A stretch of 64,000 nt of DNA from Octopus sinensis. Its lineage: Eukaryota. The DNA lies in NCBI RefSeq assembly GCF_006345805.1, contig NW_021831849.1, positions 235,188-299,187 on the forward strand, written 5' to 3'. A program made the translations under genes and the position numbers. A model generated the notes under the pieces. The model was given only the letters and a program-made list of their open reading frames with translations. It was not told where the DNA came from and did not search any database. The number at the start of each line of letters is the position of its first letter. The stretch's first letter is position 1. Of the stretch, positions 1 through 64,000 are shown in pieces.

Positions 1-1162
1 TGTTGAAACCTCTGTGATTGAAAATTTTACAGAAAGCCTCAATAGAAAATTAGAACAATATTGTTCAAAAAATATTTTTAATTTGGACGAAACTGGATTG
101 TTTTTTAAACTTTTGTCGAACAGAACATTAGCTGTTGACTCGGACAAAAATCTGTCTAATAAACCGATAAAAGAAAGAGTAACTGTTATGTTTTGCGTTA
201 GTATGATGGGAGAAAAACTTGACCCATTTGTTATTGGAAAAGCCAAAAATCCACGCTGCTTTAAAGGAAGAAGAAATTTAATTAATAATTTACAAGTGGA
301 ATACAAATCAAATAAAAAAGCATGGATGACATATGGTTATTTCTCAGAATGGCTCATAGAATTGAACAAAAAAATGATTTTGCAAAAAAGAAAAATTCTA
401 ATTCTACTTGATAATGCGACTGTACACTCACGTGATTTAGAGTTCAGTAACATCGAACTCTTTTTTTCCCTCCAAATACAACATCGAAGTTACAACCCCT
501 TGATCAAGGAATAATAAAATCAAGACAGGTATAGACAACTCCTATGTGCACACTTGATTGAATTTTATACTAATGATGACAATGTAGATCACGAAAAAGT
601 TACGGAAAAGTTGAAGAAATTCACTCTATTGAATTGTTTGATATTCATAAATCAAGCTTGGTTAGAAGTGTCGGAATTAACAATTACAAATTGTTTCAAG
701 AAAGCATTTGAAAATGCGTTAATACAGAACCTGACAGAAATAGAAGAAATAGATGATGAAAATTTGTTGATTTATGAAAATGATCAAATTGACGACGAAA
801 ACTTTATACAAAACTTTGCGAGAAAACTAAAACAGCAAGACCAAGTTGAAGAGGAAGATGAAAAAATTTATGTTCCGACACTATATGAAGCTAGTGAATA
901 TGCGAAGGCGCTTGAATTATGGTTTCTTGAGAATGATTATGAACAAAGAGGAAAAGTATACGAAATACAAAAAATTTTAAGAAATTATCAAACTAATCAT
1001 TCTCAAAAAATCACCGATTACATGATTAAAATCTCTAAATAATCTTTGTAATTATACTTTAATATTGTTTATTGTTATTTTGATTCCTTTTGTTCACTAT
1101 AGACAATAGTGAACATGATGTTTTGACGTGGACATTTTGTTCATTATAGAGAGGGTTGACTG
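1..1162 (+). mobile_element. Tigger/pogo DNA transposon, 3' part, with frameshifted DDE_1 transposase (ORFs 14-514, 554-1042)
   Basis: Motifs NLDETGLF, KERVT, GKAKNPRCF, KAWMT, LLDNATVH. Right TIR ...AGAGAGGGTTGACTG ends at 1162 and is followed by TA. Confidence 0.9.
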
Positions 1163-1487
1163 TATTATATTTCACTAATTTAGGCCTTAGTGTATACAAC
1201 TTACTATTAAAAAACTCGTGCCTTCGGAGTGAAAATAATTACCATATCTTCCTAGATAGGCAAGTAAGTATATTCCAGAACAAAAATGTTTTATTTACTT
1301 ATTCAGCTTAAAATAGCCCACTAATGTACTAAGGAACCAATTAGTAAACACACTGGTTTAACATTTAAACCATGTACTCGTCTCTGAAGTATATTTAGAC
1401 TGTTTTATAACTGACTAATGACATTATAAGCTGTATTACTGACAACAGTTCCCTACTGGTGTGTACATTACTCAAAAATAGACAAAT

Positions 1488-3089
1488 TCATGCATTCCAC
1501 AACCTAACAAGTCCAAATGTACAATATGTGGCAATTATGTTAAGAAGAGGGTGATGACACAAACCAAGTACTTCTCCATCGTGAATCTACAACTCAGATA
1601 TGAAATCAACCGCTATCGTCCTCTCCAACTTGCCCGTCTTCATTACAAAACAGTAAAGCATCTTGTCCTCCCCCACCGCGTATATAAACTCACTGCGAGG
1701 GGACACAACAGCAGACACAAGCAAGACTCCCTTCTTCCCAGAATTGAACGTTTTGACGACTTGTCCACTCATATCCATCACAAACAATGTACAGGAATGA
1801 TTACACACCCCAAACTGCCCTCCTGAAAGAGGACATAACGACAGCACAGGTGAATCCCCAGACAAACAAAACGTCTTTAAACATTCACAACTGTGGATAT
1901 TCCATATTTTGACAGTACTGTCCGAGGATGCACTGACTATGCAGTCCGAGAAGTACATTGCACAGTTCACATAGGAAGAGTGACCCAACATTTCCTTTAG
2001 CAATGTCCCTGACTTGAGACCGTGGATTCGGATTGATTTATCGTTAGAACTACTCAGCAAATGTCCCCCATCCTTAGAAAATTCCATGGACGTGACTGAT
2101 TGACTGTGGGCATTTTCCAACCGTCGAATACACTGCCCTGTAGAAACCCGCCAAATCCCGATTTGCCCCGTCAAACTTCCGGTGGCCAGAAAATGAGAAT
2201 CTCGGGAAAATGAAAGAGATATAACAGCGTCTTTCATCATTATGAACTCCTCTTTGTCTTGGTAGGGCAAATCCTTCCTCAGCTTCCCAGTAGTGAAATT
2301 CCACACCTCCACAAACCCATCGACTGTCCCCGTCACCAAATATTCTCCATTTGGTGAGAAAACAGCAGTTTTTACATGTGCTTTCTGTCCGAACTAGAAA
2401 TTACAGCAAAATCATCACTTTGATAGTTTTCCCGCTCTGTGTGGGAATAATGTCCTCCCCCTGAGCGTAGACCACAGCCTTAGCTCTGAAGATATCAATA
2501 TTATTGCCAGGGGGGAGCAGTCCCGTCTGTCTCTGCCATTTCAAAGCTTGCCCAATCAGAGACAGCAAACGAGAAGAGGGGACAATTTCTACTTCCTTGG
2601 ATAAAGAATGAGCGATTAAAGTCCTTTTTTTATCCTTACTCTCTCCGTATACTCGGGGATCGAATTTAGGATGGGCCAACATTTCTTCCAGGCGAATGTA
2701 CCTCTCGATTGCTCTTTCTTTTAGGAGTAGTAGAGGATCGGACTGTCGAAGGAGAGATCGAACAGCCCCAAATTCTCTCTGTTCGATAAGCTCGATGGTG
2801 ATTTGTTCGTAGAGGTCCATAAGTTTGTTTTCGGGTAGTTTAAGAGTTTGGACAGTCATGAGTACTTTGTCCCAGTGTCCGTTTATAACATCTGAGGTGA
2901 AGGACTCTATGGAGTCTACAGTGTTTAAATAGACTCCTGACTCTTCCTAAAATGCCATTATGTGATTACTCTGAGGGTTTCGAGAGATTTTAGTAAGTTA
3001 TTTTCCTTCAAATATTGTTCTATCAATCTGATCACACTATTTCTCTATGAAAAAAGTACTCACTCGGTAGACTCCACCTCGACAGCCAT
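1488..3089 (-). CDS. SMU1: WD40 repeat spliceosomal protein SMU1, 5 exons
   Basis: Spliced product MAVEVESTDVIRLIEQYLKEN...LNTVDSIESF...GHWDKVL...RLLSLIGQALKWQ...FGQKAHV...GFVEVWNFTTGKLRKDL...HHPLLNIIATY matches SMU1. Introns 3037-3063 (27 nt), 2947-2969 (23), 2394-2418 (25), 1587-1610 (24). Confidence 0.96.
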
Positions 3090-3328
3090 TGTTGGTCCTT
3101 TATTATTTTTTAAAATTTTATTTAAAAATTAATTGTAAAATCATTAATTAAATTTAATTTCAAAAAATTTAAATCTATTATTTCATCAGAAAGTCATGTT
3201 TCATGAATAGAATGTTAGGGAATGTAGAATACTTAGGATTACCTTTTAAAAAAATTCCATCAAATAGTTTTAAATTATGTTAAAAAATAAATGTTAATAA
3301 ATTATAAACAATTATTATAAAATATTTA

Positions 3329-4177
3329 ATGTCTTTTTTCAAATCTTTAGTGGTAACATTGTGTAATCTCGATATTAGGGTAAAAAAGCCCTAATTGTAG
3401 GAGATGTAGCAACTATTGGACTGACAACTGCTCAATTAATGCTCAACAATGAATGCCGTGTAATTCTTGCAGATTCTCATGAAAAAATTTCTTCCCTACC
3501 TGACCAGTATCGTCTCCCAAATTGCCTATACCACCCACTAAACGTGTTTTATTTCACTTAAATGTAGATTTCCTGTCCACAACAAATTGATAATTTATTT
3601 GAAAAAATAAAAAACGATATCGGCCCTTTGAATTATTTAATAAATTATTCAAATGTAAAAATCATCAAAACTATCCAACAGAATCAAAGTCCGATCGATT
3701 TTACCGCAGACTATATAGTATTACGTAATAATCATACAGAACAACATAACTAGTTCTTATTCATTCATGTCCTCCTTTGCTCGGTCTGCCAAGGATTCAG
3801 AGGCAGACTACGACGGGGAACATGGAGTAATTGTCAATGGAGTGTCCAAGTTTGGAATGAAGGACAGTCTTTCCTTCCAGTGCCTTAGCAGTGCTGTGAG
3901 AGGAATGACTTTGACATTGGCTAGGGAAATGGCACCAATGGCTATCCGAGTTGTCACTGTTGTGTTGGGTTTAGTCGTCAAATATTCTGTAGGGGATTTA
4001 GTGACGGATTCTGAGACTGATTATCTGTTAAGAGCAGTCGATTCTGTCGTGTCTAATGTGTCTTTTCTACAGAACAAAGTGCACTACGAAGATGTTGCTA
4101 ATTGCATTAATTCTATCTTGACTAACAGTATGATTAATGCTACTGAAATTACACTTGAAAATGTTAATAATGCTTAA
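3329..4177 (+). CDS. HSD17B10/MRPP2-like short-chain dehydrogenase fold protein with degenerate catalytic motifs, 5 exons
   Basis: Spliced MSFFKSLVGKKALIVGDVATIGLTTAQLML...GEHGVIVNGVS...FQCLSSAVRGMTLTLAREMAPMAIRVVTV...NSMINATEITLE aligns to HSD17B10 (GQRGVIINTAS...[29 protein letters not shown]). Four GT-AG introns of 22-26 nt restore one frame. Confidence 0.82.
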
Positions 4178-4487
4178 ATAAACGTTTTTGATATTCCAAT
4201 GGTGTTTGTAGAATTTATTAGCGATTTTTGTGAATAAGTTTTAGTTTCAAACTTATAAAATGAAAATGAATGTACAATTTTTGGATAAGGGTGTGACTTT
4301 ATTTTGACTTTTGCGGTTTTTTGAATGCGGAAATCAGTTTTTTATTTTAAACTATAAACTCGGTTTTTCATTTAGTTGAAAAATGTTTTATCGTCTTTTT
4401 TTGGATTTTTCAGATGAATATTTCGCTATATAAAAATATTAATTGAAACAGAACCAAAATTAACATTTTAAATGAAAAATTAAATCC

Positions 4488-5594
4488 TTAATTAATCTTG
4501 TTAATCCCTGTTATTTTTCTTTTTAGATATTTTGGTTTTTTTAATCCCTTCTTGTAAATGTTGGAGTATTTTATCCGATGATTCCATTTCTCGACAAGTT
4601 TCATTTTCTATAAATATAAAGAACTTATTACAACCACTCAAATCTGAAGAATACACACGACTGTCCAAATTTGACTGCTCCTAATAAATTTAAATAAATT
4701 TCTTATACGGGAAACTCACTGAGTCCTTTTCGTAGACCCTCTGAGTAAGCATCGTCCCATAGTTTAAAAAATTCCTCATTCCGGCCAAACTGGGGATGCA
4801 TGTCCCAAGGCTTGGAAGGACCAATAAAGTGGACGACTCTCACCAAACTCCGATTTCTAATATTTGAGATATTTTGATTCGACTGTCTGAGAGCGGGTGA
4901 ATAGCTGTAAATAGAAAGAGCGGGAGTATTGTAGACGAAGGGGATCCTTCGACTATTTGAAAGGGACCAATCTGCGAAAAACGCGTTGAGTAATCCTTGG
5001 TCGGCTCCTAAAATTAATTTTTGATAAAAAACCGTCAAAGCTTCCAAATTCGTTAGCAAAAGACACAAGATTGTGAAATGTTTCCAAAGAGGGTTGAAAA
5101 ACAAAGACTCCGCTGTTGAAGTAATCAGGCCACCCCACATCTGGACACGCACTGAGTTCGTCATATTCGAATAAATCGTCAATATTTTTCAAAATCTATT
5201 TTTGCGGTTTATAACGTGTAAAAACCAAAGTATCTGCATCCATGAACACACATTTTTTGAATTCGGTCAATTTCCAACAAAATATTTTTGAAAATGTGAC
5301 TCCGAGTTCAGGTCTATTAAGTAATCCCAGGTTTTGCTCATCTCCGCTATTGAATTCTTCGATTATGACAATTTTATCAAACAGTATTTTGAGTTTGTTA
5401 CTATTTTTTAATACTTTAGGGATTACGTCATATTTTCAGTTACGTTGTTAGAAATCATTGCGACTATTTGTTTCTGAGTCTGAACGTTTCTGAGAGATTG
5501 AGCGAGGGCTATGCATCCCTTCGCATATGAATCATTGGTGGCGAGGGTAACAAAGGCTTCTAAAATTTTAACTGCGCATGCAATAAAAACCCAT
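4488..5594 (-). CDS. GYG1: Glycogenin (GT8 glycosyltransferase), multi-exon
   Basis: Spliced [16 protein letters not shown]...[10 protein letters not shown]...CVFMDADTL...[15 protein letters not shown]...[12 protein letters not shown]...SIYSYSPA (autoglucosylation Tyr)...[11 protein letters not shown]. The C-terminal exon model is less certain. Confidence 0.93.
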
Positions 5595-7616
5595 TTAATA
5601 TTTGTAGATTATTATGAATATATTAATTGAATCATATTTGATTTAAAAAATTTAAAAAATAATATTTATTTCAAATATATAAATATTTTAAAATTGGTTT
5701 TAATAATCTATTTTCTAGGGTTATTTCTTAATGGTACTTTTTGTTTCACTTGATTATTAAATTGATTGTCCAAGCATATCAGAATTGATCGAAATTCGAT
5801 ACCATCTTCGAATCATTATATATTTATATGGATTATTAGTCTTAATTTTTTACTCATCAATGCCCTAAAACTGTGATATCTTATAAACTTAAGTGAATTT
5901 AATTGTATTTAAAATTCATTTGTTAACCTTGAACTTTAATTAATTTTAATCCTACGCTTAATTTATTGATCTTTAAAAAATATCGCTGCTTTCTCATTTT
6001 TGGAAAAAACATTGAACCTTCTTGTTTTAATTGCAAAACATTTTTGAAATTCAATACTTGCAACCATAAATTTTTCTGACCTAAATTTCCATATTTTTAT
6101 GCCGTCATGCGGAACTAGATTGTCCATTCCGGACACACAAACAAGAAAAAGAATAACAACTAAAGAACCTCCTCTGGCCCTACCTACGATTAGCCAAAAA
6201 TAAAAAATCTTTATTTAAAATAAAATGTGTGTCCCTGCCTGTGTGGAGTCATAAAATACTACGGCTCTGCGGAAAGTGCGGGTTTTTTATAATGTATCTA
6301 TCAACAATCGAAAGTTATAATGGTTACAATCAGTATAAAAATCTAATTAGAGAAATTTATCATAAAATTTGCTCACTAAAGAAAAATTTTTATTCTATTT
6401 TTAATTATGAAAATTTTCTTGATAAACATAGCCAAAATTAAAAATTGATTTTTAACCTAAGAATTCAGTTAATAAATTTATTAAATAATTTTTATTACTT
6501 AAAGAAACACAATCTTTAACATTGAAAAGTTAATTTCTCTAAACCCTTTCATAGCCAAATAGTTCCCTTTCATAATCACCACTAAGTCGGGCTGTCCAAT
6601 TACTGGATAAAAGATCCAATCAAGTAATTTGCCCTAACGGAAAATCAAACATCAATTTTTAGGATTGAAATTATTTGTGTTTTCTATTTAATGTCTTTTG
6701 TAAAATTTTAACCAAAATTGCTTTGGCAGCACTATTCAATCAAAATTTTAATTTTTTAAGCGACCCGGTCTGTAGATTCAAAAAATTGTTTATATTAAAC
6801 CAACTAAAAAATCAATGTATAAATTATTTAGCTAAAATTCAGGGAATTATAAAAGAACATTATCTTTTTTAGTATACAAGTTTAAATTCAGGCTCTATAT
6901 TTCTATTGGAGAAGTTGGAAGTTTCCTCATTTTAGGTTAATATTTAAAATCTATTTTTAATAGAATAATAAACTTATCAATAAATAACAACATTTATCAT
7001 TTTTCTACATGTTTTATTTCATAAGCTCATAATTCTGTCGAATACTTGATATTTAAAATACATTTCAATTAAATAACCTAAACAAATTTCCTAAAATCGT
7101 TTGGATAATTGTCCAGTTTAATTACTTCCTGAAATCTACAGCAAGTGGATTATATCTAAAGACCATTACCATTATTCCTTTCAACTAGTAATCGTCAATT
7201 ACTTGATAGTCAACACATATAAGTTGAGTTGAAACACTCAAAAATAAATTATCGTAAATTTGACAATCACCAGTAGGTCATGTGGCCTATTAATTTCGAG
7301 AATGTCCCCATAAATCAAAAAAAGATGACCCGAATGTTGGAGATGGAATTTTCATAAATTCCATCTGAGACATTAACCAAAACAATAATTATTTGAAAAC
7401 AGAATGGTAATTAAAATTGTCAAAGTCAGCAATAAAGATTATTAGTTTGCAGTGAAGTGGGGGGACTACAAAGGAAATGTCTCGGAAAACAATATAACTG
7501 CCATTATGGATCCTTGAGAACTAATCTAACTTGAATCTTGACATTATTCTGCGCTTAATGTGCGCGAGTTGAAAATACGTTTTAAGAATCTAACGACTAT
7601 TTACTTCAAATCAAAT

Positions 7617-8925
7617 ATGAATTCAAGAATAAACGCTGCTTCTCAATATGACAGTGGATTCTATTGTCAGGGTATCAACTTGTCTGACAAGTTTAGAATA
7701 CGAACAAAATTATTACATTCCTGACAACATCCTCAACTCTTTTTATAGTTTTATTCGTTTTTATGACATTTCATATGGTTTCTCGCTGAATATAACTGCT
7801 TAGATCCTCTCAATTGGAATTCTAGAGATGTAGTATGTTGGTTATCGTGGATTTGCCAAGAACTAGGAATAGAAAATATAGATTTCGAAAATTTCAAATT
7901 TGACGGGAAAACTCTGATCAGACTTAGCAAAGAACAACTTAATTTGATGGTCAATTACCAAGGAATCGAAGCAATCTGGGAATATTTTAGACTGCTAAAA
8001 AGCAGTATCCGTTTTTGTCACTCATTTAGTTGTTATTCAAATCAATCCTTCTAAATTTATTCCCAAAATGGGTTCTCCCGTTGTCCATTGTTGTGTGTCA
8101 TATTTAAAATACTTAGATTATTCTACAAATAGTAGTGATCCTTCCGAAAAATACAATTATATTGACCCCAATTCTTCGAGTTTGTATTCTGAGAAACTGA
8201 ATTTATTTTCAACAGTCGACTCCGAAACCAACAGCTCATACTACCAACAGTTTCACACAAAAACGAATAAACTAAAAAATGTAAGTATTCCTCAATAAGT
8301 ATATGTCTAGTATGACCAGTTTTCAACTCAAATTCAAGCATCAAATCCGTCAAGATTCCAGACATCAATTCGTCTTGGAATGGTTGGTTTATTGACATAA
8401 TAAAACATCATTACATAAATTATATATGTAATGCATGACATATCAATCGACTTGAGAGTAAAACTCAATTAAAGAGTATTTAAAGTGACCGATGCGCTTT
8501 AATCTGCTCTTTTATTTTATTGATATGTTTTTTAACAATTTTATGAGATATTTTATAGGCTGTGGACCAATTCAACTGTGGCAGTTTATTCTGGAGTTGT
8601 TGGTGGATAATAATTATCATAATTATATTTCCTGGACCGGAGTTGAGTGGGAATTCAAAATGTTAGAACCAAATCGAGTTGCCAAATTTTGGGGAATTCG
8701 GAAAAATAAACCAAAAATGAATTACGGAAAATTAAGCAGGGGATTAAGGTATTACTATGACAAAAATATCTTGGTGAAGACATACGGTAAATACAATATA
8801 CCTAAATATGCATAGGTAGAAGATATGTATATCGATTTATTTTTGATTTATCTCCAATTTTAGGCTGCGGTCATACAGAAATATACCAAGTTTATGGAAT
8901 CCTACCGCTTTCATTGAGAGAATAA
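7617..8925 (+). CDS. ETS1/ETS2/Pointed-class transcription factor (PNT/SAM + ETS domain)
   Basis: PNT domain [23 protein letters not shown]...DGKTLIRL...IWEYFRLL (~7804-8004). ETS domain [13 protein letters not shown]...[23 protein letters not shown]|RRYVYRF. Start codon and linker exons are tentative. Confidence 0.9.
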
Positions 8926-9430
8926 TATCTTTTTAATTTTATAAAATTTTATGACGATTTTATAAATAATCATTTACTTTAAATCTTAATCCTCAGTATA
9001 AAAATTGAATTCTCTTTTAAAAATTAATTATTTAAGTCTTGCTTTCCTTTTTATGTTCAATATCGTCAAACATGTCGGATCCCAATCTAACCCGCTTTTG
9101 AAATTTTTTTGCTTAGAGTTAAGAATTCTTTTTTTATTATTTAACCCAAGAATCACCAACAGTTAATTAGAGTACTTAATTAGGTGATTTCAACAATCCT
9201 GAAGAGCTTTTTCAGCTTTTCCCGATGTTGGACTCTAAAACTAACGCAAGTGCGGGACGGGTGGGGAACAGTTTTTGTGAGGAATTGAATCTGGGTGATT
9301 CTAAAAAAACAAATGGGAATTGAATTTTTGTTTAAAAAATTGTGGAACAGACGAGGAACGTAAGGAATTGAATCGGGGTGATGTTTTTCTGGTTGCTAAT
9401 TGACATATGATGATTTTTTGACAGTTGGTC

Positions 9431-9775
9431 TTATTGAATGGCTAAGAAGCCCTTTTCATCTTTCTTAATTAGGTGGTCAAGCGGACTTGGAATAATATTG
9501 TTCAAATTGGAAATTTGCATTATGCTAGCCGCAGCTCGGTATAGTGTAGTCAATTTTAAGACGGTTCGACCATGAGAGATTAATTCCCCATGCAGCGCTG
9601 GCATAGCCAATTGTCGGTTCGATGAATTGTTTGTAGAGAACGGTTTCTTTAGTCCGCTAAATGTCGTTTTGATTAGTCCAATCTTTCTCTGACTGGATCC
9701 GATGGCCTTCTCTAAATGGGCAGTAAAACACATGTGGGTGTCAAAAGTGACCCCCAGAATTTTGGGGGAGAAGCT
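9431..9775 (-). mobile_element. Non-LTR retrotransposon RT 3' fragment (Jockey-like)
   Basis: LGVTFDTHMCFTAHLEK, RT domain 7 region; degenerate. Confidence 0.65.
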
Positions 9776-11285
9776 TTAAAGAAAAAATTCGTTAATTAAT
9801 AAGATAAAATAGAAAAAATATATTTTATTGTTCGTCATGAATACTTTCAATTATGCTTTTCAGCCGAGGAGATTGAATCTGTTCCTGAGAATCAACTGGA
9901 AAAATTCTATCAATAAATTAAATACAGACCCTTTATAAAGACAGTGACTGACAATTTTCATAAAAATCTTTGGATATGACATGCTTTCAGCATCTGTGAT
10001 GTAACTCGAGAAAGATTTAGCTAAAGGACAACACAAATTTTTTAAAAATTTTGCAGAAAAGTTGCGACTTTCCAACGTAAATCGTAACTGCCTGTTTCTT
10101 AATATTAACAAAAAACAAGTTTGGAGTATGAAAATCATTTGAAATATTACAAAGCGAAAACATCACTTCAATGAAATGAATGTAAATCTTCAACAAATCC
10201 AGTTCGCCTAAATAATTTTAAAAAATAGAAAACTGCATGTTATTCTATTCAGGATGCAATAACGGGAACTGCAAGGGATATCTTATTAATGAAAACCTTG
10301 GATTTTCTTCGTATATGTTAAAAACATCTCGAATCCAGCAATGGAGAATTTCCCTTCTTAGGAAGAGCAATTTATTTAACTCGGTTTCATGCAGATTTTG
10401 TTTCGTGAGATTATTTTTAAATGACAATTTAAAAATTTGTCGAGAAATTTTATACTTTGTTTTTAATTCAACCAAATGAGACGTTTTCTTATCAAACGTG
10501 TCGACCAGAACTTTCAATGTTGTTAGATCTTGGATGGTATAACAAGAAAACCATTTTTCAATAATTCTCGGTTTAAACTGATCCGATTTTTGAGAATATT
10601 AATTTTGTTTTGACATTTAAAACTTTCTTTTATTTTTTGTGAATTTTTGTTGTTAAAGTTATTTTCTAATCTATTTAAATATGATTATATATGCAACTCT
10701 GTTAATATCGCATTTCTTTTCATTCGGTTATAAAAATAAGACTTAAAAGAATCGGAAAAACTAAAATATGAACGATATGCTACCTTGACGATTGGTTATT
10801 AGAATTACAAAAATTTCCAGTGGAAAAACATTTTTTACAATAAAATATTTGACTAAATCTTCCACAAAACTTACACTCAAGTTCGTCGTCAATAACATTT
10901 ATGAAGGATTCGTCCATTGATAGGTAATTTTATCTTTTAGTTAGAATGAACTACAAAATATCAACTTGTGTTGTAATCAACCAATAATAAAATTTATTAT
11001 TTATTTTAAATTAGTCAATACAAAAATAAATATTAAAAAAATTCCACAATAGAGACTAGTTACTATTGCCTGAAAGAAACTTTGATAATCAATGATTAAA
11101 AATATTTCGAAATATAAATAACCAAAAAAAGAGATTCAATTTTTTAGATAACAATAAACTCAGTCCAACGAATTGAGATGCACTTAAACAATATTTTTAA
11201 TAAGAAATAAAGTAATTTTTCTACTTTAAAGACGTTTTTGCAGTAAAATTTTAATAGACAAGTTTTAGATAAGTAATTTTTTATT

Positions 11286-11830
11286 TTAATGTAAGTGGTT
11301 GTTAAGTTTCCATGAATAACACTTTACCTGTAAATATTTTAATATAAACCATACTTCATTGCACAACTGAGATATTTTTGACTCGGCTATGCTCAAACGG
11401 TTTAAAAGATCTAATTGTGTTTGAAAATTAAAAGATCGCTCATCTTCTTCGGTCTTAAATTAATTGTTTTTTATTTAAACCTTATTTTTCAAACATAAAT
11501 TTTCATATAAGACACGTTCTAGTATATTTTCGATTATTTTAATATACTTTTTTTACCACGGCACTGGACCAAAGATTGTTTTAGTGCATCAATCATTTTG
11601 TCTTGGTCATCTATAATCTCTAAAAGATGTCGGTTGTCAAAATTTTGATTATCCGCTTTACATATACGATGATATGGAAAATATGGATCTTCACTTGGCA
11701 TTATATGGTGGCCCATTTCCTGAAATATAATCTTTTAAAGTAAAACGTATTTTGTGATTTGTTTTAATTTGTCGTTTTTTCTTCTCAAATTTTTTAATTT
11801 TATGGCCATGAGATCAGCTTCTGAAAACAT
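11286..11830 (-). CDS. Small putative coiled-coil protein of unknown function, 5 exons
   Basis: Four GT-AG introns (27, ~38, 27, 27 nt) join MFSEADLMAIKLKNLRRKNDKLKQITKY|EMGHH...DALKQSLVQCR|ERVLYENLCLKNK|TEEDERSFNFQTQLDLLNRLSIAESKISQLCNE|VKCYSWKLNNHLH* into one frame. The true start may lie upstream. Confidence 0.55.
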
Positions 11831-13444
11831 ATTACGCTATTAGTCAAAAACAATCTTTATATTTTGCGCAAGCCACTGTAGTGCAAAAATATCAATAAAG
11901 TCAACAATTTATTTTAGAGGACAAATATTTAAAATGACGTGGTCATTGAAATTATCAATTAAAAATGAAATTATTTCATATAGTGATGAACTAAATAAGT
12001 TTTTAATTATGGTTATGTTATTCAAGTTATTAAATTGGTTCTAGTTCGTTAAATTATTGTTTATTTTGATATTGATTATAAAAGGAATCGTCATTCAAAC
12101 AATCTGCGTCAGAATTATTTTGAAACAAACTAATAAATCTGATCGTTGTATTTGCTCTTATTTTGGCGAACTCATTAGCCAAAACAGATTGACCTGAATA
12201 AGCTTTGAGCCTTTTGATTTTTTTGATTCCAAAATTTCTGGCTAAGTACAGTTTGGCATCTTTATTGTTTCTTATTCCCCAAATGGAACACAATAAAAGG
12301 AACAAATAAAAACACTGATTCCGACAAGCTTCAAGAGGGTCCTCATCTTTTCCCGATTTTCCTCACGTGAACCCATGCAAGTGGGTCTTGGACGTGTAGC
12401 CTGGTCTCCGTGATTGCATTCTATCTTTTTGTATATAAGTGCAAGAGAGTTTCCATGTTGGTAGGAGCTGAGAACTTTTCTTAGCGCTTCGTGAGTGTGA
12501 AGGCTTTTTTCAGGCTCATCTCGATCTTCATTTTGTTGGTCAAAAATTTGATTTATCTCATACGAACAACAAGCACGGTGTGCAGGTTGTATAAACACCA
12601 AAGAACTGGGTGTTTTTCAAACTTCTAAAGGCCGGAAAGACTTTAGTCTACTTCTCACATTTCGTTAAGACATTGTTCAAGTGGGAAGAGAAGCACATGT
12701 AAGTATCAAACGTAATTCCTAAGATTTTCTGAGTCCGGCAAAATAAAAATTCGTTGTTGTCCAGTTTGGGATTCACTGACTTTTCCAAAATCTTTTTTCC
12801 GAGGTGAAGAGAGAGGTCTCCAACTTTTCTGGACAAGTTGATAGGTGGTTAGCAGTGATCTAGTTGTTTAATATATTCAAATATCGTTGTAGCTTTGATG
12901 AAGGAGCCAGGATGTCTCGATCTTAGTAAGCAATAACGATTATCTTGGCGTAGGAAATCAGGATGTCTTTTTCATTATTCAGTAGATGGAGATCAGCAAT
13001 GAAGAGGTTAAACAGTGCGGGCGAGAGAGGGGAACCTTGCGGAACTCCGTTTGGGAGAAAGCTTGACCTTGTAGTGGATTGTCTTATACAAACACGTCCT
13101 CTTCGACCACTGAGAAAGTCTGATAGCCACAACTTGAGATTGGAAGGAATTTTTGATATGAATATTTTTTAAATGAGGAGTTTTCCTGATACTAAAAATT
13201 TTTTAAGTCAATAGTACAGAGTATGATTTTTTGATGGCCGGTTTTCATGAGAATCCAAGTTGATAAAGTTAGTCAAAGTGAGTAATTGTTTCAGAATAAA
13301 TCTATTTTCTTCAGAGTAAACCTATTTTCTTTAAACCGTGTTGGAAGGACTTTTCGAGGAGATGGCCCTTGATCTTTCAGATTCTTTAGTAGAATCATTG
13401 AGATTTTGTCATGTCAGTTTGAAAGTATGATTTGATTAGTTAAA

Positions 13445-15450
13445 TAGAGCAACATTTATTGACTTAAAAAAATAAAAATTGCCCTTAAAAAGTCAATGTA
13501 ATTGACCTTAAAATTTTAAAATTGACCAAATAATTGACCGTAAAAATACTACTTTATTTTCATATATAAACTACGTTTATGAAAATTTAAAGTATTTTAT
13601 CATCGTTTTTATCGAGTTATTTACAATTAAGTAATATTTTACATTATCCACTTTAAATTCCTATCCTTGGTTATTTTGGATATCTTTTGTGTGTGCTAAA
13701 ATTTCTACCATATTGCGGAAAGTAACTCTGAAGGAAGTGGATGCCCGATACTTCCAAATAAGTTGATAATTGCTCGATTTCTCAATTTATAGAGCGAATG
13801 TTTGCGGATACAAATGCTTCTGTTACGTCTGTTGCAAAATTTCTGAAGACATAATTTGGAGGAACAATATTCATTGTTTTTTTTTTATTGTGGATATATT
13901 ATTTGTTCGGGAAGAGTGTTTCTGTGTTTCCCTGTGTTTGTTCACAAAAAATGCTTCTTGCATGTCACATGTAACTCACATAATTTACAAAAAAGCATTC
14001 CATTTGGTGTAAAAGTAAATTCTTTAGGATATTTTTCACAATATTTTAGCTTTTTTAAAATCCGAAGGTTTATTTTTAGGCATAAGTACACTATAATTTA
14101 GTTTAAAATTGTTACAATAAGAGACAAATGTCACTGCGACTATTTTAATTATTTTGATGCTTAAATCAGTGGTTCTCAACCTTTTATTTTGTATCGCCCC
14201 CTTGGAATTTTTTTCGCCCCTCCAATTTTTATATCGCCCCTTATTTCATAGTAAAAAATTTTATTTAAAAATAGAGTTTTAATGAGATCCTTGTGGTTGA
14301 CAAGTTTTTCAAAATTTGTACTTCTTTTCGAAGTGTAATTCTAATGTCGCCTCTTTCTTCTCATATTTAGTTTGTTTCTTTTTTTCCGATCATACTATTC
14401 AGAGTGGCTGAATCTCTCTCTACGCAGTATGACGTAGGAAAACATAATATTATTGGCATCATTTTTTCCCATAATTTCGGGAATTTCATTTTTATAGATT
14501 TTTCTCCCCAGAATTTTTTTTTTAAATAACGAAAACAACAAAAAAAAACTAGCTATTATGAACTGGCTCGCAGGATTGAAAGACAATTCCCCAGAATTGT
14601 GTCAGGTTTTCATTTTTAAATTTTATTTTCAGTTCTTCGTCGTTTTTTAGTTCTATTAATTCTTCTTGACATTCATCATCAGAATCATAATGAATGGGCA
14701 ACCAAGGATTAATCACAATCAGAAAAGTTTAAATTATTAAATCTTCAAATTTTCAACTTTATATCTCTGCAACTTTATATGAATAAGATAATCCAGAGAC
14801 ATTTTGAGATATATTTTTATTAAAATTGACGGTAAGGTGTTTTTATTTTCAAAATTCTTTTTTAATTCTAGAAAAAAGTTGGCTTTTTTCCAATTAAATT
14901 ATGATGTTTTCGCTTTAAATGTTCAATCAAACGGAACGGTTTCATTGCCTCATTCGAAAAAATTGTACCACATTGAAGACAAAGTGGTTTATTAGGATCT
15001 TGAGGATCTTTAAAAAATCCAAGAGAAATATATTCATCTTTATACATTCTGACTTTTTTTTGAAACGACCCATAAAGATAACTAGAAATCACGCTTAGAA
15101 ATTTAAATAAATATAATAAAAATATCTTTTCAAAGATTATCGACTTCTAACATAAGATTTTAATTTTTCAAATATTAGCAATCAGCCATCGCCCCCCTGG
15201 CAGAAAAAATCGCCCCTAGGGGGCGAATCGCCCACCGTTGAGAACCACTGCTTTAAATAATATTATTTAAATTTTTATTTAAAAATTGACCTAATTAACA
15301 AAATTGACCTGGAAATCTAAAAAGTTGACCAAATTGACCTAAAGAACTTTTTATATAAACTTTTTTTTGACTTTATTTTAATTTAATCATTTTTTTAGAC
15401 TTAAGTCTAACTCTGGATTGAAGTTGACTTTATTGACTTATGTTGCCCTA
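13445..15450 (-). mobile_element. Internally deleted hAT-type element (CGGBP1-like zinc finger family)
   Basis: TIRs TAGAGCAACAT / ATGTTGCCCTA, subterminal AAATTGACC repeats, residual EFTFTPNGMLFCKLCELHV...KHRETQKH. Empty site at ~25930. Termini resemble the element at 35463. Confidence 0.8.
14167..15250 (-). mobile_element. Buster/Charlie-type hAT element, internally deleted, with BED finger
   Basis: TIRs CAGTGGTTCTCAAC / GTTGAGAACCACTG; imperfect 8-bp TSD GCTTAAAT/CTTTAAAT; RMYKDEYISLGF...PLCLQCGTIFSNEAMKP.RL..HL...H. Confidence 0.88.
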
Positions 15451-16554
15451 GTTATTAATGTCATTATCAAATCCTTATCCCTAAAGGCTGTGGTTTTCGG
15501 TTCTTGTTTTGGTTTTTTGCACACTGATACGGGGAGAGCAGACCTTTGATTGTCATTGGGTGAGATTTTTACTTAGAACTTCCTAAAATTGTTAAGCTCC
15601 TTTTTGGTGTAGTCACCCTCCAATAGACTTTTCTCACCACAGGCCGTCTCCCAAATGGCCTTGCAAATTTACTCCGTCGAACTATTTTTATTCATGGAAA
15701 GAGCATTCGGGACCATCTGGATCTTTGACCTTTGAGGTCACTGTTTCTTATTTCTTGGTTCAACACTTTAAGAAGGAGCTCAGTCTTCATATTTAGATGG
15801 GCCGACTTTTTGAATCCTTTTTTTCTAAGCGTGTCTTGTCAACTCCCCTCGTGAAGTTGTTGTGATGTTTAGGAAGTGACATAGCACGAGCCTCCATGAT
15901 ATAACTGTTGAATTAAGTGATTATTCTGTCTAGAGAAGTCTGAGGGATGCTTTTGATTTTTATCATTTATCAAAATCCAAAAGTAAAATCATTTGGATAA
16001 TCTAATGATAAGATATGTTAATTTATTAAATTCATAATCTTTTATTTTTAAAATTCATATTGTTTTCTACGGTAAAACTACACGTCAGGAGTTGAGATTA
16101 TTGCATTTCCAGTTATTTAATTAATTGTAAAAATAAACAGAAACTTCCAATGTTGCAAAATGATATTAAATAATTGGCCGCCCAACATTTAAAATTATCG
16201 AAATGCTTAATTAGAATTGATAAACATTTATACAAGTTATTGTAATATTTTTTATTGAAATAAAAACGTTAGAATTAGTTAGTGAACAAATTTTTGGTAG
16301 AAACGTTTCCCGCCTCGTCAAACGTACTTATCTTTAGACCCAGAGCTACAGAAAAATAAATAATCATATTAACAAGTCAGTGTCGCACGAGACGAAATGG
16401 ATTCAAATTTATTTTGTAAATTTTCTTGACAATAGCTATGGGTATTTCGATTAAGTGTCATTGATGCTACAATTTAATGACAAAAATACTAGAAGGAATA
16501 TCGTTAAGTGAGCTAAAAATAATTAAATAAATAAACCTTCTACAAAATGATGAA

Positions 16555-17949
16555 TCAGAGAAAAATTGAATTTTCGGCGAATTAAACAAATCAATTTTTT
16601 GACCTAGAAATAATGTTTGTAAGTAGATACAATCAAAATCGGAACTTTTATCAGGAATTACTTTAAATGCAGATTTTATGAAATTTAGAAATCTTTCACG
16701 ATAATCATTTGGAGAGTTAACAGATAGATAAATCTACATGATAAAAATATAAAAACTGAATCAACTAAAACAGACTTAATCGTTTTTTCAAATTTTTTCT
16801 TTAATCCGTATGTTTGTAGAATGTCAATGATACCCATATATAGTATGACTGGTCGTAAAGTAGCTGTGTACGCCTTAACACCGTATTTGGACAATTCAGC
16901 AGAAGTCGATCTAAAAGCTAAAAATATCAAAATACATATCATTTTCGGAATAAGAATGATTGACCTAGTAAAAATAATGAATGAAAACAACTTGGTCGAC
17001 ATAATGGATTCCTAAAAGAAGGCTGTAGTCGATTACATCTAGACTTTCCAGAAACTTGGTTCAATCAGTAAATTAAAATAACCAGACTATCTTCAGAAAG
17101 TATTTCGATTAAACGAGAGTGGTCTCTTTCGCTAAGAAAAAACCCCCGTGGGTGCAGTTCGTAAAAATCGAGATCTTTAAGAGTTTTTTGTGGGTTTTTG
17201 GATTTTCGAAGGTACTTGCTTCCTTTTAAATCAAAAACCTGATGCATTTCGACATCGACAGGAAGAATATTTTTCATGACTATAAACCGTGTTTTATTGG
17301 AAAATCTCTAAAAAAAACCGAGAGACAGTCAACCATGAAATGGTAAAACCCGTAAAATTGGGGCAGCAGTGAGCAGCTATTTTCACCGAATTTCTACAAA
17401 TTTTAAATAAAAATAATACTTTTGTATAATGAGGAAGAATACTCATCATAAAACGTGATTCGGACGGCGTGACAGTTTTTATCAAAAATTTTCCGTCGTA
17501 TGACATAAAGAAAAGACTCCCGGAGGCCCCTGAACTAGATAGCGTCTTGAGTGGATATTCTGTTAAACTCTCCTATAATCTAAAGACCTGCCAAAGTTAC
17601 AATATATTGGTTTATCGGAATCAGACATTGTCCACGCAGAAAGCGATAAACATGTGGTGTGATAGCTATAAACTTAAACACTCTGAATTCGTGTGGTGGT
17701 GTGTGGTTTGATCCATCTCTATAACATCTTTTTTTAATTTAACTTTGGGAAAAATAAAGTATCGCATGTTTCAAACTCAGAAGAAACGGGCTCGTGCCAA
17801 GTTGGTTTTTTATAGATTAAGTAATATTGTTTTAATGCAAAAGAAAATAATTCTTTTATTTCCTCGTCAAAAGAGACGGGGGCTATTTTTAAAGGTCCCA
17901 CCTAATTTAATTTTAAAATTCTGACCGAAAGTATTAAGTTTTCATTCAT
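16555..17949 (-). CDS. PIP5K1: Phosphatidylinositol-4-phosphate 5-kinase type I, many micro-introns
   Basis: Spliced ...FFPKDGSNHTPPH...SSSGASGSLFFMSYDGKFLIKTV...LLPKFYG...VMKNILP...FDLKGS...IDYSLLLGIH...YMGIIDILQTY...SVNSPNDYRERFLNF. All kinase motifs are intact; introns 23-28 nt. Confidence 0.9.
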
Positions 17950-18904
17950 CTTAGTTTGTTGCAGATTTTACTGGAATTCTGCAATCAATCGAAGCCCGTA
18001 TCACTGAATCTTTGAATTTGATTATTAATTTATTCGAATTTTATTTCGCATTAATAATTAAATTAATTATTCCTATTTTAATTTAAGTATTAAATTAATT
18101 AATTTTTAATGAAAATTATTACTTTTAAATAAAAAGATATTTTTTACCGTGAACAAAATCTGAAGAATTTTTTAAAAAATTTATCTTATACCATATCATT
18201 GATTCTGATAAGTTTTAAATCATAATAATACTTTTCTTTTATTCTCGAAACACTCGAACTCGACAATGGTGACGGCAAACGACCAGAGGGAACGACAATC
18301 TTCTTATTTCGACAAGCCCGGTAGTTTGTTTGGGATGTTACTTGGACGAATACGTTCATGGCATCGAGCATTATCTTTTCTGTATTATCTCCTGGAAATG
18401 TGAAAGTTAATTAATCCTGGAGGAGATCTGTGTTTGATCTCCGACTGAAGCGCATGTGTATGCTTCCCAATGCCACGTCTGGTCTCAAAGGCAAGAGAGC
18501 AAAACAAATTGACTCTAGGAGGAAAGAATATAGGTCTGAGTCCGAGATTATTCGCTTATCTGCTGACCGAGACTACTTAGAAATCTTCGTCCTTGGTGTG
18601 TAGAGATTGTCGAATTCGGAAACAATCCTTCTGATGATCTGGCTATTCTTGGATCGCCGATCTCATACAAGTGTATGGCCTTTGATCTTGAAACTAAATC
18701 GAAAGACTTTAAATTCTTTCTGCGTGTCTATACAAATTAAAGTCACATGTCGCTTTCTTTTTGCTAAAGAATTTTCTGTTAATTCCACACTTTATTTTTC
18801 TTCGGTTATTTCATCCTTTAGATGTAAAAACAGTTATTGGTCCTCGATGTCAGTGATTTTAAACACCCCTCATTCTATGGTCGTGGCTAGCGTCAAACGT
18901 GACA

Positions 18905-19655
18905 GAATGTTTCATAAAATGAAAAAATTATTTAATGTTATTAATTAATTTGTTATATATAAATGTAGTGATGATAAGAGCCAGTAAAGAATTTAAAGTG
19001 AAAGAATTTATCCGAAATTTTAAAATGAAATATATTTCTCAAACGGATATTATTTTTAGTTAAAAATTATGGATAGATAGTCTGAAACAACAGCAGATTC
19101 CAAGGGGATTACCCGACCATTTTCTAGTTCTATCGATTAAATTTCGGATATTCAGATAATTTTTATTTAAAGGAGTAACAAATTCAAAACCTAAAATTTT
19201 ATTTATTTAAGAGGTTAACAACTTCTTAAAATATAAGGAATTAATTTAGAATTCCACAAATTCGCTAGGAAGCCAAAATTGAACTGCAGTGAAGTAATCC
19301 AATATTTTGAATATAAAAATCCAGAGAAAAAACAAAAGCAAAAATCAAAAAATAAATTAAAATAAAAAACTTCTAAAAATGCTAAAATGGCTAACAAACG
19401 TGAAAAAGTATTATCTTCCAAATGTGAGATGCTATTCTCTGTTAATATTTAGTTTTCTGTAATCAAATTGACACATATTGATAAAATGAAGAATAGTATT
19501 TGTGATAATGAGAAAATATTTTTCATTGTAAAATTGTACTTCGAAAAATGTTAAACCTAAAGAAAAAATAGTTGGAAGCAACAAAAGATCTTATTATATT
19601 CTCCCAAAAAAGTTGTCTAGACCTGGTGATTCGTTTCCAAATCAATTTTAATTAG
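18905..19655 (+). pseudogene. Diverged long-hinge HP1-like relic
   Basis: ECFIK*KNYL|DD..EPVKNL chromodomain remnant with the same intron 1; chromoshadow remnant LTHIDKMKN...IFFIVK|...; stops and frameshifts. Confidence 0.6.
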
Positions 19656-20049
19656 ATTTGATTTTAGAACTTTTGTGGACTCCCAGGATAATATAGAAAA
19701 GTTGATCAAACATCAAAGGGAATCATAATTATGATCAACTCTAAAGTCCTTTATAGAAATCTTTTTGGCGGATAGACAACCCGCAGATTGACGTATCGAC
19801 TCCATCAACGTAGGTGAAGTATAGGAATAACTCTCTCTGATTAGAAGGTTTAGCTTCATATCGGGAATAACTATCCCCGATTAGAAGGGAAGGGAATATA
19901 ATTTATTAATTGCAAATAAAAACAGTCCAACCACTGTAAAAGTAAAACGATGACTGTAGTGAGGCTAGATGGTCCTGAAAATCTCATTCAAATTTTACAT
20001 ATTCATATATTAAGCACTGATAGAAATAAATTCTGTATAAATATATTTA

Positions 20050-20230
20050 GTAAATCAATTTGACCAATTTGATAAAAAAATACATTTTATTTGTAAAAAT
20101 GAAAATATATTTTTATATAACCTTAAGAAAAACATTTGAAACCATAAAAAGATTCCATTAGATTCTCTACGAGAAACGTATCGGGTCCTATTGATTAATT
20201 TTCTGATAAGTCAAATCAATTTTAATTAGA
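20050..20230 (+). pseudogene. HP1-like gene 3' fragment (chromoshadow exons)
   Basis: Nucleotide similarity to 24060-24268. Confidence 0.7.
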
Positions 20231-20499
20231 TATAATTTGAAACTTTTGGGCTAATGAATTATTTTCTCTTTTTCACATTTAATTATAAAATACTTATTTT
20301 TCTACCTTTGAATTAATCAACCAGATGTTTACATGACCCCATCTTGAATAAGAATTGACACAATCTCTCACGTATTTAAAAGATTTAGAAGAAAAATCAC
20401 TGTGTTCAAAATATTAATTCTTAATTTATTGCACGAATATAAATTTCGTTGTTTAGTTTCCAATTTTGTCAAAACCTCGTATAGTTGCTTTCTTTATTG

Positions 20500-20975
20500 T
20501 CCGTACTACCCCTATTGACAAAACACTAATTTTGATGCGCGGTACAAACCGACGATCTCGCCTGCCAATCAGTCGCATGTCGTAACGAAATTAGACGCTA
20601 CTAACACAATAGCAAACTAAACCAGATTATTCTTCTGTCACTTTGGAACCCCCAGTTAGTCTGGATTCCACGTTCAACTGGAACCTAGGAGGATATTTGC
20701 TGGAGATGGCAGAAGACCCGAAAAAAATGATGACATTTACCCACCAAAAAGGAAAGTGTCAGGGTTGAGAAGTTTTCTGCGTGAATTCTTTTTTCGACCA
20801 GAATATCTGTGAATTATTCAAAACCTCCTTGAGGACATCCAAACAAACTTAACCGGAGAAGCGCGAGAAATATGGTGATGTCGGGAATGGGCAGAGAATT
20901 TGTTCGCATGAATTTGATATTTCTGAAATACAGTAGTGGCCTTCAAATTGTAGCCAGTTCCGAAAGATCGGGTTT
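20500..20975 (+). repeat. Degenerate CRE-like retrotransposon REL-endonuclease fragment, co-amplified downstream of HP1-like copies (also ~22580-22975, ~24510-24985, ~41000-41415, ~61880-62270)
   Basis: Plus frame GFHVQLEPRRIFAGDGRRP...KGKC...KYGD aligns to the CRE C-terminus at 38768-39478 (GFPTELEPVGLDRGDGKRPDG...GKCLAWD). Confidence 0.75.
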
Positions 20976-21287
20976 TTATGGAAAGAGGGATCGCAGATTT
21001 ATCAGAGAGAGATATCTGGCCGAACGAGTTTTGTGCAAAAAATTTTAAATTACATTTAATTAAAATTAATTTGAATAATTATAAAATAAATCTCTATGAC
21101 GTAACAGATATTTTGGAAAAACTGTACATGAAGCATGATATAACTAAAAATACCGTTCAAATTTAGCATTTTAATAACTTACGTTCAGTTAAAAATGAGT
21201 TCTGTTTTAATATATTATAGATTTAATTTTTTTCTATTTTAATAACAATTGATTCATTTATCATGTTGTTAGATACTTTCTGATGGT

Positions 21288-21707
21288 CTTGCTGAAGAGT
21301 ATGCCCTGGATACTGGATTCAGCCGTCGTGGTTCGAATCCAGAAGAGGCTACTTTGGAGTCGGGTTAATCTCGTCGTCGAGTTCCTTTTGCCCGTGGGTG
21401 ACGAGTACATCTGGCACGACACAGTATGTCAAAAAGGGATCTCCTTCCTATCCGGCCTTAGAAAGGCGTTCGTGGTCCACCAATTTCACTTGGAGATTTC
21501 GACTGGATTTAGAAACGCCGAGGGGGCACCTAATGCTCACCGAAAAAGGACCAATAGCTCTCCTACCCCTGGACATCGTCGTCGCAGGACGATGCACTTT
21601 GCATAGGATTGAACCTTTCGGAGGATCTCCGTCGATGCGTCGGATCACACGCTAATTAGTTCGGTCTTAACTGTGGTCTTGGTGTTTAATAATAAATAAA
21701 TAAATTA
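21288..21707 (+). mobile_element. GC-rich LINE 3' end inserted at the start codon of an HP1-like copy
   Basis: Flanked by ATGGT on both sides and ends in an (AATA)n tail. A similar 3' end GGTCTTGGTGTTT..AATA occurs at ~62635. Confidence 0.55.
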
Positions 21708-21708
21708 A

Positions 21709-22425
21709 ATGGTACAACCTATCAAACGAAAAAATACAAATAGTGAATTCGAGGTTGAAACGATTCATTTATTGAGAAAAATAGATAGAAGCAAAAAGAA
21801 TATCTTATAAAATGGAAGAATTATTCACTGTTATCTGATAATTTGTTTATATAAATTTAGTGAGGAAAATATATGAGAACCCATAACAAATTTGAACTGT
21901 TATGAACATATTGGAAATTTTGAAAATAAAAACTTGCACAGATGGATCCACTTGATTTGTTAACTCTCTTTCTCTTTCTAAATAAAGTGCGTTTCCGGCT
22001 TATTGGAGAAACCTGGTAATGGTAACATTGCCAAGTCAATTCAGAAAAGGCTCTTAAAAAAATAAAAAATAATAAAAATCATGATACTAAAAAACAACAT
22101 CTGAATTACCAAAATAAATTAAAATTAAATACTTCTAAAATCAACAAATTGGATAACAATCATCAAAACCTTTTATCTTTTACTAATGTAAGATTCCAAT
22201 TCATGTTATATTTCAGAGTTCTGAAATCAATTTGACAAAAATTGATAAAAAAATATTACTCGTAAAAATGATAATATATTTGTTTATGTAAAATTGTATT
22301 AACTTTATAACATAATTTTAAGACAAAACATTCGAAAGTGACGAAAGATTACATTGGAGTCTTTACGAGACACATTTCCAGTCCTATTGATTAATTTTTT
22401 GATTTGTCGAATTAATCTTAATTAG
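21709..22425 (+). pseudogene. HP1-like chromo+chromoshadow pseudogene
   Basis: Homologous to 23693-24268; frameshift in exon 1 and an insertion of ~130 bp at ~21940-22065. Confidence 0.85.
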
Positions 22426-23489
22426 ATGTAATTTGAAATCCTTTTCCCTAATGAATAATTTTTTCACATTTAATCATAAAATACTCATCTTTCTAACGTC
22501 GACTTAATCAACCAGATCAATCTCGAATAGACGATTGACACAATCTTTGACAGATGTTAAAAATTGTAGAAGCAAAATGCCTGCTACACATTCGCATGTC
22601 TTAACGAAATTAGAAGCTCCTACCACAATACCAAACTAGACCAGATTATTCGCCAGTCACATTGGAAATGCTTGATTCTATTCTCAACTGGAACCGAGTG
22701 GGATATTTGCTGGAAATGTCAGACGGCCCGATAAATGACGACATTTACTTCTCAATAGGGAAAGTATCTGGGTTGAGAAGTTGCCTGCATGAAATTTCCT
22801 ATTATACCTAAATATGAGTAAATCATTCAATACCCTGAGCCCATCCAAACCAACCTAGTGAAAGAAATGTGAGAAATGTGGGAATTTCATGAATGGCAGA
22901 GTATTTGTCCCCATGAAGTCTATACCTCTGGAATACCGTGACCTCCAATTATAGTTTTTTCGAAAGATCGGACCAGAACTACTTAATTACGGTATTGAAA
23001 ACTTACATGTACATATTGCCGACTTTTTAAACGGAATGTTAAAAAATGACCATTTGCTCTTGATACTGACCCTGTCCAAAAACAGAAAAAAACTAAAAAA
23101 AGAATTCAAACCAAACTATAAAGGAACGATCAAAAAGCTGCACTTTATCTTTTCTATCTGCTTTGTGCATGAACAATATATGCCAAAAAATACCGTTAAA
23201 ATTTAGCATTTAATAATTGAAGTTTTTCACGCGCAAGCCCAGGGTCAAAATCTAAGTGCGCAATCATGATCTTCGGGAGGTGGATTGAATTTTTCAGCGG
23301 TTCTCGATTGCCGTTATCCGGAGGAACAGTTTGGCGATCCGTCAGACTGATGGCCTCCTTTTCGATTAATCTTTTAACACTTTTTTTTTAATTAAAATTA
23401 GTTTTATTAATGAAAGGACTGGAAAAAATTGTCATTGGCAGATTGACAGAGTATTGCCACTGACTATGGCTATAGATATTTGTTCGGTT

Positions 23490-23530
23490 AAATACCGGTC
23501 CTCACACGGGTCGCCGGTAAAAAACTAGCT
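23490..23530 (+). mobile_element. Helitron-like 3' terminus (hairpin + CTAG)
   Basis: ACCGGTCC...GGTCGCCGGT imperfect hairpin followed by AAAAAACTAG. Confidence 0.45.
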
Positions 23531-23692
23531 ACATTCCACGTTTAACTGAAACTTTTGCAAAATATGTTAAAAATATTAAAAAAATTACGATCAGTTAAAA
23601 ACAAGTTCTGTTTTAATATATTTTTTGATTTAATTTTTTTCTTTTTATAAATAACAATTGATTCAAATTTATTTGTCGTTAAATACTCGCTG

Positions 23693-24268
23693 ATGGTACA
23701 CGCTATCAATCGAAAAAATACAAATAGTGAATTCGAGGTTGAAGCGATTCATGGAGTGAGAATAAATAGAAAGAAGCAAAAAGAATATCTTATAAAATGG
23801 AAGAATTATTCAATGTTTTTTGATAATTTGTTTATATAAATTTAGTGATGATAATACATGGGAACCCGTAACAAATTTGAACTGTTCTGAACTTATTGGA
23901 GATTTTGAAAATAAAAATCATAATACTAAAAAACAAAATTTCAATTCCCGAAATAAATTAAATTTAAATACTTCTAAAATCAAAAAATTGGATAGCAATC
24001 ATCAAAAGCGTTTATCTTCTACAAATGTAAGATTCCATTTTATGTTATATTTCAGTGTTTTGAAATCGATTTGACACATATTGATAAAATAACAAATATA
24101 GTTCGTGAGAATGATAATATTTTTTTTAACGTGAAATTGTATTTACTTTACTATATAATTTTAAGACAAAACATTCGAAAGCAGCAAAAGATTCCATTGG
24201 AATCTTTACGAGATACGTGTCCAGTCCTATTAATTAATTTTCTGATCAGTCGAATCAATTTTACTTAG
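23693..24268 (+). CDS. HP1-like chromodomain + chromoshadow protein, intact, 162 aa, 4 exons
   Basis: Introns 23815-23845, 24027-24055, 24139-24165. Product [61 protein letters not shown]...CFEIDLTHIDKITNIVRENDNIFFNVKLQ...LRDTCPVLLINFLISRINFT. Aromatic cage F/W/Y is intact. Confidence 0.9.
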
Positions 24269-24984
24269 ATATAATTTGAAATCCTTTTTGCCTAATGATT
24301 TTTTCCACATTTAATCATAAAATACTTATTTTCCTACTTTGGAATTAATGACCTTATCTCCAATAGACAATTGAAAAAATCTCTAACAGAATTTTAAGAT
24401 TGTAGAAGTTTTTAAAAATATTAATTTTTAATTTATTGACAAATATAAATTTCGTTGTTTAGTTTTTAATTTTATAAAAAGTCTCGTATAATTTTTTTCT
24501 TTATTGTCTATCTACCCTTATTGATAAGACACTTATGGGGATACGAGCTTACCAAATTCGCATGTCTTAACGAAATTAAAATCTTCTACTACAATAGTAA
24601 ACTAGACCTGATTATCCTCCAGTCACTCTGGAAATGCTCGATTCTACTCTAAACTGGTATAGACCAACAAGACCAAAGCGCATGTCGCAACGAAATTGGA
24701 CGCGCGTAGCACAATAGCGAACTAGACAAGATTATTCTCCAGTCATTATAGAACCCCCAATTAGTCTGGATTCCACGTTCAATTGAGAAGTTTTCTGCGT
24801 GAATTCCTTTTTCAACCAGAATTTTTGTGAAACATTTAAAAACCCCCTTGAGCAAATCCAAAGTAACTTAAGGGGAGAAGCGCAAGAAATATGGTGATGT
24901 TGGGAATGGGTAGATTATTTGCTCGCATAAAATTGATACGTCTACATTGGCTTTCTAATTGTAGCTATTTTTGAAAGATCGGGT

Positions 24985-26875
24985 TTTCTATCAATAAATA
25001 TAATACAAACCTTTTATAAATACAGTGACTGACTTTTTTCATAAAAAATCTTTGGATATGACATCCTTTCAGCATCTTTGATGTAACTCGAGAAAAAATT
25101 AGCTTAAGGATAACACAAATCTTTTTTAAATTTTTCCGAAAAGTTGCGACTTTCCAACGTAAATCGTAACAGCCTGTGTCTCAATATAAACAAAAAAACA
25201 AGTTTGCAGTGTGAAAATCATATGAAATATTACAAAGTGAAAACATCATTTCAATAAAATGAATGTAAATCTTTAACAAATCCAGATCGACTAAGAGAAG
25301 TTATTCTACTTCTCACAATTTATTAAGACATTGCATTTTTTCCGAGGTGAAGAGGGAGGTGTCCGACTCTTCTGGAAAAGTTGATAGGTGCTTACCAGTG
25401 ATCTATTTGTTTAATATATTCAAATATCGTTGTAGTCTTAATGAAGCGCCGAGATGTCTCGATCTTTGTAAGCAATAACGATTTTCTTTGCTTAAGAAAT
25501 CAGGATGTCTTTTTCATTATCCAATAGATGGAGATCAGCAATAACAAGGTTAAACAGCGTGACCTTGTAGTGGATTGTCTTATAGAAATACGTCCTCTTC
25601 GACCATTGAAAAAGTCTGATAGCCACAACTTGAGATTAGGAGGAATTTTTGTTATGAATATCTTTAAAATGAGATATTTTCCTTATACTAAAAACTTTTT
25701 TAAGTCAATAGTACAGAGCACGATTTTTTGATGGGCGGTTTTCATGAGAATCCAAGTTGATAAAGTTAGTCAAAGTGAGTAATTGTTTCAGAATAAATCT
25801 ATTTTCTTCAAGTAAATCTATTTTCTTTAAACCGTGTTGGAAGGACTTTTCGGGGAGATGGCCCTTGATCTTTCAGATTCTTTAGTAGAATCATTGAGAT
25901 TTTGTCATGTCAGTTTGAAAGTATGATTTGATAGTTATTAATGTCATTATCAAATCCTTATCCTTAAAGGCTGTAGTTTTCGGTTCTTGTTTCGGTTTTT
26001 GCACATAGATACGGGGAGAGCAGAACTTTGATTGTCATTGGGTAAGATTTTTACTTGGAACTTCCTAAAATTGTTCAGCTCCTTTTTGGTGTAGTCACCC
26101 TCCAATAGAGTTTTCTCATCACAGGCCGTCCGTCTCCAGAATGGCCTTGAAAATTTACTCCGTCGAACTATTTTTACTCATGGAAAGAGGATTCAGGATT
26201 ATTTGAATCTTTGGTTTTCAAAGTCACTGTTTCTTACTTCCTGGTTGAACGCCTTAAAAATAACCTTAGTTTTCATATTTGAATGGATCGACCTTTTGAG
26301 TTGAATCCTTTTTTTCTAAGCGTGTCTTGTCCACTCTTCTCGTGAAGTTGTTGTGATGTTTAGGAAGTGACATAACACGAGCCCCATGATATAACTGTTG
26401 ACTTAAGTGATTATTCTGTCTAGAGAAGTCTGAGGGATGCCTTTGCTTTTGATTTTTATCATTTATCAAAATCCAAAAGTAAATTCATTTGGATAATCTA
26501 ATGACAAGATATGTTAATTTATTAAATTCATAATCTTTTATTTTAAAATTCATATTGTTTTCTACGATAAAACTACACGTCAAGAGTTGAGATTATTGCA
26601 TTTCCAGTTATTTAATTAATTGAAAAAATAAACAGAAACTTCCAATGTTCCAAAATGATATAAAATAATTAGCCGCCCAACATTAAAAATTATCGAAATG
26701 CTTAATTAGAATTGATAAACATTTATACAAGTTATTAATATATTTTTTATTGAAATAAAAACGTTAGAACTAGTTAGTGAACAAATTTTTGGTAATAACG
26801 TTTCCCGTCTCTTTAAACGTACTTATTTTTAGACCCAGAGCTACAGAAAAATAAATAATCATATTAACGAGTCAG
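24985..26875. repeat. Segmental duplicate of ~9905-10210 joined to ~12645-13440 + 15451-16380 (hAT-free allele of the LINE)
   Basis: Direct high nucleotide identity by eye, e.g. GTATGATTTGATAGTTATTAATGTC is the empty site. Confidence 0.88.
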
Positions 26876-26989
26876 ATTTAGGAATTATGGATTTCAAATA
26901 TACAAATGGATGGATGGATCGATTTAAGAGAAGGCATAACATTGAAATCCATATATTATGCATGATATAACATTAAAATTTTGATTGTA

Positions 26990-27212
26990 TGCTATAAAAT
27001 AAAAAAAAACAAATATTGACTTTGAGGTTGAAGCGATTCATGGAGTGAGAATAAATAGAAAGAAACAAAAAGAATATCTTATAAAATGAAAGAATTATTC
27101 CATGTTTTTTGATAAGTTGTTTATTTAAATATAGTGATGATAATACATGAAAACCCGTAAGAAATTTAAACTGTTCTGAACATATTGAAGATTTCGAAAA
27201 TAAAAATCATAA
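26990..27212 (+). pseudogene. HP1-like chromodomain-only fragment inside a Tigger remnant
   Basis: DFEVEAIHGVRINRKKQKEYLIK*K; both Trp codons are TGA. Confidence 0.8.
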
Positions 27213-28020
27213 TGGAATTAATCAACCAGACGTTTGTTTACATGACCGCATCTTGAATAGACGATTGACACAATCTCTGACGGATGTTAAAAATTGTAAA
27301 AGCAAAATTTGTCATGTCAAAACTAATAACACTAAAAATTCGAGAAAAGAAATTGTGATCAAATTCTATTAAATCAACTGATTTTAACATTGAATATTAA
27401 TGATGAGATGGATGTCAACGAATATGGTGAGGTGGGCAGTAATGCTAAAACATACTGTAATATTGAAGAAGAGCAAATATTGTTTATACTTCGAAGAATC
27501 AATGACAGTGATAAAGAAGACATAAAAGAAGACTTTACTAAAAAAGACCCTCTGAAAGTGAAATAGCTAATGCGTTCGAAGTTATTCTGCGTGGGATCGA
27601 GTTTACTCAAGGGATGTCAGAAAAAAGCTTACAATATATTAAACTTATTAAAAGGGAATATGGGGATTGTCCAAAAATTAGTTATAGACAGTCAACGATT
27701 GTGAAGTTTTTTTAATAAATATTAAATATTTTATGTCTAATTAATTTTAGCGAGGTCGCGTTATAATGCCACCCCGCTTATTGCCATGAAATATTTGGTT
27801 TTTTGCGTTACAATGTAGATAGGTTTAAATGTATTAGTTCTTAATTCATTTGACATATATAAATTCTGTTGTTTAGTTGCATGATTATTAATTTCAAAAT
27901 CTTGTCTAAGCTTACTTGATTTAAATTTTTAACTGGTTTCTATGTATAATCCTATCATAATATTCGTGATTTGTCAAATAATATTGAAAAGTTTTTCAAT
28001 TTTATTTTTTTTTCTTTTCA

Positions 28021-30137
28021 AGGGGCCTCGGCAGATCAAATTCGAAGGCTATAGATCCCTCCACACTCCATGGAGGTCGAGGGCGATTGCGGGAACGGGA
28101 TTCTCGCTCTACTACAAAGCCGACATTGTTGTAAAGAACTTGAGGATCCTTGAAGAGAACCGATGCGAACTGATCGCACTAGAACTCCTAACTTCCATTG
28201 GATGGATAACAATCGGTGGAATGTACTCGAAGGACCTCAGAAACCTACCCTGAAGTGATCAGGAAGTTCTTTGAGGATAATGAGATGGCCATTCTTGCGG
28301 GAGATCTCAACGCCAAAAATACCGCTTATGGATGCGAGACCTCTAACCAAGATGGTCGGGCTTTACTGAGGATCTCGAGGAAATATGACCTTAATGTCTG
28401 GACTTCTGAGGAACTTAATCATTTCTGCTTCAGTGGAGGTGATCGCCTCGGACTATTTCTTTCTTCCGCGTCTGTTAGCCCTTTTTGCGACAGGCCCCGG
28501 ATAGAACTGCGTACTGGGAGTGACCATCTGCCCCAATCAATGTTGTTGCGGACATCTACGGCGTTGGTATCAGATCTCTTCACTGGATACGACTTGTCCC
28601 CTGTGCAATGGCCCATGTTCGTCATATTCATGGGTGCAGCTTTGGAACCTCTCTCCCACATGCATCTGTCCACGAGTGAAAGTATATGGCCATACGAAAG
28701 CATGTGGTGGCCTTTCTGGACAGATTCGCTTCTAAAAAACATATGAAATCCCAGAGATCTTGCGTGAAGAGGTCCGAAACTAGACTATCTGAGCTAGTCA
28801 GAGACAAGGCGCGACTGGAAAGCAAAAGAAGGAGGTGTTTCGAATCTGAGGACTCTGGAAGTCTAAAGGCCCGAATCAACACCCTGAAGAGTCGGATCGA
28901 CGAGCTGACTAAAGCTAACACAGATGAGGCATGGAAGAGAGAATGCTTAAAACTCAACAAGAAAAATCCTAAATTCTGGAAACTATACAAAATAATGAAC
29001 GGGACGGAGGCGAAAGGTGAAGAAATCATTCTTAAATCGGTGGATGGAGGCTTTGTTCCTACTGAGGAAGTCCCGGAGGTCTTCCGCCAGCGGCTAGCAG
29101 GGATTCAGGAGGTGGACCCCTAGTCTATCCTGCCTCTGAAAATATTCGAGGAGTCGACCCGAAATTCCCGCTCAAAATTTGTTTTGGATGGACCCTTGTG
29201 CATGGAAATAACCACGGAAGAGACGTTCGAAGCAATCAGAGGTTGCAAGAACAACGCTTCTGGATTTGACTTCATCCCTATGGAGGTGTTCAAGTGGAAA
29301 TTTGTTATCGAAGGCCGTGAATCTGAGGAGAGGTGTTCCTCAAGGATCGGTTCTCAGCCGCTTGCTCTTCAATATATTTCTGGCCGACGTCCCGAAACCA
29401 CATTTTCCTACGAGCAGACTAATTATCTACGCGGACGATATCCTGGTTACGGATGTCTCGATGTGGGGACCCCGACACAGAAGAAGGTTGTCTTAGAGCA
29501 GACTAGAACCGTACTTGGAAGAAATTGAAATCTGGTGCAATGGTAAAGGCTTGAATCTCGCTCGGGACAAAAGTACCATTTGTTGGATTTCAATGGGTCG
29601 TGACAAAAAACCGACTTTCGAGGATTATGGGAACCTGATTATATCAAAGAACCTACGTTACCTGGGAGTAACTATAGACCCCACCGGGTCATACAAACCC
29701 CATGTGCATGCAAAGCGGAAACAAGGAGCGAAAATCCTAAAAGGACTGAGGCGTTTTTGTCTAAGCGCAGAAACGTTTCTACACATCTACCAGACTTGTG
29801 TTCAGGCACTAATAATCTATGGTTCGGAGGGCTGGTACCAAACTGATGAAAGGGACCTTCTAATCGCCAAACTCGAAAAAACCAGACGATTTGCCATCAA
29901 ACTGGCATTCGGCCTGGAGCTCAGCAGTCCGCTGGAGGACCTGCATGAGCGGAGTGTTGACACGATAGACGCGATCCTGGCAAAAACTCGAATTCGCTGA
30001 GGGAGATAAGACAGTCTCCTGGGGCAAAACCGAAGTTGAGACCTGCGTGGCTCTCGTTATCAGCCCCCTAAGCTCTAATTCCTCGGCCACTTTTCTTTTG
30101 GAGCTATTGTATTAAATAAACCATATTCTTCTTCTTC
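28021..30137 (+). mobile_element. 5'-truncated, internally deleted LINE (APE endonuclease + RT; Jockey/I-like)
   Basis: ILAGDLNAK and GSDHLP (APE); GVPQGSVLS and YADD, RYLGV (RT); (TTC)n tail. 15-bp TSD TTTTTTTTCTTTTCA at 28006-28020 and 30138-30152. Empty site at ~44600. Confidence 0.92.
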
Positions 30138-30914
30138 TTTTTTTTCTTTTCATTCATCCTCACTAAATTTATTAGTATTCAGACACCAATTACTCAATGG
30201 GTTATAATTTATAACTTATAAATTATCTGCACTTGATGTATACCATAACATAGTGCAATCTCAACACATTCGTGGAAGTCGCATCCCACGCGAGTGATCG
30301 GTATCTTAGAATGAGAAGATTTCAGAGATCCCAAGGAATTTATATTCCTTATTCAGAGGATCTCGCTGGCTGTTTTACGCGAGAATTGTCTTTAATCCTG
30401 CAAGCATGCACTTAATAACTAGATTATTCCGTTTTCCATTTAGATATAAATGATTTGGTGAGAGTCCTAAAATTAAATAAAATTAGTTAGTTAGTACTTC
30501 CACGTGGCCATCAGGACTTAAGTGCCTAAGGTTTCGTTCATGATGTACTTTCAACTATCTTCCCAGTCAGTCTTTTCCCTCCAGTCTTGTTCCTCGCGCG
30601 TTTGCGAATGTTTTCACGATCGTCAACGGTTTTGAATCGGTCGCGTAATCATCCTTCAGACAAAAATGACACTCAATAAAATTCTCTCAATAAAAAGAAG
30701 ATTTTCTCAACAAATTAGCAATCGTAATTAAAATATGCTAACTGTGAATTTCATAAAAATTTGATATTATTATTCACAAAATAAATCTTTTAGAACGTTT
30801 TAAATGACAAACACGTTTATTGTCTAAAAAAATCAGAAATAATATTCTTTATAATGACATTATTAGTATATCAACTGTTCATATAAAAAATAGACAGTAT
30901 ATAGATACGAAAAA

Positions 30915-31320
30915 AAGTCAGTAAATACGAATTTAAAGAGAATCTTCGGGTATTGACGAATGCTTTAAAATATATGGAACTGTTTTATCAGAAGTGGATT
31001 CAACTCTAAGTGATTGCAGAAAATGCTCAACTCCTCGAAATAATAAATTAACTTGAGATGCCACAACATCAGATTCCGGAGATATCACATAAAAACGCTT
31101 TTTAGACACATCAATGTACCAAACAATTCCTAAAACTAATCTTGACTTATTTATACCAAATCCGAACAGTCACATAAAATATTCGAATCAACCATTCCTG
31201 ACAAATTTTCAACTTTTTTGATCTAAAATTAAAAAAATAATAAACTTCGTCATTATCCACTTTACAGAGAGCAATCCATGTACCGTTGAATGCACGTAAA
31301 TACTTGTAAATATAAAAATG
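30915..31320 (-). pseudogene. Duplicated 3' fragment of NOL9
   Basis: Copy of 45674-46080 that lacks the 5' part of the gene. Confidence 0.85.
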
Positions 31321-34300
31321 GGTGAGATTGTCACTTAGAACTTCCGAAAATTGCTAAGCTTCTTTTTGGTGTAGTCACCCTCCAATAGACTTTTCTCACA
31401 AAAGGCCGTCTCCCGAATGGCCTTGCAAATTTATTCCGTCGAACTATTTTTATTCATGGAAAGAGTATTTAGGATTATTTGGATCTTTGATTTTTAAAGT
31501 CACTGTTTCTTACTTCCTGGTTCAACGCCTTAAGCATAATCTTAGTTTTCATGTTTGAATGGGCCGACTTCTTGAGTTGAATCTTTTTTTCTAAGCGTGT
31601 CTTGTCAACTCCCTTCGTATAATTGTTGTGATGTTCAGGAAGTGACATAACACGAGCCTCCATTATATAACTGTTGACTTAAGTGATTATTCTGTCTAGA
31701 GAAGTCTGAGGGATGCTTTTGATTTTGATTTTTATCATTTATCAAAAACCAAAAGTAAAATAATTTGAATAATCTAATGATAAGATATGTTAATTTATTA
31801 AATTCATAATCTTTTATTTTTAAAATTCATATTGTTTTCTACAGTACAACTACACGTCAAGAGTTGAGATTATTGCATTTTCAGTTATATAATTAATTGA
31901 ATAAATAAACAGAAACTTCCAATGTTGCAAAATGATATACAATAATTGTCCGCCCAACATTTAAAATTATCGAAATGCTTAATTAGACTTGATAAACATT
32001 TATACAAGTTATTGTAATACTTTTTATTGAAATAAAAATAGTTAGTAAACTAGTTAGTGAACAAATTTTTGGTAGAAACGTTTCCCGCCTCGTTAAACGT
32101 ACTTATCTTTAGACCCAGAGCTACAGAAAAATAAATAATCATATTAACAAGTCAGTGTCGCACGAGACGAAATGGATTCAAATTTATTTTGTAAATTTTC
32201 TTGACAATAGCTATGGTTATTTCGATTAAGTGTCATTGATGCTACAATTTAATGACAAAAATACTAGAAGAAATATTGTTAAGTGAGCTAAAAATAATTA
32301 AATAAATAAACCCTCTACAAAATGATGAATCAGAGAAAAATTGAATTTTCGGCGAATTAAACAAATCAATTTTTTGACCTAGAAATAATGTTTGTAAGTA
32401 GATACAATCAAAATCGGAACTTTTATCAGGAATTACTTTAATTGCACTTTTTATGAAATTTAGAAATCTTTCACGATAATCATTTGGAGAGTTAACAGAT
32501 AGATAAATCTACATGATAAAAAGACTAAAACAGACTTAATAGCTTTTTCAAATTTTTTTTAATCCGAATTTTTGTAGAATGTCAATAATCCCCATAATTA
32601 GTATGACTGGACTTAAAGTAGCTGGGTACGCCTTAACACCGTATTTAGACAATTCTGCAGAAGTCTTTTTCAAAAGCTAAAAATATCAAAACACATATCA
32701 TTTTCGGAATAAGAATGATTGACTTGGTAAAAATAATGAACGAAAACAACTTGGACGACATAATGGATTCCCAAAAGAAGGCTGTAGTCGATTACATCTA
32801 GACTTTCCAGAAACTTGGTTCAATCAGTAAATTAAAATAACCAGACTATCTTCAGAAAGTATTTCGAATAAACGAGAGTGGTCTCTTTCGCTAAGAAAAA
32901 ACCCCCGTGGGTGCAGTTCGTAAAAATCGAGATCTTTAAGATTTTTTTGTGGGTTTTTTTTAGATTTTCGAAGGTATTTGCTTCCTTTTAAATCAAAAAC
33001 CTGATGCATTTCGACATCGACAGGAAGAATATTTATCAGGACTATAAACGGTGTTTTATTGGAAAATCTCTAAAAACCGAAAGACAGTCAACCATGAAAT
33101 TGTAAAACCCGTAAAATTGGGGCACCAGTGAGCTGCTATTTTCACCGAATTTCTACAAATTTTAAATAAAAATAATACTTTTGTATAATGAGGAAAAATA
33201 CTCATCATAAAACGTGATTCGGACGGCGTGACAGTTTTTATCAAAAATTTTCCGTCGTATGACATAAAGAAAAGACTCCTGGAGGCCCCTGAACTGGATT
33301 GCGTCTTGAGTGGATATTTTGTTAGACTCTCCTATAATCTGAAAACTGGAGAAAGTTACAATATATTGGTTTATCGAAATCAGACATTGTCCACGCAGAA
33401 AACGATCAACATGTGGTGTGATAGCAATAAACTTAAACACTCTGAATTCGTGTGGTGGTGTGTGGTTTGATCCACCTCTATAACATTTTTGTAATTTTAC
33501 TTTGGAACAATAACGTATCACATGTTTCAAACTCCGAAGAAACGGGCTCGCGCCAAATTGTTTTTGTATAGAGTAAGTATTATTGTTTTAATGCAATAAA
33601 AAATAATTCCTCTATTTCCTCGTCAAAAGAGACGGGGGCTATTTTTAAAGGTCCCACCTAATTTAATTTTAAAATTCTGACCGAAAGTACAGAGTTTTCA
33701 TTCATCTTAGTTTTTTGCAGATTTTACTGAAATTAAGCGATCAATCGAGACCCTTATCATTGAATCTTCGAATTTATTTATTTATTCGTATTTTATTTCG
33801 CATTAGTATTCCTATTTTAATTTAATTATTAAATTAATTAATTTTTTAATGACAATTATTACTTTTAAGTAAAAAGATATTTTTTACAGTGAATACAATC
33901 TGAAGAATTTTGTAAAAAATTTATCTTATACCATATCATTGATTCTGATAAGTTTTAAATCATAATAATATTTTTCTTCTATTCTCGAACCACTCAAACT
34001 CGACCATGGTGACGACAAACGACCAGAGTGAACGACAATCTTTTTATTTCGAAAGCCCGGTCATTTGTTTGGGATGTTACTTGGACAAATATGTTCATGG
34101 CATCGAGCATTATCTTGTGCCTGGAAATCTGAAAGTCCATTAATTCTAAAGGAGATCTGTGCCCCGATCTCCGACTGAAGCGCACGTGCATGCTTAGCAA
34201 TGACACCACTGGTCTCAAACGCAAGAGAGCAAAACAAGCTGACTCTAGGAGGCACAAATAGTTCTGAGCCCGAGATTATTTGCTTATCTCTTCACCGGAA

Positions 34301-34410
34301 CTACTTAGAAATCTTTGTCCTCTGTGTGTAGAGATTGTCGTATTCAAAAACACTCATCCTGATGATCTGGCTATTCTTAGATCGGCGATTTCGTACAAGT
34401 GTATGGCCAT
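31320..34410. repeat. Segmental duplicate of ~15558-18680 (LINE fragment + PIP5K gene)
   Basis: Colinear high identity over ~3.1 kb. Confidence 0.92.
32330..33707 (-). pseudogene. PIP5K type I duplicate, pseudogenised
   Basis: Same exons as 16555-17949, but SGASGS>SGASRS, a frameshift to TGA after IIDILQKFGLKK (~32550) and deletion of the next donor region. Confidence 0.85.
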
Positions 34411-34927
34411 TGTAAATTTGTAAGTCTTTAACTTGTTCATCTTCTATAAATTCCGTTCTACCCCTATTGATAATACACTAATTTTGATGCTTTGTACAAA
34501 ACGATAGGCAGCGCTTGTCCCTCGAATATATCTGTTGGATTGTATCAAAGGACGATGTATTCACGAACTGACTTCCGTGTTTCCAAAGATGTCATTAAGG
34601 TGTGTTGAAAATATTTCTGCCACCTCAACCGGGTCCGAGACTTGGGTTTCATCAGAGCGTTTAAACCGCACTGAATTTGCCTTTCCTCTCCCCGATAGGT
34701 TTTTCAACTGTTTCCAGAAGTCCGGGAAGCGGGCGTCAACTTGTCTGCAGGCCTGCTTTAACCGTGAACTTTTAAATTCACGAATTTCTTTTTTGATTTC
34801 ACTCTGAAGCGGCTAATCTAGCTACAAAACCAAACACGGTTTACCTTGTAGATGCATTTTTCCCGTATTCTAAAGATCCTTCGCTCGAACCTAATTCTAT
34901 TTAACACCCGGTACCGAAGCGTGGGAT

Positions 34928-35206
34928 GTGATTACCCTGTCCTATAAATTAAAAAAATACAGATTTCTACACGAATTAAATATGACAACTATCTTTGAAA
35001 ATAAAGAAAATAAGTTCATAGACACTATTTTATTGCCGGATGAATCAAAAATACAACTTTTTAGATTGAAGTACACGTCTTCAATTTGGCATAAAGCCAA
35101 TCATGCGTATAACCCAACATGCACCATGCCCACCATAAAACACAGGGAAGGAAGTATAATGCTGTCGGGCTGTTTTCATCAACAGGCGTCGGTGAATTAT
35201 TCGTAG
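34928..35206 (+). mobile_element. Tc1-like transposase fragment
   Basis: DESKIQLF...PTIKHREGSIMLSGCF. Confidence 0.8.
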
Positions 35207-35462
35207 ATTATTATTAGTAGAACCAAGATCACTAATTAATCAGTTGATCTCAGCATCTCTAAGAAGGGTCCTCATTTTTGTCCGCTGCTGCTCCCTAGTC
35301 CCGACACAATTTCTATGAGGGCGGGTGCTGGAGTTTTAGGGCCGGTAGACCCATGGTTCCTTCTCAAGATTTCTGTAAATGAGGCGATGGATAAATGTTC
35401 ATTCGGTGGTTGTAGTTATTTGTAAATTACATTTAAATATAATTTTCGTAAATCGTTATGAC

Positions 35463-37164
35463 TAGGGCAATTTTTTCAGGCACTTAAAATTTATTTTTAG
35501 GACCTTAAAAATAGGCATTTTAGGACTTTATTTTTAATTTTTAGGACTTTATTCTACATTTTTAGGCACATTTTAATAAGGTATTAAATCAAAAAGTCGT
35601 AAAAAATTATTTGTTATAGTAAGGTATTAAATAATTTTTGACATTTTCCGCATTGAAACCTCTATCTTTAGTAATTAATTTTTTAAGCATAGAAAATGCT
35701 CTTTCAACGGTTGATGATGTACACTGACATTTTCTTATTAGTCCATATTCTTCAGGGGAGATATTACTTTTCTCCATTTCTATAATTGATTCTATGTCAT
35801 TTTTGTGTAATCTTTTTGTATGTATTCATTTATTTCTGCATTATCAGACGGAAATTTTAACAAACAAAGATCTGAATGTGCATCATTTATTGTATAACTT
35901 GTGGATTCCATTTTTTTCAATATTTGATTAAGTATCTGATAATTTTCATTTATTTCCATTAGACTTTTTCTTAAGGTTGGCGATTCAATTGCTTGTTTTA
36001 CTTTTTTAACTAATATTCCGTCGTCTTTGAAATTCTCCACAATTTCAGCAATTGATACAAAATTATTTGCATAATAGTATGCTGCTTGCAGCCAACTACC
36101 CCATCTAGTTATGATGACGTCGGGCGGATAACCAATTGTAGAAAACATTTTTTTTCTAGTTTTGTTTTTCACTATTGATGTCTTTATAGTCGCAATAAGA
36201 TTAGAAAATTATTGCGTATAATCTCGAATTTTTTAATCTCTTCATCGATAATCTGAAGAATTGTGTTAGCAGTTACAGATTCATATAAAGGTTCACACGA
36301 AATTAAATAGGTCTTCTCTGGATAAGCGATATTCCCAATGAGAACAACTACAAACTTCTGTCCATTTACGTCACCCTCGTCAACAACCATAAAAATCTTT
36401 TGAGATCTAAAAATTAATCATTTGTTAACCTTAGATCACTTTTATACTTGGATAATTTTTGTTCACTGATTGCAGGAATACAATTGCGACAGGCTGACTG
36501 GAAGGAAGCGAATATTCAATTTTTCAAACAATCCCTTTAAGCTTGGATTATTGAGCTTATGAAGAGGAATGTTTGCTTCAGAAAGGCTTTGGCAACTTCC
36601 ATCGGCATACTCTGAAAGTCTTCCGTTTCGGTTTGACCGTTGAATAGGGAATCTAAGGATTGTTGGAATCCTTCATTGTTATCTAAAAAAAATAATTTTA
36701 ATTACTCAAAAGCTTTAGATGTTTTGTAGATTGTCTATGCTGATCAATATAATATTTTTTTGATGCATTGACGTAGATCATACATATTTTACAATATAGA
36801 CTGCCTTTAATCACTGTGAATTCTTTTACGTAAGTTTCATAGGCTTTTAGAGCTTTAGACTTTATTGTAGAACGTACACGTGGCATTTGAACACAAAAAA
36901 GTAATTTATAGCGTGCCTAATTTGTTATTTTTAAAATATTTTTTTGTAACATTTAAAAATAATTTATTTTAAAAATTTTTAAGACCTTAAAAAAATTTTT
37001 AGGACTTAAAAAAATTTTTAGGACCTTAACAATTTTTTAAGCATTTAAGGCATTTATAACTCGTTGTAGATAAATCTATTTTAATTAAATTATAGCTTAA
37101 ATTAATTATTTAAATAAATAGACCTTTTGGTGCAAAAAGGCATTTTAGGCAAAAAATTGCCCTA
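35463..37164 (-). mobile_element. hAT-type transposon with CGGBP1-like zinc finger and degenerate, intron-containing transposase
   Basis: TIRs TAGGGCAATTTTTT / AAAAAATTGCCCTA and perfect 8-bp TSD GTTATGAC (35455-35462, 37165-37172). LYCKIC...DQHRQSTKH, FMVVDE, ITRWGSWL. 23-nt introns at 36683-36705 and 36407-36429. Confidence 0.92.
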
Positions 37165-37523
37165 GTTATGACTTAAAAGATATCCTAGGATAAAATCTAT
37201 ATTTGACTTCGGATATTTTTTCTTGAAATTTAATTCAAAACAAAATACAATTTTACATTAAGTACAGTAGTAATTACCATACTCTGTCAATTTTTCCATC
37301 CTTATATTTTTAACAGAAAAAACGGGATTATTGGGAACACTTTACCCTTTCTATCTGCACTGTGTATAAACAATATATGCGAAAAAATACCGTTAAAATT
37401 TAGCATTTTTATAATTCACGTTCTGTTAAAAATGAGTTCTGTTTTAATATATTTTAGATTTAAATTTTTTCTTTTTATAAATAACAATTGATTCAAATTT
37501 ATCTTGTCGTTAAATACTCTCTG

Positions 37524-38099
37524 ATGGTACACGCTATCAAACGAAAAAATACAAATACTGAATTCGAGGTTGAAGCGATTCATGGAGTGAGAATAAATAG
37601 AAAGAAGCAAAAAGAATATCTTATAAAATGGAAGAATTATTCAATGTTTTTTGATAATTTGTTTATATAAATTTAGTGAGGATAATACATGGGAACCCGT
37701 AACAAATTTGAACTGTTCTGAACTTATTGGAGATTTTGAAAATAAAAATCATAATACTAAAAAACAAAATCTTAATTCCCGAAATAAATTAAATTTAAAT
37801 ACTTCTAAAATCAAAAAATTGGATAGCAATCATCAAAAGCGTTTATCTTCTACAAATGTAAGATTCCATTTTATGTTATATTTCAGTGTTTTGAAATCGA
37901 TTTGACACAGATTGATAAAATAACAAATATAATTCGTGAGAATGATAATATATTTGTTTTTGTTAAATTGTATTAATCTAATAATATAATTTTAAGACAA
38001 AACAGTCGAAAGCAGCAAAAGATGACATTGGAATCTTTACAAGATACGTGTCCAGTCCTATTGATTAATTTTCTGATCAGTCGAATCAATTTTAATTAG
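37524..38099 (+). CDS. HP1-like chromodomain + chromoshadow protein, second intact copy, 162 aa
   Basis: Same 4-exon structure and length (576 bp) as 23693-24268, open frame after splicing, 13 aa differences. Confidence 0.9.
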
Positions 38100-38309
38100 A
38101 TATAATTGGAAATCCTTTTGCCTAATGAATAACTTTTTTTCTCATTTAATCATAGAATAATTATCTTTCTACTCTGGAATTAATCAATCAGATATTTACA
38201 TGACATCATCTCTAATAGACGTTTGACATAATCTCTGATTTCTGATGAATTTTAAAGTGCATAGAAGCAAAATTACTGTTTCTCCAAATATTAATTTTTA
38301 ATTTATGTT

Positions 38310-38530
38310 ATCGACTTACATTATGAGGGCCTTAAACCTTCTAGCCAAAAAATTTAAAAAATTTTTATTTTGGTTAATATGAACAACAAGCACGTGTCCG
38401 ACTCACATGACGAGGTCTTAATACCTTCTCGCCAAAAAATTATTTTTTGCATTTTGTTAAAATGAACAACGTGAATATCCTCGACAGCAATTATGCGGTA
38501 TATTTATACCTTCCATATTTTTTCTTAAAT
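38310..38530. repeat. Degenerate ~85-bp tandem repeat, about 2.5 units
   Basis: Units start CGAC.. at ~38312, ~38399, ~38482 and share ..ACCTTC..; the first two also share GCCAAAAAATT and ATGAACAAC. Confidence 0.55.
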
Positions 38531-38767
38531 TTTTTTTTAAAATTAAATGCCATTATATCATTATCGATTATGAATCAAACTTAAGGTGTGCAATTAACAG
38601 ATTCCACGACCTTGATTAAAATGTGCAATTTTATAATTTTTAAAAACACTTTAACAATTATAATAACATTAGCACAATTAGCACAATTATTAACACAATT
38701 GACAATCAATTGACAGGGCAATTAGAAGAATTTTCGTATAAATATTAACTATTTATTTAGACCTACA

Positions 38768-39478
38768 TTGGATCAGCATCGCCTCGCTTGTTTCGGTGCC
38801 GCTGCCAGACCTGAAAGTGGGGCGTGGCTTAATGCCCTCCCTTGCTCCCAATCTGGAACCCTTCTCGATAATGACTGTGTGAGGATTGGCGTAGCAATGC
38901 GCTTGGGACTTAATGTCTGTTCGGGGGGCCAATGCCGATGTGGGAGTAAAGTCGATACCAAAGGACTACATCCCCTGTCATGCAGAAGGAGTGCTGGCCG
39001 TGCTCCCAGACACTCCGCTATCAACGAGACTATTTCGGCTGCGTTACAAGCAGCTGGATTCCCGACAGAACTGGAACCCGTTGGGCTTGACCGTGGAGAC
39101 GGTAAACGCCCAGATGGAGTCACCATTTTCCCGTGGAGTAATGGGAAATGCCTCGCGTGGGACTCCACGTGCACAGACACCTTCTCAAAGACCAATATAG
39201 TTGACTCCGCGATCAGTCCAGGCTCAGCCGCTGAGAAAGCTGAGGTACATAAAGTTCAGAAATATTCCAACCTGCTGGACAACTTTATCTTCTCCCCAAT
39301 ATCTGTAGAAACCTCCGGGGCCATGAGCCAAAAATCGTTTGAACTCGTCGTTAAAATCGGGAATCTGATCTCGAGAAGACGGAGAGAGCCTCGGGAGAAG
39401 CAATGGTTGTTCCAAAGAATATCCATTGCGATCCTGAGGGGCAACGGCTTCTCGATCATCAGCAGCTTAAGATTATGA
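38768..39478 (+). mobile_element. CRE-like non-LTR retrotransposon, 5'-truncated (CCHC + restriction-like endonuclease)
   Basis: Open 236-aa frame: SGAWLNALP...CRCG...HPLSC...RH...KRPDG...LAWDSTC...KY...VETSG...RISIAILRGN. Confidence 0.9.
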
Positions 39479-39789
39479 TAATCATTTTCGCGCGTTTAGA
39501 AATATTTTTCAATTTTTATTTAAGTTTTTTGTATAGATTGAATTTATTTTCGGTACACTTCTTCCCCTAATTTTTTTATTATTGAGAAATAATTATGTCA
39601 ATGGATAACGCAAGGGTGAAAACAGAACTGAAGAAAAAAAAGCTGAGCTTAAAGTATTAAATTAAAACTGTTAATCTGTCACTTTCTCAATTCGTTCCGT
39701 GCTGTTTCGTAGCTTGCTGCTTCTTTGCCGACTTAATTAATTTATTGTTATCTATTTAATGTGCTATTTATCTGGTGTGTCTGTTAGTT

Positions 39790-40150
39790 CATATGTTTCC
39801 TTTAAAGATAAGTTTTAAAAGGCTGCTATTTCCGTAAAGATATGTTTTGAAGTGACAATAAACAAGGCCCAGGGATATTTATTAAAGGTAGTTGGCATAT
39901 TTTTGGAGAGCGAGCGTTTTTTCGATGGACAGTTGTATGTGGGGTGCTCAAGGGTAAGCAGAAGAGAAAATTTATCCATGTATGTCAAGGAAAGTCGAAA
40001 TTTATCCATGTATCGTTTATCAACAGGCATTAGAATAGGGTTATATCAAACCAGGTCGTTTTATATATCTACATAGACTTATAGTTGTTTAACAAAACGG
40101 CCCTCCGCAAGAGCTAGGTCGCGGTGAGCGAAGCGAGCTGCCGAGCTAAA
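39790..40150 (+). mobile_element. Helitron fragment (PIF1-like helicase C-terminus and 3' hairpin region)
   Basis: CFEVTINKAQG.LLKVVGI.L....F.DGQLYVGCSRV; downstream CGCGGTGAGCGAAGCGAGCTGCCGAGCTA resembles a Helitron terminus. Confidence 0.8.
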
Positions 40151-40295
40151 TATTTTATAACACCATATTAATTTGATGTCAGAAATCATTCGAGTAACGA
40201 GAATTATATCCCAAATTGGCTGAAGATAGTAGTTTTTAAGCTTGTTATCAAATTTTTCTATTCTTACTTTTTGTAACAGAAAAAGTACACTCTGG

Positions 40296-40720
40296 TGGTA
40301 CAGGCTATCAAACGAAAAAATACAAATAGTGAATTCGAGGTTGAAACGATTTATTGAGTGAGAAAAATAGATAGAAAGCAAAAAGAATATCTTATAAAAT
40401 GGAAGAATTATTCACTGTTATTTGATAATTTGTTAATATAAATTTAGTGAGGATAATACATGGGAACCCATAACAAATTTGAACTGCTCTGAACTTATTG
40501 GAGATATTGAAAATAAAAATCATAATACTAAAAAACAAAATCTTAATTCCCGAAATAAATTAAATTTAAATACCTCTAAATCAAAAAATTGGATAGCAAT
40601 CATCAAAAGCGTTTATCTTCTACAAATGTAAGATTCCATTTTATGTTATATTTTAGTGTTCTGAAATCAATTTGACACAAATTGATAAAATAAAAAATAT
40701 TATTCGTGAGAACGAAACAT
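40296..40720 (+). pseudogene. HP1-like pseudogene, 3' deleted
   Basis: Homologous exons 1-3; start mutated to GTG, frameshifts, exon 4 missing. Confidence 0.85.
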
Positions 40721-41464
40721 TTTTTTTGAAACCTTTTTGGCTAATGAATTATTCTCTCTTTTTTCACATTTAATCATACAATACTTATCTTTCTACTTCG
40801 GAATTAAACAACCAGATGTTTACATGACCCCATTTTAAATAGACAATTGACACAATCTCTCATGGATTTAAAAGATTTAGAAGCAAAATCACTGTTTTTC
40901 AAAATATTAATTCTTAATTTATTGCAAAAATATAAATTTCGTTGTTTTGTTTCCAATTTTGTTAAAAACCTCGTATAGTTGCTTTCTTTATTATCCGTTC
41001 TATCCCTATTGACAAGACACTAATTTTGATGCGCGGTACAGACCGACGATCTTGCCTGCCACTCAGTCGCATGTCATAACGAAATTAAATGCTCCTAGCA
41101 CAATAGAAAACTAAACCAGATCATCTGTCAGTCACTCTGGAACTTCTTGATTCAACGCTCAACTGGAACCGAGTGGAATATTTTCTCGAGATTTCAAGAG
41201 GTACGATAAAATGATGACATTTCAATTCTTAAGAGGAAGTGTCTGGGTTGAGAAATTAGTTACATGAATTCCTTTTTCAACAATAATATGTGTGAATCAT
41301 TCAAAATTCCTTGAGCCGATCCAAACCAATTTAATGGAATAGCGCGAGAAATATACTAATGTCAGGAATTGCAGAATATTTGTTTCCATAATGTCGATAC
41401 GTCTGGAATACAGTGGAATGAATGATCGGCAATTTATCATAGCACATTAAAATGGGGAAAATAA

Positions 41465-42600
41465 GTCATGGAACGCGTATCTTTTTTTTCATTTGACATG
41501 AGTAATTGCACTAACATAATTTTGTGTTATGAAGTTTGTATTATTGACGTTATAGACAAATAAAGAAATTATAGCGTTTCTTAAAGATGATGTATTCCAG
41601 ATGGGGTAGCTTAGAATCACATTGATTCGAATTTTAGTAGGACGGCATCATTCTTCAGATTGTCCGACTCTCCGAAACACATAGTTTATTTTAACATATC
41701 CGAGATCTTATTACGTACCTTAGCTTTGAGAAGGTAGAAGAAAAGAAAATATTTATCAAAAATCTCCATCTAACTAAAGGGCAACATGGACGAGACAAAC
41801 TGCTTTTTCTTCTTTAAGATACTGTTTATGGATCTTGTAGAAGTGGGGTTATGTCTGTTCTCAAATCCTGTTGTCAATGTCAGGCAAGAAAGCTTATGAA
41901 CACCATGCCAATAATTAAGGTTATAAGAGCCTATAGAGTGAGAGAAAGGTATCACTATTTAGTCTAATATTAGATCAATTTTCGATCTAACGGATTTACG
42001 TCATTATGCACAGAGAACGAAAATTATGCATTGGTTTTGGTTTGAATACTGTGGAATGGATGATCGGGAAGTGTCCAACGCAATAAATAAAAAAATATTA
42101 ATGTTTAGAAAACCCTTAATTTTTCATACGAAAAATGGAAAGGAATTTGTCAACGAAAAAATTTCCCGATTATGCGAGGAGTACAGGATAAAGCATGTAA
42201 GAGGTAGTGCAAGGTGCCTCGTTCTCAGCGTGCTATCACACAAAACCGGTGACAATTATTAACATAGGATAGCAGCCTAAATTTGCTGAGGATGGTACGT
42301 TTTTAACCTTATTAGAAAAAAAAATTACTTAAAAAATACGAAATTACATCCAATTAATATTTATTTGAGTATAGCCCTTGCAAATTTCTTGTTGACAGTT
42401 TAATGGGATCTCATGTTGCTTCTGACCTATTTGTAGGCTTAACTATATACCAAATACAATTTTAGTTTATAATTTTTTCCCAATTTTTACGGATAATATT
42501 CATTATTTTCTCAATTTGTGTCTTTTTGATTCTAGAATTGTGCGAAATTAACGTAGAATAGAATTTCACATTTGTAGGTAAAAGCGTTCCACGTTTGTTA
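41465..42600 (+). mobile_element. Degenerate Ginger/KRBA2-like integrase element
   Basis: PLIFHTKNGKEFVN...IKHVRGSARC (rve-type). Short terminal inverted match TGGAACGC/GCGTTCCA. Sibling on the minus strand at ~58200-58900. Confidence 0.65.
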
Positions 42601-42623
42601 ATTAGTTTATTGTTATTATAAGT

Positions 42624-44419
42624 AAACTTAAACCCCTCTATAATCCTATCCCCTTATAATGGCACTCCGCTTATAGCCACAACATTTTTTGGTTCTTCTT
42701 TGAATTTCTCTTTATAATGCCAAACCCTGCCACTCAGTTATTGCCACGCCAAATTATGTGCCTTATCCGATATAAAGCCATTCAAATTTTTAAATTATTA
42801 TTTTTAAGTCGTATAAATTACACTAATTTATTATTGCTTTGAGACTTATAACGTGTATACATCTATGTACCGACTATGATAGTTGGGCATAAGAGACGAA
42901 GATTGGAAGAAGAAAAATAATCAACATCACTCTTCTGTATTTTTATTTTAAAATTTAAATTAACCGGTTATAGGTTACGTGATATTAGCACTTAAATTGA
43001 GAGAATGGTAAATAGTGAAATCTGTAGAAGACTATCTCTTAATTTTAAGCATAAAAACGAAATACTTGAATATCATAACAATAATAAACATAAAACTCAT
43101 AAGGAAATTGCTGATCACTTCTCAAAAATATGGAGACTATTTGTCAAAAGAAGGACTGTTTGTGAAATACTACGACACAGAGAGAAATTAGAAAACTTAA
43201 ATGATTATAACTCAAAAGCTAAGCACACTAAATCTGGGAAGCATTTGGATTTGGAGGAAGCTCTTTTGATTTGGTTTGTAAACAAAAGGTCTCAAAATAT
43301 TGTTTTGAATGATGAAATATTACGGAACAAGCAAAAAAATTTGGAAAAGATTTAGGAATTATGGATTTCAAATATTCAAATGGATGGATGCATCGGTTTA
43401 AGCGAAGACATAACATTGGAATCCATATATTTTATAAATCCATATCAATTTGATGTTAGAAATCATTCGAGTAACGAGAATTATTTCCCAAATTGGCTGA
43501 AGGTGGTAGTTTTTACGCTTTTTATCAATTTTTCTATTTTTATTTTTGTCACAGAAAAAATACACTCTGATTGTATGCTATAAAATGAAAAAAAAACAAA
43601 TATTGACTTTGAGGTTGAAGCGATTCATGGAGTAAGAACAAATTGAAAGAAACAAAAAGAATATCTGATGAAATTAAAGAATTATTCCACGTTTATTGAT
43701 AAGTTGTTTATTTAAATACAGTGATGATAATACATGAAAACGCGTAAGAAATTTGAACTGTTCTGAACATATTGAAGATTTTCAAAAATAAAAATCATAA
43801 TACTATTGGAATTAATCAACCAGACGTTTACATGACCGCATCTTGAATAGACGATTGACACAATCTCTGACTGATGTTAAAGATTGTAAAAGCAAAATTT
43901 GTCATGTCAAAACTTATAACACTAAAAATTCGAGAAAAGAAATTGTTGATCAAAATCTATTTAATCAACTAATTTTAACATTGAATATTAATGATGAGAT
44001 GGATTTCAACGAATATGGTTAAATGGGCACTAATGCTAAAACATACTGTAATATTGAAGAGCAAATATTGTCTACACTTCGAAAAATCAATGACAGTGAT
44101 GAAGAAGACATAAAAGAAGACTTTACTAAAAAAGACCTTCTGAAAGTGAAATAGCTAATGCATTCGAAGTTATTCTGCGTGGGATCGAGTTTACTCAAAG
44201 GATGTCGGAAAAAAGCTTACAATATATTAAACATATTAAAAGGGAATATCGGGATTGTCCAAAAAATAGTTATAGACAGTCAACGATTGTGGAGTTTTTT
44301 TAATAAATATTAAATATTTTATGTTTAATTAATTTTAGCGAGGACGCGTTATAATGCCACCCCGCTTATTGCCATGAAATATTTTGTTTTTTTCGTGGCA
44401 ATGTGAAGAGGGTTAAGTG
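42624..44419 (+). mobile_element. Tigger/pogo element with CENP-B-type HTH ORF, centre replaced by an HP1 chromodomain fragment
   Basis: TIRs AACTTAAACCCCTCT / AGAGGGTTAAGTG+TA; LEEALLIWF...FKYSNGWMHRFKRRHNI. Confidence 0.8.
43575..43805 (+). pseudogene. HP1-like chromodomain-only fragment
   Basis: Sister of 26990-27212; contains stops. Confidence 0.8.
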
Positions 44420-45673
44420 TATTAGTTCTTAATTTATTTGACAGATATAAATTCTGTTGTTTAGTTGCATGATTATTATTTTCAAAATCTTGTCTAAGCT
44501 TACTTGATTTAAATTTTTTACTGGTTCCTATGTATAATCATACCATAATATTTGTGATTTGTCAAATAATATTGAAAAGTTTTTCAATTTTATTTTTTCC
44601 TTTTTATCCTCACTAAATTTATTAGTATTCAGACACCAATTACTCAATGGGTTATGAATTATCTGCACTAGATGCACACCATAAGATATTGGAATCTCAA
44701 CACATTCGTGGAAGTCGCATCCCACGCGAGTGATCGGTCTTTTAGAAGGAAAAGATTTCAGAGATCCCAAGGAATTTATATTCCTTATTCAGAGGATCTC
44801 GCTGGCTGTTTTACGCGGGAATTGTCTCTAATCCTGCGAGCCTGCACTTAATAACTAGATTATTCCGTTTTTATATTTAGTTATTAATGATTTGGTTATG
44901 GTCCAACAATTCAATAAAATTAGTTAGTTAGTACTTCCGAAAATAAAAATCATAATACTATTGGAATTAATCAACCAGATGTTTACATGACCGCATCTTG
45001 AAATTTGCCATGTCAAAACTTATAACACTAAAAATTCGAGAAAAGAAATTGTTGATCAAAATCTATTGAATCAACTGATTTTAACATTGAATATTAATGA
45101 TGAGATGGATGTCATAAGCATTAAAGTGCCTAAGTTTTCGTTCATGACGTACTCTCCACTATCCTCCCAGTCAGTCTTTTCCATCCAGTCTTGTTCCTCG
45201 CTCGTTTGAGAATGTCTTCAAGATCGTCACCGGTTTTGAATCGGTCGCCAATTCTCGCGTAATCATCCCTCAGGCAGAGAGGAAGCGTGCGTCCAATCCT
45301 GTTATACAACTCGGGAACTTTGACGCTTTTCATAGAAATGGACCTTCACAGACTAGACGCTTTTCATAGAAAGCAATTAGAAAAATCGTGGGTATCAAAT
45401 GGCCACAGACCATCGAAAACGACACTCTCAATAAAATTCTGTCAATAAGTAAAAGATTTTCCCAACAAATTGCCAAACGTAATTAAAATATGCCAACTGT
45501 GAATTTCATTAGGATTTAATATAATTATTCACAAAATAAATCTTTTTAGAACGTTTTAAATGACAAACGCGTTTATTGTCTCAAAAACTCAGAAATAATA
45601 TTCTTTATAGTGACATTATTAGCATATCAACTACTCATATAAAAAAGAGACAGTAGGTAAATACGAAAAAAAG

Positions 45674-47452
45674 TCAGTAAATACGAAATAAAGAAGAATC
45701 TCCGGGTATTGACAAATGCTTTGAAATATATGGAACTGTTTTATCAGGAGAAGTCGATTCAACTCTTAGTGATTGCGGAAAATCCTCAACTCCTCGAAAT
45801 AATAAATTAACTTGAGATGCCACAACATCAGATTCCGGAGATATCACATAAAAACACTTTTTAGACACATCAATGTACCAAACAATTCCTAAAAATAATC
45901 CTGACTTATTTATACCAAATCCAAGACAGTCACATAAAATATTCGAATCAACAATTCCTGGCAAATTTTCAACTTTTTGGATCTAAAATTAAAAAAATAA
46001 TCAACTTCTTCATTATCCACTTTACAAAGTGCAATCCATGTACCGTTGAATGCACGTAAATACTTATAAATATAAAAATGCTTCAATACCTGATCTATTG
46101 AACCAAGATTTGTTTCATAAATAGAAAGACAAACACTCTGAAAATCAAACCGAAGTGGAGGAGTCGTAAAAATAAGGCGGGAAATAGGAAGTTTAGTCGA
46201 TTGTCTGAAAATATAGCTCAACGTAGACAGCTCTCTAAATGCACTGTTACTGAAAAATGTTTTTGATCTAAAATTAATAATTTAGAAAAATAACCTATAT
46301 GAGTTGATTTTATTAATTTCTATTAATTTATAATTTATTATAATATTTTTCGTTATTCCTAATCTCAATGATCTTGAAGTATTAATAAATTCTTGATTTA
46401 ATGGAGGGAAATTCATGTCAGTTCTTGTGGTACCAGAATTAAGCTGAAAAACCAATGTTGGATTACATATTCTAATAATATCTGCCATCAGAGGAACTCC
46501 AATTCCTAAATAAATTAAAATCCAAATAAACCACAAGAAAATCCCATTGTATTGACAAGAACGACTCCACACTCCTCCATCAAAGGTCCAACTAAATATT
46601 CCAGGCAATCAAGGTATCTCCTGGTCGAATCACAGCGACAACTCCCATAATAAATAGTCCTAATCCCAGTAATCTCATTATTGAACGACTGGCCTAAAAA
46701 TTGTTCATTTTGTTGGGAAAACCGAAATAAGGCACATTCAGTCTGGCAACTGACATAGATCCAGGAACACTAAATTCTTTTTGTCCAATGTCAGCATCGA
46801 CCACAAGAACACTGCCATGTTCAGAGATAACACGATTGGCACAATATCTCAATAATGTACTCTTCCCAACATTTGCACCACCAGAAAACAAAACAATCTT
46901 TTTTGAATATTTTATTTGTAATATTTCGTCAGCCACATTTTTATAATATGGGAATGTATCATCAAGTATATTCCAATCATTAAAAATATGTTCAGTTAAA
47001 TAAAAAACCATTTTATAATCATTTAAAGCATCTTTTTGTATATATGAACTGTAACGTGAACAAACTTGTAATAAATTATTGTTTTTTGGCGCGAAAAGTA
47101 CCAATGAATAATTTTTAATTGAAGAAACGAAATTCAATATTTCGTAAATTAAATTATTGGGTATTTGATTGTCGATTAATATTTGTTGATTAATTATTTG
47201 ATCGTCGTTTTTTGTATTGGAAATTTTGAGTAGCTGATGGGGAGTTAGCATTGTTATATTCGTCCATGAATTGTCAATTTTTGCCCCAAAACACGAGACT
47301 TGGCCAAAAACAGACAATATTTCTGCCGAGCCGTGGAAATAGACTTCTTTCTCTATTAAGCAGAGATAGGAGTGTTTCCCTGTAGGCCAATATCTAAAAT
47401 AAAGCACTGAAATTGATTACGGAATGGTGATTTTACACTCCACCTCAGTCAT
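45674..47452 (-). CDS. NOL9: Polynucleotide 5'-hydroxyl kinase NOL9/Grc3 (Clp1 family)
   Basis: P-loop GGANVGKSTLLRYCANR, DADIGQKEFSVPG, VNTMGF, CLGFGI...VNLLFRG; joined by micro-introns. Confidence 0.9.
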
Positions 47453-47540
47453 TAATAAACAACAAAACAAATAACGTGAAAATATTTTTTTATTTTAAAA
47501 TTATTTATTAATTTTATTTAAATTTAATTATAAAATAATT
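47453..47540. promoter_or_regulatory. Putative bidirectional promoter of NOL9 and TELO2 (88 bp)
   Basis: Divergent ATGs at 47452(-) and 47541(+) separated by a very AT-rich spacer. Confidence 0.55.
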
Positions 47541-50136
47541 ATGTGCAACGATGACTCTGTGCAGGCTGTATTTGCCGATTTAAGATGTTTAATCTGGAAA
47601 TTTTCAATTGAAGAATTCAAGGATATATTAAAACGTGTCGAAAACATTATTTTTGTGTCAAAAAATATTAATTCAAATGAATATTATACATTTATTCTAT
47701 TTTTGGTCAAAATAATCACAACATGCTCAATTCAATTAAAGTTTTTAGAAAAAAGAATTTTTAAATTTTTTAAATTTTTATATCCTTGTAATAATTTTCT
47801 TATTTTATCAAACTCAATTTGTAATCACTGGTTAACCTAATTTATATAAAACAATAGTACTCCAAATGGGACACTTATTTCATTTTAAGTTCAATGATCG
47901 ACGACCAGGAATGTATTACAAATCTAATTCTAAATCTTTTCGAACCTGACCAGCAATTTCACCAGAAATTAAATTTTATTTTGTATTTTCCGGATAAAAT
48001 GGCCAATAAATTCAAACATGATATTCCGTTTTAAATGTTTTTATTATTTTAGTGAATCTTTTCGTAGTGAAATATTCTTTTCGGCAATTTGCAAATCATT
48101 GGTATCTATAGATTATAATCCCGGGGATGAGAAATTGTCTAAAATGGCTGCAATGGTCGGATTAATCTGCTCTTTGTCATATTCAGGTTAATTCTGTAAT
48201 TTCTTTTTCAGATTTAGTTTGGGAACATTTTATGTTTCCCTTGTTTTTAAAGGATGGAAATTATCTGAAGGTTGGTCGTCTGATTGCTGAAATGAGCAAT
48301 TCTCATATCGAGGACTTTTTCCGAATGGTTTTGATTCAAAACATCAAGTTTTTATATTTTTTAAAGTTTATTCAAAGCTTGAACAACTGGAGTGAACTTT
48401 TGGCCAATTTAGGGCATTCTGAGTTTTTCAAAAATCACGTTTTGATTAAAGCTTTTTTTCAATGGAACTATTTTTCAGTTTTTCAGTTTCTGTGATTTTT
48501 TAGAATGTGGTTGTGCGGAATTTAGTTGCAATAATCATCTCGGAAGTTTTTCGTTCTGAGCTGCTGATAAAAGTTTTGAGATTCGTTCACTGTTTTTAGT
48601 TTGTTAAGGACGTTATAACTCTGTTGGGAAATGAATCATTTTTAAAACATGCTTCTATGGAACATCAGAATTATATGTGTAGACTCCTCTCTCATTCTCT
48701 TGGATGTCTGTCTAATGAAGAACTTGGCATTAATTCGAAAGGTATTTTAAAACGAATTTTATCAAAACAATTTTAATAAAACTGTAGAATTAAAGGAAGG
48801 ACTTTTAATTTGTGTAAATCGTGGGCTCCAGACGAATGTTGAAATAACTCAATATCAAATAATAACAATTCTGAATCTGTTTTTTAACAAATTGGATCCT
48901 TCAGGAGAAATTCCACAATTTGAAATTCCTTCACATCTACAAAATGATAGTCGTTTAGTCGAGCTAAAGCAGCTCTTTAACAATTCATTTGAACAAAAAT
49001 TGGAATATTGTATAAAAGAAAATGACGAGAATGACAAAAACGTTCTCAAAAATTATGAAAATGACATTTCGGACGACTTTGCACTCGATAGCGATGACAG
49101 TTTTGAAGCATATGATTTTCCAACATCCAACAGACGAACACTCCACCTTCGTCAATGTATTGAAGAACTCAAGATTGAAGACGACCTAAAAAGATTCAAA
49201 GACACATTCTTAAATCTGGACTCCATAATTAGACAAAAACCTCCTGAAGCAGTTTTTGAGGTTACAAATTGTTCATTTCACGATAGGTTTGTGACAAAAT
49301 TATTATTGTCGTTATACATTTGTTTAACGTTTACGCTCTTGATGATTTTTCTGCAAAAAAAGTGTCGATTATGACACGTCTGTTGGTCATTTTCCCTGAG
49401 CAGTGTGGGATGGTCGCAATCAAAGAGTTTTACTCAAATAATATAAATCATGTTAAAAAACTTGAAATTTTGGAGGCATTTGTTAAAGCAGCTCGAGAAA
49501 TGTCGACTCCTGTCCCACTTTCGTTACCAGAGAATGTCAAGCCAGTAAAAAAATGCGGAAAAACCCGAATAATTTCATCTGGGCCGCAAAGGCCTGTTAA
49601 ATACGTGTCAAACTGTAATGCTGGTTTTTTATTCTTTCCTCTTGCCACTGGATTTAATTGGTATTCTATTGAATAATATTTGATATAGTAAATCTGGAAT
49701 GCCGAATTTAGCAGAAAATGAGCCGATTCTTTTTCAAAGAGTGATTTATACATTGGCTACTTTATATCAGTCATCTTCAGTTTATTCTTCGGTATTACAT
49801 TGATATTTAAATTTAAGAGGATGACGAATATATTGGGGGAGTTAATATGTTCTTTTAGAACTCATAGTGACGCGTTTATGATTTGGTGATTAAATTTATT
49901 TTTAGATCTGTGAGGATTTCTCTTCTTTTTGCTTCTACTATGCTTTTTATTGGAGCTCCGTCAACTATTCATTCAGACTTAGGAGAACTTTTTACGATTC
50001 TCTTCAAATGGCTTTCTCGTATTGTGACTTTATTTATAAATCAGATATTGAAATCAATGACAACAATTTCAAAAATCGTGCTTTGGCTTCATATGCATTA
50101 TCTCTTATGTATAAAATCGTTGCTCATATCAGTTGA
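47541..50136 (+). CDS. TELO2: Telomere length regulation protein TEL2 homolog (TTT complex)
   Basis: LDSDDSFEAYDF (CK2/PIH1D1-binding DSDD motif), LHLRQCIEEL, KTRIISS, AGFLFFPL; many micro-introns. The 5' exon model is tentative. Confidence 0.85.
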
Positions 50137-50814
50137 TTTATCCTTATTTCTATAAAACTTTTTTTGTTTATGATTTTGTATAAAACTTTTTTTTGTTTAA
50201 ATGAAGTTTTTTATTGTAATAATTGAGATAACTGACAACTGGATTAACTCTGATGTGTTAATTTTATTATAACTCCTCTGAAGTCTTTGTCCGGAATCGC
50301 TTTCTTTCTTTGGTCAGGTGAGGGCGAAGATTGCTAAGCAAAATAAGGATCGCATCGAGACTCGTCATCTTTTCCAAAATGATACTCCAGAATATGTGAT
50401 AAATAAAAAATTCGCGAATCCCGTTATTTATGCTAAAGCAGAATTCCTTTTTAATCAATTGTCGAAAAACAAGATTTTATTAAGTGACACATTTTTTAAA
50501 GATACAGCGGTCAGTCTTCATGAACATGGAAAATATTTCTTGCAAAATTGTGTTTTCATTAAGAAATATTTTAAATTAAAAAAAACTATTAAGCAATTCT
50601 TTTATAATACGGAGCAAAATGATTATTTAAATTAAGTGATGAAAAAGTACAAATTCACTGTTTTTGCAAATAAAAACATAAGTAATGATAATAGGAGATC
50701 CATAAGAAAAAAATAAATTTTAATACAATGAGCATAACTGAGCTGTCGAAGAGAACAAGAAGTGGCACCTCACAAACCTCCTTTGCCTTTAGCTTCTACT
50801 TTTCTGGCTTTATG

Positions 50815-51032
50815 GACTTCCGAAGTTTTGGATAAGTTCACCACAGTTCAAATTCCTTAAAGGTTCTCGAATATTTCCATCACTAAGCTTATATAAGCAA
50901 ATGATCATATAAAATTGAAAAATTTTCCATTTTATGAAATATTTTTTTACTTTCTTTTCACTTATTCTCATTCCATGAATTGACCCAACTTTAAATTCAG
51001 TATTTTTAACATTTCGTTTAATAACAATATTT
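50815..51032 (-). pseudogene. Diverged HP1-like chromodomain fragment in inverted orientation
   Basis: KRNVKNTEFKVGSIHGMRISEKKVKKYFIKWK..|..DGNIREPLRNLNCGELIQNF with the same intron 1 position. Confidence 0.75.
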
Positions 51033-53088
51033 GTCACAGTCCGATAAAGAAACACGCCGTTAATGAAACGCCAACATCAAATTGACAAAAAATCATATCG
51101 AAAAAAAGATAAATTAATACAAATCGTCATTGGAAATAATTAATTAGTTATAAATGTGACCGTCCATAGAATGGACACGCCATTAAATGGACACTAGGTG
51201 CTTTGAATAGGGTAACAAGTCGAAGTGGTCGCAGTTTTTTTAGGCCTTTTAAAAAATCTAATAATTTTTGAGGTGGAATATATTATATTTTATTTAAGTC
51301 GCTCTATCAATAATTTAAAATATTATTAAATTTTTTACTAATTTATTTTCTAATTTTTTTAATATTATGGCGAGCATGTACCTAATATTGATATAAACTG
51401 GCACTATAGGTCACATGGAAAATTCTGTTGTGGACTTATGCAACATCAAATTCCGACAGCTCCCAATAAGTAAGGAGGATGCAGTGCATTTTCTGCAAAA
51501 TGTGGATATCCTTTCAAAATCACGTATATGTCCGAAGGGACATCAGATGGAATTAGTCTTGGGACCGAAGCTCAATTGGAAATGCTCAAGAGTTGGTTGT
51601 AGAGTCCAATGTTCTATTAAAAAAGGTATAATTTCTCTCAAATAATTCTAGATACCTGGTTAGAGAATTGTAGATTGCCATTTGAGGATGTCATCGCCTA
51701 CATATACTTATGGAGTTACGATAGGCATACCTTCAAATGGCTTCATCACGAATACAATTGGGGTGAACATACATATGTCGATTGGGCTATGTTTTTACGT
51801 GAAGTCTGTGTGGACGCACTTGTTAAAAGATCTGACGGCAAAATTGGTATTATTAATGTTTATTTCAGTGGTCCTGGTATGATTGTGGAGGTAGACGAGA
51901 GTATGTTTTCCAAACGGAAAAACAACTCTGGAAGAGTTTTACCAAAACAGTGGGTCTTCGGTGGTATTTGTCGAGCCACCAAACAGTGTTTTCTGCAACC
52001 AGTCGCGGATAGGAGCAGAGAAACACTGCTCAGTCTAGTAATTCGATATGTCGAGGTGGGAAGCATTATTTATAGTGACTGCTGGAAAGGTTAGCATTAT
52101 TTGATTAACATTTAGGGTATTCAACTGATCAATTGGTTGAAAACGGCTACACACACGAAACGTTAACCATAAGTAAGGAAATATAATATATTCAGAAAAT
52201 TCTTTGTGGATCCAACGACGGGAGTGCACACCCAGACAGTAGAACGAATGTGGGGAAGTGCAAAATGCAAGAATAAAGCTCAAAGAGGAGCTGTAAGACA
52301 TCATCTGGGATCTTATTTCGCAGGTTTTTTTAGTTAGTTATTTTTTCAGAATTTATGTGGCGAAAACAAATACAGAACTATAAGGAATGTTTTGCACAGA
52401 TTGTAAAAGACATAAATTCCTTCTACAGTCCTGGAATTTGGATGCCGCGTACTAAAAATGACTAAATTGGTTAAATAAATTTTTAAATAATTTTAATAAC
52501 CATTTAAATTATTGATAGAGGGTTATAAATTAAATAATCTATTTTTCACTAAAAAAATTAATTAATTTTAATTATCTTCTAAAAAAACTGCGACCACTTC
52601 GACAAAAGTACCGAAATAACTTAAATTTTCCATTGAATCCCATAAAATAATTTATAAGTAGACCTTAATAGAAAAAGTAAAATCAATGAATACTGAACGC
52701 TAATTTGGTTTAGGTATGTGAAGGGGTAATATTTGACAGATCTCATTGCTATTTCTCGTTTCAATCTCTAAAATTAGGTCTTCTAATCACAAATGAACTG
52801 TGCAGACAGGCTTGCTCCTTCAGAAGATTCTTGTTTGACATTTTAATACATTATGAAGCATTTAGAATTTTTTCTCATTATTCTAAAATATCAATTATTA
52901 ATTTTAAAAATATTATTTTTATTTATGAAATCGGTTTTAAAGCACATTCTGCTTGCATCGATTTTAATTTTTGTAATTGAATATATTTAAACCCAAATAC
53001 CAGCCCTCAGCTATTTGTCAAAATCAATTTTTTTTCTAATTTGATGTTGGCGTTTCATTAACGGCGTGTTTCATAAACGGACTGTGAC
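51033..53088. mobile_element. Unclassified non-autonomous TIR element hosting a Merlin insertion
   Basis: ~50-bp TIRs GTCACAGTCCG..AAACACGCCGTTAATGAAACGCCAACATCAAATT; AATATTT on both flanks. Confidence 0.75.
51211..52612 (+). mobile_element. Merlin (IS1016/ISXO2-like DDE) transposon; transposase 51415-52465 with micro-introns and a frameshift
   Basis: TIR core GTCGAAGTGGTCGCAGTTTTTT at both ends. CPKGH..WKC..C, VEVDES.F.KRK, WVFGGI, IYSDCWKGY, VNH..FVDP.TGVHTQ.VE..W, YFAEFMWR. Confidence 0.93.
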
Positions 53089-53114
53089 AATATTTATCGC
53101 TCACTTTGACATAA

Positions 53115-53183
53115 TTATCGCCCCTTTGTACAAAATTTTTGCCCCTAGGGGGCGGCGATTCGCTCCCAGTTGAGAACACCTGC
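53115..53183. mobile_element. Isolated Buster/Charlie-type terminus
   Basis: GCCCCTAGGGGGCG...GTTGAGAACACCTG, similar to 15210-15250. Confidence 0.6.
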
Positions 53184-53289
53184 ATAGGAGGATGATTAAA
53201 AACAATATAAATCAATTATTATTTATTTTATAGAAAAATTAAATCTGAAATATAATTAAAAATGTATCCATCAATTATCAGAGTATGAT

Positions 53290-53530
53290 CGATATCAGAC
53301 AACATATGCAATTCCCCTTCGACGATATGGGTTGGAGACAGGCAACCCTCCCGTTATCTTTTGGAGGGCTCGGCATCCGCTCATGTTCCGACCTATCGTT
53401 CTCTGCTTTTCTCTCGTCCGTCTCCGCGAGCCACACACTAGTCATGGAAATTCTACGCTCCTTTTCTGAATTTTTCTTGGACACAAATGTGGCTCATTTC
53501 AGCGAATTCTGGAGAAAACAAGGATTCTGC
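53290..53530 (+). mobile_element. CRE-like RT fragment
   Basis: WRQATLPLSFGGLGIRSCSDLSFSAFLSS. Confidence 0.7.
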
Positions 53531-53604
53531 CGCTAATCGAAGAACAAAAATCGTTAAAGGCCGAAAGCATCTCACAAGAGACAACCGGGATCGGATGAGA
53601 GATC

Positions 53605-53800
53605 TAATTCATGAAATGAGAATAAATAGGAAAGGAAAAAAAGAATATCTTATTAAATGGAAGAATATTCACTGTTATATGATAATTTGTTTATATAAAT
53701 TTAGTGATGATAATACATGGGAATGTTCTGAGCTTATTGATGATTTTAAAAAAAATCATAATACTAAAAAACAAAATCCAAATTACCTGAAATAAATTAA
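53605..53800 (+). pseudogene. HP1-like chromodomain fragment
   Basis: IHEMRINRKGKKEYLIKWKN..|DDNTWECSELIDDF with an internal deletion. Confidence 0.8.
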
Positions 53801-54498
53801 AATTCGAATTCAAAATCCGAATTACCAGATTTTCAGTGATTTCTCTTCTTCGCTTGGAAGAAAAGTTTTCCATAAACTTTCTTTCATTCTCTATTTCTGC
53901 GTCAATAAATTTAGTCAATTGAGTGTCCTCACGACATTTGTTTTCTTTTTATAAATAACAATTAATTAAAATTGATCTAATTGTTATATTCTGAAAAAGT
54001 TGATCAAACTTCAGGGGGAATCCCTAATTAAAAAGATCAACTTAAAAGTCCTTCAGACGACTCTCTTAGCAGCCTGGACAACCCGCACATTGACGTATCG
54101 TCGTCATCAACGGTGCTGAATTATGGCAATAACTCTCCTCAATCAGAATGCTTGCTCTCATATTTCAAGACAAACTTTTTTAATGGTCAACGGAAACAGT
54201 GAAACCACTGTAAAAGTAAGGCGGCGACCGTTGACAATTTAGCCACTTAATGCTGGAGTATAGTTTACCATGGAAGTTATAACGAGGTGATGAGATTTCT
54301 CGATCTTCTGCTCTGCAATAAGTATGGCTTGAGGCGAATTCATAGAGTTCTATCGGTGTCTGAGAATTTTAATAATAGCATTTTAATAATATACGTTCTA
54401 TTAAAAATGTGTTTTGTTTTAATATATTTTAGATTTAAATGTTTTTCTTTTTATAAATAACAATTAATTAAAAATTATCTGATTGTTATATATTCTCT

Positions 54499-54620
54499 GA
54501 TGGTACACGCTATCAAACGAGAAAATACAAAAACTGAATTTGAGGTAAGCAATTCATGGAGTGAGAATAAATAAAATGAAGCAAGTTATATTTCAGTGTT
54601 CGGAAATCAATTTGACACAA
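54499..54620 (+). pseudogene. Heavily deleted HP1-like copy
   Basis: Retains the upstream flank and MVHAIKRENTKTEFEV, then jumps to the exon 3 acceptor. Confidence 0.75.
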
Positions 54621-54621
54621 A

Positions 54622-54658
54622 CTAACCCTGACCCAAACCCCTAACCCTGACCCTAATC
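54622..54658. repeat. Short telomere-like (CCCTAA/CCCTGA) tract
   Basis: CTAACCCTGACCCAAACCCCTAACCCTGACCCTAA. Confidence 0.6.
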
Positions 54659-54887
54659 AACCTGGGCTCGTATTCAACCGGTCACATTTCTTATATAACT
54701 TCTTTTGTTTTGGAAAACCAAACGTGAACAATCCATAGTATATAGCGTGCGTAATATTTAATTAAATTTGATGAAAAAAAGATATTAACAAATTAATAAA
54801 TATATTATAATATTTTTAAAGTGCCATTTGTGTCATATATTCAATAATTTCGAAAAAATTTATAAAAATTACAATATGACTAATCGA

Positions 54888-57205
54888 TATTATTATTATT
54901 AGCACTGTCATAGGAACATAATGTAATTTAAACTAATTAAGTTCCCACATGTGCCACATATGAGACTATCTTTTCGGTCATAATTTTCCATGATGTGCGG
55001 TTGTATGCTATACTCCTGAGAGTATCTAGGTCGTCTCCATTTTTCAGTTGTCTTTTAACGCGTTGTAGTTCTTTTGAGATTACAATAGGTAATGTATTTC
55101 GTGGGCGTCCTCGGGACGCAGATCTTTCGTCCTTTGCGTAATATGATTCCATTGCCCAGTTAGCATAAACATCCTGGTCGAGTCTTAGAATGTGGCCCAA
55201 TAGGCGCCAACGTGCTTCGGTAATGTCCACACTGACGGGTCTGCTGTTGCAGATATTGTATAGGGTGGAGTTCTTGATTTTCTTTGGCCAGTTGATGCCA
55301 ATAAGAATTCTTAACTGTCTTCTATGGAATGCATCAAGAGATTTTGATTCAGACTCAGATATTCCCCATGTTCCTCCGTTGTACAAAAGTATGGGTTTAA
55401 TAAAAGCATTGTATAATTTGGCACGTAAGGCCGTTCCAACCTCGCGGTTTCGTAGCCAAGTGGTCCGCAGTTTGTTAAGTGCAACAGTCGATAGCATCTT
55501 TCTCCTCATAATGTCTTCACTATCTCCTAAAAGAGTTCCAACTTTTTTCGAGTTTCGCCATTTTTCGTCTGTTCTATTTGCCTCCCGGTTGATTGTTACA
55601 TATTCGGTTTTTTCTATGTTCACTTTTAAGAACCATTTTTCCAGTGCCTGAGGAGCAATGTTCAGCAGTTCTTCGAGTGTCGACTTATCATGAGACAAAA
55701 AGTCTACATCGTCGGCATATATCACTTCAGTTATTGAAGTAGTCTTCACTAGTTTTCTCAGATCTCTTAGTGCCGCTTCAAGATAGACAATGAATAGTAC
55801 AGGTGATATTGAATCACCTTGGGGCGTTCCAATGCTTGTTTTGAAAGATCTTGATTGTACGGGTCCGATCTTCACCGTTAACTCGGTGTCTATAAGTAGT
55901 GCTCGAACCATTCTGATCGAGTCATTGTCAAGAATAGTTTTGAGGATCTCCATTAGCTTGTCTCTGCGGATTGTATCAAATGCCCTGCTCATATCAATGC
56001 CCAATATTGTGGTCGCCATTTTAAATTTCTGAGATATGGCACAGATCCATCTATGTCCCCATACTACATCTGCAGTTGATCGCCCAGGCCTGAATCCACT
56101 TTGGCTAGCCGACAGATATTCATTAACAGGGTCCTTAATACGTTCCAGTGTTACGAGCGAGAAGAATTTTCCTTATTGTGTTCAAGAGTATGATTGGGCG
56201 AATGTTGTTAAGAGGACCTTGCGGCTTGTTGGGTTTTTGGAGAGGAATTAGCGTTCCTTTCCCAATAGGCGGTATGGTATTTCCATGGAACATCTCGTTC
56301 AGGAGATTTGTGATTATAGTTGAGATCTCCATTGGGGAGTACTTTATCAATTCACCGTTGATGTTGTCTGGACCCGCCGCACGGTTGTTTTTTAATTTTT
56401 TTATAGCCTTCAAAACTTCAAGGTGTGTTATTTTGTTGTTTAGATAACGTTCTTCACCCTCATCGAGAGCATCGGCCCTGCCATTGAATAGTATTTCGAA
56501 GTGGTCGGCGATTGTATTTACCATTTCGATTGGGTTTCCAATTGTTTTCCCATGTTCATCGTGCACAACCAGTTTTGTTTTCTGTTGTCGTCGGCGTAGT
56601 AGTCTGATGGCTGCGTACATTTGCGCACCATCCTTTAAGTCTTCAACTTCTGATATTCGAGAGTTTAATAAAGCTTTCACGTATTTAAGATTTTCCTTCT
56701 TGATTGTTCTCGATATTTTCCTACGTTCTCTTTTGAGTTTTTCCTTTGCCTCCTTGTCGCTGGTGTGTTTTCAATTTTCAGTTGGATGGCTTTTTGTTTT
56801 GTTGCCATTTCGGCAACATTTGGATTCAATGGGTTTGAGTGGTTTCTGAATGCAGTCGTTCCAATGGTTTCCGTTGCAGCTTTGTGAATAAGTTTTTCTA
56901 ATATATCCCAGCTTTTGTTTGGGTCTTTTACCGTTTCTGTTACTTTTAGGTTTTCGATGATTGCCTGGGAGTATTTTTCCTTGGTAACATCTGATGTAAT
57001 CAGTTTTTCCACTGAGTATCTAATTCGGTTTGATTCATTTTCTTTTGAAAGAGGCGATCCAAAAATCTTTTCAGTCTCAATCGTGCCACAATGGCTTTGT
57101 GATCGCTCAGTGTAAGTGCCCCGCCATATGACCTGGCATCCAGCAATCGATGTTTTTCTTCTTGTCTACAGATGATATAATCGATTTGATTATAGATGTT
57201 GACGT
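54888..57205 (-). mobile_element. RTE-like LINE, 5'-truncated, few frameshifts
   Basis: NQIDYI (APE end), RAAGPDNI, RPIILLN, GIDMSRAFD, GTPQGDSISPVLF, IYADD, RWRLLGHILR, RGRPR; (TAA)n tail near 54890. Confidence 0.93.
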
Positions 57206-57254
57206 ACTAATCGATAATGTGCGCTCGGGGCGTAGTGCGCGTTGTGCATGCGAC

Positions 57255-58165
57255 ATATTTTATTAAAGGTTCTATAAATGCTTCAGAAATTAAGGAGTTT
57301 ACCAAAGACAAAGTAATTTCGATGAACTTTACGATGAAAGATGGATTGCCGATTTGGCTTTTTATGTTGATTTAACCACGCATTTGTCGGATCTCAATGT
57401 TGAATTACAAGGAAAAGGCAAACTCTGTATCAGTTATATGGAATATTTCTTCGTTTATCGAAAAATTATATTTATGGATGACTTCCCTTAAAGAGGGTGA
57501 TACATCTCATTTTTATTCACTATCTGAAAACAACGAAGGCGCTGCTTATGAAAAATACATATCCATAATTGGTGATTTAATTAATCAATTTGAAGCACGT
57601 TTTGGGGTACATTTATATAAATTTAATTTTTAGAATTTTAAAGAATTCCTTCCTTTAATGAAAATATTCGCAACTCCATTCAGCGTGGAAATTAAGGATG
57701 CGCCTGCAAAGTTTCAACTAGAACTCATTAATTTACAACACGATATAGAACTGGCGGCATTGTTTAAAAATGCGCCCATTATTAATTTCTACGAATTACT
57801 TCCTCGTGACAAATTTAAAAATATAACACAAAATGCATATATGAACATCTCAATGTTTGGATCTACTTATTTATGCGAATCAATATGTAGTAAAATGATT
57901 CGCATAAAAAATAAATATCGTAACAAACTCACCGATAATCACTTGAGTCAGCTTTTACGAACTTCTTCGAGTTTACTTATTCCCGATTACAAAAACTTAA
58001 TAAATAAATAATATTTTCTTTTTAGTTACAACGCCTTTTTTAGATACTTTCTTTTTAGTTACGGCTTGGAAAATATAAAAATATATAAAATATTTTTTGT
58101 GCGGCCCGCGAAGCTAATCTTAATTATCGATTTGGCCCTTGAGCTAAAAAGGTTGAGAACCCCTG
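57255..58165 (+). mobile_element. hAT (SPIN/GTF2IRD2-like) transposon, 3' part
   Basis: WIADLAFYVDLTTHL..LNVELQGK, FATPF, QLELINLQ, SMFGSTYLCE...KNKYRNKLTDNHL. 27-nt intron 57607-57633. TIR ...GGTTGAGAACCCCTG. Confidence 0.88.
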
Positions 58166-58199
58166 GCCTACATCGATGATAACAAGCATACGACAATGG

Positions 58200-58900
58200 A
58201 ACATATAGCCTCTGTTTTTTCTTCCATTAAAAAAAAAATTTCCCGAAGATCAATCAATGATCTGAGGCTTGAAAAACAAAAAATACTTGATAGTGATCCT
58301 CTCTTGATAGTTTTAAGCATTCCAAGTGGATTACTTGTGAAAATCAGAGATTAAGTTCTTCTTCGCTATAGTGTATGTTTGCAGACTGATCGGTATTTTC
58401 TCCAAACATAATTCTGAGCGGTGCTTTCCACCTGCCCCTGCACCCAAGGGCACCTTGCACGAGCTCTCACATGCTTTATCCTGTACTCATCACACAATCG
58501 GATAGGCTCTTTTGGGCTTAATTGCAGGTCTGGTGTTCATAAGCTTTCTCGCCTGACATTGGCAGCATGATTTGAGAACTGACATAACCTCACGTCTTAA
58601 AATCCATAAACATTATCTTTAAGGGGAAAAATCAGCTTGTCTCGACCTGGATGTCCATTTTTTTAATGGAGAATTTCAATAAACAGTTTCTTTTCTTCTA
58701 CTTCCTCGAGACCGAAGGTACGTAATAAGATTCCGGAAGTTTTGAAGTAAACAATGTCATTTTTGGAGTGCGACAATCTAAATAATGATGCCGTTCTCCT
58801 AAAATTTGACTCATTCTGATTCTGAATCACTTCATCTGGCATTTCACCATCCTTAAGAAATGCTATAATTTCCGACTTTTTCTGTAGGGTCAATAAAACG
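58200..58900 (-). mobile_element. Ginger/KRBA2-like integrase relic, sibling of 41465-42600
   Basis: Homologous N-terminus (EIIAFLKDG...NFRRTASLFRLS), GHPGRDK, IKHVRARARCPWVQG.VE. Confidence 0.65.
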
Positions 58901-59169
58901 AACTTAATAACAAAAAATTATGTAACGTGTTCGGAAAATTTCGATTTTCATATGAGGTCAGCCATTCTAAAAAATTAAAATTTTCTTTCTTTTTTAAACT
59001 AAAAATTTAAAGTGATGATTTTTGTGATTTTATTAATTTAATTTTTTGATAATCTATAATTTTGAGGTTTCGTTTTAGCGTAGCAACGGCACGGCGTTTA
59101 CGGCGAAATCGATATTGCGTATCAACGGCGTTAACGGCAAAATCGATTTTGCGCGATCTTTCTCAGCCT

Positions 59170-59582
59170 ACAATCACTCTCAACCGGTGACATTAATTAA
59201 TCCAGAAGAGGCATTGAAGATGTTAAATAAATTAAAGAAATTTTATTATCAAAATGAAAATTTTGATTTAAGTTCACTTGAATCAATTAACAACATGATC
59301 AGAAACTTACCTATGAAGAAAAAAACTATCGATGAAAATTTGGGAATTTCTTAACTTTTCTACAATTTGGGAATTTCTTAACTTTTCTACAATTTAAAAT
59401 TATATCATTTTAGATTATTAATCAGAATTTAATTACATTTATAATTTTTAAATTATTTTACATATATAATTTTCAATTTTTGGTGAACAACCGGAAGTGC
59501 AAAACCTCTATTGTCGCCAAATTCTAAATCCCGCCACGATTTGTTTGGTCCCAAAAAATGGCGAGATTTAGAGGTTTGACTG
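59170..59582 (+). mobile_element. Tigger/pogo 3' end
   Basis: Right TIR ...GATTTAGAGGTTTGACTG followed by TA; contains a 27-bp tandem duplication at ~59337-59392. Confidence 0.65.
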
Positions 59583-59584
59583 TA

Positions 59585-59695
59585 ATTTTAAGACAAAACA
59601 TTCGAAAGTAACGAAAGATTACATTGGAGTCTTTACGAGACACATATCAGGTCCAATTGATTAATTTTTTGATCTGTGAATTAATTTTAATTAGA
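59585..59695 (+). pseudogene. HP1-like last exon and 3' flank
   Basis: Near copy of 22315-22520. Confidence 0.75.
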
Positions 59696-59884
59696 TGTAA
59701 TTTGAAATCCTTTTGCCTAATGAATAATTTTTTCACATTTAATCATAAAATAATCATCTTTCTAAAGTCGACTTAATCAACCAGATGTTTACATTATTTC
59801 ATTACATTATTTACTTATAATTTCATTCCCCAGAATTTTATAGTGCCCCAAAATATCCGTATTTTTTATCGATTTTTCATTTTA

Positions 59885-61445
59885 CTCTGCCAAATTCCCT
59901 TCTCAGATCCTGCAGCTAATCGAAAAAAGAAATTCGTTTAAAGGTCGAAAGCATTTCACAATAGACAAACGGGATCGAATAAGAGAACTAAATAAAGTCA
60001 TTTCCAACAAATTAATAAAATTTTATGCCGGGATCAGCCATATTCCTCACAGGAAATACGATGGACCATGTCTGAAGTCCCTTCTACCTCGGAGAACCCG
60101 TGATATAATAATTTTTACTCACGAAGAAGTGTCCCAGACTATCAAAAATCTAAGAAGGACGGGCTTTTGTGGATCTGATGGAATTTCAACAATTCTGTTG
60201 AAGAACCTTGGGAAAGTAGAAATAACAGCCCTGGTTAAATCTATAACTTCTCAATAAACAACAATGCAATAACTACCATTTTTCAAGTTTTCCTTTCCTA
60301 AAACCGGGAAAGCCTAAATACGACTTAGCGTCATATAGACCAATCTCCTTTCCCTGTGTGTTATCTAAAGCTCTGGAAAGCTGGTACTCGATCAAGTCAA
60401 ACCTTACCTTCCTGAAATGAATTTCCAACATGGATTCAAAAGTGGGAAATCAACGGTCTCACATCTTTTCACGCTGACTAATTTTATCTCGAAAGGACTA
60501 ACGCTCAAACTCTGAAGCAAAAAGACGGTCATGTGTTCGGTGGACATTCACGAGGATTTAGACTTCGTGTCTACAAAAATACTGACTAGGACAATATTTC
60601 TTAGCAATATTTCCTCCATCTAAAAAAGTGGATAGTTAATTTTCTCACTGGGTGAAATGAAGAATCTATACGAAAAGTACAAATCAAGCTCGAAGTATTT
60701 TCTAAATGAAGTATCTCAAGGCTTGCTTTTATCACCAGCTCTTTTCAAATTATACTTATCAGATCTCCAGATGCCAAAAGCTGAAGATTTAATTGTTTTA
60801 CATATACGGATGATATTGTATTTGCATCTCGCAACCAAGAAGTCACAATAGCAGTGAAAAAACTGCAAAACTACCTCTAAAGTATTGAAGAGTTGTTGCT
60901 AATAAACCGGCTCTCAACAAGTCGTGAAAGTCGATTACCCTCCTTACTTCAGCAAAGAGACTCGTGAAAGAGGAATAAAGCTGTGTTTAAACGATGTGGC
61001 GATACAATTCCGAAAATTGCTAAACATTTAGGAAGTAACATACAACGCCCATATGTCTTTCCTTCAGCAAGTAAATGATGTGATCACTAAATGTATAAAG
61101 AACCTCAACATATTCAGAGTTTTCCTTCAAAAATGCAGACAATAGACGAGCCTCGCCACTCCTAAACCATCGATAAACAGTTCATGGAACCCAAAATTAG
61201 CTACGCCTGTGCAGAATGGGGAAAAACAATCAGTTACACCAACCGGGAGAAAATTTCAAAAAGTGAATCAAGAATTTTCAGAACTCTAGAAGAGTCAAAC
61301 GAAAAACTAAATGTTCCCACTTTTGAGGAGATCTTGCAAAGAACCTGGGGTACGACATTCATAACGACTCACCTGGCGGGCACCTAAAAGAAATTTGCGG
61401 AAACAAGGACCCTTTTAAGAGATACCGGGATCACTTGATTTGTTA
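59885..61445 (+). mobile_element. Degenerate Jockey-like LINE RT region
   Basis: GSDGISTILLKNL, KPGKP...SYRPIS, QHGFKSGKST, VSQGLLLSPALFKLY, YTDD; many stops. Confidence 0.85.
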
Positions 61446-61456
61446 TTTTGAGGTTT

Positions 61457-61756
61457 TAGACGGTGGTTTTGCTTGGGCGGAAAGGCAATCAGCTTCGTTC
61501 ATGAGATCGGGTCTTGCATGTCCGCTCTCACTGGCGACGTCCGCGAATCGAGATGGTTTTTCAAGCGGATATCCCTCGCGATAGTACGCTCTAACTCTTT
61601 CTCGATTGCGTCGGCCTCCCGCCCGTTTATTTAATCAAAGTTACCGAGCAAAAAACCATTTCAATTTTCGGGCGTCCCCTAGGAATGTCGATATTCGAGA
61701 CCCGATCTCCTGAACAAAGCTGACTGCCGTTCAGCCCAAGGAATTGCCGTTTCTAT
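61457..61756. mobile_element. ~300-bp GC-rich MITE-like element with ~60-bp imperfect TIRs
   Basis: CTTGGGCGGAAAGGCAATCAGCTTCGTTCATGAGATCGGGTCT pairs with AGACCCGATCTCCTGAACAAAGCTGACTGCCGTTCAGCCCAAG. Confidence 0.7.
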
Positions 61757-62689
61757 TTGCATTTGAGCTTCTAGTTCCTCTTCAAAACATTAATTTTAAA
61801 TTTATTTGACAATTATAAATTTTGTTGTTTAGTTTCTAATTTTATTAAAAACCTCATATAATTAATTTCTTTATTGTCCTCCTATTGACTAGACAGTAAT
61901 TTTGATGCGCGGTACAGACCGACGGTTTTGCGTGGTATTCAGTTGCATGTCGCAACGCAATTGGACGCTCCTATTAAAATAGCAAACTGCTCCAGATCAT
62001 TGGTCAGTTATTCTGGAACTGCTGGATTTTTCTCTCAAATAGAACCTAGAAAGAAATTTGCTGAAGATCGCAAAGGCCGAAAAAATGATGATATTTAACT
62101 TCAAAGAGAAAACTGTTTGGGTTAGAAGTTTCCTGTGAGAATTCCTTTTTATACTAGAATCTGTGTAAATTATTCAAAACTTTTTGAGCACATCCAAACC
62201 AAACTAAGGGGAGAAGCGAGAGAAATATGGTGATGTCGGGAATGCCAGAGTATTTGTTCCCATAAATTCGAAAATAAATAATTGTAAATAAATCTCAGTG
62301 ACGTAACATATATCTGGAAAAAATAAAATGAAATCTTTTTTGCTTTCGGATATTTTTTCGAGAGTTTTAACCCGAAACAAAATAAAATTTCATTTTAAAA
62401 ATAGGTTTTGCTATGACGAATAATATTTATTATTTTATAAAACCATATATATTTAATGTCCGGCTCTCTGGAAGACCCGATCAATCTGAACTTCAGTCTA
62501 TTTGCAAATGCTCCGACAAATGCGGTCATGCGTCCAGTGCGATCTTGTGTGGGTTTGTGGAAAGATTATATTCGTGAGGATGTTCACTGGTTAAGTGCAT
62601 TAGGATCAATGAAGTTTGTTTGGTTTTTACCATGGTCTTGGTGTTTTAATATATAAATAAATATTTAGTGACAAGCCCATCGGTAGGTC

Positions 62690-63450
62690 TGCAGCTCAAC
62701 TACAACAAGTCGCCGACTAACATCTTTTTCTGAGGTGACCTAGTCAAAGTCTTCGAGGAGTACCAAGGGTATAAGTATCTTGGTGTGGTTGAGAGCCTAG
62801 CCTCATTGATCACAGCCGAAACGAGAAAGTACATACTGGAGGGTGTGCGTAGTAGGGCGGCAATGTTATGCAAAACTTGCCTCAAAGCACTGAACTTATT
62901 TCATGGCTTGACCGAGTACGCCATTTTATTGCTAAACTAATACGTTAACCTGATCGAATTCGAGACGAGTGAGTGCGATGAAATGAATCTTACTGTCCAA
63001 AGAGTACTCCGAGAAAATCACGTCCACGTGTTGGGAAGCAATAAGGAGAGATTTTACTTGACTCGCGGGCAGCTAGGACGTGGATTGAGTAACATCGTAC
63101 ACTTAAGTGAGCGAATTCTTACTAAGATGCACGACACCTTGTGAAGTGGGTCGAGTGTATCCCAAAGGAAGGCTGCCATTCTTTGCTGCGGAAAAACGCT
63201 TGGTACACACCTAGGGACTATAAAAGGCTATGTCTCGGCTAAATATGATCTAGGTGCTAAAAGTTAATGTGAAAAAATTGATCAAACTTAGGGGGAATCC
63301 TAAATTAAAAGGATCAACTAAAAAGTCATTCAGACGACTCTCTTAGCAGCCTGAACAACCCGCACATTGACGTATCCCTCCATCTTCTGCTCTGCAATAA
63401 GTATGGATTGAGGCGGTCCAGAAAGATGCGAAGATGCGAATTTATAGTTC
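62690..63450 (+). mobile_element. R4/Dong-like non-LTR fragment (related pieces at ~19690-19960 and ~53995-54360)
   Basis: YKYLGV and ERFYLTRGQLGRGLSNI; the sibling carries HCKSKAATVDNLAT*C (zinc knuckle). Confidence 0.7.
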
Positions 63451-63598
63451 TATTGGTGTCTGAGAATTTTAATAATAACATTTTAATAATATACGTTCTA
63501 TTAAAAATGTTTTTTGTTTTAATATATTTTAATTTAATTGTTTTTCTTTTTATAAATAACAATTAATTAAAAATTATCCGATTGTTATATACTCTCTG

Positions 63599-64000
63599 AT
63601 GGTACACGCTATCAAACGAAAAAATACAAAAACTGAATTTGAGGTTGAAGCGATTCATGGAGTGAGAATAAATAGGAAGAAGGAAAAAGAATATTTTATA
63701 AAATGGAAGAGTTATTCACTGTTATTTGATAATTTGTTTATATAAATTTAGTGATGATAATACATGGGAACCCCTAAGAAATTTAAATTGTTCCAAGCTT
63801 ATTGATGATTTTGAAAATAATAATCATAATAAAAAACAAAATTTTAATTCCCAAAATAAATTGAATTTAAATACTTCTAAAATCAACAAATTAGATAGCA
63901 ATCATCAAAACCGTTTATCTTCTACAAATGTAAAATTTCATTTTATGCTATATTTGAGTGTTCGGAAATCAATTTGACACAAATTGACAAGATAACAAAT
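63599..64000 (+). CDS. HP1-like chromodomain protein, third open copy, truncated by the window end
   Basis: MVHAIKRKNTKTEFEVEAIHGVRINRKKEKEYFIKWKSYSL|DDNTWEPLRNLNCSKLIDDF... open through exon 3; the intron 2 acceptor is GAG. Confidence 0.75.

Follow-up and report, generated by a model that had tools for sequence, protein, structure and literature searches.

The window analyzed here, a 64,000-nt stretch that ends where contig C8320 ends, carries an array of copies of one HP1-like gene. On balance, the array probably reflects birth-and-death of an HP1 paralog, likely functional in repeat silencing, within a probably dicyemid genome that is prone to duplication. BLASTN with the gene at 23693 recovered 17 copies or fragments in the window (Table 1), and shuffled windows gave no matches in 10 of 10 controls. 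These include all 13 copies that the initial annotation had placed within 45 kb, at or near the same coordinates, and four minus-strand fragments it had missed. Across the assembly, eight or nine further copies are found on two other contigs, one on C8693 and eight, two of which are possibly one locus, on C12669. In total, about 25 copies of this divergent paralog are spread over the three contigs.

Table 1. Features of the window.
Feature	Position	Strand	Remarks
Intact HP1-like copy, 162 aa	23693..24268	+	Introns 23815-23845, 24027-24055, 24139-24165; PF00385 30.2 bits on exon 1; spliced contigs
Intact HP1-like copy, 162 aa	37524..38099	+	Coding sequence 96% identical to 23693; exon 2 identical to spliced contig of run X2
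Copy open to contig end	63599..64000	+	Covers exons 1 and 2 and the beginning of exon 3
Full-length broken copy	21709..22425	+	3 stops, frameshifts, 146-bp insertion
Broken copy, exons 1-3	40296..40731	+	Exon 4 deleted
Old degenerate copy, two pieces	18904..19655	+	71-74% identity
Exons 3-4 fragment	20050..20229	+	BLASTN
Chromodomain-only fragment with stops	26991..27213	+	BLASTN
Chromodomain-only fragment with stops	43558..43805	+	Within 1-kb duplication (93%) of 26982-28010
Degenerate inverted fragment	50832..51023	-	BLASTN; reads 51023->50832
Exons 1-2 fragment with frameshifts	53607..53804	+	BLASTN
Exon-1 fragment and upstream flank	54500..54619	+	BLASTN
Exon-4 fragment	59566..59694	+	BLASTN
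Extra inverted fragment, absent from earlier list	27861..28018	-	E 6e-11
Extra inverted fragment, very degenerate	42452..42624	-	E 1e-7
Extra inverted fragment	44429..44593	-	E 2e-17
Extra inverted fragment of exons 3-4, very degenerate	62327..62441	-	E 5e-6
Shared upstream flank	37383..37523	+	Also at 21146, 23583, 54376, 63476 and on C12669
Shared downstream flank with decayed retroelement remnant	40726..41414	+	Also at 20237, 22578, 24276, 61781
3' part of a non-LTR retroelement, young and putatively CRE-like by its motifs	38729..39478	+	
Broken LINE-like element with endonuclease domain	28210..30000	+	PF14529
Non-LTR reverse transcriptase ORF	54937..56172	-	PF00078 97 bits
Compact SMU1 gene, span without short last exon	1590..3089	-	Four introns of 23-27 nt

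The gene has four exons separated by introns of 31, 29 and 27 nt and a 162-aa product, a model that holds for the copies at 23693 and 37524. At least three copies are fully open, including those two, which had already been annotated as intact, and one more, at 63599, is open up to the contig end. Most of the array is broken, and the presence of open copies beside lesioned ones supports the birth-and-death pattern initially proposed. All copies that cover the introns retain them, consistent with the DNA-based duplication claimed earlier; processed retrocopies in the assembly were rejected. The copies share about 110-140 bp of upstream flank, annotated as about 150 bp, and up to about 700 bp downstream. 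In four of five downstream flanks, weak remains of the retroelement ORF at 38729 were detected on the same strand (best frame 6.0-12.4 bits, against a maximum of 5.5 in 600 shuffled controls); the fifth scored 4.4 bits. The CRE name of this element is putative and derives from motifs. The direct tandem units of about 2 kb reported at 20-25 kb are also present, with homology that is patchy (72-91%) and interrupted by different insertions.

Judged by its sequence, the array gene is a true but divergent HP1. On exon 1 the chromodomain profile PF00385 scored 30.2 bits, above its cut-off of 25.1, with 18.4 bits on exon 2. The chromoshadow reached 14.4 bits against a Pfam cut-off of 22.4, using a query that included a 9-residue read-through intron. 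With a chromoshadow profile built without the array, four array copies scored 19.7-25.7 bits and the best of 500 shuffles 5.0. By fold, the chromoshadow model matched the HP1alpha chromoshadow best (VIA-align, Z 8.3, rmsd 1.9 over 58 residues), and chromodomains scored equally well; the match is partly circular because the model's alignment contained other chromoshadows. A single-sequence fold model was poor (pLDDT 54.6). Introns 1 and 3 have the same codon position and phase as those of the canonical long-intron HP1 on contig C6; for intron 2 the phase agrees. Compared with this canonical protein, the array protein matches at 22 of 49 chromodomain and only 9 of 53 chromoshadow residues, has a pI of 9.6 rather than 5.0, and carries a basic hinge (net +9). 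The chromodomain and chromoshadow identity originally assigned, and the strong divergence of the latter, were both supported.

Like CBX1/3/5, Su(var)205 and Swi6, the array gene encodes a chromodomain, a hinge and a chromoshadow, and its intron positions are common to the canonical HP1 on C6. The methyl-lysine aromatic cage, which we take to be F14, W36 and Y39 by correspondence with HP1 cage positions, is kept as annotated in all 10 copies running from the start codon into exon 3. V16 is equivalent to HP1alpha V22, and I152 presumably corresponds to the dimer residue I165, with F161 in place of W174. The roles of I165 and W174 are those described for HP1alpha (PMC6123478). HP1 proteins bind H3K9me2/3, and their chromoshadow homodimers recognize PxVxL partners. 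Unlike in the HP1 family, the first tryptophan of the array chromoshadow is L, and its last motif has L and F in place of Y and W. A C-terminal chromoshadow domain is diagnostic of HP1 proteins (PMC6188558). Membership in the Polycomb/CBX2-8 group, in which a Pc box takes the place of the chromoshadow, was rejected, as a Pfam scan of exons 3-4 returned Chromo_shadow only.

The array family sits on a long branch of 1.85 changes per column, and none of the other modelled HP1 genes is a close parent to it. An HP1 tree built from 14 rows resolved the array clade alone, and we therefore assign no parent paralog. The single chromoshadow match beyond the array was L058 on C8460 (E 0.67). Protein searches with exons 3-4 returned 0 of 24 candidates, no matches in 1.84 billion representatives, no relevant PDB sequence, and Atlas matches only under 0.9; these blanks say little because the query carried the 9-residue read-through intron.

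Spliced forms suggest that the array gene is expressed. Runs X2 and X3 yielded contigs without intron 1, X2 yielded contigs without introns 2 and 3, and one contig of X4 starts at the exon 2 boundary. The spliced contigs fit at least two clades of copies; they come from three public runs of one study without a library-type record, and most match no assembled copy exactly. Selection was estimated from an MG94 fit among five paralogs of one genome. Omega was 0.49 overall (p=0.003), and none of 12 neutral simulations fell that low; for the chromoshadow it was 0.30 (p=0.0015). Shifted-frame controls gave 1.42 and 1.64, and IQ-TREE codon fits reject omega=1 (p=7.5e-5). For the chromodomain alone constraint was not significant (omega 0.49, p=0.13). 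By domain omega ranged from 0.30 to 0.66, with no overall signal of positive selection among these five paralogs, leaving the fast adaptive evolution suggested at first without support so far. As spliced forms were found and dN/dS is below 1, the copies do not show the combination of no expression and dN/dS near 1 that the initial annotation had associated with passive hitch-hiking.

The assembly comprises a cephalopod genome and a tiny-intron passenger, most probably a dicyemid kidney parasite of that host, and the array contig belongs to the passenger, an origin that the initial annotation had missed. Two SMU1 genes are present: in two exons, the one on C14 is 95-97% identical to Argonauta SMU1 and the one in the window 54-59%. 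Introns of the window SMU1 are 27, 23, 25 and 24 nt long. The median intron in Dicyema is 27 nt, and among 51 animal genomes surveyed introns are mostly under about 30 nt only in myxobolids and one dicyemid. A 1,667-nt 18S gene on C1618 fits the published dicyemid primers with 0 (R2) and 2 (F3) mismatches, compared with 7-9 at all 10 other 18S loci tested; it lies on a different contig from the array, with no physical link. The window retroelement has 41 matches in the assembly, none of them on C1-C30. Among the matches listed, the window SMU1 is at most 57% identical to animal proteins, and for an innexin encoded on a different small contig the identity to other records peaks at 47%; neither list of 120 includes a protein with a dicyemid name. 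A host origin of the array contig was rejected. The passenger also encodes at least eight other compact HP1 types, one of them chromoshadow-only. Innexins and a CHD3/4-like gene are likewise amplified on passenger-class contigs, so duplication in the passenger is not specific to HP1, and the special selfish amplicon initially considered has found no support so far. Also located on small contigs are genes with Piwi domains and one gene that combines a chromodomain with a cysteine-rich, pre-SET-like stretch.

We suggest that transposon remnants would provide the sites at which unequal recombination or short segmental duplication generates new copies, and that stops, frameshifts and insertions then inactivate them. 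Live copies are predicted methyl-H3K9 readers that may help silence repeats. The cage residues with V16 would bind methyl-lysine, and the basic hinge is predicted to bind DNA or RNA. The chromoshadow is predicted to retain its fold and has kept I152, but its surface residues have changed (Y to L155, W to F161), and it therefore probably binds other partners. Drift in a genome prone to duplication probably accounts for most of the copy number, with selection maintaining a few live copies.

That the array arose as an artefact of assembly, or is a family of cephalopod host genes, is very improbable. On C12669 the copies are nearly identical (99-100%), most differences being 1-nt indels in A/T runs, and the two contig ends share an overlap of about 1 kb at 97%, so the number of copies counted there may be in error. 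The window copies compared, however, are only 81-96% alike and every one has its own lesions, which largely rules out for the window the artefact raised as a concern at the outset. DNA run X1, possibly the source sample itself, covers all 30 bins of 18800-38700; its depth, about 30 for unique pieces as against about 500-640 for two exon positions, is not a copy-number measure. As for a host family, the cephalopod has its own long-intron SMU1, RPA1 and HP1 genes. That all copies are decaying yet transcribed duplicates, their constraint inherited from an ancestral functional gene, is also improbable. Broken copies do predominate and give a similar omega (0.59, p=0.02, reached in 1 of 12 neutral simulations), and the few changes within clades are not depleted in replacements (14 replacement and 5 silent between 23693 and 37524). 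Yet open frames with an intact cage persist in three clades about 10% apart, and no parental copy was found in the assembly outside C8320, C12669 and C8693.

Two further readings give the copies a special role. By analogy with Pdd1, a high dosage of the protein could mark chromatin removed as dicyemid somatic cells differentiate, which we regard as rather unlikely. A passage in PMC6543705, citing Noto 2003 and Awata 2006, reports chromatin elimination and circular DNAs in dicyemid somatic cells, and the likely dicyemid origin of the contig makes this idea more relevant. The overlapping ends of C12669 are as expected of a tandem unit or circle, but are also a common assembly feature. At least eight other HP1 types are equally possible candidates, and the word 'elimination' occurs 0 times in the main text of the D. 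japonicum genome paper. Amplification driven by conflict, with Rhino- or HP1D2-like copies turned over in germ cells as they chase young transposons or selfish chromosomes, is possible though doubtful. It would fit the long branch, the young retroelement (97-99% identity) across many passenger contigs, and the varied compact HP1 types, chromoshadow-only included, as in Diptera (PMC6188558). Against it, omega is below 1 in every domain tested, and amplification here extends to other families, unlike in Diptera, where HP1 is selectively amplified.

The array shares features with several known systems. As in the young HP1s of Diptera (Rhino/HP1D, HP1D2 and the 29 HP1s of Mayetiola; PMC6188558, PMC3380853), there is recurrent gain and loss, with one-domain half-genes, a divergent chromoshadow and a large repertoire in one genome. 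Here, in contrast, one paralog is amplified about 25-fold at one locus, most copies are dead, positive selection is not detected in the array, and amplification extends to further gene families. Tetrahymena Pdd1 and related proteins are HP1-like factors in DNA elimination. The array gene similarly encodes an HP1-like predicted reader, and DNA elimination has been reported for its likely lineage, but it has a single chromodomain, comes from an animal, and would be at most a candidate elimination factor.

Among the papers covered by a full-text search, none linked dicyemids with 'heterochromatin protein' or with 'programmed DNA elimination'. The passenger has at least nine HP1 types, including the locally amplified and apparently expressed type of the array, despite the dicyemid genome being described as reduced, with about 5,000 genes (PMC6736024). 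Many small contigs of the assembly would be parasite DNA, by which cephalopod gene-family counts, such as those of HP1 and innexin, would be misled. Together with the other HP1 genes, the array offers concrete candidates for studying silencing of the repeat-rich dicyemid genome and possible DNA elimination. If the Pdd1-like reading were true, it would be the first molecular handle on chromatin elimination in the dicyemid phylum.

Three introns (31, 29 and 27 nt) divide the gene at 23693-24268 into four exons, and its product is 162 aa long. BLASTN with this gene recovered all 13 HP1-like chromo and chromoshadow copies listed in the initial annotation plus four additional inverted fragments, bringing the total for the window to 17, fragments included, with hits in 0 of 10 shuffled windows. 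In line with the two intact copies and the one open to the window edge described there, 23693 and 37524 (copies are named by start coordinate) are fully open and the frame of 63599 is open as far as the contig end. The remaining copies are broken by stops, frameshifts, deletions or insertions. Coding identity among the compared window copies is 81-96%; they are therefore not assembly duplicates. Between them lie reverse transcriptase, endonuclease, Tc5, IS1595-like and hAT fragments, some below Pfam cut-offs. Sequence comparison bore out the claimed common upstream and downstream flanks; the claimed retroelement remnant in the downstream flank is present in weak form, with four of five flanks outscoring all 600 shuffled controls against the element at 38729. 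The Atlas returned only unnamed eukaryotic clusters for this element, presumably a CRE retroelement by its motifs.

Features of the array and of related contigs (C, contigs and L, loci of the Octopus sinensis assembly)
Feature	Location	Strand	Remarks
3.1-kb duplication	window 15557-18684 and 31319-34412		91% identity; HP1-like copy not detected inside
NOL9-like housekeeping gene	window 46694-47840	(-)	inside array; Pfam scan
TELO2-like housekeeping gene	window 48751-50635	(+)	inside array; Pfam scan
AT-rich insertion, ~790 bp	C12669:20110-20903 (L030)		splits one copy; includes short TTAGGG run; no second match in sequence searched
92-95-bp satellite	L028:797-1690, 2916-3766; L030 (C12669:19270-19520)		immediately behind several HP1-like copies
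Other compact HP1 types	L042-L050, L052, L058, L068, L069, L072
CHD3/4-like remodeller gene	L062, L065, L066, L082
Innexin loci	L110, L115-L137 and further loci

A nucleotide search of the whole assembly, as the initial annotation had suggested, gave at least 27 matches, confined to three contigs: C8320, which carries the window, C12669, and C8693 at its end. C12669 encodes eight copies: one fully open (position 106), three with small indels only, mostly within A/T runs, one with indels and a stop, one split by an insertion, and two short fragments. Its ends (1-996 and 23878-24865) overlap at 97%, whether as a tandem unit that collapsed, as a circle or through overlap in the assembly; because these terminal kilobases match, its outermost two copies may represent a single locus. 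The array totals about 25 copies on the three contigs, and translated searches of the assembly found no further close family member.

Exon 1 scores above the Pfam chromodomain cut-off, and the aromatic cage noted initially is retained in all 10 long copies. For exons 3-4 the only Pfam hit is a sub-threshold chromoshadow. An independent profile, derived from 10 further HP1 models in the assembly with the array excluded, scored four array copies at 19.7-25.7 bits (best of 500 shuffles, 5.0). Introns 1 and 3 share codon position and phase with the canonical HP1 gene on contig C6, and intron 2 shares its phase. A chromoshadow model predicted with an alignment of five rows (pLDDT 75.8) has three strands and two helices; its best structural match is the HP1alpha chromoshadow (Z 8.3), tied with chromodomains and partly circular, as the input alignment included other chromoshadows. 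Profile, intron positions and fold match support exons 3-4 as a chromoshadow, in agreement with the original HP1 assignment. The domain is indeed strongly diverged, with only 9-15 of 51-53 residues identical to any other HP1 model, and the array family forms a long branch in the tree, which groups it with no parent paralog.

With a pI of 9.6 and a net charge of +9 in the hinge, the protein is basic. The chromodomain cage is predicted to read methyl-H3K9 and the hinge to bind nucleic acid. We take two array residues to match HP1alpha I165 and W174; because the first is kept and the second is F, the chromoshadow is predicted to dimerize with altered partners. Roles have been described for I165 and W174 (PMC6123478) and, in nucleic-acid binding, for the hinge (PMC7465937).

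We fitted MG94 to five open or near-open copies; sister copies that were nearly identical were excluded, as were fragments that were short or very degenerate. Omega was 0.49 overall (p=0.003), 0.30 for the chromoshadow (p=0.0015), 0.49 for the chromodomain (p=0.13) and 0.66 for the hinge (p=0.43). For six broken copies the value was 0.59 (p=0.02), and 12 neutral simulations spanned 0.59 to 1.58. Constraint was not seen in within-clade pairs, on few changes. Purifying selection is thus moderate, with no overall signal of positive selection. Passive hitch-hiking, for which the initial annotation expected a ratio near 1 in all copies together with no expression, is not supported by these values.

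Copy-specific spliced forms were sought in public sequencing runs, four compared with window 18800-38700 and three with C12669:3500-13499. In one contig of run X2, exon 2 matches copy 37524 exactly, and introns 2 and 3 are absent. A second X2 contig lacks the 31-nt intron 1 (GT..AG) as well as the 29-nt intron 2; it differs by one letter from the 5727 copy of C12669 and is without the four small indels of that copy. Exon 1 is joined directly to exon 2 in X3 contigs, and an X4 contig starts at the exon 2 boundary. Spliced forms are therefore seen for at least two clades of copies, in contigs from a single study with the kind of run not on record. Most X2-X4 pieces match no assembled copy exactly, as alleles or unassembled copies would.

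The assembly comprises 2.7 billion bases; C8320 is by contrast compact. Its SMU1 has four introns of 23-27 nt and is at most 57% identical to animal SMU1 among the matches listed (267-residue query). The assembly holds another SMU1, on C14, with long introns and with two exons 95-97% identical to Argonauta SMU1. RPA1 is likewise represented by one compact copy and by a hit on C25, and the 38.7 kb retroelement has 41 matches in the assembly, none on C1-C30. In addition to 18S copies of ~2,600 nt, one of 1,667 nt is present (12 of 4495 candidates scored). The latter, physically unlinked to C8320, has 0 and 2 mismatches to published dicyemid primers versus 7-9 at 10 other loci. Protein searches with SMU1 and innexin gave no named dicyemid protein among the matches listed. 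The median Dicyema intron is 27 nt (PMC6543705), such tiny introns were confined to myxobolids and a dicyemid among 51 animal genomes (PMC13644364), and dicyemids were present in 172 of 227 cephalopod samples (PMC12953835). C8320 is very probably of dicyemid origin. Alongside the cephalopod host, the assembly contains a sizeable second genome with tiny introns, likely that of a dicyemid. It is represented by small contigs such as C8320, C8460, C8702, C9497, C12462 and C1794, and has contigs of several hundred kb to >1 Mb.

At least eight other compact HP1 types are encoded at 14 loci on small contigs, including a chromoshadow-only trio. One has a truncated chromodomain, and in the models of two the intron at the conserved chromoshadow position is GC-AG. 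Two single-copy markers suggested that all come from one species. Small contigs also encode Piwi-domain genes and a gene that, by its architecture, we take to be SUV39-like. Innexins are heavily expanded there, with dozens of clustered loci, many broken by stops, and three contigs carry four similar copies of the CHD3/4-like gene, one broken. This genome is thus generally prone to local amplification. In Diptera, in contrast, gains were selective for HP1 (121 versus 5 in related chromodomain genes; PMC6188558; PMC3380853).

The array gene duplicated at the DNA level and lost most copies, as the initial annotation proposed, and it shows constraint and intron-less forms. Unequal recombination among transposon remnants may have generated the copies. 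We lean slightly towards a duplicating, mostly decaying HP1 paralog under constraint, a predicted methyl-H3K9 reader with altered dimer partners. Conflict-driven gain of copies is unlikely, given no overall positive selection and amplification that is not HP1-specific. A role in DNA elimination is rather improbable. Chromatin elimination is reported for dicyemid somatic cells, as cited in PMC6543705. Among the papers searched, none linked dicyemids with a heterochromatin protein or programmed DNA elimination; the main text of the D. japonicum genome paper (PMC6736024) contains neither 'elimination' nor 'chromo', and that of a life-stage paper (PMC6854800) lacks 'chromatin', though the supplements of either may list HP1 genes. 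A transcribed graveyard of decaying copies would fit the unconstrained within-clade pairs and the omega of the broken copies, and is less probable still. The divergence among window copies speaks against an assembly artefact, and the host's own long-intron SMU1, RPA1 and HP1 genes against a host origin; either is very improbable.

For the favored reading, a constrained and mostly decaying paralog, HP1 turnover itself is already known; what is new is the unexpected lineage and the unusual single-locus form.
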